Of a stretch of 64,000 bases of DNA, positions 1-64,000 are shown piece by piece. Under the pieces are notes generated by a model. That model did no database searches and had not been told where the DNA came from. It worked only from the letters and a program-made list of their open reading frames with translations. Made by a program: the position numbers and the translations under genes. This DNA comes from Candidatus Nanoarchaeia archaeon (lineage in GTDB: Archaea; Nanobdellota; Nanobdellia; Pacearchaeales; GW2011-AR1), in the NCBI GenBank assembly GCA_028711165.1, contig JAQTST010000001.1, forward strand, positions 14,708-78,707, given 5' to 3'. Every line of letters starts with the position of its first letter. Positions within the stretch are counted from its first letter, which is position 1.

Positions 1-524
1 AATCCGGAAGTGAGAGAATTCAAATGATGAACAATAAAGTTGTAAAATTAGAACACGCTAAAGAGATGGCAAAATATCTCAGAAAGAAAGGAATTTTTGC
101 CACGAATGCTTATATTTTTGGCCACCCGACAGAAACAGAAGAAGAATTAAAACAGACGATTCAATTCATAAAAGAAATTCCTGCAGATGAAAATTTAATT
201 CAATTATACAGGCCGATGCCAGGAACTCCTTATTTTCAGATATGCGTCGAGGCTGGGAGAGTAAAAGTTCCTGAAAGACTTGAAGATTGGGGTGGTTTTG
301 GAGTTCTCGGACATGATGTAAATGTTTCTGAGGTTCCGGATAAAATTTTATTTTCAAATTTTTATAAAACAAATGCTTTGCAGCAGTCAAAATACTGGAT
401 TAACCAGCAAAAGTTTTTTCTTAGGAATAATATGTATGAAGAATTTTTCAGAAATCTTGTTAAGAATAGATTTACATTTAAATTGAAAGAATTTATCGAG
501 AGTAAAAATGAAAAAATTGAATGA
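1..524 (+). CDS. radical SAM protein, C-terminal fragment (5' end lies off-window); resembles the class B (B12-binding) members of this locus
   Basis: The reading frame is open to base 3 ('SGSERIQMMNNK', matching the G-x-ESGS...L..M.K radical SAM core motif). The following 'YIFGHPTETEEEL...PMPGTPYF' parallels the C-terminal halves of the CDSs at 27016..28632 and 49525..51351. Confidence 0.6.
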   Translation, partial: SGSERIQMMNNKVVKLEHAKEMAKYLRKKGIFATNAYIFGHPTETEEELKQTIQFIKEIPADENLIQLYRPMPGTPYFQICVEAGRVKVPERLEDWGGFGVLGHDVNVSEVPDKILFSNFYKTNALQQSKYWINQQKFFLRNNMYEEFFRNLVKNRFTFKLKEFIESKNEKIE

Positions 525-1086
525 AACGGTTAAAAAATTAAATCTCGGATGCGGGGAAGATTATAGAGTGGGGTGGGTTAATCTTGATTTTAATAAAGAA
601 GTAAAAGCAGATGTTTATCATAATTTAGAAAAATTCCCTTACCCATTTAAAGACGATGAATTTGACTTGATATATATTGACAACGCTCTTGAACATGTTC
701 AGAATGTATTAAAGTGTATTGAGGAATTATGGAGAATATCAAAAAAAGGAGCTGAAATAATTATTTATGTCCCCCACTTCACAGGGATATATGCAACAAA
801 ACATCTTGCTCATTATCATCAATTTGGGATAGGAACTTTTGATATATACAAAAAAATCAGCGGACTCGATAAAGGATTTAATGGTGAAAGATACGGCAAA
901 GCAAGATTCGAAATAATTGAACAAAAATTGTTATATTTTCATCATAATTCCGTAGAGATTTCCTTGTTGTCAAAATTACCAATAAACAGGATGTTTAATT
1001 TTAGCCGAAAATGGCAATTAATCTTGGAGAAATTTTTCCCTCTTAAATTTGATGAAATCAGATATAAACTGAAGGTGTTGAAATAA
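508..1086 (+). CDS. class I SAM-dependent methyltransferase
   Basis: SAM motif I 'LNLGCGEDYRVGWVNLD'. Size and layout are typical of Methyltransf_11-like proteins. Overlaps the upstream gene by 17 nt. Confidence 0.75.
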   Translation: MKKLNETVKKLNLGCGEDYRVGWVNLDFNKEVKADVYHNLEKFPYPFKDDEFDLIYIDNALEHVQNVLKCIEELWRISKKGAEIIIYVPHFTGIYATKHLAHYHQFGIGTFDIYKKISGLDKGFNGERYGKARFEIIEQKLLYFHHNSVEISLLSKLPINRMFNFSRKWQLILEKFFPLKFDEIRYKLKVLK

Positions 1087-1916
1087 TGAAAAAAGTAATT
1101 TTAATAACGGGGGGAACGGGATTTATTGGAAGGAATCTTATTCCCTTACTTGAAAAAAAATATGAAATAAAAATTCTTTCCCGAGAGGTAGATGGAGAAA
1201 AAATTGTAAAGGGGGATTTGGTAAATTATGACTCGGTTAAAGACGTTACAAAAAATGTTGATGAAGTAATACACCTAGCATATTCAAAAAATTATCCTGA
1301 AAATATTCTAATGACTGAAAATTTAATTAAGGCTTGTAAAGAAGAGGAGGTAAAAAAAATAATTTTACTAAGTTCAATGTCAGCCAAAAGAAGTTATCCT
1401 GACGATTATGGAAAAAATAAACTTGAAATTGAAAAGATAATTAAGAATTCAGGAATAAATTATACAATATTAAGGCCGAGCATAGTTTATGGGAAGGGAA
1501 GTAAAAGTTTTGATTTTATTATCGAGAAAATAAAAAAATTGCCTTTTATTCCGATAATTGGAAATGGGAAATATGCAATAAGTCCTGTTTATATCGACGA
1601 TGTTATCTGTATGATTGACAAATGTGTGAATAATAAGAAAACGGATAAAAAAGAATATGATTTGCCTGGGGGAGAAAGCATCTGGTTTAGAGATTTGATA
1701 AAAGAACTTAAAAAAGAAATAAACACTTCGAAGAAAGAGATTAATATTCCCATAGGAATTTGCAAAATTGTTGCGAGAATATCCCCAAAGGTTATAAGCA
1801 TGGAAAATATCAAGAATTTGACAGAAGACAGCAAAGCAGATATTGAAATTGCAAGGAAAGATTTAGGCTATAATCCTGTTAAATTTTCCGAAGGAATAAA
1901 AAATGGTCTCATATAA
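1086..1916 (+). CDS. NAD(P)-dependent sugar epimerase/reductase (extended SDR)
   Basis: N-terminal Rossmann motif 'ILITGGTGFIGRNL'. The ATG overlaps the upstream stop (TAATG). Confidence 0.75.
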   Translation: MKKVILITGGTGFIGRNLIPLLEKKYEIKILSREVDGEKIVKGDLVNYDSVKDVTKNVDEVIHLAYSKNYPENILMTENLIKACKEEEVKKIILLSSMSAKRSYPDDYGKNKLEIEKIIKNSGINYTILRPSIVYGKGSKSFDFIIEKIKKLPFIPIIGNGKYAISPVYIDDVICMIDKCVNNKKTDKKEYDLPGGESIWFRDLIKELKKEINTSKKEINIPIGICKIVARISPKVISMENIKNLTEDSKADIEIARKDLGYNPVKFSEGIKNGLI

Positions 1917-3018
1917 ACAGATAATGAAAAGTGCTATTGCACGAAAACCAGTGAGGTCTATAGTCAGTAGCATGTCTACCTTTAGGCACGGCCAAAAAGC
2001 AGGATTGCCATTTAAGTTAAAATTTGAAAGTTCTTCTGTGTGCAATTTAAAATGTGGTATGTGCCCGCTAAATTCAGGATTAAAAAGAAAACAGGGATTT
2101 TTGAAATTTGATAATTTTAAAAAAGTATTTGACCAGATAAAACCTGCGTATCTGAATTTAACTGGTATCGGCGAGCCTTTTCTCAATCCAGATATTTTCG
2201 ATATTATAAAATACGCCAAGAAAAATAAAGCAATGGTAAAATTTGATACAAATGCTATGCTATTAAATGAAGAAAATATAACAAAAATTTTAGAGACAGG
2301 AGTTGATGTTTTATCAATTTCTATCGACGGAACTACGAAAAAAAGTTATGAACAAATAAGAGTTGGAGGAAATTTTGACACAGTCAGACAAAATGTTAAA
2401 AGATTAGTCGAAGAAAGAAATAAAGTAAATTCTTCAACGGAAGTGCATATGTTTTTTGTGCTACAAGCAAAGAATATTCAGGAATTGCCAAATTTTGTAA
2501 AATTAGCTGATGAGCTTGGAGTAAATTATGTTGCAGGAAGTTTTGTTGTTAACCTCGGAGATAATAAAAATGAAAAGAATAAAATATTTGATTACAAAGA
2601 AAAGGTGGACGAATTGGTAAGAGAAACAGAAGAAGCAGTGAAAAATGCAAAAGCGAAAGTGAGTATTGAACCGCTTCTGGAATATATAAAATCTTCAGGG
2701 AGCAAAGAATTCTACAATGAAGACATGCCTTGTTTTATGCCGTGGTATTCTGTTTTTATAACTTGGGATGGCTGGGTAAATCCATGTGATTTTTCATGTG
2801 ATAATGAAATTGTTTTTGGAAATGTTTTTGAAAAACCATTTAAGGAAATCTGGAATAATGAGAAATTAAAAAATTTCAGAATACAACTGTTAAACAGCAG
2901 GAAAGAAATTCCATTATGCAAAAATTGCGGAGTAAATGAAAGTTATATTGAGGATGAATTTAAAAAAATAAGAAAAATTCCTTTTCTAAAACGCCTGCAG
3001 AATAATAAAAATAGCTAA
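1903..3018 (+). CDS. radical SAM protein with SPASM-like C-terminal Cys cluster
   Basis: CX3CX2C 'CNLKCGMCP', 'GIGEPFLNP', and a C-terminal 'PCFMPW...WVNPCDFSC...LCKNCG'. Confidence 0.85.
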   Translation: MVSYKQIMKSAIARKPVRSIVSSMSTFRHGQKAGLPFKLKFESSSVCNLKCGMCPLNSGLKRKQGFLKFDNFKKVFDQIKPAYLNLTGIGEPFLNPDIFDIIKYAKKNKAMVKFDTNAMLLNEENITKILETGVDVLSISIDGTTKKSYEQIRVGGNFDTVRQNVKRLVEERNKVNSSTEVHMFFVLQAKNIQELPNFVKLADELGVNYVAGSFVVNLGDNKNEKNKIFDYKEKVDELVRETEEAVKNAKAKVSIEPLLEYIKSSGSKEFYNEDMPCFMPWYSVFITWDGWVNPCDFSCDNEIVFGNVFEKPFKEIWNNEKLKNFRIQLLNSRKEIPLCKNCGVNESYIEDEFKKIRKIPFLKRLQNNKNS

Positions 3019-3019
3019 A

Positions 3020-3997
3020 ATGGAATATCCAAAAATAAGTGTAATAATGCCAATTTACAATGAAGAGAAAAAGATACAGAAATGTCTGGAAAGTATAAGG
3101 GAGCAGGATTATCCCCAAGATAAAATAGAGATTGTTTTTGTTGACGATGATTCAACAGACAAAAGCCTGGAGATAGCAAAAAAGTACAAAATAAAATATG
3201 TAAGAAATGGTGCTCACGATTATGACATTGGAAAATCTTTGGGAATTAAAGAGGCAACCGGTGAATATATCACATTTCTCGACGGGGATAATATTTTGCC
3301 GAATAAAGATTGGTTTAAAAAAATGATTCAGCCATTAATTGAAGACAAGAGCATTATCGGAAGTCAACTGATGTGGATTAAATATGATAAAAGTTATCCT
3401 TTTTTTGACAGATACTGCACATTATATGGAATTACAGATCCTCTAACAATTTATCTCGAAAAAAGAGGGCATTTAATGCTCTGGGAAAAAAAATGGAAAT
3501 TGGGATTAGTAAAAGATAATGAAAATTATTCTATTGCAGAATTCAATGAAAAGAATTTACCAACAATCGGTTCTGTCGGGTTCACAATAAAAAAAGAATA
3601 TTTGCTAAAAACAGATTATGATCCGGCTTTTTCTCATCTCGACTGTATGCAGGATTTAATTAAATTGGGATTAAAACGCTTTGCGATAGTAAAACAGGAT
3701 ATCATTCACCTGCACTCTTCCAGTTATTCTGATTTCATCGGGAAATTAAAAAGAAATTTAAATATTTTTATGAGAGATTATAAAAAAAGAAGGTACAAAT
3801 GGGAAGCCCCCCTATGGAAAAAAGCTTATGCAACTTTTGCTATGGGGACATTTATTATCCCATTTTATCATGCAACAAGGGGATATCTCAAGATTCATGA
3901 CGTCGCATGGTTTGCACACCCTTTTATTTGTTTTTCTGTTATCACCAAGTATCTTAAAATATTTTTATTCTGGAAATTAGGATGGACAAAAAATTAG
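3020..3997 (+). CDS. family 2 glycosyltransferase with C-terminal hydrophobic segments
   Basis: 'ISVIMPIYNEEKKI', 'VDDDSTD', and DxD 'FLDGDN'. Starts 1 nt after the radical SAM stop. Confidence 0.85.
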   Translation: MEYPKISVIMPIYNEEKKIQKCLESIREQDYPQDKIEIVFVDDDSTDKSLEIAKKYKIKYVRNGAHDYDIGKSLGIKEATGEYITFLDGDNILPNKDWFKKMIQPLIEDKSIIGSQLMWIKYDKSYPFFDRYCTLYGITDPLTIYLEKRGHLMLWEKKWKLGLVKDNENYSIAEFNEKNLPTIGSVGFTIKKEYLLKTDYDPAFSHLDCMQDLIKLGLKRFAIVKQDIIHLHSSSYSDFIGKLKRNLNIFMRDYKKRRYKWEAPLWKKAYATFAMGTFIIPFYHATRGYLKIHDVAWFAHPFICFSVITKYLKIFLFWKLGWTKN

Positions 3998-4875
3998 AGA
4001 ATTAATTTCTTTAAACCTTCTTCCAATTCAAGAGGAATTATCCCTATTTTTGAAATATCAGCAATAAACTTTTCAACTTCCTGAGAAATGGGAGGAGAAT
4101 ATTTTATACTAACATTACTTTTTGAAACAGAGAGTACAAGTTCTGCCAATTGTTTTATTGAAGTTCCTTTTCCACCACCGATATTAAAAATTTCATTATC
4201 ATATTTTTCTATCGAATCCAATAAAACTTTTATGACATCATCTATCCAGACGAAGTCGAGTACCTGTTCTCCGCCATTAATAACCAAGTCTTCATTATTT
4301 TTTATCTTTCTAATAAAAGAGGGAATAACTCTGTATTTTCCTGGGTCATTTGGACCATAAACATTTGATAGTCTGAATATTGTCAAATTAATTCCATAAT
4401 TTTTTGCGAAGATGTTACAAAGAGATTCTCCGCAAACTTTTGAAGTGCCATAGATATTAACTGGATTTAATGGAGTGTTTTCTTTTACCGGCAGAGATTT
4501 TGCATTACCATAAACTTCTCTCGAGGAACTAAAGATTAATTTTTTTACCTTGTTCTGAAAAGCAGATTTTAAAACATTAAAAGTTCCGTTTACATTTGTT
4601 GAAATGCAATATTCTGGATTTTCAGTGCTGTCCTTAATGCTGGACAAGGCTGCCAAATGAAAAATGACATCAATATTCTTACAAGCCTGATTTACTAATT
4701 CGAAATTTCTGATATCTCCGTCGATGAATTTTATCTTTTCTATAAAAGGAAAGGTTTCAGGGTTTTGATTATGGTAAAGATTGTCTATTACAGTAACTTC
4801 ATGATTTTGTTTAACTAAAGCATTTACAAGATGTGCACCAATAAAACCTAACCCGCCAGTAACAAGAACTTTCAT
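3994..4875 (-). CDS. NAD-dependent sugar epimerase/dehydratase (UDP-glucose 4-epimerase-like SDR)
   Basis: 'VLVTGGLGFIGAHL' and catalytic 'YGTSK'. The convergent stop overlaps the stop of 3020..3997. Confidence 0.85.
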   Translation of the reverse strand: MKVLVTGGLGFIGAHLVNALVKQNHEVTVIDNLYHNQNPETFPFIEKIKFIDGDIRNFELVNQACKNIDVIFHLAALSSIKDSTENPEYCISTNVNGTFNVLKSAFQNKVKKLIFSSSREVYGNAKSLPVKENTPLNPVNIYGTSKVCGESLCNIFAKNYGINLTIFRLSNVYGPNDPGKYRVIPSFIRKIKNNEDLVINGGEQVLDFVWIDDVIKVLLDSIEKYDNEIFNIGGGKGTSIKQLAELVLSVSKSNVSIKYSPPISQEVEKFIADISKIGIIPLELEEGLKKLIL

Positions 4876-4912
4876 TTTGATTCGATTATATTTTTATTAA
4901 TAAAGATTGTGA

Positions 4913-6466
4913 TTAATTATAACTAGTTTCATAAACAATTAGTATAGGTGTTTGTTGTGCCTGATCTTCAAACCATACTTTTACAGGAGTAAATATATCG
5001 GGATATTGCGACGGATAAGTTAAAGTCCACTGAGGATTAGATGGTTCAAATGCTGAAACAACGACATATTTCGGCTTTTCATAATTTATTACGCCCCCCA
5101 ATTGTTCTGGAGTGTAATATGCTCCTTCAGTAGAATTATAAAAAGAAATTACTTTTCTCTCGGAATAATAAACTGTCTGCGGAACTGAAGCAGTCATGAT
5201 TATATCATTAGGATTAGAATTATCTTTCATCCACAGCGCCGCTTCTTTTACAGGCATATAACTACTTACCTTGTCTTTTATTATAATATCTGCATGATTT
5301 AATTGAAAATAAGCACCGAAAATAAGCGCGACAATTAAAATTATTATTGCTAGACTCTTGAAATTTTTTTTGACAAAGTCAAAAATCAAAACCAAGCCCT
5401 TCGCTGAAAGAATAAAGATACCTATTGACATTGCAATAAGCCATCTATTTTCTGCTACTCTTAAGAAGAAGATAAAAAAGAAAAGGATGACTGTTACTAA
5501 TAGGAATGAAAATAAATCATTATAATATTTTTTATCTTTTTTGAATAGAGTAAGATCGAGGCTTAAGAAAAGAGGGAAAAGAGTAGTCAGCCCGATTAAG
5601 AAAAATACGAAAAAACCGAGCTCAGGATAATCATACAAATGCTGAAACATATACCACCCAGGACTTAGATTAGATACATCACCATAACCCTGACTGAAAG
5701 CAAATACATTTCCGTGGTAAAACTGATTCCATATAAGGTAAGGAGATATTGTGAGGATGAAGACTAAAACTGCAATCCACAAATGTTTGTTTTTTAAAAA
5801 TTTAAATTGCTCTGTTGCAAATAAGAAAAAGAAAATAATTCCACCATATAGGATTCCTGTGAGTCGACAGAGAAAAGATAAAGCAACAAAAAAACCAATT
5901 AGCCAGATAAGATATTTTTTTTCTTTTTGGACATATCCTTTCCAGAAACAGAGAAGAGACAAAATCCCAAACAATAATCCAAGCGTGTCAGTCATTAATC
6001 TCATACTGTAGAAGAGATGAATCCATGAAACTGAGGTTATAAACGCAGTTATCAATGCTATTTTTTTATTATACATCTCTTTAACGAGAAGGTATGTGAA
6101 AAGAACAACAAGCAGAGCAGGAATTAATTCGAGAAGGAATTTAATGCTGTTTTCCTGAAATCCAATTTTGTATATTAAAAAAGCTAAAAATGAGAACAAT
6201 GGCGGTCTTGCGGGATGAATCTCATAAGGAATATCAAAAGCCCAATATTTTGCAGCAGATAAATATTCTGCTTCATCATGCCACAAAGTTTGACCATCTG
6301 TGATAAAAAAATAATATGACAGCAAAACAAAAGAAAATATCAAAAGTCCAAATAAAAGGATATTATACTTATTGGTTAAGATAGTTTTTATTTTTCCCTT
6401 TAATTCTTCTTTTTTTTTCTCTGTATCTGATGAAGACTCTTTTATCTCTCCTTTAATTTCTTCCAT
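4913..6466 (-). CDS. GT-C fold membrane glycosyltransferase (ArnT/PMT_2-like)
   Basis: More than 10 hydrophobic spans. Acidic first-loop motif 'WHDEAEYLSAAKYW'. Soluble C-terminal domain of about 130 aa. Confidence 0.6.
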   Translation of the reverse strand: MEEIKGEIKESSSDTEKKKEELKGKIKTILTNKYNILLFGLLIFSFVLLSYYFFITDGQTLWHDEAEYLSAAKYWAFDIPYEIHPARPPLFSFLAFLIYKIGFQENSIKFLLELIPALLVVLFTYLLVKEMYNKKIALITAFITSVSWIHLFYSMRLMTDTLGLLFGILSLLCFWKGYVQKEKKYLIWLIGFFVALSFLCRLTGILYGGIIFFFLFATEQFKFLKNKHLWIAVLVFILTISPYLIWNQFYHGNVFAFSQGYGDVSNLSPGWYMFQHLYDYPELGFFVFFLIGLTTLFPLFLSLDLTLFKKDKKYYNDLFSFLLVTVILFFFIFFLRVAENRWLIAMSIGIFILSAKGLVLIFDFVKKNFKSLAIIILIVALIFGAYFQLNHADIIIKDKVSSYMPVKEAALWMKDNSNPNDIIMTASVPQTVYYSERKVISFYNSTEGAYYTPEQLGGVINYEKPKYVVVSAFEPSNPQWTLTYPSQYPDIFTPVKVWFEDQAQQTPILIVYETSYN

Positions 6467-6505
6467 AAATTGAGAGAGAAAATGAAGTTTTTATTTATTG
6501 TTATT

Positions 6506-7534
6506 TTAAATCTCAACAAAAGTCTCCTTATTTGTTCCAGGGCAATCTTTGCATAATGCAAGACTTTTTTTATTAGTTAATATTTTTTTTCTGAAAGCAA
6601 GATACTTATTGTTATTCCAAATGTCTCTTATTTTTTCCTTAAACGCATTTCCAAAGACAAACAAGTTGTTCATATCAAAACAGCAAGGAACAACGCTTCC
6701 ATCCCAGTTTACAACAATTTCATCCCAGAGGAAATCGCATTCATTTTTAATTTCTTTTTTTGAAATAACTTTATTGCTATTAACAGAATATCTCGAGTAT
6801 TTTTTATTTTTTGGGAGATATTTTTTTATGTCTTCCTTGGAGAAATAATCCATTATTCCAACTGTTTTGAAAACGATTTCGTCCACGCCCAGAGATTTGG
6901 AAAGAGATTTAATTTTTTGTATTTCATGTTCATTTGATTTCATAATAATAAATTGCAATTTGATGTAAGGATTTGCGCATTTTAATCTCTTTTTCTCATT
7001 AACCAGAAATTGAATTGATTCTATTACTTTTTTGAAATTTCCGCCTTTCCTGTATTGCTGATAAGTTTCTTCAGAAGCGCCATCAAGGGAAACAATAAGT
7101 TCATCAAGTCGGGATTTAATTATCAGGGAAGAAGTATCTTTATCTAAAAAATGACTGTTTGTGCTGAGATTGACAAAAATATTTTTTTCCTTCGCATAAG
7201 AAATCATCTGAAAAATTTCTTTATTCAACAAAGGTTCTCCCCAATTCCATAATCTAAGATGATAAATATAGGGGGAGAGTTCATCAATGACTTTTTTAAA
7301 ATTGGAAAATGTAAGAAAACCTTTTGCTCTTTTTATGAACCCTGCTCCGGTCGGGCATAAAGGACATTTTAAGTTACAGGTATTTGTTGGCTCAATCATA
7401 AGTGTAGGAGGAAATCCAGAAATTTTTATCTTTTTTAATCGTTTAGAAATTTTAATCTTCAGAAGATTGACTAATCTCCGAGGATGAATTAAGATGTATT
7501 TAATAAAATATTTTATCTTTCTTTTTAATTTCAT
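6506..7534 (-). CDS. radical SAM protein with SPASM-like domain
   Basis: 'CNLKCPLCPTG', 'WGEPLLNK', and C-terminal 'VVPCCFD...LCKDCPG'. Resembles 1903..3018. Confidence 0.85.
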   Translation of the reverse strand: MKLKRKIKYFIKYILIHPRRLVNLLKIKISKRLKKIKISGFPPTLMIEPTNTCNLKCPLCPTGAGFIKRAKGFLTFSNFKKVIDELSPYIYHLRLWNWGEPLLNKEIFQMISYAKEKNIFVNLSTNSHFLDKDTSSLIIKSRLDELIVSLDGASEETYQQYRKGGNFKKVIESIQFLVNEKKRLKCANPYIKLQFIIMKSNEHEIQKIKSLSKSLGVDEIVFKTVGIMDYFSKEDIKKYLPKNKKYSRYSVNSNKVISKKEIKNECDFLWDEIVVNWDGSVVPCCFDMNNLFVFGNAFKEKIRDIWNNNKYLAFRKKILTNKKSLALCKDCPGTNKETFVEI

Positions 7535-8439
7535 TTTTTATAATCCAGAGTTTTAGTTGATTCAGAACGGGACCATACTGCAACATAGGGAATTTTTTTA
7601 ATCCTTATTTCATAAAAAGCTTTTAACCAAACATATAATCTTGCGGGATATAACAATAAAGTCCAAAGAAGTTCTTTTGAATTTTTTGGAAAAGACAAAA
7701 CAAATGAGAACCCGTAAATGAATTCGTTGAGCAGAGTTTTTTGCTTTACTTTTTTAGATAGATAAATATTCATAGCTTCATGAGATTTGGCTGAACGAAC
7801 TTTCTGTTTTACCCAGTCTCTAAAATTTCGTGGGTACATTACATAAACTTTTGCATCTCCGACGTAAATATTTTTATACCCTTTTTTTACAATCAGGTAA
7901 GGGATGATAGAATCTTCGGCAACATCTTTAGGAATTTTATTAATAATATATTTTCTTATCGCAAGAAGGTTTGCACATTGCTCTACAAATTTCCCACTGC
8001 GAAATCTTTTTTCTCTTAATCTATGGGCGGCATTTGTCAATAGATGAGCCCAGAATCCGAATAAATCATTTCTGCTATTTTGCGGAAGCGGCCTCCCACC
8101 AACACAGCCAACCAAAGGATCATCAAATTTTGCAACAATTAAACTGATTGCATCTTCTTCCACAAATTTATTTCCATCAGTCCAGATTAATATTTTCCCT
8201 TTAGCCAGATTTAAAATTTTATTCATTAATTCATTTTTGTCTGGGTTATCTTGTTTAACATATTTTATTATTTTGGGGTATTTTTTTTTATAATCCATAA
8301 TTACTTTTCTTGTCGGCTCATCAGGGCAGGCGGCAATTATCTCAAATTTTTCAGAAAAATTTTTTTGATTTAATAAACGATTAATTGCTTCATTTGTTGA
8401 ATGAGGATCTTCGTAAGCAGTCACAATTAATGAAATCAT
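7531..8439 (-). CDS. family 2 glycosyltransferase (paralog of 14262..15140)
   Basis: 'ISLIVTAYEDP...' GT-A N-terminus, long collinear similarity to 14262..15140, and a 4-nt overlap with the downstream radical SAM gene. Confidence 0.7.
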   Translation of the reverse strand: MISLIVTAYEDPHSTNEAINRLLNQKNFSEKFEIIAACPDEPTRKVIMDYKKKYPKIIKYVKQDNPDKNELMNKILNLAKGKILIWTDGNKFVEEDAISLIVAKFDDPLVGCVGGRPLPQNSRNDLFGFWAHLLTNAAHRLREKRFRSGKFVEQCANLLAIRKYIINKIPKDVAEDSIIPYLIVKKGYKNIYVGDAKVYVMYPRNFRDWVKQKVRSAKSHEAMNIYLSKKVKQKTLLNEFIYGFSFVLSFPKNSKELLWTLLLYPARLYVWLKAFYEIRIKKIPYVAVWSRSESTKTLDYKK

Positions 8440-8536
8440 AATTTTCAGACGGACAATCCTTTTTAAAAGATTATGAATTAAAAATATATCTTATTAGACA
8501 GATATGTTTAAAATAATAAAAGGAAATTATTAAATT
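8440..8536. promoter_or_regulatory. divergent promoter region with two TATA-like boxes
   Basis: 'ttttaaaaga' (8461..8470) lies 22-31 nt upstream of the minus-strand ATG (8439). 'gtttaaaataa' (8506..8516) lies 21-31 nt upstream of the plus-strand ATG (8537). Confidence 0.4.
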
Positions 8537-9280
8537 ATGCGAGCAATTTTACTTTCCGGGGGGAGAGGAGAAAGATTAAAGCCCCTCACGGATAAAATTC
8601 AAAAAGTGATGGTGCCAATAAATGGAAAACCTCTTTTGCAATATTGGGTAGAACTCTTGAAAAAATATAATATAAAAGAGATTGGAATGAACTTAAATTA
8701 TCTTGGGGAACAGATTATGGATCATTTTGGTGATGGAAAAAATTTTGGGGTGAATGTATACTATTTAATAGAAGAGACTCTTCTTGGAACTGCAACGCCA
8801 ATTAAAAGATTTGATAAACTTTATCCGGGATTTTGTTCAGAACCTTTTTTTGTAATTTATGCGGATAATTTGAGCAATATGAATTTGGAAAAAGTAATCT
8901 CAAGACATAAAAAAAATTCTCCATTTGTTACATTAACCCTGCATAATCATTCTGAACCTTGGACAAGAGGAATTGTGAACGTAAATAGTAAAGGAAAGGT
9001 TTTGGGATTTATAGAGAAACCAAAAAAAGAAGATATAATCTCGGGGAAAATAAGGGGGGAATCTGCATCATGTGTTTATTTATTTGAACCGACAACGCTA
9101 AAATATTTCAGAGAGGAAAAAGAAGATTTGGGAACAGATTTATTCCCAAGACTTTTAGAAGATAAATGCCCCCTCTATGCATTTAATCCGAAAGCATATG
9201 TTCAAGATATAGGAACATTAGAAAGATATGAGCAAGCAAAAAAAGATGTTGCAAAATTTCCAAAGAAATTTAATGTTTAA
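8537..9280 (+). CDS. sugar-1-phosphate nucleotidylyltransferase (HddC/ManC-like)
   Basis: 'AILLSGGRGERLKPLT' signature of NTP_transferase enzymes. Confidence 0.8.
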   Translation: MRAILLSGGRGERLKPLTDKIQKVMVPINGKPLLQYWVELLKKYNIKEIGMNLNYLGEQIMDHFGDGKNFGVNVYYLIEETLLGTATPIKRFDKLYPGFCSEPFFVIYADNLSNMNLEKVISRHKKNSPFVTLTLHNHSEPWTRGIVNVNSKGKVLGFIEKPKKEDIISGKIRGESASCVYLFEPTTLKYFREEKEDLGTDLFPRLLEDKCPLYAFNPKAYVQDIGTLERYEQAKKDVAKFPKKFNV

Positions 9281-9374
9281 ATTATTTCCTAAGTAAAATA
9301 TAGATTATCTCTTCATAATCTTTAAAAGATAATATAGGTAAAAAGGTGTATGAAAAAAGTGAGGCAAAAGGAAG

Positions 9375-11081
9375 ATGATAATTTCTAAGACCCCTTACAG
9401 AGTTGACTTAATTGGAGATGGAACTGATTTAGGAAGTTTTTGCAGAAGAGAAAGGGGATGTATAATTAATGCGGCGATTAAAAAGTATATTTACATAATA
9501 ATCAATAAATCAAAAGATGATAAAATCACAATAATCTCTGAAGAAAATATAGAAATTGCCGACAATGTTGAAGAAGTAAAAAATTCCAGAATAAGGGAAG
9601 CAATGAAACTTACTGGAGTTACAAAGGGAATTACACTCTATTCGATTGCAGAAGCTCCGGTGGGAACAGGGTTGGGTGGTTCTAGTTCATTCACGGTAGG
9701 AATTCTAAATGCTCTTCATGCTTACAAGGGAGAACATCCTGATAAAAAAGAATTAGCTGAAGAAGCCTGCAAAATAGAAATCGATATTCTAAAAGAGCCT
9801 ATAGGAAAACAAGATCAATATGCTGCTGCTTTTGGGGGGTTTAATAGAATGGAATTTTTTGGGAAGGATGTTAAAGTATCTTCTTTGGGTTTAGAAAATG
9901 AGACATTATCTAAAATTGAAGAAACTATGATGATGTTTTATCTTGGAGGAAGCAGAAAGACTTCTAATATTCTCTCAGAACAAAATGAAAGAATAAAAGA
10001 TAACTTGGAAGTTTTTAATTCTCTTTTGAATATGAGGAATCTCGCAGACCAGATGTTTATAGAATGTGACTCAAACTGCGAAGTTAGATTTGGAGAATAT
10101 CTAAAAAAGAATTGGGCTATCAAGAAAGGATTAGTCGGAGGAATAAATAATCCTATAATAGAAAACTATTGTGCTCTCGCATTATCTCTTGGGGTCTATG
10201 GAGCAAAACTTTCCGGAGCAGGAGGTTCTGGATTTTTAATTGTGTCTGCTTCTAAAGAAAAGCAGAATATAATAAAAGAGAATTTTAAAAATTTAGAGTT
10301 TCATGAATTTAAAATTGATTATACTGGAAGCCAGATTATTTATTCAGATGAAAAAGAATTTGAAAATAAAGTGGAGAGAAATTTTCCAAAACTAAAGGGA
10401 GTAGCTTTTGATTTGGAGGGAACTGTTGTGGATTTAGAAAGGTTTCATCATAACGCTCACTTAGAAGTCTGCAGGGCAGTAGGATTGAATATCTCCTTAA
10501 CGGAAGCCATTGAAAAAATTCCCCATTTTGTAGGCGGACCAGACAATAAAATAATGGAGGATATACGCAATTTGGGATATACAAGCAAAAGTGTAGAAGA
10601 GATGATTGAAATGGATAGCAAACTTTACGAAAAAGAATTAATGAGCACTCCGATGATTCTACCGCGCCCCGGATTTTTAGAATTTTTAGATAAATTAAAG
10701 AAAACAGGAATAAAATATTCTATCGGTTCTCTCACAGATACAAAGTGGGCTGTATATATTCTTGAAAAATCCGGGCTTATGCATCCCTTTGATACAAATA
10801 GTATAGTTTTAAGAGAGCATGTTTTTAATTTGAAACCTTCTCCTGATGTTTATCTTAAAACCGCGCAAAGAATGGGAATTTCTCCTGAAGAACAGATAGT
10901 TTTTGAAGATTCTCCAAACGGAGCTAAAGCGGCAGTAAATGCTGGCTCCAGAGTCATTGCTATGCCCATATACTACAAGAACCAAGAAGTAACAAGGAGA
11001 TTAAAAGAAGTTGGGATATTGGAAATCTTTCCTGATTGGGACTGCGATAAATTAATGCAGTTAATTGGGGGATTGAAATGA
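9375..11081 (+). CDS. GHMP sugar kinase (HddA-like heptose kinase) fused to a HAD-superfamily phosphatase-like domain
   Basis: N-terminal half: 'DLIGDGTDL', 'APVGTGLGGSSS' (GHMP motif II) and 'KLSGAGGSGF' (motif III). C-terminal half: 'AFDLEGTVVD' (HAD motif I with Glu in place of the second Asp) and 'FEDSPNGAKAA' (motif IV). Confidence 0.75.
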   Translation: MIISKTPYRVDLIGDGTDLGSFCRRERGCIINAAIKKYIYIIINKSKDDKITIISEENIEIADNVEEVKNSRIREAMKLTGVTKGITLYSIAEAPVGTGLGGSSSFTVGILNALHAYKGEHPDKKELAEEACKIEIDILKEPIGKQDQYAAAFGGFNRMEFFGKDVKVSSLGLENETLSKIEETMMMFYLGGSRKTSNILSEQNERIKDNLEVFNSLLNMRNLADQMFIECDSNCEVRFGEYLKKNWAIKKGLVGGINNPIIENYCALALSLGVYGAKLSGAGGSGFLIVSASKEKQNIIKENFKNLEFHEFKIDYTGSQIIYSDEKEFENKVERNFPKLKGVAFDLEGTVVDLERFHHNAHLEVCRAVGLNISLTEAIEKIPHFVGGPDNKIMEDIRNLGYTSKSVEEMIEMDSKLYEKELMSTPMILPRPGFLEFLDKLKKTGIKYSIGSLTDTKWAVYILEKSGLMHPFDTNSIVLREHVFNLKPSPDVYLKTAQRMGISPEEQIVFEDSPNGAKAAVNAGSRVIAMPIYYKNQEVTRRLKEVGILEIFPDWDCDKLMQLIGGLK

Positions 11082-12037
11082 TAATTTCTCGAACTCCATT
11101 AAATTTAAATTTCTGTGGAGAGGAGACAAATATAAAAGAATATTGGGAAAAACATGACGGGGCAATTATCTGTGGAACAATTAACAAATATATATATTTA
11201 ATCGCAAAAGAAAGAATTGATAATGAAATCTGGCTGAAATATTCCAAAAACGAAATTGTAAAAAGATTGGACGAGATTAAAAATGAACTACTAAAAGAAG
11301 TGTTAAAAGAAACAGGGTTCATCAAGGGGATAGAACTTGTCTCCCTCTCAAGCATCCCAAAGGGGTATGAACTAGGAAGCTCTAGTGCATTTACTATTGG
11401 TTCTTTAAATTCAGTTTATGCTTTATTGGGAAAATATAAATCTCCCTTAGAGTTGGCTAAAGAAGCCATAGAAATAGAAAGAAAAGCGAGGGGATTAAAT
11501 AGCAAAAGAAATGAGCAGTATTCCCTTTCATATGGAGGATTAAATTTTATAGAACTAAAAAAAGATGGAGAAATAAAAATTAGCCCGATTATTATGCCTC
11601 CCTCAATAAAAAAGAGCCTGACGGATAATCTTCTTTTATTTGATATGGGGATAAAAGAGAATCCTCAAGATGAAATTTTAAAAGAAAAACCAATAGATGA
11701 AGAATCTCTTCATAAGGCAAAAGAATTTGCTTATGCACTTAAAGATTCACTACAGTCTTTGGATATTAGAAGATTTGGAGAAATTCTACACCAAAATTGG
11801 GTTTATAAAAAAACAAAAGAGGAAATACATCCTGCAATAGAATGGAACTATAATCTTGCAAAATCCGCCGGTGCAGTCGGAGGAAAGGTTTGGAATTGTA
11901 AAAATGGAAGATTCTTGCTTCTGTATGTTGAACCAGAAAATCAAGACAGGGTAAGAGCTGCTTTAGGGAATCTAAATGAGATTCATTTTAATTTAGAAAG
12001 TTCTGGCAGTAAGATAATCTATCTGGAGGATATATGA
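11078..12037 (+). CDS. GHMP kinase-family paralog with degenerate nucleotide-binding motifs
   Basis: Collinear with the N-terminal half of 9375..11081 ('MIISRTPLNLNF' vs 'MIISKTPYRVDL'). Motif II is 'IPKGYELGSSSA' and motif III is 'GAVGGKVWNCKNGRF'. ATGA overlap with the upstream gene. Confidence 0.6.
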   Translation: MIISRTPLNLNFCGEETNIKEYWEKHDGAIICGTINKYIYLIAKERIDNEIWLKYSKNEIVKRLDEIKNELLKEVLKETGFIKGIELVSLSSIPKGYELGSSSAFTIGSLNSVYALLGKYKSPLELAKEAIEIERKARGLNSKRNEQYSLSYGGLNFIELKKDGEIKISPIIMPPSIKKSLTDNLLLFDMGIKENPQDEILKEKPIDEESLHKAKEFAYALKDSLQSLDIRRFGEILHQNWVYKKTKEEIHPAIEWNYNLAKSAGAVGGKVWNCKNGRFLLLYVEPENQDRVRAALGNLNEIHFNLESSGSKIIYLEDI

Positions 12038-12648
12038 ATTTTGCAGAAGAATATTTTTTTGAATTGAAAAAAAATCTGGAAAAAGTAGATAAAAAAAAAA
12101 TAGAAGAGATCGCGAATGTTCTTATAAATGCGTGGAAAAACGACAAGCAGGTTTTTATTGTTGGTAATGGTGGAAGTGCAGCCACTTCTTCCCATATGGC
12201 TTGTGATTTGGGAAAAGGAACTTTGAAAAAGATTTATGATCCCAGAGAAAAAAGATTCAGAGTTATTTCCCTTACTGATAATACCCCCTTGTTAACTGCT
12301 TTGTCAAACGATGTTGGTTATGAAAATGTTTTTGCCCAACAGTTGTATAACCAAATTCAAGTTGGAGATGTATTAATTGCTATTACTGGAAGCGGAAACA
12401 GTGAAAATGTGATTAGGGCAATTAAAGTCGCCCAAGAAAAAAAAGCCATTATAATTGCTTTTCTTGGAGCAAATGGGGGGAAGGTAAGAGAGATTGTGGA
12501 TTATTATTTACTCTATGAAGAACCCCATTATGGAAGAATTGAAGATGCACATAGCATTTTTTCACATTTAATCTGCTGTTGGATAAGAGAAAAAATTAAT
12601 GTTTTAAAATCAGAGGGGAAGTTTTTTAAGGAGGGTGTAGAAAAATAA
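12034..12648 (+). CDS. gmhA: sedoheptulose-7-phosphate isomerase (SIS domain, GmhA-like)
   Basis: 'FIVGNGGSAATSSHMACDL' SIS/GmhA signature. About 200 aa. Sits next to heptose kinase-like genes. Confidence 0.8.
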   Translation: MNFAEEYFFELKKNLEKVDKKKIEEIANVLINAWKNDKQVFIVGNGGSAATSSHMACDLGKGTLKKIYDPREKRFRVISLTDNTPLLTALSNDVGYENVFAQQLYNQIQVGDVLIAITGSGNSENVIRAIKVAQEKKAIIIAFLGANGGKVREIVDYYLLYEEPHYGRIEDAHSIFSHLICCWIREKINVLKSEGKFFKEGVEK

Positions 12649-13745
12649 TGAAAGTCTTAATCACAGGAGGAGCAGGATTCATTGGAAGTCATACTGCAGA
12701 TTTGTTATCTCAAAAAGGATACTCTGTAAAAATATTAGATAATTTAAGCCCGCCAGTCCACGACGGAGAATGGCCGGATTATGTTAAAAGAGAAGGATAT
12801 GAATTGGTAAGAGGAGATGTTACAAACAAAAAAGATTTAACAAAAGTGTTAGACAGCGTCGATTATGTGTTACATCTTGCAGCATACCAAGATCAGATGC
12901 CTAACTTCAGCAAATTTTTTACAACAAATACTGTAAGTACGGCTCTCATCTTTGAGACAATATTAGAGAATAAATTTCCTGTTAAAAAAATAGTTTATGC
13001 AAGTTCCCAATTTGTTTATGGTGATGGGATTTACAAATCAGAGGATGGAAAAGAATTTTTTCCCGAGCTAAGAACTGAAGAACAATTCAAAAATAAAATG
13101 TGGGACATAATTGATTCTGGAGGAAGAAGAGCAAAATTTATATCATTCAAAGAAGAGCAAAAAATTAATCCAATCAATTCATATGGGTTATCTAAAATGG
13201 CGTCGGAAGTGATGGGATTAAGACTTGGAAAAACTTATGGCATACCTTTTTCAATTTTGAGATATTCAATTGTGCAGGGAGCAAGGCAATCTCCGAGAAA
13301 TATTTATTCCGGAGCATTGAGAATTTTTGTAACTCAAGCTCTTGCAGGAAAAACTATCACAGTAATGGAAGATGGGAATCAGTTAAGAGATTTTGTCAAT
13401 GTTGAAAATGTCGCGGAGGCAAATGTGCTAATGATTGAAGATTCAAAAACAGATTTTGAGATATACAACGTCGGTGGAGGAAAAAGCTACAAGGTAAAAG
13501 ATTTTGCAGAGATAGTAAAAAGAATAACAAAATCCGATTCAGATATTTTAATCGACGGAAGATACAGAAGGACAGACACCAGAAATGCTGTGTCAGATAT
13601 TTCAAAATTAGAAAATCTCGGCTGGAATCCATCAAATAGTCCTGAAAAATCTGTTAATGATTATGTTAACTGGATAAAATCCTCAAAATTTGATATAGAG
13701 GAAATTGTAAAAAATATTGAAAGGGGGCATAAAGAATTAGTTTAA
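12648..13745 (+). CDS. NAD-dependent sugar epimerase/dehydratase (extended SDR)
   Basis: '[13 protein letters not shown]' and catalytic 'YGLSK'. Confidence 0.8.
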   Translation: MKVLITGGAGFIGSHTADLLSQKGYSVKILDNLSPPVHDGEWPDYVKREGYELVRGDVTNKKDLTKVLDSVDYVLHLAAYQDQMPNFSKFFTTNTVSTALIFETILENKFPVKKIVYASSQFVYGDGIYKSEDGKEFFPELRTEEQFKNKMWDIIDSGGRRAKFISFKEEQKINPINSYGLSKMASEVMGLRLGKTYGIPFSILRYSIVQGARQSPRNIYSGALRIFVTQALAGKTITVMEDGNQLRDFVNVENVAEANVLMIEDSKTDFEIYNVGGGKSYKVKDFAEIVKRITKSDSDILIDGRYRRTDTRNAVSDISKLENLGWNPSNSPEKSVNDYVNWIKSSKFDIEEIVKNIERGHKELV

Positions 13746-14261
13746 ATGTTTCCTGTAGAAAATTCCGATTTATACACTTCTGGAAAAATCATTAAGCCGG
13801 AAGAAGCAGCGATTTTTGTCTCAAAATTAAAAAGTTTTAATAAAAAAGTTGGCTTGTGCCTCGGATGTTTTGATTTGCTTCATCCCGGACATATAAAACA
13901 TTTAGAATCTGCAAAAAAATTATGCGATTATCTTGTTGTTGCGATAACTGCAGACAAATTTATAACTCCAAGAAAAGGTGAAGGCAGGCCCATATTTAAT
14001 GAAAAAATCAGGGCTTATATGATAGCAATGATGGAAATTGTTGATTGCGTGGTTATTCAAAATTATGAAAGAGGAACAGAAATGATAGAGATAATCAAAC
14101 CAACACATTATTTTAAAGGACCAGATATTAAAAATTTAGATACTCCTGCAATTAATGAAGAACGTGAGATGGTTAAAAAAGTTGGCGGGGAGATGATATA
14201 CACTGATGATCCAAAATGGGCAACTACAGAGATATTAGATTTCCTGAAAAATTTAAAATAA
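13746..14261 (+). CDS. cytidylyltransferase-fold nucleotidyltransferase (RfaE/HldE domain II-like)
   Basis: 'GCFDLLHPGHIKHL' (HxGH), followed by 'RPIFNEKIRAYMIAMMEIVDCVV', resembling the heptose-1-phosphate adenylyltransferase domain. Confidence 0.7.
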   Translation: MFPVENSDLYTSGKIIKPEEAAIFVSKLKSFNKKVGLCLGCFDLLHPGHIKHLESAKKLCDYLVVAITADKFITPRKGEGRPIFNEKIRAYMIAMMEIVDCVVIQNYERGTEMIEIIKPTHYFKGPDIKNLDTPAINEEREMVKKVGGEMIYTDDPKWATTEILDFLKNLK

Positions 14262-15140
14262 TTATGGATTTACTTTCGGCCTCCATACAGGACAATACGG
14301 ATTTTTCTTAATCCTCAAAGCATAATAGGCTCGAATTTGTATGTAAGCCAGGAATAAAATAAAGGATAAAGATTTTAAAAAATTATCAAAAAGATTGTCA
14401 AAGGAAAAAAATAAAACTTCATTATAAAAATTTTTATACCGAATATTACTGCCCTTTGCGTATCTTAATAAAGTCATGTGCGCTTTTGCGCTACGAACTC
14501 TTTGATGAAAATGTGCATTTAAATCTGAAGGGTATTTAACATAAACTTTTGCATTTTCGACATAAATATTCTTGTATCCTTTATTGCTTATTAAAAAAGA
14601 AATTATGGTGCCTTCAGCGACGTCGAGGGGGATTTCATTGATTATACCTTTTCGAATAGCGAGGATTGTTGCGGTGTGTTCAATGAATAAATTTTTCTTA
14701 AATCTTCTTTTTTTCATTTTATGAAGTCCGTTTGTCAATACATGCGCCCAGTAATCGTATAAATTATTTTTGCCATTTAGAGGGATTATTCTGCCACCGG
14801 CGATTCCAACTTTCTCATCATTAAATTGTTCAACAAGAAGTCTGACAACATCTTTTTCAAAAAACTTGTTTCCATCAGTCCAGATTAAAATTCTCCCTTT
14901 GGCAATTTTCATGATTTCATTCATAAGCTGATTTTTTGAGTGAGTATAATCTTGAGAAATATATTTTATAATTTGGGGGTATTTTTTTTTATAATCCATA
15001 ATTATTTTTTTTGTGGGATTGTCCGGACAGGCAGCAATTAATTCAAATTCCTCGGAAAAATTTTCCTGGTTTAAAATTCGGGAAATACATTCACCAATAG
15101 TGTTTGAATGTTCAAAAGCTGTAACAATTATGGAAATCAT
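14262..15140 (-). CDS. family 2 glycosyltransferase (paralog of 7531..8439)
   Basis: 'MISIIVTAFEHSN...FELIAACPDNPTKKIIMDYKKKYPQIIKY' aligns collinearly with 7531..8439. Confidence 0.7.
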   Translation of the reverse strand: MISIIVTAFEHSNTIGECISRILNQENFSEEFELIAACPDNPTKKIIMDYKKKYPQIIKYISQDYTHSKNQLMNEIMKIAKGRILIWTDGNKFFEKDVVRLLVEQFNDEKVGIAGGRIIPLNGKNNLYDYWAHVLTNGLHKMKKRRFKKNLFIEHTATILAIRKGIINEIPLDVAEGTIISFLISNKGYKNIYVENAKVYVKYPSDLNAHFHQRVRSAKAHMTLLRYAKGSNIRYKNFYNEVLFFSFDNLFDNFLKSLSFILFLAYIQIRAYYALRIKKNPYCPVWRPKVNP

Positions 15141-16672
15141 ATTCTATATCTTACTTTATCATACCACACTTTAAAATTTACAGGAAGAGAGCGATAAAAA
15201 GGCTTGGCAATTTTTTCCCGAATTAAATCATAGAACCCAACGATTTCCAAGACAATCAAAGTTCTAAGATTATTTCTTAAATTTCTTTTTACTCTTTCAG
15301 GTTTTAATAAATAATTAATTAGAGAATTAGATAAAAATCCAAAACGGGTTTTAGTAACACTTCCTCTCATTAAATTTAATATAAGAACGAGATACATATT
15401 TTTTCGTTTAAGTAAAATGTGAGCTTTTCTATCCCAATAATTCAAATGATAGGCTGCATCTTTTTCTGTTTTTACTAATCCTTCTTTTCTTGCTCGCTGG
15501 TCAAGTTTAGAGCCAGGAAAAAGAACAAGATTATTTACTGAAAGATAATAGGGTTTTGGAATTTTTTGAAGGAGCCTTATCAGGCTAATTATATTTTCTG
15601 GAGTTTCATAAGGATTGCAGGTAATAACATCGTACATAACTGCTAATTTATCCTTGTATTTGTTCAAAATTCTTGACGCCCTTAAAACATCTTCATCTTT
15701 CTGATTTCTATGATAGATTTCAGAATTTGTTTTTTCACTTCCCTGAATACCAATTATGATATCAGTGCATCCAGCATCGATTAAAAGAGAAATTTTTTCG
15801 TCATCAATTGTCTTTGGGTCTCCGAGACATTTGAATCGCATTTTTATCTGTTTTTTATATAATTCGCAGAATTTTTTTATGTCTTCTTTATTTCTCCAGG
15901 AGAATGTATCGTCGCGGATATCAAAATAATTTAAAGTTGGAAATTTTTTCTTTAATTCAAGAATCCCCCTGATGATATATTCTGGAGAATGCCATCTTAA
16001 AATTTTTTTTCGCTTTTCTTTGTAAAGTTCGTTTAATAGACTATTACTGCAATAATCACATCCATAAGGACAGCCCCGCCCAGTCAGGAAAAATATTGCT
16101 CCATCTAAATCTGATTCAGAAAATTTTCTTATTTTTTTATTGTCCAAAAGATAATGGGTATTAATCTCATAGTCGGGCATCGGGATTTCGTCAAGATTAT
16201 CAATCAGATTTCGGACAGGATTTTTTATTATTTTATTTTCTTTTTTAATCCATAAATTTTTTATTTTTTCAATAGATTTTTTATTTTCAATGGCATTTGC
16301 AAGTTCCACAATTGCATCTTCAGCCTCGCCGACACAGACTAAATCACAGACTTTAATACAATCTTCAGGAGATATTGTTGCGTGAACTCCACCATAGACT
16401 ATTGGTTGATTTAATCTTTTTTTCAAAAAAGATATTATTCTTGATGCTCTCTTGGAAGTTGAAGCAAATGCATTTATTCCAATCAACTGGCTATCTCTGC
16501 AAAATTTTAATAATTGATTCAGTTCTCGAAGGTTATAATTTCTAAAATAATTTTCACTTAGAGACATAAATACAATCCTCACGTTATGCCCTGCCTTTTT
16601 TAACATTGAAGAAATTGTTCTTATTCCCTGATCAGAGGGATAGGTTGAAGTTGAAATGAGAGTTATCTTCAT
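15137..16672 (-). CDS. class B (B12-binding domain) radical SAM enzyme
   Basis: N-terminal flavodoxin-like B12-type domain ('ITLISTS...VYGGVHAT'), then 'LTGRGCPYGCDYCS' and 'GIQGSEKT'. Confidence 0.85.
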   Translation of the reverse strand: MKITLISTSTYPSDQGIRTISSMLKKAGHNVRIVFMSLSENYFRNYNLRELNQLLKFCRDSQLIGINAFASTSKRASRIISFLKKRLNQPIVYGGVHATISPEDCIKVCDLVCVGEAEDAIVELANAIENKKSIEKIKNLWIKKENKIIKNPVRNLIDNLDEIPMPDYEINTHYLLDNKKIRKFSESDLDGAIFFLTGRGCPYGCDYCSNSLLNELYKEKRKKILRWHSPEYIIRGILELKKKFPTLNYFDIRDDTFSWRNKEDIKKFCELYKKQIKMRFKCLGDPKTIDDEKISLLIDAGCTDIIIGIQGSEKTNSEIYHRNQKDEDVLRASRILNKYKDKLAVMYDVITCNPYETPENIISLIRLLQKIPKPYYLSVNNLVLFPGSKLDQRARKEGLVKTEKDAAYHLNYWDRKAHILLKRKNMYLVLILNLMRGSVTKTRFGFLSNSLINYLLKPERVKRNLRNNLRTLIVLEIVGFYDLIREKIAKPFYRSLPVNFKVWYDKVRYRI

Positions 16673-16785
16673 CTAAAAGAATAAAGGATTTGTTTTTTAA
16701 GGGTTTATCTCAAAATAATATATATTTTGGAATAATATATCAATCTTATATAAACCCTTTAAAGAGCAAGTGCTGAGGATTTATA
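16673..16785. promoter_or_regulatory. divergent promoter region with two TATA-like boxes
   Basis: 'ttttttaag' (16693..16701) lies 21-29 nt upstream of the minus-strand ATG (16672). 'tttaaag' (16758..16764) lies 22-28 nt upstream of the ATG at 16786. Confidence 0.4.
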
Positions 16786-18669
16786 ATGAAAGCTGTAATA
16801 ATTGCGGGTGGAAAAGGAGTGAGATTAGAAGAACTTACTAAGGAAAAGAATAAAGCCATGTTGAGAATTTATGATAAAAGTTTACTGGAATATAATCTGG
16901 ATCGGGCTGTTGAAGCAAAAGTTAAGGAGATAATTTTAGTTCTATGTTACATGCCACAAGAAATAATTAAAAGGATTGGTAAAAGGTATAAGGGTATCTC
17001 TGTCACATATGTTATTGAAAAAGAAGGGAAGGGAATTGTTAATGCAATTGAAAATGCTAAGGAAATGATAGGGAAAAGTGATTTTATTTTGATGCTGGGA
17101 GATGAGGTTATGATTGATACTGATGTTAAGGGTATGATTACTAAGTTCAGAAGAGAAGATTTGTTTGCTGTTTGCGGGATTGTTTATGAAAATGATAAAT
17201 CTAGCATTAAAAGAACATATTCAGTTATGACAAGCAAAGAAGGAAGAATTTTTCGTTTAGTCGAAAAGCCAAGATTTCCTATTAGTAATTTAAAGGGTAC
17301 AGGATATTGTGTTTTTAAAAATGAAATATTAGATTATGTAGATAAGACACCGATTAATGCTTATAGAAATCAAAAAGAATTAGTAGACATGATACAATGC
17401 GCAGTTGATGACGGGAAAGAAGTAAAAATTCATAGGATAGCAAGAGATTATACAAATGTGAATACTTACGAAGAATTGAACATTGCAAAAGAAATGATAA
17501 AAAAAAGTAAACCAAAAGTGCTGATAATTCATAATCAAATGAAATATTTTGGTGGGGGGGAATTATTAATCGTTGAACTTGCAAATGAACTTACTAAAAG
17601 AGGAATAAAAAATGATATACTTGCTTTATCGAGTTCAAAAGATGTCGAAGAGCAATTGCTTAATACTGAAGTGATTATCCCCGAGAATAACATTTATTTA
17701 AATCCTCCCGGATACAAAAATATGTCTGACATATTAAATGCAATAAAAGTGTTTAGAAAAAAATTAAATGAAATAATAGATAATTATGATGTAATTAATT
17801 TTCATGATTTCCCTGTAACCTGGACTCTATGGCCAAAAAAGAAACCATCTGTTTGGTTCATGAATCTTCCCCCCAATCTTTACAGCAAACCAAAGGCGGG
17901 ATTGGTTCTTAAAACTCTTAATAAGTTGAGGATTTGGCTGGATAGGTTTATTGTAAGAGGTAGTATAGATGTGATTACTGTTGCTGAAAGCCTCAATCAA
18001 ATAAGGGCAAAAAAAAGATACGGAAAAAATGCAAGATTAATCGATTTTGGAATTGATTATGAGTTCTTTTCAAAGGGGAAAGCAGCAAATGCAATTAAAA
18101 AATTTAATCTAAAAAATAAATTTGTGATTATACAATCGGGAATATTATGCGACGTTAAAAATCAATTAGAAAGTATAAAAGCTGTTGAAAAAGTCAAGGA
18201 TGCAATTCCAAACATCTTGCTTGTTTTGACCGGGAAAGAAGACGCAGAATACAAGAAAAAACTGGGAGCATATATAAAAGAAAAAAAACTAGAAAAATTT
18301 GTTTTATTTTTGGGGTTTCTTAAAACAAGAGAGGAATTAAGAGATCTGTATAAATCTGCGGATATTGGATTATTTCCAATTAAAAAACAGGGAGGAGTTT
18401 TAGCGCCAATAGAAGTCTTGTGTGCGGGAATTCCAATAATTGTTTCAACGGAGATAGAAACAGCTTCATTAATTAAAAAAAATAATTTAGGGACTATTAC
18501 AACTGAATATGATAAAGAGATATTAAATATTTATCGGGAAAAAGAGAGGTATAAAAAAATAGCACGGGGGGGGGCATTATTTGTAAAAAATAACCTAAGC
18601 TGGAAAGCATTTGCAGAAAAGATGGTTGAAGCATATATGTTTTCCTGGAAGAAGCGTGAACATAATTAA
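16786..18669 (+). CDS. fusion protein: sugar-1-phosphate nucleotidylyltransferase (N-terminal) and GT4 glycosyltransferase (C-terminal)
   Basis: 'AVIIAGGKGVRLEELT' at the N-terminus. From about aa 245 a GT-B/GT4 region ending in 'QGGVLAPIEVLCAGIPIIVS'. Confidence 0.75.
   Translation: MKAVIIAGGKGVRLEELTKEKNKAMLRIYDKSLLEYNLDRAVEAKVKEIILVLCYMPQEIIKRIGKRYKGISVTYVIEKEGKGIVNAIENAKEMIGKSDFILMLGDEVMIDTDVKGMITKFRREDLFAVCGIVYENDKSSIKRTYSVMTSKEGRIFRLVEKPRFPISNLKGTGYCVFKNEILDYVDKTPINAYRNQKELVDMIQCAVDDGKEVKIHRIARDYTNVNTYEELNIAKEMIKKSKPKVLIIHNQMKYFGGGELLIVELANELTKRGIKNDILALSSSKDVEEQLLNTEVIIPENNIYLNPPGYKNMSDILNAIKVFRKKLNEIIDNYDVINFHDFPVTWTLWPKKKPSVWFMNLPPNLYSKPKAGLVLKTLNKLRIWLDRFIVRGSIDVITVAESLNQIRAKKRYGKNARLIDFGIDYEFFSKGKAANAIKKFNLKNKFVIIQSGILCDVKNQLESIKAVEKVKDAIPNILLVLTGKEDAEYKKKLGAYIKEKKLEKFVLFLGFLKTREELRDLYKSADIGLFPIKKQGGVLAPIEVLCAGIPIIVSTEIETASLIKKNNLGTITTEYDKEILNIYREKERYKKIARGGALFVKNNLSWKAFAEKMVEAYMFSWKKREHN
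18566..18574 (+). repeat. G9 homopolymer inside the GT4 part of the fusion gene
   Basis: 'gcacgggggggggca' encodes A-R-G-G-A. It is the longest G/C run I found in this AT-rich window. Confidence 0.9.
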
Positions 18670-19649
18670 TTTTTTTCCCTTAATGTTTTCAGCGGATGTT
18701 TTCTTAAATTTCTAACCATCTCACATAATAGATAACATCCCTCATAACATTTTGATTTTTTTATCATCGAAGAATAATTCCGAGGAATAGTAAAATTATT
18801 TTTTATATTTCCCAGGGCAGAAATTCTTCCGACGAGATTCTCACAAGGGTAAATATTCCCCGTATAATCTATATAGATGGAATTTGTTCCAGCATAGCAT
18901 TTATTTGTAATATTTTTTTTCTCATAAAATTTCCTGAAAAACAAGAGATAAGTATAATCAAAAAAACCTCTTTTTCTCTCTCCGTAAATTTTTTTTAGCT
19001 GATTTAGAACAATTTGTTTTTGTTCTTTGGAGAGAGTTCTGTCTCCGACATGATTCAATCTACCATAATCCATCTCGGGAGAGAAAAGGATATTCATATT
19101 TTTTTCTTTGGCAAATTCCCATGCCCATAAAAGCTGGTCATAATTCTCTTTAGTAACTGTGAAAATTAAACTAGTGTTTATGCCTAATGATCTTAATTTT
19201 TCAATTGTTTCCAGAAGTTTTTTAAAATTCCCCCCAATCCCGCGAGTCTCGTCGTGAGTTTCTTCTTTCCCATTGAAAGAGAGAGTTATCAAAACATCTT
19301 TTGGCATATTTTTTACTTTTTCATAAATAACATCCGGCATCAGAGCATTAGACAAAATAGTAATATGTAATTTTTTATTTTTTTGCTTAAACATATTTAC
19401 AATTTTATCTATATCTTTTCTAAGAAACGGCTCCCCACCAGTAAGAGAAAGAAAGCGTATTTTTTTGAATAAACCTGTTTCTGCAAATTTTTCCAATATT
19501 TCAAAATCTAGTTCTTCTCTTTTTTTATTCTTCCAAAGAAAACAGGTTTTACAACGCGAGTTACAGAGATTCGTGAGGCATAAAATTGCTCTTCTTAACC
19601 TTTTTACTGGAAGAATATTTTCCAATGCATAAAGATAATCTGTTTTCAT
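18666..19649 (-). CDS. radical SAM protein with twitch/SPASM-like C-terminus
   Basis: 'CNSRCKTC', 'LTGGEPFL', and C-terminal 'CYAGTNSIYIDYTGNIYPCE...CYEGCYLLC'. Confidence 0.8.
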   Translation of the reverse strand: MKTDYLYALENILPVKRLRRAILCLTNLCNSRCKTCFLWKNKKREELDFEILEKFAETGLFKKIRFLSLTGGEPFLRKDIDKIVNMFKQKNKKLHITILSNALMPDVIYEKVKNMPKDVLITLSFNGKEETHDETRGIGGNFKKLLETIEKLRSLGINTSLIFTVTKENYDQLLWAWEFAKEKNMNILFSPEMDYGRLNHVGDRTLSKEQKQIVLNQLKKIYGERKRGFFDYTYLLFFRKFYEKKNITNKCYAGTNSIYIDYTGNIYPCENLVGRISALGNIKNNFTIPRNYSSMIKKSKCYEGCYLLCEMVRNLRKHPLKTLREKN

Positions 19650-20830
19650 TTTATTTCATATGCCGGACATAAAGCACATTCTTTAGGACATCTATTTTCT
19701 CTTATTAATTTCCTCATTATTTTATATTTTGGAGAATGCCAAATTTCTTTAAATGGTTTTTCTAAAGCGTTTCCCAAAGACATTTTCTTCTGCCACTCTC
19801 TTGCATTTGCTTCATTCTGTCCGCAACAAGGTGTAACATCACCATTAACAAAAATGAATGGCATGATGTATTCCTTGCAATTATTTATCGATGGTTTTTT
19901 TTCCAATTTTTCAGCATCCTGTTTTGCACACATGTTTATTGTAATTGGGATTTTGTAACGTTTTGCTTTTGTCCTTATTTTTTCTACGTATTGACTGTCA
20001 AGTTCAACAGCATATTTCTGAGCTTCCTTGAAAGAATGCAACAGGGGAGTTACCAAAATTTCCCCAACTTCTGTATTAAGAGAATGAACAAAATCTAAAA
20101 ATTCGGGAAGTTCATCTTTTGACTTGCTGGTGATGATGTAATGAAAGTTTAGAATAGGAAATTTTCTCTTCATTTGTTTTTTTAATCGGACAAAAGTTTT
20201 GATGTTCTGTTCAATGGTTTTATAATCACTTCCGACGCAAATTTTTTCGAAAGAATTTTTTGATGCTCCGTAAGTTGAAATAAACTGAAAATCGGGACCG
20301 ATTCTAATAAGTTCTCGGATTTGTTCATCATTTTTAAAATGGGCAAAATGGTCAAAGACTTCAATTATTGTTCCTTTTGATTTTGCGTACGCGAGCATTT
20401 TGTGATAATCTTTATTCAAATAAGAAGAACCAATTCCTGTAAGTCCAATCCATTTTGGTTTTCCAAAATCATCAAATATTTTTTTAAATTGTTCAAAAGT
20501 CATATTTTTTGATGGTTCTTTCCAGTAAGTATGTTCACAGCAAACACATTTAAGATTGCAGACAGTTGTTGGCTCTATCTCGAGAAAAGGAGGAAATAAA
20601 TCAATTCCTAATTTTGGAAAAAATCTGTTCAATAAAAAAGCAGCAGTTTTTCTGTTCCACCACAGAGGATAAACCCAGAACATATTCTTAATTTCCCTGA
20701 ATTTTCCTTCGACAATAAAATGAGACAGCAGTTTTAATTTGTGAGACAAGGACATTGTTGGCATTTTTAGAAAAGAAAAACCTTGTTTAAAAGATTTATG
20801 AAACAATACTAAGGGGTAGTTATAATACAT
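19646..20830 (-). CDS. radical SAM protein with SPASM-like domain
   Basis: 'CNLKCVCCEH', 'VTPCCGQ', 'CPKECALCP'. ATGA-type overlap with 18666..19649. Confidence 0.8.
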   Translation of the reverse strand: MYYNYPLVLFHKSFKQGFSFLKMPTMSLSHKLKLLSHFIVEGKFREIKNMFWVYPLWWNRKTAAFLLNRFFPKLGIDLFPPFLEIEPTTVCNLKCVCCEHTYWKEPSKNMTFEQFKKIFDDFGKPKWIGLTGIGSSYLNKDYHKMLAYAKSKGTIIEVFDHFAHFKNDEQIRELIRIGPDFQFISTYGASKNSFEKICVGSDYKTIEQNIKTFVRLKKQMKRKFPILNFHYIITSKSKDELPEFLDFVHSLNTEVGEILVTPLLHSFKEAQKYAVELDSQYVEKIRTKAKRYKIPITINMCAKQDAEKLEKKPSINNCKEYIMPFIFVNGDVTPCCGQNEANAREWQKKMSLGNALEKPFKEIWHSPKYKIMRKLIRENRCPKECALCPAYEIK

Positions 20831-20916
20831 AAATTTATTTAAATGAAAATTCGAAAATAGTTTTATGCCTACCGTTTAGGGTAAGATTAGGAAATAAATT
20901 TTAACAGATTTTATAA

Positions 20917-22080
20917 ATGAAAATTATTCAGATAAGTTCAGCTTCATCTTCGTATTCTGTAAAAGACTATGAGAAAGATTTTTTTCTTGCTTGGTATGCA
21001 AGAGTTGGTTTTGCAATTAAAAAATACCATAAAGAATTAAATGTTGAATGCTGGACAATTGAAAAAGAATGTAAAGACGAGAAAGAAATAGAAAAAGAAG
21101 GAGTTAAATTTAGGATTTTTCCGACGAAGATTTCTTTAAGGCATGGTATGGAAATTTCATTTAATTTGTTGAAAGCAATAAAAGAAGAGATAAAAAAAGC
21201 TAAAAAAGAAAATGAAAGATTGGTTTTACATTTGCATGAATATCATTCATGGATTACTTATTTAATTTTATTCTTGACGAAGAAAGATAATGTAAAAATA
21301 ATTGCTCAACATCACGGAGGGAGAAATCCTTTTGCAAATCTGAAAAAATACAAAATATTATTTTTAGTTTTTCCTTTGATAGCATTAATGCAATTTTGCG
21401 AGAATTTTTTATTTAAGAAAATTGATATCGTTTATGCATTAAGCGAAGAAGAGATGGAATACTTAAAAAAAATCTCTCCGAATTCAGAAATAAAATTCCG
21501 AACAATGGGAATTGAAGAAGAATGTTTCAAAAAAATCGATAAAAAGTTGGCAAGAAAAAGACTGAAACTAAATTTGAATAAAAAATATGTCTTGTATATT
21601 GGTAGGATTAAAACTACAAAAGGGATTAAAGAATTATTGGATGCTGCCGAAGGATTAAAGGGGATAGAATTTCTTCTGGTCGGGGGTGGGGTCGAGGAAG
21701 AAATTTTAAAATATGAAAATTATGTTAAGGAAAAGAATATTTCAAATGTTAAATTTCTCGGCTCAGTTTATGGGAAAGAAAAATTAGATTACCTTTCTGC
21801 GTCGGATTGTCTGATTCTGCCGAGTTACACTGAAGGCGCACCTGTTGTTTTAATGGAAGCAATGGCAAAAAATCTTCCGGTGATTGCAACAAATGTTGGA
21901 GGTATTCCTATCATGATTAAAGATAAAGAAGGAATAATAATCAAACCAAAATCCGGCAAAGAGATTATAAATGCAATAAAAGAAATTTTAATATGGAAAA
22001 AAAGGGATATGAAAAAAGAAGCAGAAAAATATAAATGGAAAGAGATAATTGAAAAAACGATTGAAGACTATGAAAGATAA
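20917..22080 (+). CDS. GT4 family glycosyltransferase
   Basis: C-terminal 'EGAPVVLMEAMAKNLPVIATNVGG' (EX7E region). Confidence 0.8.
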   Translation: MKIIQISSASSSYSVKDYEKDFFLAWYARVGFAIKKYHKELNVECWTIEKECKDEKEIEKEGVKFRIFPTKISLRHGMEISFNLLKAIKEEIKKAKKENERLVLHLHEYHSWITYLILFLTKKDNVKIIAQHHGGRNPFANLKKYKILFLVFPLIALMQFCENFLFKKIDIVYALSEEEMEYLKKISPNSEIKFRTMGIEEECFKKIDKKLARKRLKLNLNKKYVLYIGRIKTTKGIKELLDAAEGLKGIEFLLVGGGVEEEILKYENYVKEKNISNVKFLGSVYGKEKLDYLSASDCLILPSYTEGAPVVLMEAMAKNLPVIATNVGGIPIMIKDKEGIIIKPKSGKEIINAIKEILIWKKRDMKKEAEKYKWKEIIEKTIEDYER

Positions 22081-23092
22081 AAAACTTACGGAGAAAGATA
22101 CTTGTCTTCTTATTGCTACCTATAACAGAGCAGAGGATATAGAAAAAACTTTTGATTCACTTATTAAAAATAAAAATATCCCGGGGAAAGTTGTCATAAT
22201 TGACCAAAGCAAAAATGAAGAAACAAAATTGGTTGTTAATAAATATAAAAAGAGATTACCGATAGATTATATCTATTGCAACATACCATCGGCAGACATC
22301 TCTATGAATATGGGAATTAAGAAGTATAGAGATAAATTTCCAATACTCATTACCTCGGGAGATGATGTCGATTTTCTTGAAAATTATCTTGACGAAGTGA
22401 TAAAAGAATTTAATAATAATCCTAAGATAATGGCTATCGGAGGAAAAGATATCTCTTCAGGAAATTCATATAATTTTGACTCTCCGGGAAACAAAATTAA
22501 AAATTTAATTCTAAGAATTTTTTTCTTACCTTTCAAAGAAAATCATAAGTTCAGGATAACTGGGCCTTATGGACACACTTCAAGTCCAATTATAAATGAA
22601 AATATTGAAGTTCAATGGATTCCCGGGGTTAATACCTGCTGGAGAAGTGAGATTTATAAAAATTATTTATGGCCAGAAATCAAAGGATATAATGTCATCG
22701 ACGATATCGACTCTTCATATCATGTATATAAAGAATATGGAAAAGGAAGTCTGATGATGATTCCAAAATGCAGAGTTTATCATAGGTATAGTCATGCGGG
22801 GAGATATGACGACAAGAAAAGAATTTTTGTGAATCATGAAGATCATTTTTCTTATTTTTACATGTACTTTAATAATCCTCTGGGAAAAATTAAACTGTTT
22901 TTATCTTTAGCGGGTATAATAATAGGAAATTTTTTGAGATTTATATTTCGGCCAAAAAAAGAGACATTTAATGGTTTAGTCTATAATGTTCAAGCGATAA
23001 GATATTGTCTGAAGAATAGAAAAGATATAGAAAATAAAAAATACAGATTATATCTAAATGAAGATTTAAGTATGAAGAAGGATATCTTATAA
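22070..23092 (+). CDS. family 2 glycosyltransferase
   Basis: 'CLLIATYNRAEDIEKTFDSL', 'IIDQS'. The first ATG is at 22070; the ORF-track start at 22049 is a TTG. Confidence 0.7.
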   Translation: MKDKKLTEKDTCLLIATYNRAEDIEKTFDSLIKNKNIPGKVVIIDQSKNEETKLVVNKYKKRLPIDYIYCNIPSADISMNMGIKKYRDKFPILITSGDDVDFLENYLDEVIKEFNNNPKIMAIGGKDISSGNSYNFDSPGNKIKNLILRIFFLPFKENHKFRITGPYGHTSSPIINENIEVQWIPGVNTCWRSEIYKNYLWPEIKGYNVIDDIDSSYHVYKEYGKGSLMMIPKCRVYHRYSHAGRYDDKKRIFVNHEDHFSYFYMYFNNPLGKIKLFLSLAGIIIGNFLRFIFRPKKETFNGLVYNVQAIRYCLKNRKDIENKKYRLYLNEDLSMKKDIL

Positions 23093-23120
23093 GAGAATAT
23101 ATCATTCGGAACATAAGAAT

Positions 23121-23129
23121 GTTTAAAAG
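23121..23129 (+). promoter_or_regulatory. TATA-like box
   Basis: 'gtttaaaag' lies 22-30 nt upstream of the ATG at 23151. Confidence 0.35.
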
Positions 23130-23150
23130 ATTATTTAGATACAGGATTTT

Positions 23151-24140
23151 ATGAAAAAACTGGCGCTGATTGGCTGTGGTTATTGGGGGAAAAATTATAT
23201 AAGGAGTATAGAAAATATTCCGGATTTAAAACTAGAATACATTCAAGATCTTATTCAACCAAAATCTATCCCTGAAAATATCAAATTTACAAAAGACTTA
23301 TCTCAAATTTTAAAAGATGATAAAATTGAAGGAGTTATAATCGCAACTCCTCCGGAAACACATTACGATATTGCACTTAAATCAATTAATGCGGGGAAAA
23401 ATGTTCTTGTTGAGAAACCAATAACAATGAATTTGAAAGATGCAGAAAATCTTTGTGAAGAAGCTCAAAGGAAGAAAGTTGTTTTGATGGTTGGACATAT
23501 TTTCAAATATAATAATGCAATAAGAGACATCAAGAAAAGATTAGATGGGGGCGATATTGGAGAAATAAAGTATATAGAATCAAGAAGAATTGCCTTGGGG
23601 CCAATAAGACAATCTACGAGCGCATTATGGGACTTGGCTGTCCATGACGTGTATATAGCAGAATACTTTATTGGAAAAAAACCTTTTTCAGTAAGTTGTA
23701 TTGGGGAGAGTCATAACAAAAAGATAGACGACATCGTCTCTATAAATCTGAGATTTCCGGAGGATATACTAACAACAATTTATGCAAATTGGGAGCATCC
23801 AATAAAAGAAAGAAAGATTATCATAGGTGGAACAAAAAAAGCAATTCTATTTGACGATATTGAACCAACAGACAAAGTTACTATTTACGATAGGGGGGTA
23901 GATTATAATCCTCGAACAGGAGATTTTGGAGAGTTCCAGGCAATTACAAGAACAGGAGATACATTAATTCCAAAATTAAAATTAAATCAGCCACTAGAAG
24001 AAGAATTAATACATTTTTCAAAATGCATAGACGGAGAAAAATGTTTTACCGACGGATATGAAGGATTAGAAACAGTAAAAATTTTGGAAACTGCGGAGGA
24101 ATCCAGAAAGAAAGGAGGATTAGAAATAAAAATAAAATGA
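23151..24140 (+). CDS. Gfo/Idh/MocA NAD-dependent sugar oxidoreductase (WbpB-like 3-dehydrogenase)
   Basis: 'LALIGCGYWGKNY' and 'VLVEKPIT' (EKP motif). Confidence 0.8.
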   Translation: MKKLALIGCGYWGKNYIRSIENIPDLKLEYIQDLIQPKSIPENIKFTKDLSQILKDDKIEGVIIATPPETHYDIALKSINAGKNVLVEKPITMNLKDAENLCEEAQRKKVVLMVGHIFKYNNAIRDIKKRLDGGDIGEIKYIESRRIALGPIRQSTSALWDLAVHDVYIAEYFIGKKPFSVSCIGESHNKKIDDIVSINLRFPEDILTTIYANWEHPIKERKIIIGGTKKAILFDDIEPTDKVTIYDRGVDYNPRTGDFGEFQAITRTGDTLIPKLKLNQPLEEELIHFSKCIDGEKCFTDGYEGLETVKILETAEESRKKGGLEIKIK

Positions 24141-24622
24141 AAGAAAATTCTATAATAAGGGAAGATGTAAAGATAGGGAAAAATTCAAAGGTATGGAATT
24201 TTTGTAATTTATACGGATGTAAAATTGGAGAAAATACCCAGATAGGAAGTTATTGTGAAATAAAAGAAGGAGCAGAAGTTGGAGACAATTGCAGATTTCA
24301 ATCTTATGTCTTTGTACCTGAAGGAACAAAAATAGGCAATTATGTTTTTATTGGACCAAGAGTTACTTTCTTAAATGACAAATATCCGACTTCTAAAAAA
24401 GCGATTGAGAAAAAATGGAATTTAGAAGCAGCAGTCGTTGAGGATGAAGTTTCTATTGGTGGCGGAGTAACAATTCTTCCGGGGATAAGAATTGGAAAAG
24501 GAAGTATGATTGGGGCGGGAAGCGTTGTTACAAAAAATGTTCCAGAATATACAGTAATCTGTGGAAATCCAGCAAGAATTATTGGAAATGTTAAAGACAA
24601 TAAATACAAATTTGTTATATAA
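24137..24622 (+). CDS. left-handed beta-helix (hexapeptide) N-acetyltransferase (WbpD/QdtC-like)
   Basis: Repeated hexapeptide pattern 'IGENTQIGSYCEIKEGAEVGDNCRF...IGGGVTILPGIRIGKGSMIGAGSVV'. ATGA overlap upstream. Confidence 0.8.
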   Translation: MKENSIIREDVKIGKNSKVWNFCNLYGCKIGENTQIGSYCEIKEGAEVGDNCRFQSYVFVPEGTKIGNYVFIGPRVTFLNDKYPTSKKAIEKKWNLEAAVVEDEVSIGGGVTILPGIRIGKGSMIGAGSVVTKNVPEYTVICGNPARIIGNVKDNKYKFVI

Positions 24623-24623
24623 A

Positions 24624-25730
24624 ATGAAAATACCTTTTATGGATTTACAAAGAATGCATGGACCAATAAAAAAAGAATTGGAAAATTCTGTTCTTGGAAT
24701 TATAGATAAAGGAAATTTTATTCTTGGAAAACAAGTAGAAGATTTTGAGAAAAATTTTGCAAAATATTGCGGTGTGAAATATGGTGCAGGAGTTTCGACA
24801 GGGACTGATGCATTAGAATTAATTCTGAGAGGTTTTGATATTGGTGAAGGAGATGAAGTAATAGTTCCTGCAAATACTTTTATAGCAACTGCAACTGCAG
24901 TCAGCTCTTCTGGAGCTAAGCCAATATTTGCCGACGCTAAATATGAAGATGGTAATATAAATCCGAAAAAGATAGAAAGAAAAATTTCAAGAAAGACAAA
25001 AGCAATTATACCAGTCCATTTGTATGGGAATCCTGTAGATATGGATGAAATTTTAGAAATTACAGCGAGATATAATTTGAGAGTAATTGAAGATGCGTGT
25101 CAGGCTCATGGCGCGAAATACATGGGAGAAAGAATCGGAAGTCTTGGAGATGCTGCAGCATTTTCGTTTTATCCTGGAAAAAATTTAGGTGGTTTTGGAG
25201 ATGGCGGAGCAATTGTTTCTAACGATGAAATATTAATTGAAAAAATTAAGAAATTAAGAAATTACGGGCAAACAGAAAAATATTTTCATGATTTTTTTGC
25301 TTTTAACAAACGACTTGATACAATACAGGCAGCAGTTTTAGATGTTAAGTTAAAATATCTTGATGAATGGAATGAATCAAGAAGAAATTCTGCCAAGAAA
25401 TTAAATGAAGGTTTGAGCGGACTCGTTAAGGTACCAAATATTGAGACAATTAAAAATCCGGTATTTCATTTGTATGTCATTCGAGCTAAAACAGAAAATG
25501 AAAGAGACAGATTAAAAGATTTTCTTCAGAAGAAAGATATCCAGACAGGATTGCATTATCCCAGACCAATACATCTCCAAAAAGCGTATTCAAATTTAGG
25601 ATTAAAAAATGGAGATTATCCCGTAACAGAAGAATTGTGCAACAAAGGATTATCCTTGCCCATGTTTCCATATATGAAAGATGAAGAGATAAATTATATT
25701 ATTGATTCAGTTAAAGAGTTCTATTCATGA
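24624..25730 (+). CDS. DegT/DnrJ/EryC1-family PLP sugar aminotransferase (WbpE-like)
   Basis: 'MKIPFMDL', 'TGTDALELILR', 'FSFYPGKNLG' (PLP lysine). Start placed at the ATG just after the upstream stop, not the upstream-extended ORF start (24561). Confidence 0.85.
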   Translation: MKIPFMDLQRMHGPIKKELENSVLGIIDKGNFILGKQVEDFEKNFAKYCGVKYGAGVSTGTDALELILRGFDIGEGDEVIVPANTFIATATAVSSSGAKPIFADAKYEDGNINPKKIERKISRKTKAIIPVHLYGNPVDMDEILEITARYNLRVIEDACQAHGAKYMGERIGSLGDAAAFSFYPGKNLGGFGDGGAIVSNDEILIEKIKKLRNYGQTEKYFHDFFAFNKRLDTIQAAVLDVKLKYLDEWNESRRNSAKKLNEGLSGLVKVPNIETIKNPVFHLYVIRAKTENERDRLKDFLQKKDIQTGLHYPRPIHLQKAYSNLGLKNGDYPVTEELCNKGLSLPMFPYMKDEEINYIIDSVKEFYS

Positions 25731-27014
25731 TTTTCTATTTCCCCTTCTCCGAGGATCAAAACCTGTAATCTCCACAAATTTTTCAAATTCTTTATGATAA
25801 GCATCAATAATTTCTTCTCTGGATAAATCAGGTGTTGAAACAAAACATTCGTCGATAGTTTTTGCTTTTGTAACTGCTTTTTCGTGAGGCATACCATACA
25901 ATGTGATAAAGTCTCTAAATGATTTTCCTGCATATTGTCCATTAGTAAATGGAGAATCATATTTTTCTGTAATAGGAGAACCTGGATAAGGAACAAAAAT
26001 GTTATAACCAAATTTATGCGGTTTAGCTTTCTCCATAAAATTTCTGGTATCCTCAATTGTTTTTTCTGATTCGCCCGGTAAACCAACCATGATAAAAGAA
26101 TTGACAGACATTCCTATCTTCTGAGTTTGCTGAATAAAGTTAATATTATTTTCCACGGTTGTATGTTTATTCATTAATGTTAAAATTTTTTGGCTCCCAG
26201 ATTCAATCCCCACACCAAGTTCGACACAACCAGATTCCAGCATTAACTTGAGTAAATCCTCGTCGGCAGAATTATCTGCTCTTGCATAACATCGATATTT
26301 TAATTTATAGTTCTTTAAGGATTGGGCAACTGAGATTAATCTTTTTTTATTTAAGGTAAAAGAGTCATCTAAAAATAATAATCTATCAAACCCATATTTA
26401 TTGACAAGCATATCAATCTCTTTCATAACAGAGTCGGTATTTACAAAGGAAACTTTTCTGCAATTATTAGCACAAAAGGCACAATCATAAGGGCAACCTC
26501 TCGAGGTAATAATTGTTGCAGCTCTGCCGCCTTCGAGAGGATATCCGTATTCTTTCATATCTAATGCTTCTCTGTCCGGAAAAAAATTGTTGAGTTCTTC
26601 GTTATCCAGATTAACACCTTCAACCACCCCAAATGATTCATTTCCCTGGACAATATTCAAAAGTGCCTTTTCACCTTGTCCCTTAACAACATAATCAAAA
26701 CCGTCTTTTAGTGCTTCATTAATGCATCGGGGAGAAGTTGTATGAGCACCCCCCAAAATAATTTTTGCAGAAGGATTATTTTCCCTTATTCTCTCCAAAA
26801 ATTTTTTAGATTTTGAATACTGGGGGGTTGAAGAAGAAATTCCGTAAAAATCATAATCCCCATTTATATCGTCGGGATTTCCATGAAGACATTTCACTTC
26901 ATAACCATTTTTTTTCAAGAAAGAAGAGAGATATAAAATTCCCAGGGGAGGAAATTCTTTTGGAGTTAATAAAAAATCTTCAAGAGGGGAGATTAATAAT
27001 ATTTTCTTTGACAT
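25725..27014 (-). CDS. class B (B12-binding domain) radical SAM enzyme
   Basis: N-terminal 'ILLISP...' B12-type domain, 'ITSRGCPYDCAFCAN', 'GIESGSQKIL'. Confidence 0.85.
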   Translation of the reverse strand: MSKKILLISPLEDFLLTPKEFPPLGILYLSSFLKKNGYEVKCLHGNPDDINGDYDFYGISSSTPQYSKSKKFLERIRENNPSAKIILGGAHTTSPRCINEALKDGFDYVVKGQGEKALLNIVQGNESFGVVEGVNLDNEELNNFFPDREALDMKEYGYPLEGGRAATIITSRGCPYDCAFCANNCRKVSFVNTDSVMKEIDMLVNKYGFDRLLFLDDSFTLNKKRLISVAQSLKNYKLKYRCYARADNSADEDLLKLMLESGCVELGVGIESGSQKILTLMNKHTTVENNINFIQQTQKIGMSVNSFIMVGLPGESEKTIEDTRNFMEKAKPHKFGYNIFVPYPGSPITEKYDSPFTNGQYAGKSFRDFITLYGMPHEKAVTKAKTIDECFVSTPDLSREEIIDAYHKEFEKFVEITGFDPRRRGNRKS

Positions 27015-27015
27015 T

Positions 27016-28632
27016 TTATACTTTTTTCTTATTAAAATTTTCTATAAATTTTTTTTGATAATCTCTCAAACCTCTTATTTTCGAATAATGCTGATAAGCA
27101 AATTTTTGCATAGCACTGACAACAAAAAAACGCATATGGCAATTCCTGCAGACGAGATTAAATCCGTATGTGAATCTGTTTTTAACAAAACAATTTTTGT
27201 AGGTGATTAGTTCATTACAATGGGGGCATTTGATAGTGAAATCATAAATCTCTTTTTTTGTTTTTTTCATAGTTATTGGCTGAACAAACTTTTGGTATTT
27301 AGCCATAGAATCAAGAATATCTCTTTTCAATTTTTCAACCTCTCCATCAGTCATATTATCTGTCATATTAAACCAATGATCTGTAGAAATTTGATTTCGA
27401 ATAAAATCTTCTTTATTTTTAATGATTCCTTTTCGAATGCAATGATTATAAATTTCACTTCCAGGATAGGGTTTTATAAAACCGAGGCCAACTTGCCCCG
27501 GAGCATTTTTTTCCCACCAACTTAAAGTTTCTTTTGCAGTCTCATTTGTTTCAGCAACATCTCCGAATATAAAATTTGCCTGCACCCCAATTCCTGCTTT
27601 TAATGTATCATGGAAAGTTTTATCTATTTGTTCGGGGGTTATTGGCTTTCTCATGCTTCTTAATACTGCTGGAGAAAAACTTTCAAAACCATAACTTATA
27701 GTCTCAACACCGGCATCTTTCATTGTCCTTAACAAATCATAATCTACGGAAAATACCATTAATTGACATGTCCATTTAATTTCCTGATTGAACTTTTTAG
27801 ATAATTTTTTTAGTTCTTTACAAAATTCGTACACTCTATCTTTAGTAGCAGAGAAACAATCATCATAGATAAGGATGTTATTTATTTTGTAATGTTCTAT
27901 AGCAAATTCTAATTCTTTCATGATATTCTTGATGGATCTTTTTCTATTCTTTTCGGAATGCCAGCAGAAACTACAACTGAAAGGGCATCCTCTGCTTGCT
28001 AACAGAGGGTAAGTTCTTGGGTAATCAAGACAGTTATAAATATAATTGGAATTGCAAAAATTATTTCCAACAAATTTTTCAAATTCCAATCCTCCAAAAT
28101 CGGGGTAGGGAATTGAATCGATGTCCTCTATAAATTCTCTCTTTTCTGTGATTATTGCGTTGCCTTCCTTGTCTAAATAGACTATTCCTTTAATTTTGTT
28201 TAAATCCCCATTAGTCTCAAAACATTTTAATAAATCTAAGATTGTTGCTTCTCCTTCACCAATAACTCCTATATCTGGTTTCAGTAATTTTATCATTAAT
28301 TCTGGTTCGCTTGTTACAATAGGGCCTCCGAGAATGAGTTTTGGTTTGGAGTTGTGATTTTTCACAATGTTTATAATTTTTTCAATAACTGAAAAACCAA
28401 GAGTATTATTACCAGTACAAACAAAATCATATTGTTTTTTTTCTAATGCATTCTGTATTAATTGTTCAATAGTTCCTTCATGATGATTCAAATTTATAAT
28501 ATCCAAATTGTATCCTGCTTTTTTTAAAACTGCAGAAATATAAGCTAATCCAAGAGGGAAGTTATAAGAAAAATTTGCTCTTGTTGTATAATTATATCGG
28601 GGCACGACGAGCAATATCTGGAAATGGTTCAT
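27016..28632 (-). CDS. class B radical SAM enzyme with C-terminal zinc-ribbon (paralog of 49525..51351)
   Basis: 'LASRGCPFSCSFCWH', 'GFESFSPAVLRSM', and C-terminal 'CPHCN...CRNCH'. Confidence 0.85.
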   Translation of the reverse strand: MNHFQILLVVPRYNYTTRANFSYNFPLGLAYISAVLKKAGYNLDIINLNHHEGTIEQLIQNALEKKQYDFVCTGNNTLGFSVIEKIINIVKNHNSKPKLILGGPIVTSEPELMIKLLKPDIGVIGEGEATILDLLKCFETNGDLNKIKGIVYLDKEGNAIITEKREFIEDIDSIPYPDFGGLEFEKFVGNNFCNSNYIYNCLDYPRTYPLLASRGCPFSCSFCWHSEKNRKRSIKNIMKELEFAIEHYKINNILIYDDCFSATKDRVYEFCKELKKLSKKFNQEIKWTCQLMVFSVDYDLLRTMKDAGVETISYGFESFSPAVLRSMRKPITPEQIDKTFHDTLKAGIGVQANFIFGDVAETNETAKETLSWWEKNAPGQVGLGFIKPYPGSEIYNHCIRKGIIKNKEDFIRNQISTDHWFNMTDNMTDGEVEKLKRDILDSMAKYQKFVQPITMKKTKKEIYDFTIKCPHCNELITYKNCFVKNRFTYGFNLVCRNCHMRFFVVSAMQKFAYQHYSKIRGLRDYQKKFIENFNKKKV

Positions 28633-28663
28633 ACGAGAAATTGTTAATATTGATTTATAAAGA

Positions 28664-30178
28664 TTATTGGCGTGTTAATGTTCCTCTAAATATTTGAAAA
28701 TCTTTCTTAGATATTCCGCCGATTAATAGCATAACGAGGATATAGATTAAAATCCCCATAATTATTTCTGATATTCCCATCAGTAAAGTAATCTCTTTTA
28801 TGAGGTAATTATTCAATAAAAATAAAACAGAAAACATTACTATGGAAGCCACAAGCGGCCTAATCCAATCGCCCAAAATTAATTTAAGATTTAATTTTTT
28901 TTTCATCATCAGGATTAACATAATTAAAGCAAAATATCTGCTTATGAGGGTAGCTGTTACTGCACCGACTAATGCCCACAGTGGAGAGAAGACTAGTAAG
29001 GATTTTATCAGAATAAAACTTAATACAATATTGATAAATAAAGAATAGATAGTAATTTTGGTTGTAAATTTTGGCTGTTCTTTTGCTGCAAATATTGTTA
29101 TGATAAAACTTCCGTTAACTGTTTCAATTATTAAAAATGCCATCAAAGATAAAACTATTGAAACTCCGATGTATTGCTCTCCGTAAATAAGGAAGAGTAT
29201 AAATTTTGATAATACCGCAACCCCAAATGCTATCGGGATAGTTAAGATACAAGAATATTTCAAAACAGAGTTCAATGAATGTTCGAGATTATTTTCTTTA
29301 ATCTGAGTAAAAATAGGAAGGAATACTGAATTAAAACTTAATAGTCCTGCAATTCCCCACGTGAAAGCAACTGCTGCACTGTATAATCCAATATATTTTA
29401 TCTCTGGCAAAAAGACTCCAAGCATTAGAATATCTACATAAGAAAAAATTAGTCCTGTTGCGCCACCAATCAGCAAATAATAGAAAAATTTCATAATCTT
29501 TTTTTTATCAGATTTTTCTATCTCCTCCTTATTAAAAAGAAAAAAGGCAAATTTTTTTACATAGAAGAAGACGAAAATTAAAATAAGAATATTAGTCAGA
29601 GTTAACCCCAAAAGAACTCCTTCGATATAATAAACTTTAGCGACGGAGAGAAAAACAATAATTGTTATTAATATCTTAAAAAATTGCTTTACTAATTCTT
29701 TAATCGCTTTTCCTTTTGTATATTTAAAAATATAAAATAAAGAGGAGTAAGAGTTTTCAATTGCTAAAATTAGAATGTAAAATCCGAGAATAAATAGTAA
29801 AGGGAAGAGGAAAGGTTTTTTAAAAATGTACATAGATAAAGGGTATGCTAAAACAAGGAGCAAAAATGAAGCTATGAGAGAAAATATAATTTTTTTTCTG
29901 AAGATAAAATTGAAATAACCTCGTGCAAGTTTGTTATCATTTTTCCCCAATGCATCAGAAACATATCGAATCAAAGTTCCGTCAATTGCATAATCCATAA
30001 AGCTGATAAAAATTAGAGAAACAGTCATTGCCAGGCTATAAGCTCCAAATCCTTCCGGAAGCAAGAATCTCGCAAGGAGTATTGTAAAAATAAATCCTCC
30101 TATCTTTTCTACAATTTTAGAAATTAATTCCCATAAAGAATTCTTGATACTTGTTTTTTTTAATCCTTTTTCTTCCAT
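28664..30178 (-). CDS. MOP-superfamily polysaccharide flippase (Wzx-like)
   Basis: About 500 aa and about 12-14 hydrophobic spans. The N-terminal 'LARFLLPEGFGAYSLAMT' region is typical of polysaccharide biosynthesis (Wzx) proteins. Confidence 0.7.
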   Translation of the reverse strand: MEEKGLKKTSIKNSLWELISKIVEKIGGFIFTILLARFLLPEGFGAYSLAMTVSLIFISFMDYAIDGTLIRYVSDALGKNDNKLARGYFNFIFRKKIIFSLIASFLLLVLAYPLSMYIFKKPFLFPLLFILGFYILILAIENSYSSLFYIFKYTKGKAIKELVKQFFKILITIIVFLSVAKVYYIEGVLLGLTLTNILILIFVFFYVKKFAFFLFNKEEIEKSDKKKIMKFFYYLLIGGATGLIFSYVDILMLGVFLPEIKYIGLYSAAVAFTWGIAGLLSFNSVFLPIFTQIKENNLEHSLNSVLKYSCILTIPIAFGVAVLSKFILFLIYGEQYIGVSIVLSLMAFLIIETVNGSFIITIFAAKEQPKFTTKITIYSLFINIVLSFILIKSLLVFSPLWALVGAVTATLISRYFALIMLILMMKKKLNLKLILGDWIRPLVASIVMFSVLFLLNNYLIKEITLLMGISEIIMGILIYILVMLLIGGISKKDFQIFRGTLTRQ

Positions 30179-31368
30179 AAGTTATGTTTAATACAGATTA
30201 CCTGTTTAAAAAAATTCTCAAGTAATCCTACCTGATTTTCAATGCTCAGAAAATCTCTCGTTTTAAGGATATTTTTTTCAAATTTTGAAGGATTATTTTT
30301 TTTTAATATTTTTTTAAGTTTGTTAAAATTAGATAATTTGATGCCAACCCCACTATCTTCTAAAAATTTTCCTGCGGAAAGATAATAATCGGGATATATT
30401 ACCGGAAGTCCGGCTTCAAGGTAGGAAGGAATTTTATTTCCTGTAGCGTTAGAATATCCTTTTTTGCCAGAGATACAATAACTATAAATTCCATAGTCAT
30501 ATTTTGAAATTTCTTTTGATAATTCTTTTTGGCTTACTGTATCATGAAGCACCAAGAATTTTTTTTTTAAAGAATCTTTTAAAACTTTCATAACTCTTTG
30601 TTTTTCTTCTTTATCTGGAATATTATTTGTCCTGCTGTATAGATGTAAATAAATCCCCTGATTAATTATATTATTAAGTCCTTCAATCCACCCAGAGTCA
30701 TCAGGGACATGCCCCACATAAACCAGATGGATTCCTTTCTGCCTTAAAGATATTTTATTTGTTTTATCGAGGGGAACTGCAAATTCCCCTAAACAATATG
30801 GGAAAAAATAAAATGTCGGACAGGCTATATTTATATCCCCCAGGAGAGTTTTGTTTAAGATATTTAATTCATTCTCGTCTCCTTTGTGAATGATACCATC
30901 AGTATTTTCAAAACAATATTTTTCTGAATTTATTTCAAATTTAGGAACCCCATTAGATAAAGCATCTTTAAGGGAAGGGTATGAAAATGACCTTATATCA
31001 TAAGGGAAATAAATAAAAGGATACTTTTTGAAATATTTTGCAAAGATAGTACACAGCCAGTTTGGGGGAGCTCTTCCTATGATTACATAAGGTTTAAGTT
31101 TTGTTATCTCATATAATGATTTTATTATTGCAGAGAAATTTTTAAGTCCATGGAAAAAAATTTCTGGAAAATTCGAAATATTTATTTTGAAAAATTTAGC
31201 ATTAAATGATATTGTCTTATCATAACTCTCTTTGATAAAATCTCTTTCAATATCGCTGACAAGGCTGATAAAAATAACTTCATATCCTTTTTTCTTAAGT
31301 CCTTTTGCTATTTTTGCAAGAGTATCTGTGGGGGAAGATTCTATAATAACTATCTGTTTTTTTTCCAT
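30160..31368 (-). CDS. divergent GT-B-fold glycosyltransferase-like protein (function uncertain)
   Basis: Rossmann-like N-terminus 'IVIIESSPTDTLAKIAKGLKKKGYEV' and C-terminal 'GNKIPSYLEAGLPVIYP', resembling the GT-B donor-binding region. No strong signature. Confidence 0.4.
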   Translation of the reverse strand: MEKKQIVIIESSPTDTLAKIAKGLKKKGYEVIFISLVSDIERDFIKESYDKTISFNAKFFKINISNFPEIFFHGLKNFSAIIKSLYEITKLKPYVIIGRAPPNWLCTIFAKYFKKYPFIYFPYDIRSFSYPSLKDALSNGVPKFEINSEKYCFENTDGIIHKGDENELNILNKTLLGDINIACPTFYFFPYCLGEFAVPLDKTNKISLRQKGIHLVYVGHVPDDSGWIEGLNNIINQGIYLHLYSRTNNIPDKEEKQRVMKVLKDSLKKKFLVLHDTVSQKELSKEISKYDYGIYSYCISGKKGYSNATGNKIPSYLEAGLPVIYPDYYLSAGKFLEDSGVGIKLSNFNKLKKILKKNNPSKFEKNILKTRDFLSIENQVGLLENFFKQVICIKHNLWKKKD

Positions 31369-31464
31369 GTAATATCCCGAATATCCTTGTTTTTAACCCT
31401 TGCGAAGTTAAATTATATGCTATACAATAAGATTATTTTTAAAGGGTTATGTTGAAATAATAGA
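31369..31464. promoter_or_regulatory. divergent promoter region with two TATA-like boxes
   Basis: 'tttttaac' (31390..31397) lies 22-29 nt upstream of the minus-strand ATG (31368). 'tttttaaag' (31435..31443) lies 22-30 nt upstream of the ATG at 31465. Confidence 0.4.
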
Positions 31465-32514
31465 ATGAGACAAGATTTATACAGCCAATATAAACTGTTA
31501 AAACATTTAGATAGATTAATCGCATGGAGAGATGGAGAAATTGTTTATCCAATTGCTGCAGATTTTAATCTTACAAATAAATGCAATAATAGATGTCCTT
31601 TGTGTGTTAGTTCGGAAAGTAGAGATAATACCACTGTAAATTTTGAAGATGCAAAAAGAATTATTCAAGAATTAAAAGATGTTGGTACAAGGTCTATTTA
31701 TTTTGCCGGAGGAGGAGATCCTACCTGCCATGAAAATCTTGAAGAGATAATAAGACTTACAAAATCTAAAGACATGGATGTTGCGGTTTGCACCAACGGA
31801 TATAAAATGTCCGACGGTGTTATTGATGCAATTGTGGACTGCTGTTCATGGATGAGAATTAGTTTAGATGCTGATGGTCCTGAGATTTATAAGAGAACAC
31901 ATGGAATGTCCAAAGATTCATTTTACAGAGTAATAGAAAACATGAGCAAGTTAGCAATAAAAAAGAGGGAGAAGAATAGCGAGATTGTAATTGGGGCAGC
32001 TTATCTTCTTGGTCCGGAAACAGTATCCGGAATTTATAACGCAGCAGAATTATGCAAAAAAATAGGTATTGATGGAATAAGATTCAGGCCTTTTTTTGAA
32101 TGGATGAATAGTGAAAAGTTTCCAGAAAAAGAGAGAGAAATAATGCTCAGAGAATTTGAATTTTGCAACAGATTAAAAAGTAATAACTTTTCTGTTTCTT
32201 ATCCTGAAGATAGATTACAGGCAGTAGTCACAAAAAAGATAAGGCATTATGATAAATGTTATGTTCCCCATGTTATCACGGCGATATCTGCGGATTTGAA
32301 ATTGTATCCTTGCTGTGTCTTAAGGAATAATCCAAAGTATGTATTGGGAGATTTGAAAGAAAAAAGTTTCAGAGAAATTTGGGAATCGGATGAGAGAAGA
32401 AAAGTTCATGAAAAAATAGATGTCAACGATTGCCCCAATCCCTGCCAATATGAAAAAGACAATAAAATAATGCACGCAGTTATAGAAAAAATAACTCATT
32501 CAAACTTTTTATAA
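31465..32514 (+). CDS. radical SAM protein (tandem paralog A; 'HSNFL-tail' family)
   Basis: 'CNNRCPLC', 'FAGGGDPTCH', C-terminal 'YPCCVL...CPNPC', ends in 'THSNFL'. Confidence 0.85.
   Translation: MRQDLYSQYKLLKHLDRLIAWRDGEIVYPIAADFNLTNKCNNRCPLCVSSESRDNTTVNFEDAKRIIQELKDVGTRSIYFAGGGDPTCHENLEEIIRLTKSKDMDVAVCTNGYKMSDGVIDAIVDCCSWMRISLDADGPEIYKRTHGMSKDSFYRVIENMSKLAIKKREKNSEIVIGAAYLLGPETVSGIYNAAELCKKIGIDGIRFRPFFEWMNSEKFPEKEREIMLREFEFCNRLKSNNFSVSYPEDRLQAVVTKKIRHYDKCYVPHVITAISADLKLYPCCVLRNNPKYVLGDLKEKSFREIWESDERRKVHEKIDVNDCPNPCQYEKDNKIMHAVIEKITHSNFL
31642..32104 (+). repeat. near-identical DNA block, copy 1 (inside radical SAM paralog A)
   Basis: Aligns at a constant +1045 offset to 32687..33149. 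Includes a 122-nt perfect match (31773..31894 = 32818..32939) that I checked base by base. A second block, 32347..32398, equals 33389..33440. Confidence 0.9.
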
Positions 32515-32515
32515 G

Positions 32516-33556
32516 ATGACAGAACTTTATAGCGAATTTAAATTGTTAAAGAATTTAGACAGAGTAGATTACTGGAAAAAAGGAAAAGTAGTTTATCCAA
32601 TTCTTGTTGGAGTCAATCTTACGAATAAATGCAATAATAGATGTCCTTTATGTACTTCGAGAAGAAAAGATAATACAACAATTAGTTTTGAAGATGCAAA
32701 AAGAATTATTCAAGAATTAAAAGATGTTGATGTTAAAGCAGTCGGATATGGCGGAGGAGGAGATCCTACCTGCCATGAAAATCTTGAAGAGATAATAAGA
32801 CTCACAAAATCGAAGGGCATGGATGTTGCGGTTTGCACCAACGGATATAAAATGTCCGACGGTGTTATTGATGCAATTGTGGACTGCTGTTCATGGATGA
32901 GAATTAGTTTAGATGCTGATGGTCCTGAGATTTATAAGAAAACACATGGAATGTCCAAAGATTCATTTTACAGAGTAATAGAAAACATGAGCAAGTTAGC
33001 AATAAAAAAGAGAGCGAAAAATAGCGAGATTGTAATTGGGGCAGCTTATCTTCTTGGTCCGGAAACAGTATCTGGAATTTATAACGCAGCAGAATTATGC
33101 AAAAAAATAGGTATTGATGGAATAAGATTCAGGCCTTTTTTTGAATGGAAAGGGAACAAATTAAAAAAAGAAGAAGGGGATTTTATGTACAGCGAGTTAG
33201 AGAGATGCAAGGAATTAGAAAATAATGATTTTTCTGTATCATTTACCAAGGATAGATGTGAATCTGTTACCGTTGGAAGAGAAAGAAAATATACAAAATG
33301 CAATGTTCATCATTTTAACACGCTGATAACTCCAGATATGAAAATATATCCTTGTTGTATGTTAGAAGATAATCCAGCATATGTATTAGGAGATTTGAAA
33401 GAAAAAAGTTTCAGAGAAATTTGGGAATCGGATGAGAGAAAAAATGCTTATGAAAAGATAAATTTAAGAGATTGTCCTAATCCCTGTATGCTAGAAAAAC
33501 ATAATGAGATATTACATGCATTCAAAGAGAAAATTACTCATTCAAATTTTTTATAA
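32516..33556 (+). CDS. radical SAM protein (tandem paralog B; 'HSNFL-tail' family)
   Basis: 'CNNRCPLC', 'YGGGGDPTCH', 'YPCCML...CPNPC', ends in 'THSNFL'. Starts 1 nt after paralog A's stop. Confidence 0.85.
   Translation: MTELYSEFKLLKNLDRVDYWKKGKVVYPILVGVNLTNKCNNRCPLCTSRRKDNTTISFEDAKRIIQELKDVDVKAVGYGGGGDPTCHENLEEIIRLTKSKGMDVAVCTNGYKMSDGVIDAIVDCCSWMRISLDADGPEIYKKTHGMSKDSFYRVIENMSKLAIKKRAKNSEIVIGAAYLLGPETVSGIYNAAELCKKIGIDGIRFRPFFEWKGNKLKKEEGDFMYSELERCKELENNDFSVSFTKDRCESVTVGRERKYTKCNVHHFNTLITPDMKIYPCCMLEDNPAYVLGDLKEKSFREIWESDERKNAYEKINLRDCPNPCMLEKHNEILHAFKEKITHSNFL
32687..33149 (+). repeat. near-identical DNA block, copy 2 (inside radical SAM paralog B)
   Basis: See copy 1. A 24-nt divergent patch and a handful of single mismatches interrupt otherwise identical sequence. 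Confidence 0.9.
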
Positions 33557-33557
33557 T

Positions 33558-34070
33558 TCAGTTAATCTCATGTTTAATATATTCTATTAACTGGGTTGTA
33601 GATAATTTTTCATCAACAGTAAAGACAATTTTCCCCCCACGAGCTTCTAAGAATTCTTTTATTTTATCAAGAACAGGATCTGTTTTGTTAAGATAATCTT
33701 TTCCTTTGATATAAAAATCGGGTTGAATTAAATCTATTGTAGAGTATTCATTTTCATTGTATAAGACAAAATCAACTGGTTTTAACTGCGCTACCGAATA
33801 TGCTCTTACTTCCTGTGAAAAAACAGGTCTTCCTTTTCTTGATTTTATTTTTTCACTCAAATTATCAGTTGCTATTGCAACAAAGAGGACATCACAAAAA
33901 TTTTTTGCTGATGTTAAATGGGTAATATGTCCGGGGTGCAAGAGATCAAAACTACCGCTGCATAATCCGATTATTTTTTTTTCGTATTTAAGTTCCTGAA
34001 TTTTTTTTACTAATCCATTTTCGGTAAGAATATTGGAAAGCAAATAATAGGAATTATCTGTGTCTATCAT
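33558..34070 (-). CDS. cytidylyltransferase-fold nucleotidyltransferase (second RfaE domain II-like copy)
   Basis: 'GSFDLLHPGHITHL', 'RPVFSQEVRAYSVAQLKPVDFVL'. Collinear with 13746..14261. Confidence 0.7.
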   Translation of the reverse strand: MIDTDNSYYLLSNILTENGLVKKIQELKYEKKIIGLCSGSFDLLHPGHITHLTSAKNFCDVLFVAIATDNLSEKIKSRKGRPVFSQEVRAYSVAQLKPVDFVLYNENEYSTIDLIQPDFYIKGKDYLNKTDPVLDKIKEFLEARGGKIVFTVDEKLSTTQLIEYIKHEIN

Positions 34071-34145
34071 TTAAAATTTATCTCGGAATAATTTATAAGG
34101 ATTATTATGATATTTTGCAAAAAAGTATATAAAGGAGTATTTTGG

Positions 34146-35048
34146 ATGAGATTTATGAGAATCGAAAGCTTAATGAAGAATTGGGAAAATTCACTTGCTT
34201 CTTACGGAACTCCTGGAAATTTTGCTGATGATACTTTGATTAAAACAATTAAAGGGGAAGCACTCCCAATAACTTTATTTGAATCTTCAGGATATGTTAG
34301 AAGAAGAGAATTTATGGATAAGATAAAAAAAGAAAAAATTCAAAATGGCGAAGAGGAAATAAAATGTTTTTTATGTGACAATGTAAGACAGGCAAAATCT
34401 AAGGGAAATAATTTAACTCTTCCTTTTGAAGAATATAAAAATTACATTCTCTGTCCAAACAGATTTCCTTTTGCAAGAGGACATTTTCTCTTAATCAGCA
34501 AATATCATGACAGTTCAGAGATAAAAGTTGGAAATACAATCACTCAAGAATATCTTGACGTAATAAAAAATATCTGTGAAAAATATGACTTGGTTGCAAT
34601 GAGAAATCATAAATTTGCGGGCATGAGCATTCCCGACCATGAACATTGCCATTTAATACCAAGACTATTAAAAGATGAAAAAAATAAAACAGTTTATTGC
34701 GGAGGATTATTAGGTTCAACAAAAAAACCAACTCCATTTAATGATAAGGTTTTTTTCACAGAATCCGATTTAGATACAATAGCATTCGATAAAAGTTTAG
34801 AGAATAATATTATAGAATACTTAAGAAGACTGGAAAAAGAGGATATTATTTTTACATTTGTGAAAGATAATGAGTATTTTTATCTCACCCCCCACCAAAA
34901 GCAATGCAAAGGGATTGGCAGCGGCGACACAATTTATCTGAAAGTGAATCCTTCGGGGGAATCTTTTTCTTATGATTCACATATAAATTTATTAAAAGAA
35001 TCTATTTTTACCAAAGGGGCTTTTCCGTGGCAGAAGTACATTAATTAA
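34146..35048 (+). CDS. HIT-superfamily (GalT/Ap4A-phosphorylase-like) nucleotidyl transferase/hydrolase
   Basis: 'NRFPFARGHFLLISKYH' followed by the histidine triad-like 'PDHEHCHLIP'. The start is uncertain. The ORF opens at 34107, GGAG lies 8 nt before the ATG at 34146, and the ATG at 34155 fits the TATA spacing. Confidence 0.5.
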   Translation: MRFMRIESLMKNWENSLASYGTPGNFADDTLIKTIKGEALPITLFESSGYVRRREFMDKIKKEKIQNGEEEIKCFLCDNVRQAKSKGNNLTLPFEEYKNYILCPNRFPFARGHFLLISKYHDSSEIKVGNTITQEYLDVIKNICEKYDLVAMRNHKFAGMSIPDHEHCHLIPRLLKDEKNKTVYCGGLLGSTKKPTPFNDKVFFTESDLDTIAFDKSLENNIIEYLRRLEKEDIIFTFVKDNEYFYLTPHQKQCKGIGSGDTIYLKVNPSGESFSYDSHINLLKESIFTKGAFPWQKYIN

Positions 35049-36142
35049 ACGAATTCTAATTCTTTTCTATCAACATTCAAGTAATCAATTATTAGTTTAT
35101 TTTCTGTATCAGCAACACAATGATGATCACAATTTAATGCAGGATTTATTTTGAAAAAGTTATCTCTATCTGAAAACCAAAATTTCTTAAAACTCTGATT
35201 TTTTATAGAACCAATCAGCCCATTATCTAAATTATAAGCTTTGTCCTGACAGGCATAAATATTTTGGTCTGCTCCGATGACAGGACGTATTTGAATATAA
35301 GGGCACCAAGCATAATCTTTTTTGAAAGAGATTACTTCTTTATTGTAAGAATCAAAGATTTCAAAATCATTTTTTTCAAAATCGAGTACAGCTTTTTTAA
35401 TTTGCTCTTTTACCTGATTAAAAAATGGTTCGTGATATAAATTGTTTTGCTCCCCATAATCACTTACAATGCAAGGAGAAACTTTTATGCTGCTGACACC
35501 GACATTTTTCAGTCTTTGTATCATTTCATAAACGTGAGAAGAATTTTTTTCACCAATAATTAAACTAACTCCGAGGCTGCATGGCCCCCCGAATTTTTTG
35601 AAATTTTCCATATTGTTCATTATTTTGGTATATTCTCCATCTTTTACCCGTCGGTATTCTGAATAACTTTTATTATCCCACCCATCCATTGATACCCTAA
35701 GCCATGTTCCTTTTTGTGCAAATAATTCTGAAACCTCTCCTTCAAGTCTCGCACCGTTAGTATAAGATCGGAATTTGATATTTGTCTTTGAAATTTTTTT
35801 TAATACGTCCAAAAGATAAGGATAACAAAATGGTTCACCTCCTCCGCTAAAAGTAACCGCCTTAACTTTCATCGAATCCAAATCGTCGATAATTTCTATC
35901 AGTTTATTCTTTGGGATAAAATCTTTTATTACCATATCTTTTCCAAGCTGCAAACATTCGGCCCGATAAGAACAATAACTACAATTATGATTGCATGAAT
36001 TTGTCGGTTTTATTCTTACATGAATCGGAGAAGAAATTTTACTTTCCTTAAAAGAGGTTAATTTGTCTGGAAAATGAAATATTTTTGTTTTTGCGTATGA
36101 TTTCCCCATAGTTTCGAAAGTAACTTTTACATATATAAACAT
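35045..36142 (-). CDS. radical SAM protein (same family as 31465, 32516 and 43199)
   Basis: 'KIFHFPDKL...IKPTNSCNHNCSYCSY', 'FSGGGEPFCY', C-terminal Cys pairs. Confidence 0.8.
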   Translation of the reverse strand: MFIYVKVTFETMGKSYAKTKIFHFPDKLTSFKESKISSPIHVRIKPTNSCNHNCSYCSYRAECLQLGKDMVIKDFIPKNKLIEIIDDLDSMKVKAVTFSGGGEPFCYPYLLDVLKKISKTNIKFRSYTNGARLEGEVSELFAQKGTWLRVSMDGWDNKSYSEYRRVKDGEYTKIMNNMENFKKFGGPCSLGVSLIIGEKNSSHVYEMIQRLKNVGVSSIKVSPCIVSDYGEQNNLYHEPFFNQVKEQIKKAVLDFEKNDFEIFDSYNKEVISFKKDYAWCPYIQIRPVIGADQNIYACQDKAYNLDNGLIGSIKNQSFKKFWFSDRDNFFKINPALNCDHHCVADTENKLIIDYLNVDRKELEFV

Positions 36143-36192
36143 TATTGTTATGAGATATAAATTCTTAAAAAGATAAAATAAATTTATCTGTT
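36143..36192. promoter_or_regulatory. 50-bp divergent intergenic region with one central shared TATA-like element
   Basis: 'cttaaaaag' (36164..36172) lies 22-30 nt from the minus-strand ATG (36142) and 21-29 nt from the plus-strand ATG (36193). Confidence 0.4.
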
Positions 36193-37440
36193 ATGGAATC
36201 ATCTATAAAAAAAAGAAATAATTGCAGACTGTGTAATGGGGGACTCGAAAAGATGTTCAGCCTTGCTCCAACGCCGCCAGGAGATAAATATTTGCCAGAA
36301 AAAGATTTTGTTAAAAAAGAGGCAAAATATCCATTAAATATTGTTTCATGCAATAAGTGCGGACTTTTGCAATTAGAACACACGGTTAATCCCAAGATAT
36401 TATATAGAGATTATATTTATTTGACTTCTAATTCTCTCGGATTAGTTGAACATTTCAAAAAATACGCAGAAACTTCTCTTGAAGAAATTGATATTCCAGA
36501 ACAAAGCTTGGTGATAGATATTGGATGTAATGATGGAACATTGCTCAATCATTTTAAAACTCTTGGCATGAAACCCCTGGGAATTGAACCCGCGAAAAAA
36601 TGTGCTGAAATAACCAGAGGAAAAGGAATTCCTGTAATTGAAGATTTTTTGAATCGGGATGTTGTTCAAAAAGTTTCACAAGAATATGGGAAGGCAAAGA
36701 TTATTACTGCCAATAATGTTTTCGCCAATATAGACAATCTTGGAGAAACAATAAGAAATATTAAAGATATGCTTTCACCAACAGGAGTTTTTATTTTTGA
36801 AACAGGGTATATGCCGGATGCAATAGCAAATAATATTTTTGATAATCTTTATCATGAACATCTATCCTATTTTTCTGTTGGTCCACTTAAATCTTTTTTT
36901 GAATCTGAAGATATGGAAATTTTTGATATCAAACATCTTCCAACAAAAGGGGGTTCAATAAGGGGAATGGTTCAATTTAAAGGAGAGGAGAAGAAAATAT
37001 CTGATTCTGTGAAATATCAATTAGATTTTGAAGAGAATATGAAAATTCGTGATAAAAAAACATTCAAAGGATTTTATGAGAGAATAAAAAAAGAAGGTGA
37101 AGAGATAAAAAGGACAATTAAAGAGATTAAATCGAAGGGGAAGATTGTTGCAGGATATGGTGCATCTGTAGGAGTTACAACAATGTTATATGAATGGGAT
37201 ATGGGAGGATTAATAGATTTTTTAATAGATGATAATCAGATGAGGCATAATTTGCTGAGCCCCGGACTTGGATTGAGAGTATATCCTCCAACATCCTTAA
37301 AAGAAAAAAAACCAGAAGCAGTATGCATATTCGCCTGGAGATATTCTGATCCAATAATAAATAAAAATAAAGAATATATAAAAGAAGGTGGGAGATTTAT
37401 TGTTCCCTTTTCAAATTCAGATATTACAAAAACATATTAA
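36193..37440 (+). CDS. NDP-hexose C-methyltransferase (TylCIII-type: Zn-ribbon, SAM methyltransferase core and C-methyltransferase C-terminal domain)
   Basis: 'CRLCNG...CNKCGLLQL', SAM motif 'VIDIGCNDGTLL', C-terminal 'KIVAGYGASVGVTTML...DDNQ'. Confidence 0.8.
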   Translation: MESSIKKRNNCRLCNGGLEKMFSLAPTPPGDKYLPEKDFVKKEAKYPLNIVSCNKCGLLQLEHTVNPKILYRDYIYLTSNSLGLVEHFKKYAETSLEEIDIPEQSLVIDIGCNDGTLLNHFKTLGMKPLGIEPAKKCAEITRGKGIPVIEDFLNRDVVQKVSQEYGKAKIITANNVFANIDNLGETIRNIKDMLSPTGVFIFETGYMPDAIANNIFDNLYHEHLSYFSVGPLKSFFESEDMEIFDIKHLPTKGGSIRGMVQFKGEEKKISDSVKYQLDFEENMKIRDKKTFKGFYERIKKEGEEIKRTIKEIKSKGKIVAGYGASVGVTTMLYEWDMGGLIDFLIDDNQMRHNLLSPGLGLRVYPPTSLKEKKPEAVCIFAWRYSDPIINKNKEYIKEGGRFIVPFSNSDITKTY

Positions 37441-37441
37441 G

Positions 37442-38245
37442 ATGAACAAAGAAATATTAATTCTGGGGGCATCAGGACTATTGGGAAAAGAGATTTATAA
37501 TTTCCTTGGAGAAAAAAATTGTGCGGGGACTACATTTAGAAAAGATATCAAGAATCTTATCAGAACAGATTTAACCGCAGGAGATAATTTAGAGAAGGTT
37601 TTGGAGGAAGTTAACCCTGAAATAATAATAAACTGCCTTAATCTCGGAGGTTTTCTTGACCCAAATCCAGAGCAAACGAAAAAAGTAAATTACGAAATAA
37701 ATGAAAAGTTGTCAAAAATATTTAATAAAAAAATAATATTTTTTTCAACTGACAGTGTATTCGACGGAGAAAGAGGAGATTATATTGAAACGGATAAACC
37801 AAATCCAATAAATAATTATGGGACGACAAAATATCTTGGTGAACAAGTTTTGCTCCAAAATAAAAAAAATTCTTTAATCTTGAGGCTGGGAATTTTATAT
37901 AGAGATGTTAATAGTGGGGGGTACATGAAATTTGTTTATGATAATTTAAGTCAAGGAAAAATGATAGACAGCTGGAAAGAAATTGTTAGTTGCCCAACAC
38001 ACATCGATGATGTTTGCACTTATATGGATTATTTATTAAAACAAGATGCTTCGGGAATTTACCATCTGGTGGGAAGTGAAAAAATGTCAAGATATGATTT
38101 TGCAATAAAGATAGCAGATAAATTCGGACTGAATAAAAGTTTGATAAATTGTCCTGTTTATTCTGGAGAAATAAAAAGACCAAAAGACACTTCAATGAAG
38201 AGCATACGGTTAAAAACAAAATTAAGAGGTATTGAATTTGGTTGA
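37442..38245 (+). CDS. RmlD-like NDP-4-keto-sugar reductase (SDR)
   Basis: 'ILILGASGLLGKEIY', 'YGTTK'. About 267 aa. ATG 2 nt after the upstream stop. Confidence 0.7.
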   Translation: MNKEILILGASGLLGKEIYNFLGEKNCAGTTFRKDIKNLIRTDLTAGDNLEKVLEEVNPEIIINCLNLGGFLDPNPEQTKKVNYEINEKLSKIFNKKIIFFSTDSVFDGERGDYIETDKPNPINNYGTTKYLGEQVLLQNKKNSLILRLGILYRDVNSGGYMKFVYDNLSQGKMIDSWKEIVSCPTHIDDVCTYMDYLLKQDASGIYHLVGSEKMSRYDFAIKIADKFGLNKSLINCPVYSGEIKRPKDTSMKSIRLKTKLRGIEFG

Positions 38246-39389
38246 AAGTTTTTTGGAGTTTTATGGAAAGCATGAGATATCTCCTGTGAGACAAGATTTA
38301 TCTGATTATAAAAAACATACAGAAAGAAGAAGAGAATTGTACAGACATCTGGGACTACTTCCTACTTCATTCAAAGATAAAAAAATTCTTGAAGTTGGTC
38401 CGGGGGGAGGATATAATTCTCTAGTTATTGCAGACTGGGAACCAAGTTTATATGTATTAATTGAAGCAAATAAGACAGGAATAAACGATATAAAAAGAAA
38501 TTTTGCGGGCCATCCCATTCTCGAAAAAAAAGGGTTACAACTCATAGAAAAAAGATTGGAAGAAACTTCTCTGGATGAAAAATTTGATATTGTTTTATGT
38601 GAACAAACAATCCCGCATAATAAAAATCAAAAAGATTTATTGAATAAATTAGATGAGTTCACAAAAGAAGGAGGTATTATGGTGCTGACATGCATAGATG
38701 AGATTTCGAGTTATTTTGAAATTATGAAAAGATATTTTGGATTTCAACTTGTCAAGGGCAAAGAAGATTTCAGAGAAAAAGTAAATATATTAGTAGATGC
38801 TTTGGGTCCCCATAAAAGAACTCTAAGCGGAAGCAGCAGGTTTGAAGAAGATTGGGTTATAGATAATTTCCTTAATGAAGCTGTGCATAATTCATTATTC
38901 TCGATGGGAGATTGTATAAATTTTTTCAGAGAAAAATATCAAATTTATAACACATCTCCAAAAATTTTCACAGATTACAGATGGTTTAAGAAAATTCCCG
39001 AAGAAGATGGAAAACATAATGAAGTTTGTTTAGAGCAATTTAATTGCCTTATGCATAATTTCTTTTATACAGAAAAAATATTTGATAAGAGAAAATCATC
39101 ACAAAATTTAGAACTTCTTGATTTGTGCAAAGAGGCCAGAAAATGGGCATACCTAAATGAATTTGAAAATAAAGAAATTAAAAAAGAGATGGGAAGAAAT
39201 ATTGGGAAGATTATAGAAAATGCAGGATATTTAGATAAAGATATATTAAATTCTCTAAAAGATATTTATAGATTAAACAAAAAAGAAAAGTTAACTATAG
39301 AAGATTTAGGAAAGAACTGCAAACATTTTATGAAAGCGTTTGGCAAATGTTCCCAGTATATAAGTTTGACAAAAAATAATTCTATTTGA
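38232..39389 (+). CDS. SAM-dependent methyltransferase
   Basis: 'ILEVGPGGGYNS' motif I. There is no in-frame ATG near the 5' end, so the start is probably TTG at 38232 or 38238 (GAGGT at 38226..38230). Confidence 0.6.
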   Translation: MNLVESFLEFYGKHEISPVRQDLSDYKKHTERRRELYRHLGLLPTSFKDKKILEVGPGGGYNSLVIADWEPSLYVLIEANKTGINDIKRNFAGHPILEKKGLQLIEKRLEETSLDEKFDIVLCEQTIPHNKNQKDLLNKLDEFTKEGGIMVLTCIDEISSYFEIMKRYFGFQLVKGKEDFREKVNILVDALGPHKRTLSGSSRFEEDWVIDNFLNEAVHNSLFSMGDCINFFREKYQIYNTSPKIFTDYRWFKKIPEEDGKHNEVCLEQFNCLMHNFFYTEKIFDKRKSSQNLELLDLCKEARKWAYLNEFENKEIKKEMGRNIGKIIENAGYLDKDILNSLKDIYRLNKKEKLTIEDLGKNCKHFMKAFGKCSQYISLTKNNSI

Positions 39390-40236
39390 AGAATTTAAGA
39401 TATCTATCAATTTCTGGAAAATCAATGTTTAAATCTCTTTTAAGCTTCTCGTTATTTATAGTTAAATCAGAAGGTAATGGCTCTGAAAAACCAAATTCTC
39501 TTATTGAACAAGGAACTATTTTTCCCGAGGAGATATTTAATTCTCTTTTTAATAAATTTGCTAATTCAAATCTGTCTGAAGAATCAATCGAAGCAACATT
39601 ATAAAGACCGTACAAATTTTCATCAAGCATCTTGTCAACTATTTTCACTAGATCACCAATATAAGTAAGGCTGAATTTTTGGTCATCGGCACATTTGAGA
39701 ATTTTGTCTTCTTTTAAATCTTTAATTAAAGAAGTTAGTAAAGTTCCGTCACCAGAATCTGTTCCAAAAACACGGCTTAGTCTCAAGATTAAATATTTCT
39801 CATTGCTGTTTAATAAGAAATCTTCTATAGTTTTTTTATGTTTTCCATAATGGTAGTAAGGACTCGTTTCATCATTTTCAGCATAATTTCCTTTTTTCCC
39901 GTCGAAAACTCTATCGGAAGATAAAAAAATAGGGATGATATTTTTCTCAAAAAGTTGATTTATGAGATTCTGAGTTCCTAAAACATTAATCTTGTAAGTT
40001 TCATCAGAATTTGTTTCACAATCTTTTATCTTGGATTTGGCCGAGCAAATGATTGCATGAGTTATTTTATTAAAATTTATATCAAGAGTATCTAATGATG
40101 GATTTTTTAAATCAAGATATCTTAAATTTTTCTTTGGAGAAGTAAAATAAGTCCCTACGCTATCTTTTCCTGTTTCAGAAAAATAATCTAAAATATTTTT
40201 TCCTATATAACCTGATGCACCTATAATTAATTCCAT
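39382..40236 (-). CDS. RmlD-like NDP-sugar reductase/epimerase (SDR)
   Basis: 'LIIGASGYIGKNI', 'YGKHK', 'SSDRVFDG'. Confidence 0.7.
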   Translation of the reverse strand: MELIIGASGYIGKNILDYFSETGKDSVGTYFTSPKKNLRYLDLKNPSLDTLDINFNKITHAIICSAKSKIKDCETNSDETYKINVLGTQNLINQLFEKNIIPIFLSSDRVFDGKKGNYAENDETSPYYHYGKHKKTIEDFLLNSNEKYLILRLSRVFGTDSGDGTLLTSLIKDLKEDKILKCADDQKFSLTYIGDLVKIVDKMLDENLYGLYNVASIDSSDRFELANLLKRELNISSGKIVPCSIREFGFSEPLPSDLTINNEKLKRDLNIDFPEIDRYLKFFK

Positions 40237-40239
40237 AGA

Positions 40240-41181
40240 TTAGTAAATTTTTTTCTCTTCTAAATCCCAGATGTTACAACCGCGACAAAGAGGAATATCA
40301 TTTCGTTTATTAGAAGAATGTATTTTTCGTATTTCTTCATAAGCTTCTGAATTCCAAATTTCTTTTATAGTAGAAGAATTTAAATCCCCAAGGTTAAACG
40401 AAGGTTCATAATCTACACCACAAAGCGGAACTTTCCCGTCATAAAGAGAAACCAGCGTAGACCAAGGAGAAATGCAGGGGATATTTGAATATTTTTCAAG
40501 CATCTCAGTATCACATTTTTTTAATTTATTCCCCCAAGTATTCATCTCTTTGGAGCAGACAATATCCTGTTCAGAAATTTTAGAAAGCCAAAAGTTTTTC
40601 CATTGAGTTTCCTCATTCCGATTTTCATCCTGCAGAACCATTCTTATCCTTATACGAGGTTTGTTTCCTTTTTCATTTCTTAATCTGATAAATTGAAGAC
40701 AGTTTTCAACTACATTTTCAAAGTCGAGTCCATAGCGAATAGATTCAAAAGTCTCTTTTGTGTATCCATCAATGGAAAATCGTATATCATCAAGCCCAGA
40801 TTCAATTAGTTCAAGAGATTTTTTCTTATTCAATAGAGAAGCATTTGTAGAAAAAGTTACATCTTTTATTCCATAATTTTTCAGAGTCTTAATTTTGTCT
40901 ACGAGATTTTTATCTAATAAGGGTTCTCCGTTTCTTGACAAACATACTGAATTTATCCACGACGAATATCCTGACATTTCAGAAGAGATTTTATCGAATA
41001 ATTTTTTTTCCATTCTGCCATAATCTTCTGGGTGTTTCCAGATAGGACACATTTTGCATTTTGCATTACAAGCATGAACCGTTTCAATTTCAAAATATTT
41101 TGGAAAAAATGAAGAATCTGAAAGATTAGTTAGATTAAGCCGATTTGCCAGAGATTTAAGCTCGGTCTCTATATCTTTCAT
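40240..41181 (-). CDS. radical SAM protein with SPASM-like domain
   Basis: 'CNAKCKMCPIW', 'NGEPLLDK', 'VPLCGVD...LCRGCN'. Confidence 0.85.
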   Translation of the reverse strand: MKDIETELKSLANRLNLTNLSDSSFFPKYFEIETVHACNAKCKMCPIWKHPEDYGRMEKKLFDKISSEMSGYSSWINSVCLSRNGEPLLDKNLVDKIKTLKNYGIKDVTFSTNASLLNKKKSLELIESGLDDIRFSIDGYTKETFESIRYGLDFENVVENCLQFIRLRNEKGNKPRIRIRMVLQDENRNEETQWKNFWLSKISEQDIVCSKEMNTWGNKLKKCDTEMLEKYSNIPCISPWSTLVSLYDGKVPLCGVDYEPSFNLGDLNSSTIKEIWNSEAYEEIRKIHSSNKRNDIPLCRGCNIWDLEEKKIY

Positions 41182-41267
41182 TTTTGTAGAATAAAAAAAT
41201 TGTATAAAAAGATTGTTGTGGTATAGATTACATAAATATTTATAAGTTCATTATAAAACTTATAAGA
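41182..41267. promoter_or_regulatory. divergent promoter region with two TATA-like boxes
   Basis: 'tataaaaa' (41203..41210) lies 22-29 nt upstream of the minus-strand ATG (41181). 'aatatttataag' (41235..41246) lies 22-33 nt upstream of the ATG at 41268. Confidence 0.4.
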
Positions 41268-41930
41268 ATGGGAAAGTTAATGGAGATTATTACATCATTG
41301 CATAAAAAAACAGAGAGAAATTATCTTGCAAGGATGATAGACGATAAGGTAGAGTGTATGAAAGTCGCTAAAGAATATGGCAAAGAGTTTTGGGATGGTG
41401 ACAGAAAATATGGCTATGGCGGATATCATTATGATGGAAGACAAAAGAGAATATCAGATGGATTGATAAAAGCATACAATCTTGAGAAAGATGCAAAGAT
41501 ATTGGATGTTGGATGCGGCAAAGGATATTTAATTTACGAACTTCAAGAGGCAGTTCCAACAAAAAATGTGAGCGGATTTGACATTTCATCTTATGCATTA
41601 GAAAACTGCAAAGAGGAGATAAAATCTAAAATTTTCAGACATGAAGCACAAACAAAATATCCTTTCAAGGATAAGGAATTTGACTTGGCAATCTCAATAA
41701 CAACATTGCATAATCTTCCTATAAGTGATTTAAAAAGTGCACTACAGGAAATAGAAAGAGTTGGGAAAGAAAAGTATGTTGCTGTTGAAAGTTTTAGAAA
41801 TGATAAGGAACTATTTAATCTCCAATGCTGGGCACTTACGTGCAATTCTTTTTTTGGCCCCGACGAGTGGAAATGGATTTTTAATGAATTTGGATATACC
41901 GGAGATTACGAGTTTATTTATTTCGAATAA
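41268..41930 (+). CDS. class I SAM-dependent methyltransferase
   Basis: 'ILDVGCGKGYLIYEL' motif I. Confidence 0.75.
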   Translation: MGKLMEIITSLHKKTERNYLARMIDDKVECMKVAKEYGKEFWDGDRKYGYGGYHYDGRQKRISDGLIKAYNLEKDAKILDVGCGKGYLIYELQEAVPTKNVSGFDISSYALENCKEEIKSKIFRHEAQTKYPFKDKEFDLAISITTLHNLPISDLKSALQEIERVGKEKYVAVESFRNDKELFNLQCWALTCNSFFGPDEWKWIFNEFGYTGDYEFIYFE

Positions 41931-41935
41931 TTAAA

Positions 41936-42673
41936 ATGGATATTTTAGAATTAGAATTTAAAGCAAGAGAGCTGAGAAAAAAAGTCTTAGATTTGTCGAT
42001 GAAAGAAGGCGAGGCGCATTTGGGGGGAAGTTTTTCTGAGATAGAAATTTTAGTTTCTCTTTATAATAAAATATTACAACCAGAAGATAAATTTATCTTA
42101 AGTAAAGGGCATGCAAGCACCCCCTTTTATTTATTGTTAAGGGAAAAAGGATATAACCCAATTATTCAAACTCACCCTGATTTAGATGAAAAAAATGGAA
42201 TATTTGCGACGACAGGAAGTCTTGGACATGGCTTGCCAATAGCAGTTGGGATGGCTCTTGCTAGAAAAAAAATGAATAGAAGTGGAAGGATTTATGTTTT
42301 ACTTGGAGACGGAGAATGTCAGGAAGGAACCATATGGGAAGCAGCAGATGTAGCCTGCCATTATAGATTAGATAATTTAACAGTAATTGTTGATCATAAT
42401 AAATTACAGGCGTTATGTAAGATAGAGGAGATTTCCCCTACATTTTTGAAATCAAAATTTCAGGCTTTTGGTTGTTATGTTACTGAAATCGACGGACATA
42501 ATTTTAAAGAGATTATTTCTGCTTTTGAAAATACTCCGGCAGGAAAGCCCTATGTGATAATAGCAAATACTGTAAAGGGTAAGGGGGTGAGTTATATGCA
42601 AAATGACCCAAAATGGCATACAAGATTGCCAAATGAAGAAGAATTAAGAAAAGCATATGATGAATTAAAATGA
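41936..42673 (+). CDS. transketolase, N-terminal (PP/ThDP-binding) subunit
   Basis: 'HLGGSFS', 'GSLGHGLPIAVGMA', 'LLGDGECQEG'. Confidence 0.85.
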   Translation: MDILELEFKARELRKKVLDLSMKEGEAHLGGSFSEIEILVSLYNKILQPEDKFILSKGHASTPFYLLLREKGYNPIIQTHPDLDEKNGIFATTGSLGHGLPIAVGMALARKKMNRSGRIYVLLGDGECQEGTIWEAADVACHYRLDNLTVIVDHNKLQALCKIEEISPTFLKSKFQAFGCYVTEIDGHNFKEIISAFENTPAGKPYVIIANTVKGKGVSYMQNDPKWHTRLPNEEELRKAYDELK

Positions 42674-43149
42674 GAAAAATTTTCGGGAAGGTTATCACAG
42701 AACTTGCAGAAAAAGACAAAGATATTTTTTTAATCGTCGGAGATATTGGCTATGGAATTTTTGACGAATTCAGAAATAAATTTTGTGACAGATTTATCAA
42801 TGTCGGAATTCGAGAACAAAGCATGATAAGCATTGCAGCAGGAATGGCTCTTGAAGGATTAAAACCATATGTGTTTACAATAACTCCTTTTCTTATCGAA
42901 AGACCTTTTGAACAAATAAAAATTGATATTGATCAACAAAATGTCAATGTTAAATTGGTAGGATATGCGGATTATCCAAAACAGGGTCCGACACATGCCG
43001 AATTAGATGCAGAAAAATTAATGAATATTTTAAAAAATACTAAAAATTATTTTCCAAGTAATGCAGATGAGACCAGGAAAGCGCTGATAGAATCTTACGA
43101 AAATAAAAAGCCGACATTTATCAGTTTAAAAAAAGATAAAGTAAATTGA
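42670..43149 (+). CDS. transketolase pyrimidine-binding subunit, short form (no C-terminal TKC domain)
   Basis: 'FINVGIREQSMISIAAGMALEGLKP'. Only 159 aa, ending where the C-terminal domain would begin. ATGA overlap with the N-terminal subunit. Confidence 0.75.
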   Translation: MRKIFGKVITELAEKDKDIFLIVGDIGYGIFDEFRNKFCDRFINVGIREQSMISIAAGMALEGLKPYVFTITPFLIERPFEQIKIDIDQQNVNVKLVGYADYPKQGPTHAELDAEKLMNILKNTKNYFPSNADETRKALIESYENKKPTFISLKKDKVN

Positions 43150-43164
43150 TGTATCCCATCACAT

Positions 43165-43177
43165 AAATATTTTTAAT
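43165..43177 (+). promoter_or_regulatory. TATA-like box
   Basis: 'aaatatttttaat' lies 22-34 nt upstream of the ATG at 43199. Confidence 0.35.
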
Positions 43178-43198
43178 AGATTTTATTATTCTTAGATT

Positions 43199-44248
43199 AT
43201 GGGTTCAGATATAGATAGTCATAAACTAATGTATCATCCAGAGAGAGTTAATGACTGGAAAAAGACTGATGATTGTTTTCCAATTTATGTTGAAATTGAA
43301 TTGACTAATTGCTGCAATCACCGATGCACTTTTTGCGGACTTGATTGGGCGAGAGGAAAAAATATTATTAGCTCAGAAATAATGTATAAACTTATAGACG
43401 AATTGGCAGATGGGGGGGTAAAGTCGGTATGTTTTGCAGGAGCAGGAGAACCAACTCTTCATAAAGATTTAAAGGGTTTTTTAAGAAAATGCCACTCACA
43501 GAGAATAGATTCATCTATCTCAACTAATGCAGTTTTATTTACAAAAGAAATTGCTGAAGAATGTATGCCTTATCTTTCATGGATAAGATTTAGCGTCGAT
43601 GCTGCAAGTTCAAAAACTCATGCTTTACTCCACGGAACTTCTGAGTCTGACTTTGAAAAAGTTAAAAAAAATATACAAGATGCAGTAGAGATTAAAAAGA
43701 AAAATAATTATCCAGTCGTTTTGGGGGTGCAATTTTTACTTTTGCCCGAAAATGAAAAAGAGGTTATAGAATTTGTAAAAATATTCAAAGAGATTGGTGT
43801 TGATAATGTTCAGATTAAACCATATTCTCAAAATCCAAATAGTATAAATAAAATGAATATTGACTATCAAAAATTTGATTATCTTGAAAAAGAATTAGCA
43901 GGATTATCCAGTGAAAAATTTTCTGTGATTTACAGGGGTAATAGAATGAGCCAATTATCACATGAGCAAGATTATTGCGAATGTTACGGGCTTCCCTTTT
44001 TCTCTATAATCACTTCTGAAGGGAATGTAATGCCCTGTCATCTTTATTTTGGAAAAGAATATTATTCATATGGAAATATTAATACAAAAACTTTTAAAGA
44101 AATATGGAGAAGTGCGAGAAGAAAAGAAATCGTCGAAGAAATAAAAAAGATGGGAGTGTCTCATTGCAAAAAAGGATGCAGACTTGATTCAATTAATAAG
44201 TATCTTTATAGGATAAAAAATCCTCTTCCGCATGATAATTTTATATGA
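43199..44248 (+). CDS. radical SAM protein (same family as 31465, 32516 and 35045)
   Basis: 'HKLMYHPERV...ELTNCCNHRCTFC', 'FAGAGEPTLH', ends in 'PHDNFI'. Confidence 0.85.
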   Translation: MGSDIDSHKLMYHPERVNDWKKTDDCFPIYVEIELTNCCNHRCTFCGLDWARGKNIISSEIMYKLIDELADGGVKSVCFAGAGEPTLHKDLKGFLRKCHSQRIDSSISTNAVLFTKEIAEECMPYLSWIRFSVDAASSKTHALLHGTSESDFEKVKKNIQDAVEIKKKNNYPVVLGVQFLLLPENEKEVIEFVKIFKEIGVDNVQIKPYSQNPNSINKMNIDYQKFDYLEKELAGLSSEKFSVIYRGNRMSQLSHEQDYCECYGLPFFSIITSEGNVMPCHLYFGKEYYSYGNINTKTFKEIWRSARRKEIVEEIKKMGVSHCKKGCRLDSINKYLYRIKNPLPHDNFI

Positions 44249-44278
44249 TTAATAAAAGATATATCATACCTATATAAT

Positions 44279-44288
44279 CTTTAAATAT
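44279..44288 (+). promoter_or_regulatory. TATA-like box
   Basis: 'ctttaaatat' lies 21-30 nt upstream of the ATG at 44309. Confidence 0.35.
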
Positions 44289-44308
44289 CTCTGAGAAAAT
44301 TTAGATTG

Positions 44309-45091
44309 ATGAAAACGGTGATATTATGCGGAGGAAAAGGAACACGTTTGAAAGAAGAAACAGAATATCGCCCCAAACCTCTCGTGGAAATTGGGGGAAA
44401 ACCAATTCTATGGCATATAATGAAAATATATGACACTCAGGGTTTCAATGATTTTGTTCTTTGTCTGGGATATAAGGGGAATATGATTAAGGATTATTTT
44501 TTGAATCTTAAGGAAATGTCCAATGATTTTATGATGGATTTGAAAAATAAAGAGACAGAAACATTTAGCAATAATGAAAGTCTCAAAGGCAAGGTTTGGT
44601 TTGTAGATACAGGATTAAACAGCCAAACTGGTTCGAGGGTGGCAAGAATAAAAAAATACGTAGAGAAAGATGAAGATTTTTTCTTAACTTATGGAGATGG
44701 TGTTTCAGATGTAAACATTCAGGAACTTTATGAATACCACAAGAAAATGGATAGAATAGCGACGATTACTGCAGTTAAACCCCCATATAGGTTTGGGCTA
44801 ATTGAACTTTGCAAGGACAAGGGATTGGTTAAAAAATTTGATGAGAAACCAGATATGACAGATATGGTAATTAATGGAGGATTCATGGTTTTCAAAAATA
44901 AAATATTTGACTATTTGTCTGAAAATGAAAATTGTATTCTTGAAAAAGATGCTTTGGAAAAATTGACAACCGAAAGACAATTGGCAGCTTATGAGCATAA
45001 AGGTTTTTGGAAATGCATGGACAATCAAAAAGAAGTCGATGAATTAAATAAAATTTACCAGGAAGGGGCTCCTTGGGAGACATGGAAATGA
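44309..45091 (+). CDS. rfbF: glucose-1-phosphate cytidylyltransferase
   Basis: 'VILCGGKGTRLKEETEYRPKPLVEIGGKPILWHIMKIY' closely matches the RfbF/DdhA N-terminus. ATG at 44309; the ORF-track start is a TTG one codon upstream. Confidence 0.9.
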   Translation: MKTVILCGGKGTRLKEETEYRPKPLVEIGGKPILWHIMKIYDTQGFNDFVLCLGYKGNMIKDYFLNLKEMSNDFMMDLKNKETETFSNNESLKGKVWFVDTGLNSQTGSRVARIKKYVEKDEDFFLTYGDGVSDVNIQELYEYHKKMDRIATITAVKPPYRFGLIELCKDKGLVKKFDEKPDMTDMVINGGFMVFKNKIFDYLSENENCILEKDALEKLTTERQLAAYEHKGFWKCMDNQKEVDELNKIYQEGAPWETWK

Positions 45092-46050
45092 ATAAAGAAT
45101 TTTGGGAAAATAAAAATGTTTTAGTCACGGGGGCGGGAGGTTTTAAAGGAAGTCATTTATTGGAAAAATTAGGTGAAACAGAAGCGAACATAATTTCTCT
45201 TGTAAGAGACTTTGATCCAAAAAGTTATTTTGAAATGCAAAAACTTGGAAAGAAATCGACGGTTGTCGTCGGAGATTTAAAGGATTACAGAAAGATTTCA
45301 GATATTCTATCCAAATATGAGATCACAACAATTTTTCATCTGGGGGCGCAACCAATTGTTACAACTGCTTTGTCAAATCCTGTTGAAACTTTAGAGACAA
45401 ATATTATGGGGACGGTAAATATTCTGGATTCTGCAAGGATTAATTCTAAGATAGAAGAGATTGTGATGATTTCCAGCGACAAGGCATATGGCCCTACCGA
45501 TAAAATTCCTTACAAAGAAACAGAACGATTGCAGGGCAAAGCGCCATATGATGTTTCAAAATCATGTGCTGATTTAATTGCTCAAATGTATTCTAAAATT
45601 TTTGATTTACCCGTTACAATAGCGAGATCTGTAAATGTTTTTGGCCCGGGAGATTTAAACTGGAACAGAATAATTCCGGGGATAATGGAATCAATTATTA
45701 AAAATAAACCTCTCAAAATTAGAAGTGATGGGAAAATGATTAGAGAATATATTTATGTAAAAGACAGCATTGATGCTTATATTAATCTCGCTGAGAATAT
45801 AAAAAAAACAAGGGGAGAAGCGTTTAATATTAGTGGAAAAAATATTATGTCTGTTCTTGAAATTATTGAAAAAACGTCAGAGGCATTAGGAAGAAAAGTG
45901 AATTATGAAATAATAAATAATGCAAAGGCAGAGATTCCAAAACAATATCTCGATGGGAATAAAATTAAAACTACTTTAGGTTGGGAAGCCAAGACTAATT
46001 TTGAAGAGGCAATTAAAGAGACATTTGAATGGTATACAAAATTAATGTAA
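45088..46050 (+). CDS. rfbG: CDP-glucose 4,6-dehydratase
   Basis: 'FWENKNVLVTGAGGFKGSHL', 'YDVSK'. ATGA overlap with rfbF. Confidence 0.85.
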   Translation: MNKEFWENKNVLVTGAGGFKGSHLLEKLGETEANIISLVRDFDPKSYFEMQKLGKKSTVVVGDLKDYRKISDILSKYEITTIFHLGAQPIVTTALSNPVETLETNIMGTVNILDSARINSKIEEIVMISSDKAYGPTDKIPYKETERLQGKAPYDVSKSCADLIAQMYSKIFDLPVTIARSVNVFGPGDLNWNRIIPGIMESIIKNKPLKIRSDGKMIREYIYVKDSIDAYINLAENIKKTRGEAFNISGKNIMSVLEIIEKTSEALGRKVNYEIINNAKAEIPKQYLDGNKIKTTLGWEAKTNFEEAIKETFEWYTKLM

Positions 46051-46051
46051 G

Positions 46052-47623
46052 ATGAAAAAAAAATTAAGTTATCTGTTTGATAAAGAAAAAAGTTCTGAGA
46101 TTAAAAAACCATTATTTATATTTGACATTGCAAACAATCATAATGGCGATGTTGAGCATGGCTTGAAAATTATTCGTGAAACTTCTAAAGTATGTAATGG
46201 ATTAGAAGATAAATTTCTTTTCGGATTTAAATTTCAATATAGAGACTTAGATAGTTTTATTCATCCGGATTATAAAGACAGAAAAGACATAAGTTATGTT
46301 AAAAGATTTTCTGATACAAAATTGACAAGAAAAGAATTTGAATTAATGAAAAATGAAATAGAAAACGGAGGATTTATTTCTGTATGCACTCCTTTTGACG
46401 AGAACAGCGTCGATCTAATTGAAGAACAAAATTTTGATATAATAAAAATTGCAAGCTGTTCTTTTACTGATTGGCCTCTACTGGAAAGAATTGTCAAAAC
46501 AGACAAGCCAATAATTGCATCAACTGCAGGAGCTACTCTCGAAGAACTTGACAGGGTTGTTTCATTTCTTGAGCACCGAGATAAAAAAAGTGTATTAATG
46601 CACTGTGTTGGTGAATATCCAACTAAAAAAGAAAGTCTTCAGTTGAATCAGATAGACTTGCTGAAAAAGCGTTACCCCGAAATCACAATTGGATTTTCTA
46701 CACATGAAGAACCAAATAATCTTGATGCTGTTAAGATTGCCGTCGGAAAAGGGGCGCAAGTATTCGAGAGACATGTAAATGTTGAATCAGAAAAATATTC
46801 AATAAATGCTTATTCTTCAACGCCTGGTGAGATAAAAAAATGGCTGCAGTCTGCTGAAGAGGCTTATGAAATGTGCGGTGTGGAAAATAATCGTCATATC
46901 AGCACAGAAAAAGAAAAAAATGATTTGAGAAGATTCAGGAGAGGAGTATTCGTAAAAAGAAATCTGAAGGAAGGAGAATTATTGACAAAAGAAAATATTT
47001 TTTATGCATTTCCTTGCGGTGAAAGACAAATACTAGCAAATGATATGTCAAAATATATTGAATATATTCCTACTAAAGATATCAATACAAATGAGGCAAT
47101 TAATTTAGAAAATTTAACAATTAAAAATTCACGTGAAGATGTTTTAAGAATTGTTAAAAAATTGAAAGATATAGTTTTAGAAAGCCATATAATTTTACCT
47201 AATAGAATAGAGTTAGAGTTATCGCACCATTACGGGATTGAAAATTATGAAAAATTTGGTGCTGCAATTTTAAACTGCATTAACAGAGAGTATTGTAAAA
47301 AGTTAATAATATTACTACCGGGACAAAATCATCCTTTGCATTACCATGAAAAGAAAGAGGAAACTTTCCAAGTTTTATATGGAGATATGAATCTTAAGCT
47401 TGGAAATGAAAAAATATCATTGAAACCAGGAGATATACAGACGGTAGAAAGAAAAGTCAATCACAGTTTTTCTTCTGAGAAAGGATGTATTTTTGAGGAG
47501 GTGTCAACGACGCATTATAATAATGATTCTTTTTATGAAAATGAAGAAGTAAGAAATAATAAGAACAGAAAAACGCATATGACTTTCTGGGCAGATTGGC
47601 TATCTGGAAAAACTATAGAATGA
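46052..47623 (+). CDS. NeuB-family PEP-condensing (ulosonic acid synthase-like) enzyme fused to SAF and C-terminal cupin domains
   Basis: 'FDIANNHNGD', 'FKFQ', a TIM-barrel-length N-terminal region, and the C-terminal cupin motif 'GQNHPLHYHEKKEETFQVLYG...KPGD'. Confidence 0.7.
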   Translation: MKKKLSYLFDKEKSSEIKKPLFIFDIANNHNGDVEHGLKIIRETSKVCNGLEDKFLFGFKFQYRDLDSFIHPDYKDRKDISYVKRFSDTKLTRKEFELMKNEIENGGFISVCTPFDENSVDLIEEQNFDIIKIASCSFTDWPLLERIVKTDKPIIASTAGATLEELDRVVSFLEHRDKKSVLMHCVGEYPTKKESLQLNQIDLLKKRYPEITIGFSTHEEPNNLDAVKIAVGKGAQVFERHVNVESEKYSINAYSSTPGEIKKWLQSAEEAYEMCGVENNRHISTEKEKNDLRRFRRGVFVKRNLKEGELLTKENIFYAFPCGERQILANDMSKYIEYIPTKDINTNEAINLENLTIKNSREDVLRIVKKLKDIVLESHIILPNRIELELSHHYGIENYEKFGAAILNCINREYCKKLIILLPGQNHPLHYHEKKEETFQVLYGDMNLKLGNEKISLKPGDIQTVERKVNHSFSSEKGCIFEEVSTTHYNNDSFYENEEVRNNKNRKTHMTFWADWLSGKTIE

Positions 47624-47696
47624 TTAAAATATATTCTCAAAATATTATGAATTTTTCCTTCATAACCTTATTAAATGTGAAAAATCCTTTTTTAGA

Positions 47697-48671
47697 ATGA
47701 AAAAAGTGAAGAGACTAATCAGCATAGTTATTCCTGCGTATAATGAAGAAGAAGGATTGGATGAACTTTATAGAAGACTGCAGAAAGTTTTAGATGGTTT
47801 AGATAAATATTCTTTTGAGGTAATAATTGTAGAAAATGGTTCAAGAGATGATACCTATAAGAAATTGTTGGAGATTCATCAAAAAGATAAACGATTTAAG
47901 ATTGTTCAGTTGTCCAAAAATTTTAATTGCGATGGAGGAATAAGCGCAGGATTAAAATATGTCAGAGGTGATGCTGTAATACTTATGAATGCTGATCTCC
48001 AGGATCCTCCGGAGATTATTCCAGAGTTTATTAATAAATGGGAACAAGGATATGAAATTATTTATGGAGTTATCCAGAAAAGAAAAGGTGTTTCAATTTT
48101 AAGAAAAATGGTATCCTGGATGTTTTACCAAACAATATATTCTTTAACTAACGGACAAATTAAAAAAAATGTCAGTGATTTCAGATTAATTGATAAAAAA
48201 GTGTATGAAGTAATAAACAGTATGCCTGAGCATAATCGATTTCTGAGAGGAATGATTTCATGGACAGGATTCAAGAGCACAGGTATCCCTTTTGTAAGAG
48301 CAGAAAGATATAAGGAAGGAGGCGAAGCAAAAGTGTTGAGCATTTTCCAACGTGCAAAAAATATAAAATGGTTTGTCACAAATGCAATTTTTACATTTTC
48401 GGATTTTCCATTGAAATTAATGACCAGCGTCGGTGCTTTTACTTCTTTCTTGTCATTTATACTTGCGATGTATTTCTTGGGAGGTTATCTTATCTACGGA
48501 ACAGCTTCCCCGGGATATGTAAAAGGACATACCTCTCTGATGTTAGTTATATTATTTTTATTTGGAGTTCTATTTATTTTTTTAGGGATTATCGGTAAAT
48601 ACATTTCGAAAATTTATGATGAGGTAAAACAACGCCCGTTGTATATTGTGCGTGATAAAATCGGAGTATAG
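47697..48671 (+). CDS. polyprenyl/dolichyl-phosphate sugar synthase-type GT2 (Dpm1/ArnC/GtrB-like) with C-terminal TM helices
   Basis: 'ISIVIPAYNEEEGL', 'VENGSRDDT', 'MNADLQDPPE', and two C-terminal hydrophobic helices. Confidence 0.8.
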   Translation: MKKVKRLISIVIPAYNEEEGLDELYRRLQKVLDGLDKYSFEVIIVENGSRDDTYKKLLEIHQKDKRFKIVQLSKNFNCDGGISAGLKYVRGDAVILMNADLQDPPEIIPEFINKWEQGYEIIYGVIQKRKGVSILRKMVSWMFYQTIYSLTNGQIKKNVSDFRLIDKKVYEVINSMPEHNRFLRGMISWTGFKSTGIPFVRAERYKEGGEAKVLSIFQRAKNIKWFVTNAIFTFSDFPLKLMTSVGAFTSFLSFILAMYFLGGYLIYGTASPGYVKGHTSLMLVILFLFGVLFIFLGIIGKYISKIYDEVKQRPLYIVRDKIGV

Positions 48672-48674
48672 AAT

Positions 48675-49532
48675 ATGAAAAAAATTTTAATAACTGGGGG
48701 GAACGGATTTATAGCAAGAAATCTCTATGAAAATTTAAAAGGAAAATATGATGTTAAAACTATAAATCACCAGGAACTTGATCTGCTTGATTCACCAAAG
48801 GTGTTTGATTATGTAAATCAAAAAAAATTTGATGTTGTTATACATTCTGCTACATACGACGCTGCTCCTAAACATTCTGTTAAAGATCCTGCAAAAGTCT
48901 TAGATAATAATCTGAGAATGTTTTTTAATATTGCGAGATGCAGGGATTATTTTGGAAAGATGATTTATTTTGGTTCGGGGGCAGAATTTAGCCGAGAGCA
49001 TTGGATTCCTAAAATGAAAGAAAATTATTTTGACGAACACGTTCCAAAGGACCAATACGGTTTTTCTAAATATGTGATGACAAAATATACAAAATCAAAT
49101 GAAAATATAATTAACCTCCGACTTTTTGCAGTGGTAGGGAGAAATGATGATTGGAAAACTCGTTTTATTCCCAACGCATGCTGTCAGGCAATGGAAAAAG
49201 AAACAATAGATATACATCAGAATGCTTTTTATGATTATTTAGATGTTGATGATTTAACAAGGGTAGTAGATTGGTTTATCAATAATAATTCAAAAGAAAA
49301 AGTGTATAATGTGTGTTCTGGAAAAACTTATGACAGAAGAAGTCTGGCAGAAAAAATTGTAAAAATTTCTGGAGAAGATTTAAAGATAAATATTCAGAAT
49401 AAAGAAATTGGAAAAGAATACAGCGGAGATAATTCTCTCCTTTTGAATGAATTGGGAAATTTTGAGTTTACTCCTATAGATGATTCAATAAAAAGATTAT
49501 ATGAATGGTATAAGAGGGAGAGAAATGAGTAA
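48675..49532 (+). CDS. NAD-dependent sugar epimerase/reductase (GDP-fucose synthase-like SDR)
   Basis: 'ILITGGNGFIARNL', 'YGFSK'. Confidence 0.75.
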   Translation: MKKILITGGNGFIARNLYENLKGKYDVKTINHQELDLLDSPKVFDYVNQKKFDVVIHSATYDAAPKHSVKDPAKVLDNNLRMFFNIARCRDYFGKMIYFGSGAEFSREHWIPKMKENYFDEHVPKDQYGFSKYVMTKYTKSNENIINLRLFAVVGRNDDWKTRFIPNACCQAMEKETIDIHQNAFYDYLDVDDLTRVVDWFINNNSKEKVYNVCSGKTYDRRSLAEKIVKISGEDLKINIQNKEIGKEYSGDNSLLLNELGNFEFTPIDDSIKRLYEWYKRERNE

Positions 49533-51351
49533 ACTAAATTATCTTTTGGTGATGCCCCGATTAGTTCAGAATGTTGGGGATGGATATTCTTTCCCCCTGG
49601 GGCTTCCATATATTTCTGCTAGCATGAAAAAGTCGGGATTTAATGTAAGAACCATTAATTTGAATCATCGCGAAGGAGATATTTTTAATATTCTTGAAAA
49701 AGAAATTGAAGAAAACAAAATCAATGTTGTTGCAACGGGCGGGCTTTCCTTCCAATATACTACAATCAAGGAGGTTATTGATTCTGCTAAGAGAGTAGAT
49801 AAAAAAATTAATACAATTGTCGGGGGAGGAATTATCACAGCAGATCCAAAACCAGCAATGATTGCCTTAGAAAATGTAGATTATGGGATAATCGGTGAAG
49901 GGGAAAAGACAATATGCGAGTTAAGTGAAGCAATTGAGAAAAAATTAGATATCTGCAAAATCGATGGAGTAATTTTGAGTGATGGAAGAAGTTATGTTCA
50001 GACAAATCCCCGCAAAGAAATTGAAAATATTGATTCTATCGCCTGGCCAGATTATGAAGGATTTGAATTTGAAAAGTTCTTAGAAACATCGCCAAGTATC
50101 AGCGGGATAAATAAAAAAAATACAGCATTTATGATTGCCAGCCGTTCATGTCCTTATAGTTGCACTTTTTGTTTTCACACCCTCGGTAAAAAATATCGAC
50201 AGAGGACACTGGATAATTTTTTCGAAGAATTAGATTATATGGTAGCTAAATATGATCTGGGGTTTATTTGTTTAGCCGATGAACTTTTTTCTGCAGATAC
50301 AAAACGCACAGAAGAATTTTGCGAGAGAATAAAACCTTACAATATTAAATGGTGGGCACAATTCAGAGTCGATCAGATAGCAGAAAATCCAAAACTTCTT
50401 CCGATGCTAAAAGAGTCTGGATGTGATGTTATGTCTTTTGGATTAGAAAGTGCAGATAACCGCATTCTAAAAAGTATGAAGAAAAAAACGACAATTGAAG
50501 AAACAGAAAAAGCATTAAAATCTGTCTATGACAGCGGGATGCATTTAGAAGGTGCTTTTATATTCGGTGATATTGAAGAAACAGGGGAAACTGCAGATAA
50601 CACTTTAAAATGGTGGAAAGAACATTCAGAGTATAAAATAACTCTTAATCTTATAACCATTTACCCCGGAACTTTTCTTTATAATCATGCATGCAACAAA
50701 GGATTAATTGAAGATAGAGTTAAATTTCTTAAAGATGGATGTCCTCAGGTAAATGTTTCTAAATTAACCGACGGAGAAGTTTCTAAATTAGTTAAAGAAA
50801 TAATCGAAGCTCCCTTAACTCTAACAAAGACTCTTTCAGAAAGTAAAACGAATGTTTTAGATTACAAAACAGGAAGAATGGAGGTTTGGGGGAAATGCAG
50901 CATCTGTGATAGAGAGAATTATTGGGAAAATGTAAAATTATTTTCTTCAAGCTTTCTTGCCTGTAACAAATGCGGACAAAGATATAACTTAATTTTATCA
51001 GATGAAGTAATATCTAACATAGACGATAATTTAAAAAAATTATTGGATGAAGAGGAAAAGATAGCAATGTGGGGAATAAATTATCATGTAACAAATTTAT
51101 TTAGGAGGTCAAAATTACTCAAAGATAAAAATGTTTATCCAATTGAAATTTCACAAATGAAAAGGTTAGTTGATTTATATGGGAAAAAAGTAAATCCTCC
51201 CGAGATTATAGATTCTGAAAAAATAAAAACAGTAGTGATTCCAATTCCAGCGTATATTAATGAAATTACCGGGCGCATAAAAAAGAATCACAAAGAGGTT
51301 AAAAAAATTATAGATATTTGCGAGTTGATAAATCCAAATTATTCAAAATGA
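49525..51351 (+). CDS. class B radical SAM enzyme with zinc-ribbon and a C-terminal domain resembling the C-methyltransferase C-terminal domain
   Basis: 'IASRSCPYSCTFCFH', 'GLESADNRILKSM', 'CSICD...CNKCGQRY', then 'KIAMWGINYHVTNL...VNPPEII...VVIPIP'. Start at the ATG preceded by GGGAGAG. Confidence 0.85.
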   Translation: MSKLNYLLVMPRLVQNVGDGYSFPLGLPYISASMKKSGFNVRTINLNHREGDIFNILEKEIEENKINVVATGGLSFQYTTIKEVIDSAKRVDKKINTIVGGGIITADPKPAMIALENVDYGIIGEGEKTICELSEAIEKKLDICKIDGVILSDGRSYVQTNPRKEIENIDSIAWPDYEGFEFEKFLETSPSISGINKKNTAFMIASRSCPYSCTFCFHTLGKKYRQRTLDNFFEELDYMVAKYDLGFICLADELFSADTKRTEEFCERIKPYNIKWWAQFRVDQIAENPKLLPMLKESGCDVMSFGLESADNRILKSMKKKTTIEETEKALKSVYDSGMHLEGAFIFGDIEETGETADNTLKWWKEHSEYKITLNLITIYPGTFLYNHACNKGLIEDRVKFLKDGCPQVNVSKLTDGEVSKLVKEIIEAPLTLTKTLSESKTNVLDYKTGRMEVWGKCSICDRENYWENVKLFSSSFLACNKCGQRYNLILSDEVISNIDDNLKKLLDEEEKIAMWGINYHVTNLFRRSKLLKDKNVYPIEISQMKRLVDLYGKKVNPPEIIDSEKIKTVVIPIPAYINEITGRIKKNHKEVKKIIDICELINPNYSK

Positions 51352-51851
51352 ATACAAAAAGTGCTATAAATTTTCTGGAAGAACAGATTACAGACGCAAG
51401 AAAAGGATTACCTGAAGAAATTTTTCTTTTTGCAAGCAGCATTACTCCATTGGTAAATGTAGAATTATTAATAAAAGATGAAAATGGAAGAACGCTTTTA
51501 TCGTGGAGAGATGATAAATATGCAGGAAAGGGCTGGCATATTCCGGGGGGAATTGTCAGGTTTAAAGAAAGTTTAGAAGAAAGAATTCAGAAAGTTGCAA
51601 AAGAGGAAATTGGCACCCAGATTGAATTTGAACCTAATCCGATAGCAATAAAGCAGGTTATTTTAGAACAGAACACAAGAGGACATTCGCTGGCATTTAT
51701 GTATAAATGTTTTCTTAACAGCAAATATACTTTAGAAAATAAAGGTTTAACTGAAAAAGATGCAGGTTATTTGAAATGGCATGAATTTTGTCCAAATAAT
51801 TTAATTAAAGTACAGGAAATATATCGGGAGTTTATCAATGACTATAAATAA
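51348..51851 (+). CDS. NUDIX hydrolase (GDP-mannose mannosyl hydrolase/WcaH-like NDP-sugar hydrolase)
   Basis: Nudix box 'GGIVRFKESLEERIQKVAKEEIG'. The preceding 'TPLVNVELLIKDENGRTLL' resembles the WcaH layout. ATGA overlap upstream. Confidence 0.7.
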   Translation: MNTKSAINFLEEQITDARKGLPEEIFLFASSITPLVNVELLIKDENGRTLLSWRDDKYAGKGWHIPGGIVRFKESLEERIQKVAKEEIGTQIEFEPNPIAIKQVILEQNTRGHSLAFMYKCFLNSKYTLENKGLTEKDAGYLKWHEFCPNNLIKVQEIYREFINDYK

Positions 51852-53037
51852 ATGCAGAGTATGTGAGAATGATTTTTTTGAAAAACCGCTATTGAGGTAT
51901 GAGAATATGCCGTCGACAGCTCAATATTTACCAGATATAGAATCCTTAGAAAGAGATAAGGGAATTGTTTTGGAAGTGTGTCAATGTTCAAAATGCGGTT
52001 TGGTGCAATTAAATAATGAACCTGTTCCGTATTACAAAGAGGTTATACGTGCTTCAGGATTTTCAGAAGAAATGAAAAATTTTAGATTAGAACAATTTAA
52101 AGAATTTACAAAAAAGTATTCTTTAGGAAATAAAAAAATTATTGAAATCGGTTGTGGAAGAGGAGAATATCTCTCTCTTATGCAAAATTTTATAACCAAT
52201 TCTTCTGGACTGGAATATTCAGAAAGTTCTGTGATACAAGGAAATAGAGAAGGGTTAAGAATTTCTAAGGGATTCATCGAAAAAGATTCGGATAGATTGA
52301 AAAATTCTCCTTTTGACGGATTTTATATTTTAAGTTTTCTTGAACATTTACCAAATATTAATTCGGTCCTCAAAGGAATAAGCAACAATCTTACAGAAAA
52401 GGCAGTTGGAATAATCGAGGTTCCAAATTTTGATATGATTTTGGAAAGAAATCTTTTTTCAGAATTCGCAAGGGATCATTTATTCTATTTTACCGAAGAG
52501 ACATTGAGCTCAACATTAAACAGAAATGGTTTTGAGATTATTGAGTGCAAAGAGATATGGCAGGATTATATAATTTCTGCGGTGGTTAAAAAGAAAATTT
52601 ATGACGAGACAAATATCCCAATTAGAAAAAAAGAGAAATTAGATTTGTCTGAGTTTAATAATCATCAGAATAAAATAACAAGAGAATTAACAAATTATAT
52701 TAATCAATTTGGAGATAAGAAAACGGCCATATGGGGAGCAGGGCATCAGTCATTTAGCATTCTATCCTTGGCAAAACTCGAGGATAAGATTAGATATGTT
52801 GTTGATTCCGCAACGTTTAAGCAAGGCAAATATACTCCCGCAACGCATATTCCGATTGTTCATCCAGATACATTAATGTCAAATCCGGTGGATTCAATTA
52901 TTATAATGGCAGGAAGCTATTCTGATGAGGTTTCGAATATTATAAAAATAAAATATAAAAATAAATTAGAAGATAAAGTCAAGAAAATAAATATAGCCAT
53001 CCTAAGAGATTTTGGATTGGAGGAAATTAATGAATGA
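51838..53037 (+). CDS. NDP-hexose C-methyltransferase (second TylCIII-type copy)
   Basis: 'CRVCEN...CSKCGLVQL', 'IIEIGCGRGEYL', C-terminal 'TAIWGAGHQSFSIL...'. Confidence 0.8.
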   Translation: MTINKCRVCENDFFEKPLLRYENMPSTAQYLPDIESLERDKGIVLEVCQCSKCGLVQLNNEPVPYYKEVIRASGFSEEMKNFRLEQFKEFTKKYSLGNKKIIEIGCGRGEYLSLMQNFITNSSGLEYSESSVIQGNREGLRISKGFIEKDSDRLKNSPFDGFYILSFLEHLPNINSVLKGISNNLTEKAVGIIEVPNFDMILERNLFSEFARDHLFYFTEETLSSTLNRNGFEIIECKEIWQDYIISAVVKKKIYDETNIPIRKKEKLDLSEFNNHQNKITRELTNYINQFGDKKTAIWGAGHQSFSILSLAKLEDKIRYVVDSATFKQGKYTPATHIPIVHPDTLMSNPVDSIIIMAGSYSDEVSNIIKIKYKNKLEDKVKKINIAILRDFGLEEINE

Positions 53038-54088
53038 AGGTTTAGTAAGTATTATAATTCCCGTATATAACGGAGAAAAATATATTGATAGATGCCTGGA
53101 AAGTATTTTTAGTCAGGGTTATAAAAATATTGAGACAATATTAATAAATGATGGTTCAACCGACGGTAGCAGGGAGATATGTAACGAATATGCATTTAAT
53201 TATAATAATATTGATGTGTTTAATATAAAAAATCAAGGGCCTGCAGCGGCAAGGAATAAAGGAATAAAAAATTCAAGAGGAGAATTTATTTTTTTTCTTG
53301 ATATAGATGATTTTATCGAAAGTAATGCAATAGGGCTACTAATAAAAAATTATAATCAATACAAGGCGGACATAGTCGTTGGAGATTTCAAAAATGTTGG
53401 AAAAAGTATGACTAATTCGGGGCATAGCAATGTTTTTTCAGAAGATAAATTGATGATGAAAAAAGATATTGGAGATTATGTAAAAAAATATTTAAAAAAA
53501 CCGAACAGACATCCTTTATTTGCTTATTCTTGGGGAAGATTGTTTAAGTCTTCAATCATAAAAAATAAGGATATTAAATTTGATGAAGATTTACATACTT
53601 TTGAAGATGTGGCTTTTAATTTTGAATATTTAAAGCATACTGATAAAATCTTCTTTGTAAATCAGGCGATATATAATCATCAGATGTATGACAGTTTTAA
53701 TTCTGCAACAATGGATATTGGAAATAATCCAAAAAAATTATTTGGTTATAAGAAAGCACTTGAAAATGTTAAAAATTTTCTTGAGTGTAGTGATTTAGAA
53801 AATATTAATATAAAAAAAGAGGTGGGGCACGCAGATGTATGTTATACAATAATTCAGTTAATCCGCACTTGTGGACAAATAAATAAAAATAATGAAAAAG
53901 AGATTTACAAACTTGTCCACGAGATTGTTAATGAACTAAATTTCAGAGATAACCTTCAGTTTTATTCTCCATCAAAAGGAGACAGTAAGATTATTCCAAT
54001 GCTGATGAAGCTGAAACTTGTCACACCAATTACTAAATTATGCAAACATAAAGCGTATAAAAGATATAACAGAGGCAATAAGAAATGA
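53030..54088 (+). CDS. family 2 glycosyltransferase
   Basis: 'VSIIIPVYNGEKYI', 'INDGSTDGS', 'FLDIDD'. Confidence 0.85.
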   Translation: MNEGLVSIIIPVYNGEKYIDRCLESIFSQGYKNIETILINDGSTDGSREICNEYAFNYNNIDVFNIKNQGPAAARNKGIKNSRGEFIFFLDIDDFIESNAIGLLIKNYNQYKADIVVGDFKNVGKSMTNSGHSNVFSEDKLMMKKDIGDYVKKYLKKPNRHPLFAYSWGRLFKSSIIKNKDIKFDEDLHTFEDVAFNFEYLKHTDKIFFVNQAIYNHQMYDSFNSATMDIGNNPKKLFGYKKALENVKNFLECSDLENINIKKEVGHADVCYTIIQLIRTCGQINKNNEKEIYKLVHEIVNELNFRDNLQFYSPSKGDSKIIPMLMKLKLVTPITKLCKHKAYKRYNRGNKK

Positions 54089-55275
54089 AAAAAGATATCA
54101 TTGAAGATAAAAATCTCCCTGTAATAATATTTGGTGCAGGTATTGTTGGTGAAGCATTATTTAATGTGTGCAATGAGGTGGGGGTTAAAGTTGAATCTTT
54201 TTGCGACAATAATAAAAATAAAACAAAATTAAATAAATGCGGGACAAAGGTATTTACCCCTGCTGAAATAAAAGAGGAATATGGGGATGCAAATTTTTTA
54301 ATATCTGCTGCGGATATAAAAGATGTTGTTGATCAATTAGAAGAGTTGGGGTTTTCAAAATGGTATGCTGGCAGTTTGTTGTTAAAAGATTTTAACGTCG
54401 ATAAATATAAATTTAATGCTTTGGGAGATTTTGTCAGATATGCTGTTGATACCTGTATTTTATGTCAAGACAATTATCTAAATCCAAATAAACTTTTTTT
54501 AAGAAGTGTGGATTTAATCATCACTGAACGCTGTTCTTTAAAATGCAAGAACTGTTCCAATCTTATGCAGTATTATGAAAAACCAAAAGATTGTGATTAC
54601 AGAGAATTGAAAAAATCTATAGATTCATTTTGTAACATCGCTGACGAGATTAATGAATTCAGAATTTTGGGGGGGGAACCGTTTATGAATAAAGATTTTG
54701 ATTTAACAATAAAAAGATTAATTAATGAGCCCAAGGTTAAAAAAGTTGTAATTTACACAAACGGTACAATAGTGCCTGAAGAAAACAAAATTGACAGTTT
54801 GAAAGATGATAAGGTACTTTTACTGATTACAGATTATAATAACCTTTCAAGAAAATTAGAAAATTTAACTGAGAAATTGTCAAAAAAAGATATTTCTTTT
54901 TATGTACAAAAAGCACAAGGATGGACTAATTGTAGTGATATATTCAAACATTATAGAAATATTGAAGAACAGAAAAAAATCTTTCAAAATTGTTGTGCTC
55001 GAAATACTTTTACATTATCGAACGGAAAATTATACAGATGTCCTTTTTCTGCAAATGCCGACAGACTTAGAGCAGTTCCGAATCTTGAGAGAGATTATAT
55101 AAATATTTTTAAGGAGAAAAATGTCCAAGAGATGAAAGAAGAAATTAAAGAGTTTATTATGAAAAAAGATTTCCTTGAAACATGTGATTATTGCAATGGG
55201 AGGTCATTTGGAGATACTGAAATAGAACCTGCAATTCAAATAAAAAAATCCTTGGAATATAAAAAATATGAATGA
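54085..55275 (+). CDS. radical SAM protein with N-terminal Rossmann-like (NeuD/PglD-N or C-methyltransferase-C-like) domain
   Basis: 'LPVIIFGAGIVGEALFNVCNEVGVKVESFCDNNKNK', then 'CSLKCKNCSN', 'LGGEPFMN', C-terminal 'CCARN...YRCPFS...CDYCNG'. Confidence 0.75.
   Translation: MKKDIIEDKNLPVIIFGAGIVGEALFNVCNEVGVKVESFCDNNKNKTKLNKCGTKVFTPAEIKEEYGDANFLISAADIKDVVDQLEELGFSKWYAGSLLLKDFNVDKYKFNALGDFVRYAVDTCILCQDNYLNPNKLFLRSVDLIITERCSLKCKNCSNLMQYYEKPKDCDYRELKKSIDSFCNIADEINEFRILGGEPFMNKDFDLTIKRLINEPKVKKVVIYTNGTIVPEENKIDSLKDDKVLLLITDYNNLSRKLENLTEKLSKKDISFYVQKAQGWTNCSDIFKHYRNIEEQKKIFQNCCARNTFTLSNGKLYRCPFSANADRLRAVPNLERDYINIFKEKNVQEMKEEIKEFIMKKDFLETCDYCNGRSFGDTEIEPAIQIKKSLEYKKYE
54669..54676 (+). repeat. G8 homopolymer inside a radical SAM gene
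   Basis: 'ttggggggggaacc' encodes L-G-G-E (the GGEP motif). Confidence 0.9.
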
Positions 55276-56362
55276 ATTAAAACAGAATGAATTAGAGAAG
55301 AGAAGTTGGTTAAAAGAGAATAAACCAAGAGTTTATGAAAAGGTTTCAAAATTCGCTGAAAAAGCAAAAAGGGGAGAGAGCATTGCGATAATTCAATTTC
55401 AGTATGATTATACTTGCAATTTTAAATGCCCGCATTGTTCAGTAAAAAGATTTCAGGGAAAAAAGCAAGGCAGATATTTTACGATTAAAGATGTCGAAGA
55501 ACTTTCACGGCAGGCTGATGAAATGGGGCTTGCAAATATGGTAATTACGGGAGGAGAACCATTGGTATTTCGGGATTTGGATTATTTAGTTAAAGCAATC
55601 GATCCTAAAAAATTTTATATTTCTTCAGATACAAATGGGTGGTTGTTAAATTATGAAAAAGCAAAACATTTGAAAGAAATTGGTATTGATAAAATTCAAT
55701 TAAGTCTTGACAGCATTACAGAAAATAATTCAGAGAATTTTCATGGAAAGGGAAAAACAAACGGTTGGGCATTAAAAGCTCTTGATGCATCATTAAAAGC
55801 TGAATTAAATACAATTGTTCAGACAGTCGTTACAAAACAGAGAGTTCGGTCAAAGGAGTTTATTGATTTCTTAGAATACCTAAATAAAAAAGATGTGGGA
55901 GTTTTTGTCACTTATGCAAAACCTGTTGGGGCATGGGAAGGAAATTTTGATATTCTCGTCGATAAAGAAGATATGAATTATGTAAAAGAACTGGAAAAAA
56001 GATATAAGGTTTTCACACATTTAACTCCTTCATACGGACTTGACTTGGGATGTATTGCAGTCAAAAGAATGATATCAATTACAAAATATGGAGATGTTAT
56101 GCCTTGTCCTTATATTCATGTTTCACTTGGAAATTTTTTTAAAGAACCGTTAAAAGATATTGTCGAGAGAGGCTTAAAAATAAAATATTTTGGAAATCAT
56201 TGTGATACTTGCCTTATTGCAGAAGACAGGAATTTTATTGACAAATACGTTGTTGGCAGAATATATAACAAACCTCTTCCAGTGCCCTATGATAGGGTAT
56301 TTGATAAAGAGGATTTTATTGAAAAACCTGATTTTGTAAAAAAAGATATCTTAACTCAATAA
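55268..56362 (+). CDS. radical SAM protein with SPASM/twitch-like C-terminus
   Basis: 'CNFKCPHCS', 'ITGGEPLV', 'VMPCPYIH...HCDTCL'. Confidence 0.85.
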   Translation: MNELKQNELEKRSWLKENKPRVYEKVSKFAEKAKRGESIAIIQFQYDYTCNFKCPHCSVKRFQGKKQGRYFTIKDVEELSRQADEMGLANMVITGGEPLVFRDLDYLVKAIDPKKFYISSDTNGWLLNYEKAKHLKEIGIDKIQLSLDSITENNSENFHGKGKTNGWALKALDASLKAELNTIVQTVVTKQRVRSKEFIDFLEYLNKKDVGVFVTYAKPVGAWEGNFDILVDKEDMNYVKELEKRYKVFTHLTPSYGLDLGCIAVKRMISITKYGDVMPCPYIHVSLGNFFKEPLKDIVERGLKIKYFGNHCDTCLIAEDRNFIDKYVVGRIYNKPLPVPYDRVFDKEDFIEKPDFVKKDILTQ

Positions 56363-56372
56363 TATTTTTAAA
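56363..56372 (+). promoter_or_regulatory. TATA-like box (internal promoter in the long plus-strand gene array)
   Basis: 'tatttttaaa' lies 22-31 nt upstream of the ATG at 56394. Confidence 0.3.
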
Positions 56373-56393
56373 CAGATTAATCAGATTTTGATT

Positions 56394-58025
56394 ATGAAAC
56401 TTAGTGATTATGTGACTTCTTTTACAGAGAAAATGACTGACAGTATTTTTTTAGTTTCTGGCGGGGGGATTATGCATCTTGTTGATTCTATTGGGAGAAG
56501 TAATCTTGACAGCTACTGCTGCCATCATGAACAAGCGTGTGCATTGGCTGCTGAAGGATATGCCAGAATGAAAAATGATATTGGTGTTATTTGCGTTACA
56601 ACAGGGCCGGGAGGAACAAATGCAATTACAGGAGTTGCGGCAAGCTGGATGGACGGAATTCCTATGATGGTAATTTCCGGACAGGTGAGAAGAGAAATAA
56701 TGCTAAAAGAAAAAGATAAAAAAAGAGGATTAAGGCAAATCGGTCCTCAGGAACTTAATATCGTTGATGTTGTTAAACCAATCACAAAATATGCTGCGAC
56801 TGTAATGAATCCTAATGAGATAAAATATCATTTAGAAAAAGCAAGTTATATTGCTAAAGAAGGCAAGCCCGGACCTGTTTGGATTGATATACCTTTAGAT
56901 GTTCAGAGTTCTGAAATTGATGAAGAAACTTTAAAAAATTTTTCAGTTCCAAAAAAACAAAAGCTACATATTCCTCTTGAGAAAATTGTCAATGAATTAG
57001 AAAAATCAAAAAAACCATTGATGCTCGTTGGACATGGAGTTAGGCTTGCGGGAGCTTATGATTTATTGTGGGAGTTTATTGAGAAATCTAAAATTAATGT
57101 TGTCTCAGCAATGAGCGGGGATGATTTAGTAAATGAAGATTATCCTTATTACCTTGGCAAGCAAGGAATGACTGGAACAAAGGCAGCAAATTATGCCGTC
57201 GATAATTGTGATTTATTACTTGTTCTTGGAACGAGAATGCAAATGAGACAGACATCTTTTGATTATGATAAATTTGCTAAAAAAGCTAAGAAAATTATGG
57301 TAGATATTGATAAAGCCGAGCTAGATAAAATTAATTTTAAACCGAATATAAAAGTAGAATCTGATGCAAAAGATTTTTTAGAAAATATCTTGGAAAAAGA
57401 GATTAGATTAAATCGGTGGCAGGTTAATACAGAACCTATTCTTTATGAAAGCAAAAAAAATTTTATAGATATTTATGAATTTTTCCAAGAAGGATTAAAT
57501 GGGAAATGTGATTTTCCGATTATTACATCAAATGGGATGACTGCTGAAGTTACTCACCAAGCTGCGAGATTAAAAAAAGGACAGAGATTGATAACAAATA
57601 CTGCTCTTGGTGAAATGGGGAAGGGGTTGCCGATGGCGATTGGAGCATGTATTGCAAATAAGAAAAAACCTGTAATCTGTATGGAAGGCGATGGTTCGAT
57701 AATGATGAATCTTCAGGAATTAGAAACAATGAAATATCATAATCTCCCATTGAAAGTTTTTATTTTTAATAATGGAGGTTACTATTCTATAAGAAATACC
57801 CACAGGAAATTTTTTAATAAAATTTTTGCTGCGGATGAAGAATCGGGAGTAAGTCTTCCCAACTGGGAAAATTTGATTAATGGGTGGGGGATTAAATATG
57901 AAAAAATAAAAAATAAAAATGATTTGTATAAGATTAAAAATATTTTAGATTATCACGGGCCAGTTGTTTGTGAACTGATGATTGATCCAGAACAAAAGGG
58001 ACTTCCGAAATGGAGTGCAAAATGA
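56394..58025 (+). CDS. ThDP-dependent acetolactate-synthase-like carboligase (YerE-like candidate)
   Basis: 'TTGPGGTNAITG', ThDP motif 'GDGSIMMNLQELET...FNNGGY'. First ATG at 56394; the ORF-track start is a TTG. Confidence 0.8.
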   Translation: MKLSDYVTSFTEKMTDSIFLVSGGGIMHLVDSIGRSNLDSYCCHHEQACALAAEGYARMKNDIGVICVTTGPGGTNAITGVAASWMDGIPMMVISGQVRREIMLKEKDKKRGLRQIGPQELNIVDVVKPITKYAATVMNPNEIKYHLEKASYIAKEGKPGPVWIDIPLDVQSSEIDEETLKNFSVPKKQKLHIPLEKIVNELEKSKKPLMLVGHGVRLAGAYDLLWEFIEKSKINVVSAMSGDDLVNEDYPYYLGKQGMTGTKAANYAVDNCDLLLVLGTRMQMRQTSFDYDKFAKKAKKIMVDIDKAELDKINFKPNIKVESDAKDFLENILEKEIRLNRWQVNTEPILYESKKNFIDIYEFFQEGLNGKCDFPIITSNGMTAEVTHQAARLKKGQRLITNTALGEMGKGLPMAIGACIANKKKPVICMEGDGSIMMNLQELETMKYHNLPLKVFIFNNGGYYSIRNTHRKFFNKIFAADEESGVSLPNWENLINGWGIKYEKIKNKNDLYKIKNILDYHGPVVCELMIDPEQKGLPKWSAK

Positions 58026-58693
58026 AAATAGAATCAATAATATTTGATTTTGATGGGGTGCTTGTAAAATCGAATCAAATAAGAAATCAGACTTATTTTG
58101 ATATATTGAGCCATGTACCAAATTCTAAAAAAATAATAGAAGAGGCAATTGCAGAAGATTCAAAAAGAGACAGATATGGAATTATCGAGGCTGTTTTGCA
58201 AGAATTGAAAGATAAAAATTTAATGCAGTTTGAAGATTTAGGAGAAGAAACAGAAAAATATGTTTGCAGGTATAATTGGATTACAGAGAGGAAAGTTTCA
58301 ATAGCTACAGAAGTACCCGGAGCTGAAAAAAGTTTAGAAATGTTAAGCCAAGAATATCCTTTGTTTATTGTTACAGGAACAATTCAAAAAAGTATAGATA
58401 TAGTTTTAAAAAATAGAGAGATGCAAAAATATTTCAAAAAAGTTTATGGGGGATTCAGAGACAAAAAAGAAGGTATGACTATCTTAATAAAAGAACAGAG
58501 GATAAAACAAAGAAGTTCTATTTTTGTTGGAGATGGAAAATCAGATTATGAATGTGCGAGATATCTTTCAATGCCCTTTATAGGAATAATGAATGAAACA
58601 AATGATTTTGAAAAGAGACAAGATGTTATGTGGAAATTGTATGATTTAGAAAAATTACCTAATGTAATCAGAGAGATAAAAGAGAATGAATGA
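58022..58693 (+). CDS. HAD-superfamily hydrolase
   Basis: 'IIFDFDGVLV' (DxDG motif I), 'VGDGKSDYECA' (motif IV). ATGA overlap upstream. Confidence 0.75.
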   Translation: MKIESIIFDFDGVLVKSNQIRNQTYFDILSHVPNSKKIIEEAIAEDSKRDRYGIIEAVLQELKDKNLMQFEDLGEETEKYVCRYNWITERKVSIATEVPGAEKSLEMLSQEYPLFIVTGTIQKSIDIVLKNREMQKYFKKVYGGFRDKKEGMTILIKEQRIKQRSSIFVGDGKSDYECARYLSMPFIGIMNETNDFEKRQDVMWKLYDLEKLPNVIREIKENE

Positions 58694-60005
58694 AGAAAAA
58701 AAGTTAAGAAAAGAAATTTTGGAAAGAGTTAAACAGATATATAATTTAAGAAAAGAAAATGAAAAGTTTACTCCTGGAATTGACAGAGTTAATTATTCAG
58801 GAAGAGTTTTTGACGAAAAAGAGATGTTAGCTCTTGTGAATAGCTCTCTTGATTTTTGGCTAACTCTCGGGAAGGAAGGAAAAGAGTTTGAAAAAAAATT
58901 TGGAGATTATCTGGGGTTGGAAAAAGTAATTGTTTGTAATTCTGGCTCTTCTGCAAATTTACTTGCAATAAGTTCTCTGTGCTCTCCGACGATTGATAAT
59001 CCATTAAAAAGGGGAGAAGAGATTATAACAACTGCCGCAACTTTTCCTACGACATTAGCTCCGATAATCCAGAATAACTTAATTCCAGTTTTTATCGATA
59101 TAAACTTGGGGGATTATAACATTCAAGCAGAAAAAATTGAAAAAGCAGTTTCAAAAAAAACAAGAGCTATCTTTTTTGCTCATACATTAGGAAATCCTGC
59201 AGATATGGAAAAAATAATGCGGATAGCAGATAGATATCATCTTTATGTTATTGAAGATACCTGTGATGCTCTTGATTCAAAATATGATGGAAAGTTAGTA
59301 GGAACTTTTGGAGACATATCTACATATAGTTTTTATGCCGCTCACCACATAACTATGGGGGAGGGGGGCGCATTAGCAACAAATAATTCTAAAATTGCAA
59401 GAGCAATATTATCCCTGAGAGATTGGGGAAGAGACTGTCTCTGTCCAACTGGAGAAAAAAATCCTCTTGGTGCATGCGAGAGCAGATTCAAACATAAATT
59501 TCCTCTGCTTCCTGAAGGATATGATCATAAATATGTTTACAGCAATATTGGGTATAATTTAAAACCGTTAGATTTGCAATGTACAATTGGAATAGAACAG
59601 TTAGAAAAATTACCCGAATTTTCAAAAAAGAGAAAAGAGAATTTTCAACAGATTTATAATACATTCTCAAAATATGAAAATAAATTAATTTTACCGTCGT
59701 GGAATCCAAAAGCAGATGTTTCCTGGTTTGCATTTCCTATCACTGTAAAAGAAAATGCGGGATTTGGAAGAAGAGATATTGTAAATTTTCTGGAGAATAA
59801 AAAAATTGAAACTAGAATGTTATTTGGAGGAAATATTTTAAGACAACCGGGTTTTACTAAAATAAAAAAGAGAATTGTAGGAGATTTAATAAATACAGAC
59901 AGAGTTTTGAATGATACTTTTTTTATTGGAGTTTATCCCGGATTGACTAAAGAGAAAATCAATTATGTATGTGAAAGCATTGAAGATTTTTTTAAGAAGT
60001 ACTAG
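58686..60005 (+). CDS. rfbH: CDP-6-deoxy-4-hexulose 3-dehydrase (E1; RfbH/DdhC-like PMP enzyme)
   Basis: About 439 aa. 'SSLDFWLT', 'RDWGRDCLCPTGEKNPLGACESRF' (Cys-rich Fe-S region typical of RfbH), DegT-like fold. Confidence 0.8.
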   Translation: MNEEKKLRKEILERVKQIYNLRKENEKFTPGIDRVNYSGRVFDEKEMLALVNSSLDFWLTLGKEGKEFEKKFGDYLGLEKVIVCNSGSSANLLAISSLCSPTIDNPLKRGEEIITTAATFPTTLAPIIQNNLIPVFIDINLGDYNIQAEKIEKAVSKKTRAIFFAHTLGNPADMEKIMRIADRYHLYVIEDTCDALDSKYDGKLVGTFGDISTYSFYAAHHITMGEGGALATNNSKIARAILSLRDWGRDCLCPTGEKNPLGACESRFKHKFPLLPEGYDHKYVYSNIGYNLKPLDLQCTIGIEQLEKLPEFSKKRKENFQQIYNTFSKYENKLILPSWNPKADVSWFAFPITVKENAGFGRRDIVNFLENKKIETRMLFGGNILRQPGFTKIKKRIVGDLINTDRVLNDTFFIGVYPGLTKEKINYVCESIEDFFKKY

Positions 60006-60006
60006 A

Positions 60007-61470
60007 TTAATTATTTTTTTCACTAAGGTATAACAAATCATATTTTCTTATCAAAGAAAAATTTTCAGCATCAATAGGTTCACCAATGCCAATCCCATAT
60101 TTTATAGAACTATAATCTGTGTTATCGTGTGTATTTTTGCTCATTCCCCCTGAAATCCAGATTTGTCTTCTGTCCTGAATATTTGGAATAGGCATAAATG
60201 TTTTTTCAAATAAGATAGTTTGATTATTCAAAAAGAGATTATAATCTTCGATGCTTACAAATTCTTTGACATCATCTCCCCAGTACAAATGGGAAATTTT
60301 TTGAAAATTATCATTTTCATTTCCGACGATAAAAGTTTCTTCAGGAAATTCTTCAACTATCTTTTTTATATCATTCTGGAAGATAATATTTTTATTTTCA
60401 GAAATTTCTATGTTATTAAATTTAGATAAGATAGAGGAAAATTCTTCAATATTTGTAGAGTAATTTATTTGTATAGCATAAGGGATTATAACTAAGAGAG
60501 ATATAACTGAAAAGATAGCTATTTGCTTCCTGAATTGTTTCTCTGTAAGTTTTGGAATTAATTCTAGAAGAATTATGGGAGTCAACAATAAAAGATAACG
60601 GATTTGGGGATTTTTTAGCAGGATTAAAAAGCTCAGAAAGAGGAAAATAAGTGTTTTTTTGTTATCTCTCCAATCTTCTTTAGAAAATAATTTATAAGTA
60701 AAAAAAGGCAGGAATAGGAGAAGGGATAAAAAAGTTACAAAGGGAAATGAAGAACCCATAGTTCCATAAACTCCCTGGAAAAAAGCTGCCGTGATAATTC
60801 CTGATAAATATCTTAATATTCCTATAAAAGCAAAATTAAACAAATAATTATCTAAGATTAGTTTAGGAAGAAGTCCGACAAATAAGAAGAGGACAAATAA
60901 AATAGAATGATAAAATTTTTTATTGTAAAAAAAAGCGAGGAAAAGTGCAATCAGTAAAAATAATGCGCCATCCCAGAAACCCCATGATAGCCCCATTAAA
61001 ATGCCTGAAAGAATTAAAGATTTAATCTTTTCAGTTTTATCATATTTTTTAATGAAAAAGTATGCCCATAAAAATAATAAAGAAGATAATTGGATAGAGT
61101 TTATCCACGGTGCCATATACCAAACAACAGGAGACAGAATCATAAGCCAAAATATTTTTTTATTTTTCCCGCTAATCCAAAAAGCAGAGTATGTTAAGAG
61201 TAATAAAAAAATCAAACTTAATATTTTGAAAATGAGGAAATTATCGAATAAAGAAAGTAATGGCGAGACTAAAAAACCGTACAGATAAGAATGTGAAGAA
61301 CGAATATCTGCATTTAAATCTCCAGAAAAATATTTTGCAACATCAGAATAATCTCCGACGTCAGTAGAGCCTTCATAAGTTGTTAAAAGAGTTACAGAAA
61401 TGAGTAATATTAATAATAACAAGATTATCCAATTCTTTTTTAAAGAAAGAAATTTATCAAAAATTTTCAT
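60007..61470 (-). CDS. polytopic membrane protein, probable GT-C fold glycosyltransferase
   Basis: About 10 hydrophobic spans. First-loop acidic motif 'DVGDYSDVAKYF', comparable to 'HDEAEYLSAAKYW' of 4913..6466. Soluble C-terminal domain of about 150 aa. Confidence 0.45.
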   Translation of the reverse strand: MKIFDKFLSLKKNWIILLLLILLISVTLLTTYEGSTDVGDYSDVAKYFSGDLNADIRSSHSYLYGFLVSPLLSLFDNFLIFKILSLIFLLLLTYSAFWISGKNKKIFWLMILSPVVWYMAPWINSIQLSSLLFLWAYFFIKKYDKTEKIKSLILSGILMGLSWGFWDGALFLLIALFLAFFYNKKFYHSILFVLFLFVGLLPKLILDNYLFNFAFIGILRYLSGIITAAFFQGVYGTMGSSFPFVTFLSLLLFLPFFTYKLFSKEDWRDNKKTLIFLFLSFLILLKNPQIRYLLLLTPIILLELIPKLTEKQFRKQIAIFSVISLLVIIPYAIQINYSTNIEEFSSILSKFNNIEISENKNIIFQNDIKKIVEEFPEETFIVGNENDNFQKISHLYWGDDVKEFVSIEDYNLFLNNQTILFEKTFMPIPNIQDRRQIWISGGMSKNTHDNTDYSSIKYGIGIGEPIDAENFSLIRKYDLLYLSEKNN

Positions 61471-61598
61471 CAGTTTAGGAGATAAACAGAGTTTTTATTT
61501 TTTGAGTATCTGGGATAGTATATTCAGGAAAATTATATATTGGATAAGAATATCTAAACTACATAAAGCCTTAAAAGCAAAGTTCATATTTGTTTTTT
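61471..61598. promoter_or_regulatory. divergent promoter region with two TATA-like boxes
   Basis: 'gtttttattt' (61491..61500) lies 21-30 nt upstream of the minus-strand ATG (61470). 'ccttaaaagc' (61569..61578) lies 21-30 nt upstream of the ATG at 61599. Confidence 0.4.
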
Positions 61599-62459
61599 AT
61601 GAAAATTGGTGTAGTTGGTGTGGGTATTGTTGGTGGAGCTACAGCAAAAGTTCTAGAAAAAAAGCATGATATTTATCTTTATGACAAATTTAAACCAGAA
61701 TATAATTCAGAAAAAAATCTTGAGAAACTTATTATTAATTCAGAAGTGATTTTTATTTGTGTTCCAACACCTATGAAAGTTACAGGAGAAATTGATTATT
61801 CCTCAATCTATAGTTCAATGAACCAGCTAAATAAAGAGATAAAAAAAGTTGAAAGGAATCCAGAGGATATTCTTATCACTGTGAGATCAACTGCAGTGTC
61901 AGGAACAACTGATAGACTCGCTAAGGAGTATCCGTTTAGGTTTGCATTTAATCCTGAATTTTTGAGAGAAAAATATTCAGTCGAAGATATGGAAAAAACA
62001 GACAGGGTAGTGATAGGAGCAAATGATGAGAAAAGCAGAGACCAACTAAGAGAAGTTTATGAATCTCTTTTTCCTGATGCAAAATATGTTATGGTTACAA
62101 GAAAAGAAGCGGAGATGATAAAGTATGCAGCAAATGTAACTCTGGCTGCGCAGATAGCAATTGCAAATGAAATTTATCAAATCTGTAGTGCTGCAGGGGT
62201 TAATTATAATACTGTAAAAGAGGCTATTTTACTAGATAAAAGAATTGGAAGCAATATTGATGTTCCTGGTCCTGATGGAGATTTTGGGTTTGGGGGAAAA
62301 TGTTTCCCAAAAGATTTGAAAGCATTGATAAGATTATCACAAGAAGAAGAATACGATCCTTACCTCCTTCAAGAAGTCTGGAGGACAAATGAAAAATTAA
62401 GGAAAGATAAAGATTGGTTGAATATTACGGGGGCAACCGCAAAAAATAATTATTTGTAA
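61599..62459 (+). CDS. UDP-glucose/GDP-mannose dehydrogenase-family protein, short form lacking the C-terminal UDP-binding domain
   Basis: '[12 protein letters not shown]', 'NPEFLREK', catalytic-Cys motif 'GGKCFPKDL'. It ends about 100 aa earlier than canonical enzymes. Confidence 0.7.
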
Positions 62460-62460
62460 A

Positions 62461-63405
62461 ATGAAAATCTTAGTTACTGGTGGAGCAGGTTTTATTGGGA
62501 ATCATCTGTGCAGATATTTATTAAGGGAAGGAAATGAAGTTGTTTGTCTGGATAATTTTTTTACTGGAAAGAGTGCAAATGTAGCGGACTTAAAAAAGAA
62601 TTTAGAATTTAGAGTTATGCCACATGATATAACTAATCCGCTCGATTTAAAAGAACATTTTGATAGGATTTACAATTTAGCATGTCCAGCTTCTCCTGTT
62701 CATTACCAGTTTGATCCAATTGAAACAATAAAAACCAGCACGATAGGAGTGATTAATATTCTCGATTTTGCAAAATTAAATGGTGCAAGAATTCTGCAAG
62801 CATCGACCTCGGAGATTTATGGAGATCCGTTAGAACACCCCCAAACAGAAACTTACAAAGGAAATGTTAATACTCTAGGACCAAGAGCCTGCTATGATGA
62901 AGGGAAAAGAGTTGCAGAAACCTTATTGATGGATTATCATCGGACATATAAAGTCCCTGTGAGAATTGCAAGAATTTTTAATACCTATGGTCCAAACATG
63001 GATAAAGATGATGGCAGAGTTGTCAGTAATTTTATTGTACAGGCATTAAACAATCAACCAATAACAATTTATGGAACAGGAAAACAAACAAGAAGTTTTT
63101 GCTATGTTTCAGATCTAGTCAGAGGACTTTACAATTTAATGGAATCAAATAATATCGGACCGATTAATCTTGGAAATCCGGGGGAATTCACGATGTTAGA
63201 ACTAGCAGAGAAAATTATAAAATTAACAGATTCAAAAAGCAAAATCGAGTATAAAGAATTGCCACAAGATGACCCCCACCAAAGGAAACCAGATATAACT
63301 CTTGCAAAAAAAATTTTGGGATGGGAACCGAAGATAAAATTAGATGAAGGCTTAACAAAGACAATCAATTATTTTAAGAAATCAATTAAAAATCCTTATT
63401 CTTAA
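62461..63405 (+). CDS. uxs: UDP-glucuronate decarboxylase (UDP-xylose synthase)
   Basis: '[14 protein letters not shown]', 'LDNFFTG', '[10 protein letters not shown]', 'RIFNTYGP'. Confidence 0.9.
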
Positions 63406-63420
63406 ATATTTATATGAAAT

Positions 63421-63867
63421 TTATTTTCGAGTTTTAAATTGGCAATAATTCCAAATTAGAGAAAATTTGTCAGCTGTTCCTTTGTCATACATTTCATAGA
63501 TTAAATCAATAAATAAATGAAAAGAAAAACCCAAAAAAAGAAAAAAGAAAAAAGAAAAATAATTACCTAATAAAAAAAGAAGGATATTCCATTCAATTCC
63601 GTGGAATAAATAAAATCCTGTATAAATTTTTTTCTTCTGTGCTCTTGGGAGTTTATTTAACATTTTTTGTTTTTCCATGTACCATTTACGAGCCTTAAAT
63701 GGATTCATACTTCCTTTTTTAAAGAAATAATAAAATACATGATCGATGTCAATAAAGACTGAAGATAGAAAAATAATTATTAATCCGAAGATAGATATCT
63801 GGGGGAAGAAGAAATAAAGAATTGTAACAAATATAAGTCCGAATGAAATGTGGTATTTTGGGAGCAT
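63421..63867 (-). CDS. small membrane protein, possibly a DUF457/YdjM-like membrane-bound metal-dependent hydrolase
   Basis: Four hydrophobic spans with His-containing motifs 'DIDHVFYYF', 'FHGIEW', 'FHLFIDL'. Start set at the ATG just after the SecD/F stop. Confidence 0.35.
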   Translation of the reverse strand: MLPKYHISFGLIFVTILYFFFPQISIFGLIIIFLSSVFIDIDHVFYYFFKKGSMNPFKARKWYMEKQKMLNKLPRAQKKKIYTGFYLFHGIEWNILLFLLGNYFSFFFFLFLGFSFHLFIDLIYEMYDKGTADKFSLIWNYCQFKTRK

Positions 63868-63868
63868 G

Positions 63869-64000
63869 TTAATCTTCTTTCTCAACCATTTTGATTAAAT
63901 CTGCAAAAGCAGGACGAGTAATTAAAACTCCGATAGTTATTCCGATTATTGTCATGATTGCAAATCCTCTTAGTAATCCTGCACCTGCCCATAAAAGAGG
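63869..64000 (-). CDS. SecD/SecF-family protein-export membrane protein, C-terminal fragment (rest off-window)
   Basis: The minus-strand translation 'PLLWAGAGLLRGFAIMTIIGITIGVLITRPAFADLIKMVEKED*' matches the conserved last TM of SecD/F (GFA..T...G......ITRPA). It is too short to appear in the ORF track. Confidence 0.5.
   Translation of the reverse strand, partial: PLLWAGAGLLRGFAIMTIIGITIGVLITRPAFADLIKMVEKED

Follow-up and report, generated by a model that had tools for sequence, protein, structure and literature searches.

Organization of the locus

The 64,000-nucleotide stretch analyzed here (the window) is part of a metagenome-assembled genome (MAG) of an uncultured member of the Nanoarchaeia (DPANN), a tiny archaeon of the Pacearchaeota/Woesearchaeota type. 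As shown in Table 1, 16 of its 61 genes (26%) encode radical SAM enzymes, interspersed with genes for nucleotide-sugar synthesis, glycosyl transfer and export. Radical SAM genes make up approximately 1–2% of typical genomes, and their share in the window is far above this ordinary level.

The window probably spans the greater part of a biosynthesis island for a cell-surface glycan, at least 73 kb in length. The original prediction described a locus of more than 63 kb; the island is real, but its size was understated, as it continues for at least 9.5 kb to the left on the overlapping contig L087, which is identical to the window across 2757 bp. Among the genes of this flank are another radical SAM gene (the 17th), a further flippase and an initiating transferase of the AglH-like type (Glycos_transf_4), and the right end of the island lies at approximately 63.4–63.9 kb. 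Independently made assemblies from three sequencing runs show 0 mismatches to the window over positions 1–2757, 17016–31670 and 52461–64000, which excludes an assembly artefact.

Table 1. Genes and modules of the window
Position	Strand	Feature	Evidence
1–524	+	C-terminal part of class B (B12-binding) radical SAM enzyme	PF04055, C-terminal third only, 26 bits
1903–3018	+	Radical SAM, BtrN-type twitch auxiliary-cluster domain, group A	Radical_SAM 66.8 bits, SPASM 66.5 bits
3020–3997	+	GT2 glycosyltransferase	
4913–6466	-	GT-C glycosyltransferase (PMT_2), ~11 TM segments	Pfam
6506–7534	-	Twitch-type radical SAM, group A; 34% identical to 1903–3018	
8537–14261	+	NDP-heptose-type module	Best matches to heptose-pathway families, all below equivalog cutoffs
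15137–16672	-	Class B radical SAM (B12-binding + radical SAM)	PF02310 50.4 bits, PF04055 52.9 bits; below every NCBIfam family cutoff
16786–18669		Glycosyltransferase (NTP-transferase-GT4 fusion)	
18666–19649	-	Radical SAM, short C-terminal Cys cluster (C-x17-C ... CX3CX3C)	PF04055 80.2 bits, weak SPASM 20.5 bits
19646–20830	-	Twitch-type radical SAM, group A, N-terminal extension of ~85 aa	
23151–25730	+	UDP-GlcNAc 3-dehydrogenase-like oxidoreductase, hexapeptide acyltransferase, DegT aminotransferase (3-amino-sugar route)	
25725–27014	-	Class B radical SAM	PF02310 57.8 bits, PF04055 83.3 bits; nearest PDB entry AprD4 (core), 1.6e-16
27016–28632	-	Class B radical SAM adjoining Wzx; invariant C-terminal CxxC...CxxC beta-domain	Domain matches, family alignment
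28664–30178	-	Wzx/MurJ-type flippase	Polysacc_synt 75.8 bits; polytopic (hydropathy scan)
30160–31368		Glycosyltransferase	Weak Gtf3_C match
31465–33556	+	Tandem twitch-type radical SAM pair (31465–32514 / 32516–33556), 73% identical, group B	
35045–36142	-	Radical SAM, group-B relative, C-x17-C ... C-x3-C tail; homologues pair with RmlD-like reductases	
40240–41181	-	Twitch-type radical SAM, group A, adjoining RmlD-like reductase	
41268–44248	+	Module: methyltransferase, split transketolase-like ThDP enzyme (41936–42673 + 42670–43149), twitch radical SAM (43199–44248)	Pfam
44306–47623	+	Glucose-1-phosphate cytidylyltransferase, CDP-glucose 4,6-dehydratase-like SDR, NeuB-cupin fusion (NeuB + Cupin_2)	
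47697–48671	+	Polyprenyl/dolichyl-phosphate sugar synthase-type GT2 (ArnC/PgfS-like), two C-terminal TM helices	
49501–51351	+	Class B radical SAM	Pfam
54085–56362	+	Two overlapping radical SAM genes	
56388–60005	+	Acetolactate-synthase-like ThDP enzyme, HAD phosphatase, RfbH/E1 CDP-4-keto-6-deoxyglucose 3-dehydrase	
60007–61470	-	Polytopic membrane protein, ~9 TM segments; candidate Wzy-like polymerase or GT-C	
7531–8439, 14262–15140, 20917–22080, 22049–23092, 53012–54088		Further glycosyltransferases	

The radical SAM enzymes

Of the 61 ORFs that are 150 aa or longer, exactly 15 complete ones, the same that the original prediction had named, contain CX3CX2C in a regular-expression scan, and none of the remaining 45 does. 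These 15 ORFs all exceed the PF04055 (Radical_SAM) gathering cutoff of 29.5 bits (34–83 bits). The left-edge fragment, predicted as a probable class B enzyme, is completed on L087 as a 472-aa protein with B12-binding and Radical_SAM domains and the sequence CAFKCGFC at residue 192, and all 16 proteins score as radical SAM enzymes.

PF02310 (B12-binding) is above threshold in four complete genes (15137–16672, 25725–27014, 27016–28632 and 49501–51351), the number that had been predicted for class B, which, with the left-edge fragment, comprises 5 of the 16 radical SAM genes. The last of the four had been placed at 49525–51351, but its start more likely lies at 49501. The AlphaFold model of 27016–28632 (pLDDT 93) has OxsB, TsrM, MgmA, CysS, AprD4 and TokK as its top Foldseek matches. 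Similarity to AprD4 is confined to the radical SAM core. DPANN archaea are usually unable to make cobalamin.

The remaining 11 of the 16 each contain one BtrN-type twitch auxiliary-cluster motif and lack a full SPASM domain. Their C-terminal clusters, predicted to be SPASM/twitch-like, hold 4–5 Cys and are of the twitch type, as opposed to the 7-Cys SPASM type. The four auxiliary-cluster Cys of BtrN align with C277, C295, C339 and C342 of 1903–3018, and the same C-x17-C ... C-x2/3-C spacing is found in the other non-class-B enzymes. The nearest PDB entry to 18666–19649 is SkfB (9e-13), and 55268–56362 combines a MoaA-like core with a twitch Cys set.

Only one pair among the 16 (31465–32514 / 32516–33556) is a recent duplicate, and the window therefore holds at least 14 radical SAM lineages. 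Identity is 20–34% between the lineages versus 50–80% to their orthologues in other genomes, a sign of purifying selection; additionally, every radical SAM ORF is intact with a complete Cys motif. All 16 stay below every curated NCBIfam cutoff, those of the AprD4, DesII and BlsE models included, the best scores being 10–40% of the cutoffs. Among the solved proteins closest in sequence are the sugar-acting enzymes BtrN, DesII, BlsE and AprD4, and DesII and BlsE are among the top structural matches of a twitch model. The RiPP maturases SuiB, SkfB and CteB and anSME score similarly, however, so the fold alone does not point to a sugar substrate.

Sugar, glycosyltransferase and export genes

Pfam and NCBIfam reproduce the predicted numbers of neighboring genes: six nucleotidyltransferase-type genes, eight SDRs, two DegT genes, five methyltransferases and two ThDP systems, and, on the assembly side, approximately 11 glycosyltransferases, Wzx and a polyprenyl-phosphate GT2. 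The claim that all genes between the radical SAM genes are sugar-related holds for every one with a family match; three ORFs match no family (30160–31368, with a weak Gtf3_C match only, 60007–61470 and 63421–63885). The predicted lipid-linked surface glycan is in agreement with the presence of Wzx, GT-C and Dol-P-type GT2 genes and of the initiating transferase in the flank, and the island including this flank encodes two Wzx-type flippases and two PMT_2 GT-C enzymes. An AglB/STT3 gene is absent from the window and from the visible 9.5 kb of left flank.

The module at 8537–14261 encodes an NTP-transferase, an HddA-like kinase-HAD fusion, a second GHMP kinase, a GmhA-like SIS isomerase, an SDR and an RfaE-domain-II-like nucleotidyltransferase. 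The glucose-1-phosphate cytidylyltransferase (TIGR02623, 305.5 versus a cutoff of 300.25) and RfbH (NF011936, 629.7 versus 423) are above equivalog cutoffs, and TIGR02622 scores 219.6 in 44306–47623. The acetolactate-synthase-like enzyme next to RfbH presumably has a YerE-like role. The dehydrogenase gene at 61590–62459 appears truncated.

Related loci in other genomes

Gene neighborhoods were collected directly for three (27016, 1903 and 43199) of the approximately 14 lineages, and the others were covered through co-occurrence in those loci. Homologues of the three lineages are found in DPANN archaea, methanogens and many anaerobic bacteria, where they sit in sugar loci and never with RiPP genes; likewise, the accompanying genes are not lipid or cofactor genes. 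The class B 27016 lineage has 533 relatives in GTDB representatives, mostly in sugar loci. Among 79 loci from GTDB species representatives, genes of sugar pathways lie within 10 kb in 67, and 47 contain at least two radical SAM genes; for DPANN loci of 12 kb or longer, the medians are 4 radical SAM and 6 sugar genes.

The 1903 lineage belongs to a conserved cassette (AglH-like GT, GT2, GT2, class B radical SAM, SDR, twitch radical SAM, GT2), which in one locus directly follows STT3/AglB. The methyltransferase/split-transketolase/radical SAM module of 41268–44248 is also present in L003, L004, L006 and L091, and the 43199 lineage accompanies GmhA, HldE and a split transketolase in Methanoregula and a deltaproteobacterial MAG. 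Natural fusions of this lineage join the radical SAM enzyme to CTP_transf_like (three proteins), SIS (GmhA-like), ALS-like ThDP, DegT, SAM methyltransferase or Transket_pyr (P0132 and P0138) domains. The operon of 49501–51351 (NTP-transferase, 4,6-dehydratase, NeuB-cupin, GT2, SDR, radical SAM, NUDIX, C-methyltransferase) is syntenic in L003, and its module recurs in several bacterial phyla. Almost all carriers of related loci are anaerobes, and comparable radical SAM densities occur in many other genomes. Beyond this window, radical-SAM-rich sugar loci are widespread among anaerobes, and the pattern is apparently undescribed.

A proposed glycan pathway

In light of the gene content and its conservation, the island of at least 73 kb is likely to encode a lipid-linked surface glycan pathway in which radical SAM enzymes tailor the sugars, and the predicted glycan-tailoring role of these enzymes is supported by the computational analysis. 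From the observed domain identities, gene order, conserved contexts and natural fusions, we infer the following substrates, reaction types and final glycan. CDP-glucose would be converted to the CDP-4-keto-6-deoxy sugar and, via RfbH/E1, to a 3,6-dideoxy-hexose; an NDP-heptose route may proceed through the GmhA-, HddA- and RfaE-II-like enzymes, UDP-GlcNAc may undergo 3-oxidation, transamination and acylation (the UDP-GlcNAc3N route), and NeuB-type condensation with PEP may be a further route. The approximately 11 glycosyltransferases, Dol-P-sugar synthase, Wzx flippases and GT-C enzymes would then build the lipid-linked glycan, which, as related loci suggest, may end as an AglB-dependent N-glycan of surface proteins.

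The radical SAM enzymes would provide oxygen-independent tailoring of NDP-sugars or lipid-linked intermediates in the cytoplasm. The five class B enzymes may carry out cobalamin-dependent C-methylation of unactivated sugar carbons or, less likely, an AprD4-like 1,2-diol dehydration. The eleven twitch-type enzymes may abstract hydrogen from a sugar C-H, with the single auxiliary [4Fe-4S] cluster oxidizing the radical as in BtrN (alcohol to ketone); epimerization, DesII-like deamination or dehydration and BlsE-like decarboxylation are conceivable alternatives. The resulting keto-sugars could be passed to the adjacent SDR reductases, aminotransferases, C-methyltransferases and ThDP C-C ligases, and the methyltransferase/split-transketolase/radical SAM module may operate as one coupled unit on a heptose-type nucleotide sugar. 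A tiny DPANN archaeon would invest more than 70 kb in its surface sugar coat, and a minimum of 17 genes there encode oxygen-sensitive radical SAM enzymes (approximately 14 kinds) that most likely remodel the sugars. Such chemistry is largely unexplored and would extend to many other anaerobic microbes.

Alternative functions

Isoprenoid lipids (the dolichol carrier or membrane ether lipids), instead of sugars, are an unlikely substrate for some or all of the radical SAM enzymes. Enzymes of both classes have a known role in archaeal lipid modification (PMC11214058), with Tes/GDGT-MAS and Gms as examples of the twitch type and GrsA/B and Gmm of the B12 type. In the PDB, 32516–33556 has its best sequence match in GDGT-MAS (7tol; E 2e-11), which is also listed for four other enzymes, and TIGR04072 (“lipid biosynthesis B12-binding/radical SAM”) is the top NCBIfam match of 15137–16672. 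However, the lipid-enzyme matches are limited to the radical SAM core, the models score far under their cutoffs (Tes NF045702, 29–43 bits versus 450; TIGR04072, 94–109 versus 360), and the radical SAM fusions are to sugar-nucleotide enzymes. The lipid genes cluster together (gms-grs-gmm), with only 6 Gmm homologues reported in DPANN (PMC11214058), whereas every annotated neighbor in the window is a sugar enzyme. Maturation of peptides or proteins by the twitch/SPASM-type enzymes, as RiPP, anSME-like formylglycine or metalloenzyme maturases acting, for example, on an S-layer protein or a glycan-processing enzyme, is highly improbable, although “tungsten cofactor oxidoreductase radical SAM maturase” is the top NCBIfam match for most of them, PqqE and sactipeptide and ranthipeptide maturases are matched as well, and SuiB is the top Foldseek match of the twitch model. 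The maturase scores are 85–159 bits versus a cutoff of 380, and Pfam detects no RRE/PqqD domain in the window, the twitch-type enzymes included. CX3CX2C begins at residues 29–53 in 9 of the 11, too close to the N-terminus for such a domain to fit; longer N-terminal extensions are present in 19646–20830 and in 54085–55275, the latter with a C2185-like_N domain. Precursor-peptide ORFs do not fit into intergenic gaps of at most 119 nt, each enzyme has one auxiliary-cluster Cys set versus two in anSME and most peptide maturases, and the homologues are consistently in sugar loci or fused to sugar enzymes.

The characterized relatives BtrN, AprD4, DesII, BlsE and OxsB all originate from antibiotic pathways, and the density of tailoring enzymes is very high, as would be expected of a secondary-metabolite cluster for a diffusible, aminoglycoside- or nucleoside-antibiotic-like glycoside. 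That origin of the island is nevertheless quite unlikely: the flippases, GT-C enzymes, Dol-P-type GT2, initiating transferase and glycosyltransferases described above are those of a surface glycan, the related cassette adjoins STT3/AglB, and Pfam finds no aglycone gene, 2-deoxy-scyllo-inosose synthase, resistance gene or antibiotic-cluster-type exporter in the window. It is scarcely credible that the radical SAM genes accumulated as an artefact devoid of coherent function, through mis-assembly, a binning chimera or decaying paralogues. The sequence is indeed metagenome-assembled and includes the truncated-looking dehydrogenase gene, but the three run assemblies agree, the radical SAM ORFs are intact and under purifying selection, and similar densities recur in other genomes.

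Extent and integrity of the island

The window has a G+C content of approximately 31% and contains 61 open reading frames (ORFs) of at least 150 aa, with a largest intergenic gap of 119 nt. The original prediction described a locus of more than 63 kb, which proves to be real but too small, as further sequence and a 17th radical SAM gene lie in the flank beyond the left end. This flank carries two GT2 genes, a GT2-methyltransferase fusion, a PMT_2 gene, a polysaccharide deacetylase gene, a radical SAM/SPASM gene, a second flippase gene and a gene for a Glycos_transf_4 (AglH/WecA-type) initiating transferase. On the right, a small membrane ORF is followed by a SecD/F-like gene, which places the end of the island at approximately 63.4-63.9 kb of the window. 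The island therefore spans at least 73 kb in total, with no fewer than 17 radical SAM genes.

Segments of the window are found again with zero mismatches in assemblies from three separate sequencing runs, and a contig of an independent assembly that overlaps the left end (L087) is identical to the window across 2757 bp. The nearest relatives are Pacearchaeota, Woesearchaeota and Nanoarchaeota MAGs, and the source organism is a DPANN archaeon; the best match among the GTDB species representatives, which do not include the genome of the window itself, has an identity of 57%. The island accounts for about a tenth of its 623,136-bp contig, the longest that carries these genes. Such an outlay on one glycan island by a DPANN archaeon with a reduced genome suggests a central place for the surface glycan in its host-dependent way of life.

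The radical SAM complement

Sixteen radical SAM genes had been called in the window, and all 16 are recognized as such by profile comparison. The motif CX3CX2C is present in each of the 15 complete ORFs and in none of the 45 others, and the 15 proteins score 34.3-83.3 bits against PF04055 (gathering score 29.5). The left-edge fragment matches only the last third of PF04055 (26 bits); its full-length version on L087 encodes 472 aa with a B12-binding domain, PF04055 and the sequence CAFKCGFC at residue 192. One gene, originally placed at 49525, is real but probably starts at 49501.

In an all-against-all comparison, a single recent duplication is observed, between the genes starting at 31465 and 32516 (73% identical), and the remaining pairs are 20-34% identical or without detectable similarity. 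Because this pair is the only recent duplicate, the radical SAM genes are predicted to represent approximately 14 distinct lineages; a recent burst of paralogues was considered and rejected, as only one pair exceeds 35% identity. The grouping is given in the table, together with the other features discussed here. None of the 16 proteins reaches a curated NCBIfam cutoff, the best scores being 10-40% of the cutoff, which assigns them to uncharacterised subfamilies. The equivalog models for AprD4 (NF033070), DesII (TIGR04426) and BlsE (TIGR04466) give at best 77 against 500, 43 against 450 and 44 against 400, respectively, and the solved structures nearest by sequence include the carbohydrate-acting BtrN, DesII, BlsE and AprD4. 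In the singleton 54085-55275, a 140-aa PF22674 ("C2185-like_N") domain occupies the N-terminus and CX3CX2C begins only at residue 150. This gene overlaps the radical SAM gene that follows by 8 nt, which suggests a translationally coupled pair.

Features of the island (window coordinates; a single number is a gene start)
Position	Strand	Assignment	Remarks
1-524		Class B radical SAM	Left-edge fragment
15137-16672		Class B radical SAM
25725-27014		Class B radical SAM
27016-28632	-	Class B radical SAM	C469, C472, C495, C498
49501-51351	+	Class B radical SAM	C466, C469, C488, C491
1903 (1903-3018), 6506, 19646, 40240		Radical SAM, twitch group A
31465, 32516, 43199 (43199-44248), 35045		Radical SAM, twitch group B
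18666		Radical SAM, singleton
54085-55275	+	Radical SAM, singleton
55268-56362		Radical SAM, singleton
8537-14261		NDP-heptose-type block	GmhA-like SIS isomerase, two HddA-like kinases (one a HAD phosphatase fusion), RfaE-domain-II-like nucleotidyltransferases; best matches below cutoffs
12648-13745	+	SDR of the heptose block	No cysteine; insertion of ~35 aa splits the Epimerase match into 3-129 and 165-336
16786-18669	+	Sugar-1-phosphate nucleotidyltransferase-GT4 fusion	627 aa
23151-25730		UDP-GlcNAc-type block	Resembles a 3-oxidation, transamination and N-acylation route
24137-24622		Acetyltransferase
24561-25730	+	DegT aminotransferase	GTG at 24561
30160-31368	-	Weak Gtf3_C match	402 aa
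41936-43149	+	Split transketolase-like enzyme	Second subunit of 159 aa
44306-45091		Glucose-1-phosphate cytidylyltransferase	TIGR02623, 305.5 (cutoff 300.25)
46052-47623	+	NeuB-cupin fusion
58686-60005		RfbH, E1 3-dehydrase of 3,6-dideoxyhexose synthesis	NF011936, 629.7 (cutoff 423)
60007-61470		Sole Wzy candidate	Nine TM segments; no family match
61590-62459	+	UDP-glucose/GDP-mannose dehydrogenase homologue	289 aa; Pfam covers N-domain positions 62-187 and the central domain only

Class-B enzymes

Four complete class-B genes and, as a probable fifth, the left-edge gene had been named, and the set stands: PF02310 is matched at 50-61 bits (threshold 32.1) by the four complete proteins and is also present in the full left-edge protein. 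To our knowledge, no diagnostic sequence motif exists for cobalamin binding and methyl transfer in class-B radical SAM enzymes. The AlphaFold model of 27016-28632 (pLDDT 93) is matched by Foldseek to OxsB, TsrM, MgmA, CysS and TokK, with E-values of 1e-22 to 1e-15, and also to AprD4. The N-terminal Rossmann-like B12-binding domain and the radical SAM barrel are shared with these five class-B enzymes and with C-methylases of the GenK, GenD1 and Fom3 type, of which GenK and GenD1 methylate sugar carbons. However, identity to the OxsB/TsrM/TokK/CysS/MgmA type is only 14-21%, no curated class-B family is reached, and five paralogous class-B lineages occupy one glycan locus, whereas known class-B systems have one per antibiotic cluster.

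A further difference from known class-B enzymes is an appended C-terminal β-domain in the 27016 and 49501 enzymes, with a CxxC...CxxC arrangement that is invariant in the family. In the 27016 model, this small β-sheet domain comprises residues 454-505 and may be a zinc ribbon or provide a further Fe-S site; we know of no domain of this sort in the solved class-B structures.

AprD4 is the top PDB sequence match for both 27016-28632 (E 1e-15) and 25725-27014 (E 1.6e-16). This radical SAM 1,2-diol dehydratase of apramycin C3-deoxygenation, whose fold is related to that of class B, acts on an aminoglycoside sugar with a partner reductase, and SDR genes likewise flank the class-B genes of the island. 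The match is limited to the radical SAM core, however, with NF033070 scores of 61-77 bits, and AprD4 does not use cobalamin, whereas the class-B proteins of the window exceed the B12-binding Pfam threshold. A phosphonate reading of 25725-27014 was also considered, the PhpK family being its top NCBIfam match, but was rejected with a score of 161 bits against 600; PEP mutase and phosphonopyruvate decarboxylase were not found in the window.

Twitch enzymes

The C-terminal Cys clusters of most of the other enzymes had been described as SPASM/twitch-like, of which the twitch part holds and the full SPASM part does not. When 1903-3018 is aligned with BtrN, the founding twitch enzyme (E 2e-11), the four auxiliary-cluster Cys residues of BtrN fall on C277, C295, C339 and C342; the spacing C-x17-C...C-x2/3-C recurs in the ten other non-class-B enzymes as a pattern only, the alignment to BtrN applying to 1903-3018 alone. 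The seven-Cys SPASM motif (CX9-15GX4C...CX2CX5CX3C...C) is not found in these enzymes, most of which have four or five C-terminal Cys residues. PF13186 scores above threshold in nine proteins, a match that reflects the first half of the motif, which is common to SPASM and twitch. On this sequence evidence, the clusters are assigned to the one-cluster twitch type and not to full SPASM.

BtrN, the 2-deoxy-scyllo-inosamine dehydrogenase of butirosin biosynthesis, acts on a carbohydrate-like secondary alcohol and shares with these enzymes the radical SAM core and the C-terminal one-[4Fe-4S] auxiliary domain, with Cys placement as in 1903-3018. The match beyond the twitch domain is nevertheless marginal (10.7 bits), and BtrN is a 250-aa protein of an aminoglycoside antibiotic cluster, whereas the present enzymes have 313-396 aa and belong to a lipid-linked glycan island of an archaeon. 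DesII (a TDP-sugar deaminase/dehydrogenase) and BlsE (cytosylglucuronate decarboxylase), which act on a sugar-nucleotide or nucleoside-sugar, give weak sequence matches (E 1e-4 to 1e-6) and rank high among the structural matches to the 43199 model (TM 0.66-0.70). Their scores are approximately 40 bits against family cutoffs of 400-450, and DesII lacks an auxiliary cluster.

The model of 43199-44248 (pLDDT 92) matches SuiB, DesII, SkfB, BlsE, anSME, viperin, MoaA and BtrN about equally, so that the fold alone gives no indication of the substrate class. The fold searches confirm the class-B and twitch/SPASM architectures and do not separate sugar from peptide substrates. A 631-aa homologue of the 43199 protein (P0465) contains an intein-splicing domain just before or inside the radical SAM core, and the Topo VI B gene that adjoins the cassette in a related locus (L095) likewise carries an intein.

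Predicted sugar pathways and glycan assembly

The inventory of non-radical-SAM genes in the original prediction is reproduced by Pfam and NCBIfam. Members of a CDP-3,6-dideoxyhexose pathway are predicted, with the cytidylyltransferase and RfbH above their curated cutoffs, a CDP-glucose 4,6-dehydratase-like SDR below (best match TIGR02622, 219.6 against 278) and an E3 reductase of this pathway not identified. They are accompanied by two TylC3-type C-methyltransferases, the NeuB-cupin fusion, a NUDIX hydrolase and an ALS-like ThDP enzyme, which we take to be of the type represented by YerE in yersiniose branching. The cytidylyltransferase, the 4,6-dehydratase-like SDR and RfbH/E1, with the ALS-like ThDP enzyme nearby, are thus held in common with O-antigen/3,6-dideoxyhexose and yersiniose-type pathways (RfbF, RfbG, RfbH and YerE).

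The assembly machinery of the window comprises six GT2 and two GT4 glycosyltransferases (one GT4 being the nucleotidyltransferase fusion), the weakly Gtf3_C-like protein, an ArnC/PgfS-like GT2 with two C-terminal TM helices, a Wzx flippase, a PMT_2 GT-C enzyme and the 9-TM protein. No match to STT3/AglB is found in the window or the visible flanks, and an AglB gene may lie in another part of the genome. With the initiating transferase of the left flank, the Wzx, GT2/GT4 and Dol-P-sugar synthase functions are common to O-antigen and archaeal Agl loci, but the known loci of these kinds have zero radical SAM genes, or at most one unstudied, compared with 17 in approximately 73 kb here.

Several individual genes have unusual features. 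Proteins best matching the nucleotidyltransferase-GT4 fusion recur in several related loci, which suggests that sugar activation and transfer may be channelled. The dehydrogenase homologue at 61590-62459 lacks the C-terminal UDP-binding domain, the next gene beginning at 62461, and may be a truncated or minimal form. The DegT ORF and the acetyltransferase gene share 62 nt; as the product has 368 aa in independent gene calls, translation probably begins some 21 codons downstream of 24561.

Conservation of gene context

A profile search with the class-B 27016 family yields 533 relatives in the GTDB species representatives, and the ORFs of the best 79 of these loci were classified against the proteins of the window. 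Sugar-pathway genes lie within 10 kb in 67 of the best 79, at least two radical SAM genes are present in 47, and DPANN loci of at least 12 kb have medians of four radical SAM and six sugar genes. Pfam-annotated neighbourhoods agree, with one Pacearchaeota contig carrying eight radical SAM genes in 21.6 kb together with ThDP enzymes, SDRs and DegT. The carriers include DPANN archaea, Methanoregula, Methanoperedens and many groups of anaerobic bacteria (Desulfobacterota, Elusimicrobia, Planctomycetes, Omnitrophota, Kiritimatiellae, Riflebacteria, Nitrospirota and one CPR bacterium). The neighbourhoods in related genomes bear out the association with sugar genes that had been proposed: the homologues of the three lineages followed (27016, 1903 and 43199) reside mostly in sugar loci, and no RiPP, cofactor or lipid-like clusters are seen among these.

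In Planctomycetes, Desulfobacterota, Verrucomicrobia, Bacillota and elsewhere (L040, L046, L054, L059, L068, L075 and L083), the NeuB-cupin fusion is found together with a class-B radical SAM enzyme, a NUDIX hydrolase, a C-methyltransferase and a ThDP enzyme of the ALS type. This module looks like a conserved pathway to a possibly higher-carbon sugar. The weakly Gtf3_C-like protein recurrently adjoins a class-B radical SAM gene and Wzx in DPANN loci (L009, L011, L013-L015, L017, L018, L024 and L029).

Loci with relatives of 1903 have the arrangement of the left end of the window, in the order AglH-like GT, optional flippase, GT2, GT2, class-B radical SAM, SDR, twitch radical SAM and GT2. In one of them (L094; JGI 3300025902, Ga0209202_1000025), the cassette lies directly downstream of a 927-aa STT3/AglB gene. 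The protein encoded there is 65% identical to 1903-3018, and the NCBI label is "Candidatus Paceibacterota bacterium" (CPR); set against the 927-aa STT3, this label indicates either a mis-binned or mis-labelled record or movement of the cassette between DPANN and CPR.

For the 43199 family, a search of 1.84 billion cluster representatives gives 504 relatives at E≤1e-30. The gene adjoins the split transketolase-like enzyme in the window and in other DPANN loci, and in Methanoregula and a deltaproteobacterial MAG the same pair adjoins GmhA and HldE. Members of the lineage are also found naturally fused to other domains: in three proteins the partner is an RfaE-II-like nucleotidyltransferase, and the remaining partners are the transketolase pyrimidine-binding half, a SIS/GmhA-like domain, DegT, an ALS-like ThDP enzyme and a SAM methyltransferase. 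We regard these fusions as the strongest single evidence that a radical SAM lineage of the island functions within nucleotide-sugar metabolism. The split enzyme of the window is minimal, as its second subunit consists of Transket_pyr without Transketolase_C, whereas the Methanoregula and deltaproteobacterial counterparts (approximately 305-314 aa) have both domains. It is possible that the split transketolase merely supplies sedoheptulose-7-phosphate to the heptose route, but the absence of the C-terminal domain from the DPANN versions and the fusion of the pyrimidine-binding half to a radical SAM enzyme favour a direct role in sugar tailoring.

Proposed role and alternative explanations

The interpretation that the island tailors the sugars of a surface glycan agrees with every computational test made, and we consider it likely that most of these radical SAM enzymes act in this way; any individual reaction is proposed with much less confidence. 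The substrates of the enzymes would most likely be NDP-sugars or lipid-linked intermediates in the cytoplasm. By analogy with GenK, GenD1 and Fom3, the class-B members probably C-methylate unactivated sugar carbons in a cobalamin-dependent reaction, with AprD4-like diol dehydration as an alternative in light of the similar radical SAM core. Twitch members probably abstract a carbinol hydrogen, and the ketyl radical might then be oxidised via the auxiliary cluster, as in BtrN, or resolved by epimerisation, elimination or decarboxylation. The keto-sugar products would serve as substrates for the flanking RmlD-type reductases, aminotransferases, C-methyltransferases and ThDP carboligases, and the tight interleaving of genes would follow from such a hand-over. 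The finished glycan would be flipped by Wzx, handled further by GT-C enzymes and end N-linked on surface proteins, an end point suggested by the orthologous cassette that adjoins STT3.

Four other explanations are outweighed by gene context, natural fusions, export machinery and independent assemblies taken together. Maturation of peptides or proteins, as in RiPP pathways, would fit the maturase models that are the top matches, albeit far below threshold; yet the radical SAM proteins have no PqqD/RRE Pfam match, a single auxiliary-cluster Cys set is present, and only 29-53 residues precede the cluster motif in 9 of the 11 enzymes. The gaps of at most 119 nt leave no space for precursor genes, and RiPP-type neighbours are not seen in the related loci fetched, so this explanation is rejected. 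Modification of lipids by enzymes such as Tes, Gms, Grs or Gmm is likewise rejected as the main explanation, since sugar genes form the context throughout and NF045702 (Tes/GDGT-MAS) scores only 29-43 bits against a cutoff of 450, despite the similarity of the core to GDGT-MAS. A cluster for a diffusible glycoside antibiotic is raised by the characterised relatives, all of which come from antibiotic pathways, and an assembly artefact by the origin of the sequence in a MAG; both are outweighed on the same grounds.

A broader proposal that embraces the sugar-tailoring role is more tentative, and we would put it at somewhat less than an even chance. DPANN archaea and many other strict anaerobes may possess an unrecognised radical toolkit of at least 14 lineages acting on nucleotide sugars. 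Through it, sugars would acquire C-methyl groups, C-C branches and additional deoxygenations, or be epimerised and extended, in ways beyond the reach of NAD, PLP and SAM chemistry. One component would be a new reaction on NDP-heptoses that couples radical SAM and ThDP chemistry, to which the fusions with transketolase-like, ALS-like, GmhA-like and nucleotidyltransferase domains point; the products of the toolkit would be new monosaccharide classes on N-glycans that mediate symbiont-host contact.

Relation to known systems

Radical SAM sugar chemistry is established in a handful of antibiotic pathways, with one or two enzymes each (BtrN, DesII, AprD4, GenK, BlsE and OxsB). Both the superfamily and the principle of tailoring sugars by radical chemistry are already known; no precedent is known for the scale and diversity seen here, for a cell-surface setting of the N-glycan type or for so broad a phylogenetic range. 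Here, a primary cell-surface glycan pathway contains at least 17 radical SAM enzymes, of which approximately 14 are distinct and none belongs to a curated family; DPANN archaea, methanogens, CPR and many anaerobic bacterial phyla have related loci. This represents a large and essentially untouched enzymology, probably with new monosaccharides as well. Concrete hypotheses on substrates follow from the natural fusions and conserved cassettes, and some of the modules are carried by genera with cultured members, such as Methanoregula.

In a full-text literature search, thin on subscription journals, glycan loci rich in radical SAM genes were not found described for DPANN or any other organisms, and there was no support for Leptospira rfb loci being described as radical SAM-rich. 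The literature that combines DPANN and radical SAM concerns mostly membrane lipids, with none on such glycan loci, and the closest mention concerns the C. jejuni HS:19 capsule locus (PMC8743553), which has one radical SAM gene, itself unstudied.

Follow-up and report, generated by a model that had tools for sequence, protein, structure and literature searches.

Radical SAM genes and glycosyltransferases in a probable cell-surface glycan island of a DPANN archaeon

SpeY of the spectinomycin pathway and BtrN of the butirosin pathway consist of a radical SAM (rSAM) core and a C-terminal auxiliary Fe-S (twitch/SPASM) domain. HygY and NeoN are further twitch rSAM carbohydrate dehydrogenases or epimerases. 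The gentamicin enzymes GenK and GenD1, class B cobalamin-dependent rSAM sugar C-methyltransferases, carry a B12-binding domain N-terminal to the rSAM core. In the lipid A Ara4N pathway, the lipid-linked sugar is modified by ArnD after the ArnC step and before that of ArnT. In the hopanoid side-chain pathway, the family-2 glycosyltransferase (GT2) HpnI attaches a sugar, which the B12-like rSAM HpnJ then rearranges. The mycofactocin cluster contains both an rSAM/SPASM enzyme (MftC) and a GT2 (MftF).

A 623-kb contig of a Candidatus Nanoarchaeia MAG gave an exact protein match to the window, the whole 64,000-nucleotide stretch that we analysed. Relatives were Pacearchaeota, Woesearchaeota and Nanoarchaeia MAGs. 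Pfam searches of the 61 window ORFs revealed 16 rSAMs (26%) and six GT2s, accompanied by two GT4s, one GT-C, a Wzx-type flippase, many SDRs, nucleotidyltransferases, aminotransferases and methyltransferases, and one NeuB-, one TPP- and one transketolase-type gene (Table 1). The CxxxCxxC motif was retained in all 15 full-length rSAMs, and none of these reached a curated NCBIfam cut-off. The window probably represents an island for cell-surface glycan biosynthesis in a DPANN archaeon, built from several separately inherited cassettes. Each would combine nucleotide-sugar enzymes, at least one rSAM tailoring enzyme and the transferase or transferases that use the product.

Table 1. Positions of the cassette genes and of the other rSAM genes in the window
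Feature	Coordinates	Strand	Evidence
B12-class rSAM, C-terminal end (cut by window start), first visible gene of cassette A	24..524	+	Pfam Radical_SAM C-terminal match
SDR, NmrA/NAD_binding_10-type	1086..1916	+	Pfam
rSAM/SPASM of pair A	1903..3018	+	Pfam Radical_SAM 66.8 bits, SPASM 66.5 bits
GT2 of pair A, GT-A fold	3020..3997	+	Pfam Glycos_transf_2 108 bits
GT-C (PMT_2, ArnT/PMT-like, multi-pass membrane)	4913..6466	-	Pfam PMT_2 68 bits
rSAM/SPASM of pair B	6506..7534	-	Pfam
GT2 of pair B	7531..8439	-	Pfam Glycos_transf_2 and Glyco_tranf_2_3
Six-gene cassette resembling nucleotide-heptose synthesis, pairs B and C on either side	8537..14261	+	Pfam
GT2 of pair C, paralog of GT2 7531	14262..15140	-	52.6% identity
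B12-binding (class B) rSAM of pair C	15137..16672	-	Pfam B12-binding 50 bits, Radical_SAM 53 bits
Ten further rSAM genes, which set the 26% rSAM density	18666..51351		Pfam; CxxxCxxC in all
rSAM	18666..19649	-	Pfam, CxxxCxxC
rSAM	19646..20830	-	Pfam, CxxxCxxC
rSAM, B12	25725..27014	-	Pfam, CxxxCxxC
rSAM, B12	27016..28632	-	Pfam, CxxxCxxC
rSAM	31465..32514	+	Pfam, CxxxCxxC
rSAM	32516..33556	+	Pfam, CxxxCxxC
rSAM	35045..36142	-	Pfam, CxxxCxxC
rSAM	40240..41181	-	Pfam, CxxxCxxC
rSAM	43199..44248	+	Pfam, CxxxCxxC
rSAM, B12	49501..51351	+	Pfam, CxxxCxxC
TylC3-type sugar C-methyltransferase (Methyltransf_14), starts conserved triad D	51838..53037	+	Pfam
GT2 of pair D	53012..54088	+	Pfam Glycos_transf_2 127 bits
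rSAM of pair D	54085..55275	+	Pfam; AF2 model pLDDT 86
Second rSAM of cassette D, weak SPASM match	55268..56362	+	Pfam

A preliminary description of this DNA had singled out four abutting GT2/rSAM pairs as one recurring, translationally coupled unit. The ORFs and junctions all exist as described. The rSAM precedes the GT2 with a 1-nt gap in pair A and a 4-nt overlap in pair C; in pairs B and D the GT2 comes first and overlaps the rSAM by 4 nt, and the second rSAM of cassette D follows with an 8-nt overlap. Pfam confirmed the classes (Radical_SAM plus SPASM at 1903 and 6506, B12-binding plus Radical_SAM at 15137, Glycos_transf_2 in the four GT2s), and the GT2s at 7531 and 14262 are indeed paralogs, with 52.6% identity over 291 aa. 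However, neither the recurrence nor the spacing turned out to be special. Since a quarter of the window genes are rSAMs, four GT2-rSAM adjacencies are close to the number that chance would produce. Label permutation over the 61 ORFs gave 3.1 expected against 4 observed (p=0.39), and 2.25 against 4 when only the same strand was counted (p=0.17). Adjacencies between an rSAM and any glycosyltransferase were borderline enriched (8 observed, 4.7 expected, p=0.06). Gaps of 1 nt or less occurred at 31 of the 43 same-strand junctions (median -4), so the "translational coupling" is the background state of a compact genome. The tight junctions most plausibly reflect operon compaction and co-expression, and do not demonstrate a GT2-rSAM complex. 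With their number at chance expectation and non-homologous GT2s and rSAMs joined in them, the four pairs are not copies of one unit, but members of four different cassettes.

Pair D was the most widely conserved. Its GT2 and rSAM were adjacent in six of six independent contexts in archaea and bacteria, among them Patescibacteria, Omnitrophota and Desulfatitalea; the two genes either overlapped by 4 nt or were at most 12 nt apart. Such complete conservation would also fit a functional or physical coupling tighter than operon membership. The longest GT2 ORF starts from TTG at 53012, while the ATG at 53030 was the start in the preliminary description; orthologs with 48-60% identity lie immediately 5' of the rSAM in loci L098, L100 (as two ORFs) and L101. 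A counterpart of the C-methyltransferase is found 5' of the GT2 in L100, L102 and L103-105, and orthologs of the second rSAM (65% identity) in L098 and L100. The cassette as a whole is conserved in L098-L105, and Patescibacteria and Omnitrophota also carry its neighbours, with 47-68% identity. Triad D is part of a larger cassette that CPR and other bacteria have as well. The rSAM family itself shows 56-77% identity across DPANN, Patescibacteria, Omnitrophota and Desulfatitalea. In the AF2 model of rSAM 54085, a Rossmann-like domain with a GxGxxG motif (residues 1 to ~135) precedes the rSAM core, and the C-terminal domain is twitch-like. The best PDB fold was SpeY, a twitch rSAM dehydrogenase (7wzv, E 3e-12, TM 0.52/0.68), followed by BtrN. 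The N-terminal domain shows a weak resemblance to Methyltransf_14 (E 0.008), the domain that binds the NDP-sugar in TylC3/TcaB9-type enzymes. This resemblance points to action before transfer, not on a lipid-linked sugar.

In operon B, the family profile of GT2 7531 matched DPMS (5mlz, 4e-21) and then ArnC and GtrB (~1e-20, range to 5e-20), a resemblance that lends some support to a polyprenyl-phosphate sugar synthase. The polyprenyl-P acceptor is only putative, because GtrB and ArnC have clear TM helices at the C-terminus that were missing here (no strong hydrophobic helix by Kyte-Doolittle analysis) and the AF2 model had a pLDDT of 46. The C-terminal Cys-rich domain of rSAM 6506, which reached no NCBIfam cut-off, matched the auxiliary-cluster domain of BtrN (4m7t, E 3e-12). 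The GT-C, with at least nine hydrophobic segments, is predicted to catalyze the last glycosyl-transfer step. All 11 relatives with at least 65% identity retained pair B and its 4-nt overlap, among them loci such as L004 and L013, which differ in downstream context. At 56% identity or less the pair dissolved, and the rSAM lay near PMT_2 instead of a GT2. At 65% identity or above, a PMT_2 GT-C followed the rSAM in most relatives; at 49-56%, it lay within one to three genes. The GT-C is the more persistent partner of this rSAM. Below 60% identity, the upstream neighbours of the family were glycosyltransferases in 24 of 54 cases (10 GT2, 9 GT1/GT4 and 5 Alg14). Below about 50%, members also occurred in the housekeeping contexts of Lon, GlnA and YicC, so a link to glycans does not hold for the whole family. 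We also noted an Arn-like gene set adjoining an rSAM-PMT_2 pair in one related locus (L008).

Between pairs B and C lie genes for an NTP-transferase, a GHMP kinase-HAD fusion, a GHMP kinase, an SIS isomerase, an SDR and a cytidylyltransferase-like protein. Their best NCBIfam matches were HddA (twice), GmhA and RfaE domain II, with HddC and heptose epimerase lower in the lists, all below cut-off. In L002-L006, this set keeps its synteny with both pairs. Orthologs of the pair C rSAM, whose motif is CPYGCDYC, share 67-89% identity in L002-L004 and L006. The paralogous GT2 was kept next to it in two of these four relatives (L002 and L006, with spacers of 88 and 51 nt) and was absent in L003 and L004.

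Cassette A is conserved in L091-L097. Its truncated first gene shares 65-67% identity with the C-termini of 469-472-aa B12-binding rSAMs in L091 and L092. Orthologs of the SDR (42-61% identity) lie immediately 5' of the rSAM, overlapping it, in L091, L092/93 and L094-97. The rSAM, with the motif CNLKCGMC, is 34% identical to rSAM 6506 and matched no NCBIfam model at cut-off; the NCBI product has 364 aa, so the true start may be ~21 nt downstream. The GT2 has no hydrophobic (TM-like) segment. Its ortholog in L091 is 73% identical, and a GT2 of 29-30% identity occupies the same position in L092 and lies one gene further on in L094. The rSAM-GT2 pair persisted down to ~51% identity, with an extra ORF between the two genes in L094-97, and the GT2 diverged much faster than the rSAM (29% versus 51% identity). 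It is the upstream SDR that is the constant partner of this rSAM.

The window rSAMs are best read as twitch/SPASM enzymes like SpeY and BtrN, together with B12-class enzymes. They are likely to be sugar-tailoring enzymes whose genes share operons with those of the transferases acting on the product, and to be cytoplasmic because SAM and a reductant are needed. The twitch/SPASM enzymes would abstract hydrogen from a sugar carbinol carbon, leading to oxidation, epimerization or deoxygenation as in SpeY and BtrN, and the B12-class enzymes may carry out C-methylation or rearrangement. Radical tailoring of a sugar handled by an adjoining transferase, as originally proposed, remains the most reasonable reading in this sugar-biosynthesis context, although not as the work of a single functional unit. 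The idea that it takes place on a lipid-linked intermediate gained some support in operon B, where the GT2 resembles polyprenyl-P glycosyltransferases and a GT-C follows the rSAM. There the substrate could be either the NDP-sugar or the polyprenyl-P-sugar made by the GT2; the sugar would then be flipped and transferred by the GT-C outside the cell. In cassette D, the rSAM most likely acts first, on the NDP-sugar, and the GT2 then transfers the sugar.

Alternatively, GT2 and rSAM might form an obligate two-enzyme unit, by substrate channelling or as a complex, that was recruited four times and in which radical modification of the sugar follows or precedes its transfer, possibly on the lipid-linked intermediate. 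We regard this as rather unlikely. The cross-domain adjacency of pair D and that of pair B in close relatives argue for it, but pair B is lost with distance, pair C keeps its GT2 in only half of its relatives, and pair A is split by an ORF in L094-97, while its GT2 drifts. The glycosyltransferases upstream of distant 6506 homologues and the borderline enrichment for any glycosyltransferase are also in its favour, as is the fact that the substrate of SpeY-type enzymes is already glycosylated. However, the transferase class varies (GT2, GT4, Alg14), GT2-rSAM adjacency is at chance level with generic overlaps, the pairs lack homology as units, and no GT2-rSAM fusion was found among the 360 homologues listed. 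Only some pairs, D above all, stay together in other organisms.

Action on lipids or glycolipid head groups, as by HpnI/HpnJ or archaeal tetraether rSAMs, for example in decorating host-scavenged lipids, appears improbable. DPANN archaea generally depend on host lipids, and rSAM 6506 weakly matched GDGT-MAS (7tol). The top NCBIfam matches of the B12-class rSAMs were HpnJ and "lipid biosynthesis B12-binding/radical SAM", but the scores were far under the curated cut-offs: HpnJ, first for rSAM 27016 and second for 25725, gave 163 bits against a cut-off of 578. The Wzx-type flippase, the GT-C and the large nucleotide-sugar gene set are typical of glycan assembly. SPASM enzymes are often peptide maturases. 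The maturases of sactipeptides and ranthipeptides were weak NCBIfam matches, as was SunS for GT2 3020, and together these points could suggest RiPP maturation with GT2s glycosylating the peptide to a glycocin-like product. This is highly improbable: these matches are far under cut-off, gaps around the pairs are at most 40 nt and leave no space for precursor genes, the neighbours are nucleotide-sugar enzymes, and the best structural relatives, SpeY and BtrN, act on carbohydrates.

Among the known systems, mycofactocin also places a SPASM rSAM and a GT2 in one cluster, and both models matched weakly here. Membership was rejected, with MftC at 88 bits (cut-off 265) and MftF at 55 (cut-off 280), and neither a precursor peptide nor MftB was found in the window. 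The GT2-rSAM combination can be likened to hopanoid HpnI/HpnK/HpnJ, but the organism is archaeal and has no hopanoid genes in the window. Like ArnC/ArnD/ArnT and GtrA/GtrB/GtrC, operon B combines a polyprenyl-P-type GT2 with a GT-C, here of the PMT_2 type, and its rSAM gene lies between the two. It differs in having an rSAM instead of a deformylase for tailoring, a GT2 with no obvious TM helices, and no dedicated small flippase within the operon. The B12-class rSAMs share the domain order and sugar-pathway setting of GenK and GenD1, but matched no curated family, and may catalyze methylation or another reaction. SpeY and BtrN are similar to the window rSAMs in architecture and, again, in sugar pathways with adjoining glycosyltransferases. 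Nonetheless, the identity is only 16-20%, rSAM 54085 has its extra Rossmann-like N-terminal domain, and the setting is a cell-surface glycan island of DPANN/CPR instead of an aminoglycoside antibiotic cluster.

An ORF check confirmed the four junctions at which a family-2 glycosyltransferase (GT2) had been described as abutting a radical SAM (rSAM) gene (pairs A to D in the table, where proteins go by ORF start coordinate). The enzyme classes were also right by Pfam, with Radical_SAM and SPASM in 1903 and 6506, B12-binding and Radical_SAM in 15137, and Glycos_transf_2 in the four GT2s. All-against-all BLAST showed that GT2 7531 and GT2 14262 are paralogs (52.6% identity) and that they do adjoin different rSAM classes, SPASM and B12, respectively. 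The preliminary description further treated the recurrence of the pairing and its essentially absent spacers as special, and this was not borne out. Sixteen of the 61 window ORFs (26%) were rSAM genes by Pfam annotation, comprising five of the B12 class, ten SPASM/twitch-like or plain members plus a fragment at the edge of the window, and six of the 61 were GT2 genes. Label permutation within the window gave 3.1 expected GT2-rSAM adjacencies against four observed (p=0.39). The same-strand adjacencies numbered four against 2.25 expected (p=0.17), and any glycosyltransferase adjoined an rSAM eight times against 4.7 (p=0.06). Of the 43 same-strand junctions, 31 had gaps no larger than 1 nt (median -4). 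Thus, the recurrence carries no signal by itself, and the same applies to the coupling. The recurrent coupled pairs are largely a by-product of locus composition, and the tight junctions reflect operon compaction. The unusual trait of the window is its rSAM density, not the pairing.

A single long glycan island fills the window and holds all of its rSAM genes. Three window proteins had exact matches in a Candidatus Nanoarchaeia MAG (623-kb contig). Besides these, Pfam identified nucleotidyltransferases, 4,6-dehydratases/SDRs, DegT aminotransferases, C- and other methyltransferases, a Wzx-type flippase, GT4s and one GT-C. The island also holds a NeuB-cupin fusion, a split transketolase and an acetolactate-synthase-like TPP enzyme, which together suggest branched-chain and/or higher-carbon (ulosonic) sugars. 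Of the window GT2s, a fifth one, 47697, was most clearly a polyprenyl-phosphate glycosyltransferase, and it has no rSAM neighbor. Two ORFs, 30160 and 60007, matched no Pfam family; the latter may be a Wzy/ligase-type membrane protein. Scanning the window for tRNAs and Rfam families gave no matches.

Coordinates of the genes, cassettes and domains discussed (window positions unless a related locus from another genome, L-number, is named)
Feature	Coordinates	Strand	Remarks
Pair A, SPASM rSAM 1903	1903-3018	+	1-nt gap to GT2 3020
Pair A, GT2 3020	3020-3997	+	
GT-C (PMT_2)	4913-6466		Downstream of rSAM 6506
Pair B, SPASM rSAM 6506	6506-7534	-	4-nt overlap with GT2 7531
Pair B, GT2 7531	7531-8439	-	
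Candidate nucleotide-heptose genes	8537-14261		
GHMP kinase-HAD phosphatase fusion	9375-11081		Two separate ORFs in L002 (7370-9035)
Pair C, GT2 14262	14262-15140	-	4-nt overlap with rSAM 15137
Pair C, B12 rSAM 15137	15137-16672	-	
Sugar-1-phosphate nucleotidyltransferase-GT4 fusion	16786-18669		627 aa; 56% identity in L006
ORF 30160	30160-31368		402 aa, soluble; faint GT-B-like matches only
Tandem duplicate SPASM rSAMs	31465-32514; 32516-33556		73% identity, 1 nt apart
Split transketolase	41936-43149		
Cassette around pair D	44306-58025		
NeuB-cupin fusion	46052-47623		
GT2 47697	47697-48671		PgfS 234 bits, ArnC 147 bits; two C-terminal TM helices
Triad D	51838-55275		C-methyltransferase 51838, GT2 53012, rSAM 54085
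Pair D, GT2 53012	53012/53030-54088	+	4-nt overlap with rSAM 54085
Pair D, rSAM 54085	54085-55275	+	8-nt overlap with rSAM 55268
N-domain of 54085	54085-54500		Residues 1 to about 135
rSAM 55268	55268-56362	+	
Acetolactate-synthase-like TPP enzyme	56388-58025		
ORF 60007	60007-61470		487 aa, at least 8 hydrophobic segments
L008 locus, rSAM-PMT_2 and Arn-like gene set	1-13032		Woesearchaeota MAG
Split triad D GT2, L100	3947-5004		Omnitrophota; 176 + 171 aa, both matching 53012
N-domain fusions, related clusters	L101 1-1143; L101 2683-3954; L102 38-1261		

The CxxxCxxC [4Fe-4S]/SAM motif was present in all 15 full-length rSAM genes, and their PF04055 scores (34-83 bits; cut-off 29.5) place them in the superfamily. 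SPASM (PF13186) scored 66.5 bits on 1903 and 65.1 bits on 6506 (cut-off 21.5), which assigns both to the SPASM/twitch group. On 15137 a B12-binding domain (PF02310, 50.4 bits; cut-off 32.1) precedes the rSAM core; the same architecture occurs in 25725, 27016 and 49501, and by domain content these four are predicted class B (B12-binding) rSAMs. The GT2s of the four pairs belong to their family by PF00535 (3020, 108 bits; 7531, 42.7; 14262, 52.9; 53012, 127; cut-off 23.3). No window rSAM or GT2 reached a curated NCBIfam cut-off, and none of the 15 full-length rSAMs falls into a curated family.

Conservation beyond this genome differed between the pairs and was highest in pair D. Orthologs of GT2 53012 and rSAM 54085 adjoined in 6/6 independent contexts from archaea and bacteria, among them Patescibacteria, Omnitrophota and Desulfatitalea, and a C-methyltransferase lay upstream in most of the six. 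The surrounding window cassette holds an NTP-transferase, a 4,6-dehydratase, the NeuB-cupin, a NUDIX protein, the C-methyltransferase, the GT2, rSAMs and the TPP enzyme. The NTP-transferase, dehydratase, NUDIX, NeuB-cupin, TPP enzyme, rSAM 55268 and B12 rSAM 49501 recurred beside pair D (loci L098, L100, L101 and L103), their proteins being 47-68% identical in Patescibacteria and Omnitrophota, with a partial set in Desulfatitalea. The cassette is therefore common to both domains, and its recurrence suggests cross-domain transfer. In the Omnitrophota locus L100 the triad GT2 was split in two ORFs; the split may be genuine or else result from a frameshift or an assembly error.

Pfam SPASM did not match 54085. 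Its AF2 model, a confident one (pLDDT 86), superposed best on the twitch rSAM dehydrogenase SpeY (7wzv; E 3e-12, TM 0.52/0.68, 19% identity), followed in the PDB by BtrN and then MoaA. The model matches these twitch enzymes in fold, and the corresponding chemistry would be oxidation of a carbinol carbon. The protein also carries an extra Rossmann-like N-domain with a GxGxxG motif and a precomputed Pfam label, C2185-like_N. The domain has a weak similarity (E 0.008) to Methyltransf_14, which binds NDP-sugar in TylC3-type enzymes. In related clusters, N-domains of this type were fused to an SDR, a Methyltransf_21 and a UbiE-type methyltransferase, and the domain may be a shared substrate-binding module.

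The adjacency of pair B was retained among close relatives only. At 65% identity or more, the GT2 preceded the rSAM with the identical 4-nt overlap in all 11 loci with a visible upstream side, and a PMT_2 GT-C usually came next. At 55-56% identity the GT2 was gone; the rSAM was followed by PMT_2 within 1-3 genes, with Alg14 divergently upstream. At 49% identity (L008) the rSAM stood immediately before PMT_2, beside an Arn-like set of DegT, GT2, Polysacc_deac_1, UDP-glucose dehydrogenase and SDR genes; downstream in this locus, an ORF pair (130 aa + 263 aa) was present in two tandem copies. Among 6506 homologues below 60% identity, the upstream neighbor was a GT2 in 10/54, a GT1/GT4 in 9/54 and Alg14 in 5/54, the downstream neighbor was a GT2 in 7/63, and part of the contexts were plain housekeeping.

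The C-terminal domain of 6506 matched the BtrN auxiliary-cluster domain (E 3e-12), and the GT-C belongs to the ArnT/PMT-like family of multi-pass membrane proteins by PMT_2 (68.2 bits; cut-off 26.1), with at least nine hydrophobic segments. A single-sequence PDB search with GT2 7531 gave no match, and a family profile of 7531/14262 was required. Its top match was DPMS (5mlz, 4e-21), and the others among the top seven were ArnC (9hwj, 9bhc, 8vxh) and GtrB (5eke, 5ekp, 9nye), ranging to 5e-20. The closest solved relatives of these GT2s are thus the polyprenyl-phosphate glycosyltransferases DPMS, ArnC and GtrB. For C-terminal TM helices, neither GT2 had any 19-residue window reaching Kyte-Doolittle 1.6, whereas the PgfS/ArnC-like GT2 47697 showed two. 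Part of the DPM1-type enzymes also lack such helices, so both GT2s are candidate members of this group. The AF2 model of 7531, with the two paralogs of the window as its sole input, reached pLDDT 46, too low for a verdict on this point.

The loci related through the GT2 paralogs were all DPANN MAGs (Pacearchaeota, Woesearchaeota, Nanoarchaeia). In the comparison of 15137 homologues, which covers L002-L006, the B12 rSAM of pair C occurred in L002, L003, L004 and L006. The GT2 paralog followed it only in L002 (88-nt spacer) and L006 (51 nt) and was missing in L003 and L004. The genes between pairs B and C contain the domain set of nucleotide-activated glycero-manno-heptose synthesis. All NCBIfam scores were below cut-off: the best matches were HddA (134 and 106 bits vs 600), GmhA (115 vs 276) and RfaE-II (107 vs 181.5), with HddC (79 vs 300) and heptose epimerase (103 vs 275) ranked lower. 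By domain set, this region is a candidate nucleotide-heptose pathway. For pair A, the order B12-rSAM, SDR, SPASM-rSAM, GT2 was retained at 65% and 51% identity and broken at 46% by one uncharacterized 249-aa ORF. The SDR overlapping the start of rSAM 1903 was the constant partner across relatives, and the GT2 fell to 29-30% identity while the rSAM held 46-51%.

An origin of the pairs by duplication of one GT2-rSAM unit was rejected by the all-against-all BLAST. The GT2 paralogs have rSAM neighbors of different classes. The rSAMs 1903 and 6506, themselves paralogs (34% identity), adjoin GT2s, 3020 and 7531, that did not match each other; GT2 3020 and GT2 53012 had only their N-terminal 95 residues in common. 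A RiPP pathway was likewise rejected, given the sugar-metabolism context and the lack of room for precursor genes. The GT2 and rSAM of pairs D and B may form a physical complex, against which stands the finding of no GT2-rSAM fusion among the 360 homologues listed. We consider it unlikely that the triad is an obligate unit across DPANN, CPR, Omnitrophota and Desulfobacterota, with operon B (GT2 7531, rSAM 6506 and the GT-C) perhaps a second, in which the rSAM tailors the sugar together with the transferase, for example as a polyprenyl-phosphate-linked sugar. If true, cell-surface glycan assembly would include a mode of radical sugar editing after activation that has not been described before, and such units would help explain why rSAMs make up a quarter of the island genes. 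The decay of pair B with divergence is the pattern expected if glycan cassettes are inherited separately, not if GT2 and rSAM form an obligate pair.

Under separate inheritance of cassettes, we infer that the rSAMs act as cytoplasmic tailoring enzymes for sugars from the neighboring nucleotide-sugar genes. Twitch/SPASM members would oxidize or epimerize carbinol carbons, and B12 members would perform C-methylation or rearrangement. In cassette D an NDP-sugar would be modified and then transferred, an order to which the N-domain of 54085 gives a hint. Operon B runs from a polyprenyl-phosphate-GT-like GT2 through the rSAM to the GT-C; this order resembles ArnC/ArnD/ArnT, so modification of a lipid-linked sugar is possible there. 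As rSAMs require SAM and reductant, any such modification would have to precede flipping.

To our knowledge, nearly all known cases of radical SAM sugar tailoring come from antibiotic pathways (BtrN, SpeY, GenK). In the island it would be used at large scale by the surface-glycan genes of ultra-small archaea that depend on hosts, with one cassette common to CPR and other bacteria. Surface glycans are likely central to how DPANN and CPR cells, which live attached to hosts, interact with them. A limited literature search found neither rSAM-rich glycan islands of DPANN/CPR nor these conserved cassettes, which is absence of evidence only. Where a locus is rich in two families, repeated adjacency should be judged against a composition-aware null. 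The leads worth following are the underlying island and triad D. The triad and the GT2-rSAM-GT-C operon offer defined, conserved entry points to new carbohydrate radical chemistry. On the mycofactocin equivalog models of NCBIfam, the island gave only 88 bits for mycofact_rSAM (cut-off 265) and 55 bits for mycofact_glyco (cut-off 280). The hopanoid models HpnJ (at most 163.5 bits vs 577.6) and HpnH (at most 56 vs 225) likewise stayed below cut-off. Judged by these profiles, the island falls outside mycofactocin, hopanoid and every other curated system tested. In their mode of working its rSAMs would resemble the aminoglycoside sugar-tailoring enzymes SpeY, BtrN and GenK, and operon B resembles three-component polyprenyl-phosphate glycosylation (Arn, Gtr).

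Follow-up and report, generated by a model that had tools for sequence, protein, structure and literature searches.

A probable cassette for a carbon-branched 3,6-dideoxy sugar in a DPANN archaeon, with an E1-type dehydrase and no recognizable E3

Which sugar is assembled by an archaeal locus in which genes for CDP-3,6-dideoxyhexose synthesis accompany a ThDP carboligase, and how does the 3-dehydrase of that pathway function without a dedicated E3 (AscD/DdhD)? The locus lies in a 64,000-nucleotide stretch of DNA (the window) from the 637-kb genome, 88.6 % complete, of a DPANN (Pacearchaeota-like) archaeon. Positions 41268 to 60005 hold 18 successive plus-strand genes with intergenic gaps of -34 to +73 bp, and are best explained as one glycan-precursor cassette. 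We favor, with reasonable but not high confidence, a reading in which the cassette would supply CDP-4-keto-3,6-dideoxyglucose, attach an acyl branch from a NeuB-made ulosonic acid at C4, and operate E1 without E3.

The route to CDP-4-keto-3,6-dideoxyglucose

The sequence-only reading had assigned the following genes, and the coordinates of each were confirmed:

44309 to 45091, plus strand: RfbF, glucose-1-phosphate cytidylyltransferase (TIGR02623, 305.5 against a cut-off of 300.25)
45088 to 46050, plus strand: divergent RfbG-like SDR, presumed CDP-glucose 4,6-dehydratase (best NCBIfam family TIGR02622)
56394 to 58025, plus strand: YerE-like (JanthE-like) ThDP carboligase (three TPP_enzyme domains; GDG-X26-NN motif)
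58010 to 58693, plus strand: HAD-family phosphatase (Pfam HAD_2)
58686 to 60005, plus strand: E1 (RfbH/AscC/DdhC-type), PMP- and [2Fe-2S]-dependent 3-dehydrase (NF011936, 629.7 against a cut-off of 423)

The RfbF protein is 42-53 % identical to E1-adjacent RfbF in 70 of 80 bacterial loci, and its gene shares 4 bp with that of the RfbG-like SDR. The latter scored 219.6 against TIGR02622 (CDP-glucose 4,6-dehydratase), which is under the cut-off of 278.45 and counts against the best explanation; its identity to counterparts in CPR/DPANN cassettes is 44-54 %. The dehydrase matched Yersinia E1 (PDB 3BCX) with 479.7 bits compared to 180 for ColD, and keeps His220 as well as all four Fe-S cysteines (Cys193/251/253/264); the Cys-rich peptide singled out earlier begins at residue 245. 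The enzyme is therefore E1-type, not ColD-type or an aminotransferase. Judged by their sequences, RfbF, the RfbG-like SDR and E1 encode the path from glucose-1-phosphate to CDP-4-keto-3,6-dideoxyglucose, as had been proposed.

The ThDP carboligase and its conserved partners

The best NCBIfam names for the ThDP enzyme are acetolactate synthase large subunits, as would befit a genuine branched-chain amino-acid acetohydroxyacid synthase (AHAS). However, the scores fall far under the cut-offs (353 compared to 738, and 344.8 compared to 538.35), the genome contains neither ilvC, ilvD nor an AHAS small subunit gene, and the enzyme is separated from AHAS at 99 % in the tree. An AHAS identity, to which we attach a negligible probability, is refuted on these grounds. 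The best PDB matches instead were 8RPH (335.5 bits) and 5AHK (262.9 bits), with AHAS structures at ≤226 bits, and the tree positions the protein within a clade of E1-linked ThDP enzymes (99 % SH-aLRT) that is distinct from IlvB/IlvG/IlvI. Within this clade, the CPR/DPANN group to which the window's enzyme belongs (100 %) is sister to a proteobacterial NeuB-linked group (87 %), and lies outside the YerE subclade that holds the ddhDABC-linked enzyme of Yersinia vastinensis. Thus, the AHAS-like protein is assigned to the YerE-like ThDP carboligases that adjoin E1, with JanthE as the closest relative. The earlier placement in the YerE class stands as regards a YerE-like sugar carboligase, but not as regards membership of the pyruvate-using Yersinia subclade.

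The remaining genes considered here are:

41936 to 43149, plus strand: split transketolase-like pair, comprising an N (ThDP-binding) part (41936 to 42673) and a pyrimidine-binding part (42670 to 43149) (Pfam Transketolase_N, Transket_pyr)
43199 to 44248, plus strand: radical SAM/SPASM protein (Pfam Radical_SAM, SPASM)
46052 to 47623, plus strand: NeuB-family synthase with a C-terminal cupin fusion (Pfam NeuB, Cupin_2)
47697 to 48671, plus strand: GT2 of the polyprenyl-phosphate sugar synthase type, PgfS/ArnC-like (NF047588, 233.8; NF007986, 147.4; both below cut-off)
48675 to 49532, plus strand: SDR reductase/epimerase (Pfam Epimerase, RmlD_sub_bind)
49501 to 51351, plus strand: B12-binding radical SAM enzyme, probable C-methyltransferase (Pfam B12-binding, Radical_SAM)
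51318 to 51851, plus strand: Nudix hydrolase, GDP-mannose mannosyl hydrolase-like (NF011963, E = 4.6e-11; PDB 2I8T/1RYA)
51838 to 53037, plus strand: TylC3-like NDP-hexose C-methyltransferase (Pfam Methyltransf_14, Methyltransf_13)
53012 to 55275, plus strand: GT2 (GT2_53, 53012 to 54088) and N-terminally extended radical SAM protein (rSAM54, 54085 to 55275) (Pfam)
55268 to 56362, plus strand: SPASM radical SAM protein associated with the ThDP enzyme (rSAM55) (Pfam)
60007 to 61470, minus strand: protein that matches no Pfam family and only weakly resembles the LA_3751/LA_3752 putative glycosyltransferases (NF047440, well short of the cut-off at E = 1.9e-5); it may be a partner of the polyprenyl-phosphate GT2

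The ~10 kb between rfbG and rfbH had been viewed as splitting the pathway. The radical SAM, glycosyltransferase and methyltransferase genes noted there are real, but conserved cassette members are located among them. Sixteen metagenome loci had flanks of 15 kb or more: NeuB-cupin was present in all 16, E1 and rSAM55 each in 14, and the Nudix hydrolase in 13. The NeuB-cupin, Nudix, TylC3-like and SPASM radical SAM genes recur with the ThDP and E1 genes on CPR/DPANN contigs and in Chromobacterium, Thauera and Pseudomonas; Chromobacterium, Thauera and a Beijerinckiaceae MAG have the same gene set, Nudix included, in compact operons. rSAM55 was detected in three proteobacterial operons at 40-44 % identity; most bacterial NeuB-type loci are without it (present in three of 16), which counts against the best explanation. 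These gene neighborhoods mark the four genes as conserved partners rather than interruptions, in a cassette of a tiny-genome archaeon that is common to ultra-small bacteria and some Proteobacteria. The C-methyltransferase is 42-46 % identical to counterparts in bacterial cassettes and 57-64 % in CPR/DPANN cassettes, the B12-binding enzyme has counterparts at 52-58 % identity in three cassette loci, the GT2_53 and rSAM54 pair recurs in 8-9 of 40 close loci, and the PgfS/ArnC-like GT2 is matched in several cassettes. Homologous split transketolase-like pairs adjoin E1 in 16 of 80 bacterial loci and in two DPANN genomes, and the pair here may be a second C-branching enzyme.

Gene fusions tie further members to the ThDP enzyme: rSAM55 shares 75 % identity with the N-terminal half of a 927-aa rSAM-ThDP fusion (P0043), and the HAD protein shares 32 % with the C-terminal part of a 787-aa ThDP-HAD fusion (P0090). 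No NeuB-ThDP fusion was found. An ORF with the HAD motif lies between the ThDP and E1 genes in eight of 28 loci; HAD is a recurrent, not universal, partner. Its presence in only some cassettes counts against the best explanation.

The locus might instead combine two co-located pathways, one for an ordinary unbranched CDP-3,6-dideoxyhexose (of the abequose, paratose or tyvelose type) and one for an ulosonic acid or other product, with the ThDP enzyme acting on a non-CDP substrate. Same-genus relatives contain ThDP homologues (39-48 % identity) near B12 radical SAM genes with no E1 within 10 kb, and therefore the family can have other acceptors; moreover, NeuB-cupin also occurs as a fusion with domains of the CMP-ulosonate synthetase type. 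Nevertheless, this arrangement is improbable: ThDP homologues with at least 53 % identity accompany E1 in 14 of the 16 long-flank loci and in 17 of 28 have E1 no more than 3 kb downstream, the ThDP/HAD and HAD/E1 genes here overlap by 16 and 8 bp, respectively, and CMP-ulosonate synthetase is absent from this genome.

The NeuB-cupin protein matched PDB 3G8R with 363 bits and its cupin resembles lyxose, ribose and mannose-6-phosphate isomerases; the protein presumably makes a 3-deoxy-2-ulosonic (α-keto) acid from PEP and an aldose. It is fused to CMP-ulosonate-type cytidylyltransferases in Patescibacteria and no member of that family is encoded in this genome, so the ulosonic acid made here would not be activated with CMP. 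Co-occurrence and chemical logic suggest this product as the ThDP donor. As the subfamily always is accompanied by the NeuB-cupin fusion, a long side chain is likelier than the two-carbon branch of yersiniose.

A yersiniose-type sugar, as put forward in the sequence-only reading, would require the ThDP enzyme to be a YerE equivalent that transfers acetyl from pyruvate to CDP-4-keto-3,6-dideoxyglucose ahead of SDR reduction, with the NeuB, Nudix and radical SAM proteins serving other sugars. The enzyme is YerE-like and E1-linked, pyruvate is a donor for JanthE, which gave the best structural match (PMC12247030), and the SDR at 48675 to 49532 is a candidate reductase that is conserved in the cassette (41-68 % identity in 13 of 40 close loci). 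The position outside the Yersinia vastinensis subclade argues against this proposal, as does the pattern of NeuB-cupin, which accompanies close homologues of the enzyme in all 16 long-flank loci and in bacterial loci occurs only together with the ThDP gene (16 of 16). The constant composition across three domains or superphyla also is hard to explain with unrelated sugars. We consider the yersiniose-type product unlikely, albeit less so than two separate pathways. A branched dideoxy sugar is retained from the earlier proposal, whereas the two-carbon branch is not: the side chain probably is long and the product not yersiniose. Pyruvate is one among other donors of JanthE-type enzymes (PMC12247030), an observation that counts against a long side chain; a two-carbon branch is the less probable outcome.

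Electron supply to E1

No E3 had been noted in the 64 kb, and this absence extends to the whole 88.6 %-complete genome: neither Pfam Fer2 nor NAD_binding_1 was matched, and the best tblastn hit with Salmonella RfbI had E = 5.5. The absence had been regarded as an oddity, but most E1 loci are without E3, which is present in 20 of 121 and in none of the NeuB-type loci.

DPANN archaea generally are regarded as reliant on a host cell in many respects. E3 might be supplied by such a host, or be encoded in the ~11 % of the genome that is missing from the assembly. The completeness value allows for the latter, but three other E1-bearing DPANN genomes, including one single-contig genome of 829 kb, gave no E3-like match, seven more gave only FNR-module matches without a Fer2 domain, on other contigs, and E3 was found in none of 80 metagenome cassette loci. 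We know of no protein sharing for cytoplasmic nucleotide-sugar synthesis. An unseen E3 thus has a slim probability.

As E1 retains its Fe-S ligands, electrons must come from a general low-potential carrier, not E3. The redox inventory of the genome amounts to one EFR1-type flavodoxin-ferredoxin fusion (EFR1 ferrodoxin) and one TrxB-like flavoprotein. The fusion is the sole candidate carrier for E1, and is a guess because its gene is 210 kb from the cassette and 52 of 54 cassette loci are without a ferredoxin gene.

Proposed pathway and known systems

The most likely product is a carbon-branched 3,6-dideoxy sugar for the cell surface, probably a CDP-linked 3,6-dideoxyhexose with a C4 side chain from the NeuB-made ulosonic acid. 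In the proposed sequence, the Nudix enzyme presumably would free a sugar from a nucleotide sugar, the cupin domain possibly would isomerize it, and the NeuB domain would condense it with PEP to a 3-deoxy-2-ulosonic acid, from which HAD would remove phosphate if the aldose were phosphorylated. The ThDP enzyme then would decarboxylate the α-keto acid and attach the resulting acyl group at C4 of the CDP-keto sugar. Tailoring would fall to the SDR (a candidate 4-keto or YerF-like reductase), the C-methyltransferases and the radical SAM enzymes, before the ArnC/PgfS-like GT2 passes the product to polyprenyl phosphate.

Homologues of RfbF, RfbG and E1, together with a ThDP enzyme from the same broad family, also occur in the Yersinia pseudotuberculosis pathway to yersiniose A (DdhA-D/AscA-D, YerE, YerF). 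The window differs from it in lacking E3 (DdhD/AscD), in having a ThDP enzyme from outside the Yersinia subclade, and in its additional NeuB-cupin, Nudix, HAD and radical SAM genes. SpnQ, the TDP-4-keto-2,6-dideoxyglucose 3-dehydrase of spinosyn synthesis, is a precedent for the missing E3: it likewise is an E1-type PMP/[2Fe-2S] enzyme without a dedicated E3, and works with general ferredoxin or flavodoxin systems (PMC8987622). Its substrate is a TDP sugar and its actinomycete host has many redox partners, in contrast to the one fusion and one flavoprotein here. JanthE (PDB 8RPH/8RPI/8RPJ), a YerE-like ThDP lyase, and PpYerE (PDB 5AHK) have the three-domain architecture and conserved HHEQ glutamate in common with the window's enzyme, which possesses a canonical GDG motif where JanthE has CDG (PMC12247030) and aligns with 8RPH in two stretches of moderate identity.

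Clusters for acyl-branched sugars with long 2-oxo-acid donors are known for erwiniose (ErwE/ErwF/ErwI/ErwJ), caryophyllose (MMAR_2331/2332) and gastriose (MyGE/MygI/MygF), in which ErwE, MMAR_2332 and MyGE use C4 to C8 hydroxylated donors with the same keto sugar acceptor (Steitz et al., 2022; PMC9306805). The archaeal cassette differs from these clusters in its host and in its SPASM and B12 radical SAM enzymes. As here, CDP-4-keto-3,6-dideoxyglucose genes in those clusters adjoin a YerE-like, DC-type ThDP carboligase, an enzyme that can make a hydroxylated α-keto acid, a reductase and sometimes a methyltransferase; the donor-making enzyme is a pyruvate aldolase in those systems, whereas here it would be a PEP-dependent NeuB-family synthase with a cupin and Nudix/HAD helpers.

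Gene array and the E1 dehydrase

The window lies on a 623-kb contig of a genome of 637 kb and 88.6% completeness. The 16S gene on this contig scored 1287 bits with the archaeal model versus 996 bits with the bacterial model, and the named homologues of the proteins under study belong to Pacearchaeota, Woesearchaeota, Nanoarchaeota, and Patescibacteria. Every gene named in the sequence-only reading (rfbF, rfbG, ThDP, HAD, and the RfbH/AscC/DdhC-type 3-dehydrase E1) was located within an array of 18 plus-strand genes (41268–60005) with intergenic distances of −34 to +73 bp. Members of this cassette include:

41268–41930, plus strand, methyltransferase
41936–43149, plus strand, split transketolase-like pair
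44309–45091, plus strand, RfbF
45088–46050, plus strand, RfbG-like SDR
46052–47623, plus strand, NeuB-cupin protein
53012–55275, plus strand, GT2-rSAM54 pair
55268–56362, plus strand, SPASM radical SAM (rSAM) protein
56394–58025, plus strand, ThDP enzyme
58010–58693, plus strand, HAD protein
58686–60005, plus strand, E1

The rfbF and rfbG genes are 10 kb upstream of ThDP-HAD-E1 in this single array, and the HAD gene overlaps its neighbours on both sides. RfbF exceeded its equivalog cut-off (TIGR02623, 305.5 vs. 300.25). The RfbG-like protein is described best as CDP-glucose 4,6-dehydratase, yet scored below cut-off (219.6 vs. 278.45).

The dehydrase surpassed the RfbH equivalog cut-off (NF011936, 629.7 vs. 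423) and matched Yersinia E1 (PDB 3BCX) with 479.7 bits compared to 180.5 bits for ColD. In an alignment with RfbH from Salmonella, Azospirillum, and Desulfobaculum, His220, which replaces the aminotransferase lysine and is located in AAHHITMGEGG, was invariant, as were all four cysteines in the [2Fe-2S] ligand columns. These are C193, C251, C253, and C264 here and C193, C251, C253, and C261 in Yersinia/Salmonella numbering, the last spacing being X10 instead of X7 due to a 3-residue insertion. An E3-linked difference was sought in the cysteine motif, but the insertion was not common to other E1 proteins in the alignment that lack the AscD/DdhD/RfbI-type reductase E3. The histidine and cysteine residues and the score gap rule out a ColD-like enzyme or an aminotransferase, and the earlier assignment of the dehydrase as E1-type is upheld.

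Fifteen radical SAM genes are present in the 64-kb window (1903–56362), four of which are B12-binding and about nine SPASM-type. All are situated amid sugar-nucleotide and glycosyltransferase genes and form an unusually dense glycan-tailoring set. Their positions and those of further features of the sugar island are:

1903–3018, 6506–7534, 15137–16672, 18666–19649, 19646–20830, radical SAM genes 1–5
25725–27014, 27016–28632, 31465–32514, 32516–33556, 35045–36142, radical SAM genes 6–10
40240–41181, 43199–44248, 49501–51351, 54085–55275, 55268–56362, radical SAM genes 11–15
8537–14261, heptose-type nucleotide-sugar set: NTP transferase, GHMP kinase-HAD phosphatase fusion, second GHMP kinase, SIS isomerase, SDR epimerase/dehydratase, and cytidylyltransferase-like protein
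36193–40236, second TylC3-like C-methyltransferase (36193–37440), two RmlD-type reductases, and another methyltransferase
61590–62459, nucleotide-sugar dehydrogenase reading frame of 289 aa

The 36193–40236 genes suggest that the island specifies another C-methylated deoxysugar as well. The 61590–62459 frame covers only positions 69–296 of a 413-position family model and may be a truncated gene or have a mis-called start. Overall, approximately one-tenth of this DPANN genome is devoted to elaborate surface-sugar chemistry, the radical SAM genes included, an investment that bears on host attachment and recognition by hosts.

Placement and distribution of the ThDP enzyme

In the ThDP enzyme, the three Pfam domains TPP_enzyme_N, _M, and _C are accompanied by a GDG-X26-NN motif, and its HHEQ motif, which includes the catalytic glutamate, aligns with 8RPH and 5AHK. 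These were the closest solved structures (335.5 and 262.9 bits, respectively), with plant and E. coli AHAS at ≤226 bits. From its CDG motif, which has been described for JanthE (PMC12247030), we infer that 8RPH is JanthE.

The enzyme was placed in a PoxB-rooted tree of 66 sequences from a quick IQ-TREE search, which combined the E1-adjacent ThDP genes of named bacteria with homologues from CPR/DPANN genomes and from relatives, Gcl, and few AHAS references (E. coli, Salmonella, and Alkalihalophilus). For the YerE side, references chosen by synteny (e.g., the Yersinia vastinensis ddhDABC-ThDP) took the place of ErwE, MMAR_2332, MyGE, PpYerE, and YpYerE. All E1-linked ThDP enzymes were recovered in one 59-row clade (99% SH-aLRT) with IlvB, IlvG, IlvI, and Bacillaceae IlvB outside, and one AHAS-like gene from a related DPANN genome clustered with AHAS. 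The enzymes of Yersinia vastinensis, Aeromonas, and Gallionella formed a separate basal subclade of seven rows (100%); in the first two the ThDP gene directly follows ddhDABC. The window enzyme was located in the other subclade of 52 rows (99%), where its CPR/DPANN group (100%) was sister (87%) to proteobacterial enzymes.

Scores with two AHAS equivalogs were both under cut-off (353 vs. 738; 344.8 vs. 538.35), and searches with PF00920, PF01450, IlvH, and IlvN detected no ilvC, ilvD, or AHAS small subunit in the genome. These scores, the tree separation, and the missing partner genes exclude an IlvB/G/I-type AHAS. A tblastn search of plasmids with the ThDP enzyme retrieved AHAS genes only (30–34% identity) and no labelled YerE. 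Two alternatives that the sequence-only reading had raised against itself were checked and neither was observed: the enzyme does not group with AHAS in the company of ilv genes, and the dehydrase has its Fe-S ligands. The proposed YerE-like class is retained insofar as the enzyme groups with E1-linked carboligases apart from AHAS, whereas strict orthology with YerE is not, the protein falling outside the Yersinia subclade. By domain architecture, tree position, and gene context, the sequence is that of a putative YerE-like carboligase encoded beside CDP-4-keto-3,6-dideoxyglucose genes. Enzymes of this type are wanted catalysts for chiral tertiary alcohols, and their sugars are major surface antigens.

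Homologues of the ThDP enzyme (E ≤ 1e-50) were found in seven of 61 related genomes, that of the window counted. The six in relatives were 34–48% identical and those examined had no nearby E1. Of 300 high-quality genomes from the phylum, 14 encode E1. The cassette is accessory and patchy. The nearest relatives of the ThDP enzyme (74–86% identity) came from metagenome contigs that carry no label, and identity to Patescibacteria proteins reached 68%, a pattern compatible with transfer between DPANN archaea and CPR bacteria.

Four loci (L135–L138) in genomes of the same genus or family (G013, G016, and G035) encode ThDP homologues of 38–46% identity with no E1 within 10 kb. Next to them are B12 radical SAM genes and counterparts of the radical SAM gene at 43199–44248; one of the ThDP homologues is an open frame of 851 aa, and G013 encodes two. 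In these genomes, the ThDP family seems to act on other acceptors. Loci L177–L201 on marine and other metagenome contigs harbour tandem ThDP pairs, ~35% and 41–44% identical to the window protein. Also encoded there are ordinary DegT-type aminotransferases and a homologue of the 41268–41930 methyltransferase, but not E1; the loci represent a different system.

Electron supply to E1

The sequence-only reading had noted the lack of E3 in the window, and this absence extends to the genome as far as the assembly reaches. Profile searches for Fer2 (PF00111) and NAD_binding_1 (PF00175), which were positive in most control genomes, produced no matches in this 88.6% complete genome, and tblastn with the RfbI of an annotated Salmonella rfb locus gave a best E-value of 5.5. 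However, the lack is not the oddity that it had been considered to be. Within 10-kb flanks of E1 in 80 bacterial loci, rfbF was present in 70 and rfbG in 73, but E3 in only 19, and none of 80 metagenome loci centred on close homologues of the ThDP enzyme contained E3. When 121 E1 sequences were arranged in a tree, linkage to E3 (20 loci) was confined to three derived proteobacterial/Bacteroidota subclades, and no E3 was near to the E1 genes of DPANN, metagenome cassette loci, Chloroflexota, or Bacillota. Thus, a dedicated E3 is a feature of the textbook systems and not of the protein family. In addition, the E1-type enzyme SpnQ is served by general ferredoxin or flavodoxin reductase pairs without E3 (PMC8987622). 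The E3 puzzle is largely dissolved.

When ten other E1-bearing DPANN genomes were searched with Salmonella E3, seven showed matches to the FNR module only (query residues ~97–316, 22–32% identity), which lacked the Fer2 part and were off the E1 contig. The remaining three, one of which is a single contig of 829 kb, gave no match.

E1 and all 15 radical SAM enzymes of the window require a low-potential donor. The sole ferredoxin- or flavodoxin-type protein of the genome is an EFR1-family fusion of flavodoxin with two [4Fe-4S] clusters:

contig C3:287789–288568 (787–1569 in locus L014), minus strand, EFR1 ferrodoxin, ~210 kb beyond the window and adjoining a PadR regulator

No counterpart was detected among 40 related genomes (E ≤ 1e-10), and therefore the gene is an accessory of this species. 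The only further flavoprotein of the pyridine-nucleotide-disulphide type (Pfam Pyr_redox_2) detected in the genome is TrxB-like. That the EFR1 ferrodoxin donates electrons to E1 is a reasoned guess. A cassette-borne ferredoxin was sought, but a CxxCxxCxxxCP reading frame occurred in only two of 54 loci. The SPASM rSAM protein was rejected as a general substitute for E3, as it is missing from 13 of 16 bacterial loci with a NeuB-type gene but no E3. The cassette is a natural test case for the reduction of E1 without E3.

Cassette partners and proposed donor supply

The ~10 kb between rfbG and ThDP-HAD-E1 previously was viewed as splitting the pathway, but its genes recur as partners elsewhere. 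A NeuB-cupin homologue adjoins E1 in 16 of the 80 bacterial loci, invariably with a ThDP gene and never with E3. Compact operons in Chromobacterium sinusclupearum, Thauera aminoaromatica, and a Beijerinckiaceae MAG comprise rfbF-rfbG-E1-NeuB-cupin-ThDP-C-methyltransferase-Nudix-SPASM rSAM, with proteins 39–49% identical to those of the window. As culturable C. sinusclupearum, T. aminoaromatica S2, and Pseudomonas capeferrum WCS358 possess the cassette, the chemistry is directly testable. Among 16 metagenome loci (ThDP homologue of at least 53% identity, flank of at least 15 kb), all had NeuB-cupin, 14 each had E1 and SPASM rSAM, and 13 had Nudix; the SDR, C-methyltransferase, GT2-rSAM54 pair, and B12 radical SAM were rarer (3 to 8 of 16). 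Fusions also were observed: rSAM-ThDP proteins of 918–927 aa, which share 75% identity with the SPASM rSAM of the window over their N-terminal half, and a 787-aa ThDP-HAD protein. A reading frame with the HAD motif DxDG[TV] separates ThDP and E1 in eight of 28 loci. The genes between rfbG and ThDP-HAD-E1 are part of the pathway.

Homologues of the split transketolase-like pair are beside E1 in 16 of the 80 bacterial loci (L030, L037, L038, L041, L045–L048, L050, L052, L056, L057, L060, L068, L069, and L092); in two DPANN genomes (L126 and L127), such a pair immediately precedes E1. The window carries both this pair and the YerE-like enzyme; ketone-accepting split transketolases were listed from Streptomycetes only in a 2025 review (PMC12247030).

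The NeuB domain of the NeuB-cupin protein matched PF03102 with 145.4 bits, and the protein was below the nonulosonic acid synthase equivalogs (TIGR03569, 144.8 vs. 399.65; TIGR03586, 141.1 vs. 340.25). The domain aligned with the uncharacterised SpsE-like structure 3G8R (363 bits) and more weakly with sialic and pseudaminic acid synthases. The cupin, which resembles aldose-ketose isomerases, stands where NeuB/PseI/LegI synthases have a C-terminal SAF domain. The protein probably works like a NeuB, although it falls outside the characterised equivalogs. In longer relatives, NeuB-cupin is joined to cytidylyltransferases of the CMP-KDO/CMP-NeuAc type, which points to a 3-deoxy-2-ulosonic acid as the product. 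The Patescibacteria proteins P0121–P0124 (930–954 aa) bear a pair of such fused domains, the cytidylyltransferase families PF01467 and PF02348. In those hosts the acid apparently is CMP-activated, instead of or besides feeding the ThDP enzyme. As no member of this cytidylyltransferase family was found in the genome of the window, the acid would not be CMP-activated here. The Nudix protein is nearest to GDP-mannose mannosyl hydrolase, which releases the sugar from its nucleotide.

The cassette is real and represents a new form among the known acyl-branched sugar pathways with YerE-like enzymes. The yersiniose label applied earlier probably is too narrow, as the ThDP enzyme lies outside the Yersinia ddhDABC-linked subclade. 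A bolder reading is considered less likely than not: a NeuB-made ulosonic acid, its aldose maybe freed by Nudix from a CDP-deoxysugar, would be joined to CDP-4-keto-3,6-dideoxyglucose to yield a branched sugar of C12 or larger that is reshaped by radical SAM enzymes, and E1 would normally rely on general ferredoxin/flavodoxin carriers, here the one EFR1 fusion. If true, Archaea would gain their first acyl-branched sugar pathway, and E3 would be a late proteobacterial addition to E1-type 3-deoxygenation.

Krug et al. (2024) reportedly list more than 200 YerE-like BGCs. Outside that list, none of the YerE-like papers examined describes radical SAM partners, archaeal carriers, or a NeuB-type supply of the donor. 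The cassette indicates a candidate route of donor supply and a radical SAM set acting on branched nucleotide sugars. ErwE, MMAR_2332, and MyGE ligate aldolase-made, hydroxylated C4 to C8 2-oxo acids onto the same CDP-keto sugar (PMC9306805), and by analogy NeuB-cupin, aided by Nudix and HAD, would furnish a long α-keto-acid donor. Whereas the donors in those systems derive from pyruvate aldolases, a PEP-dependent NeuB-type synthase is proposed to fill this role in the window cassette.
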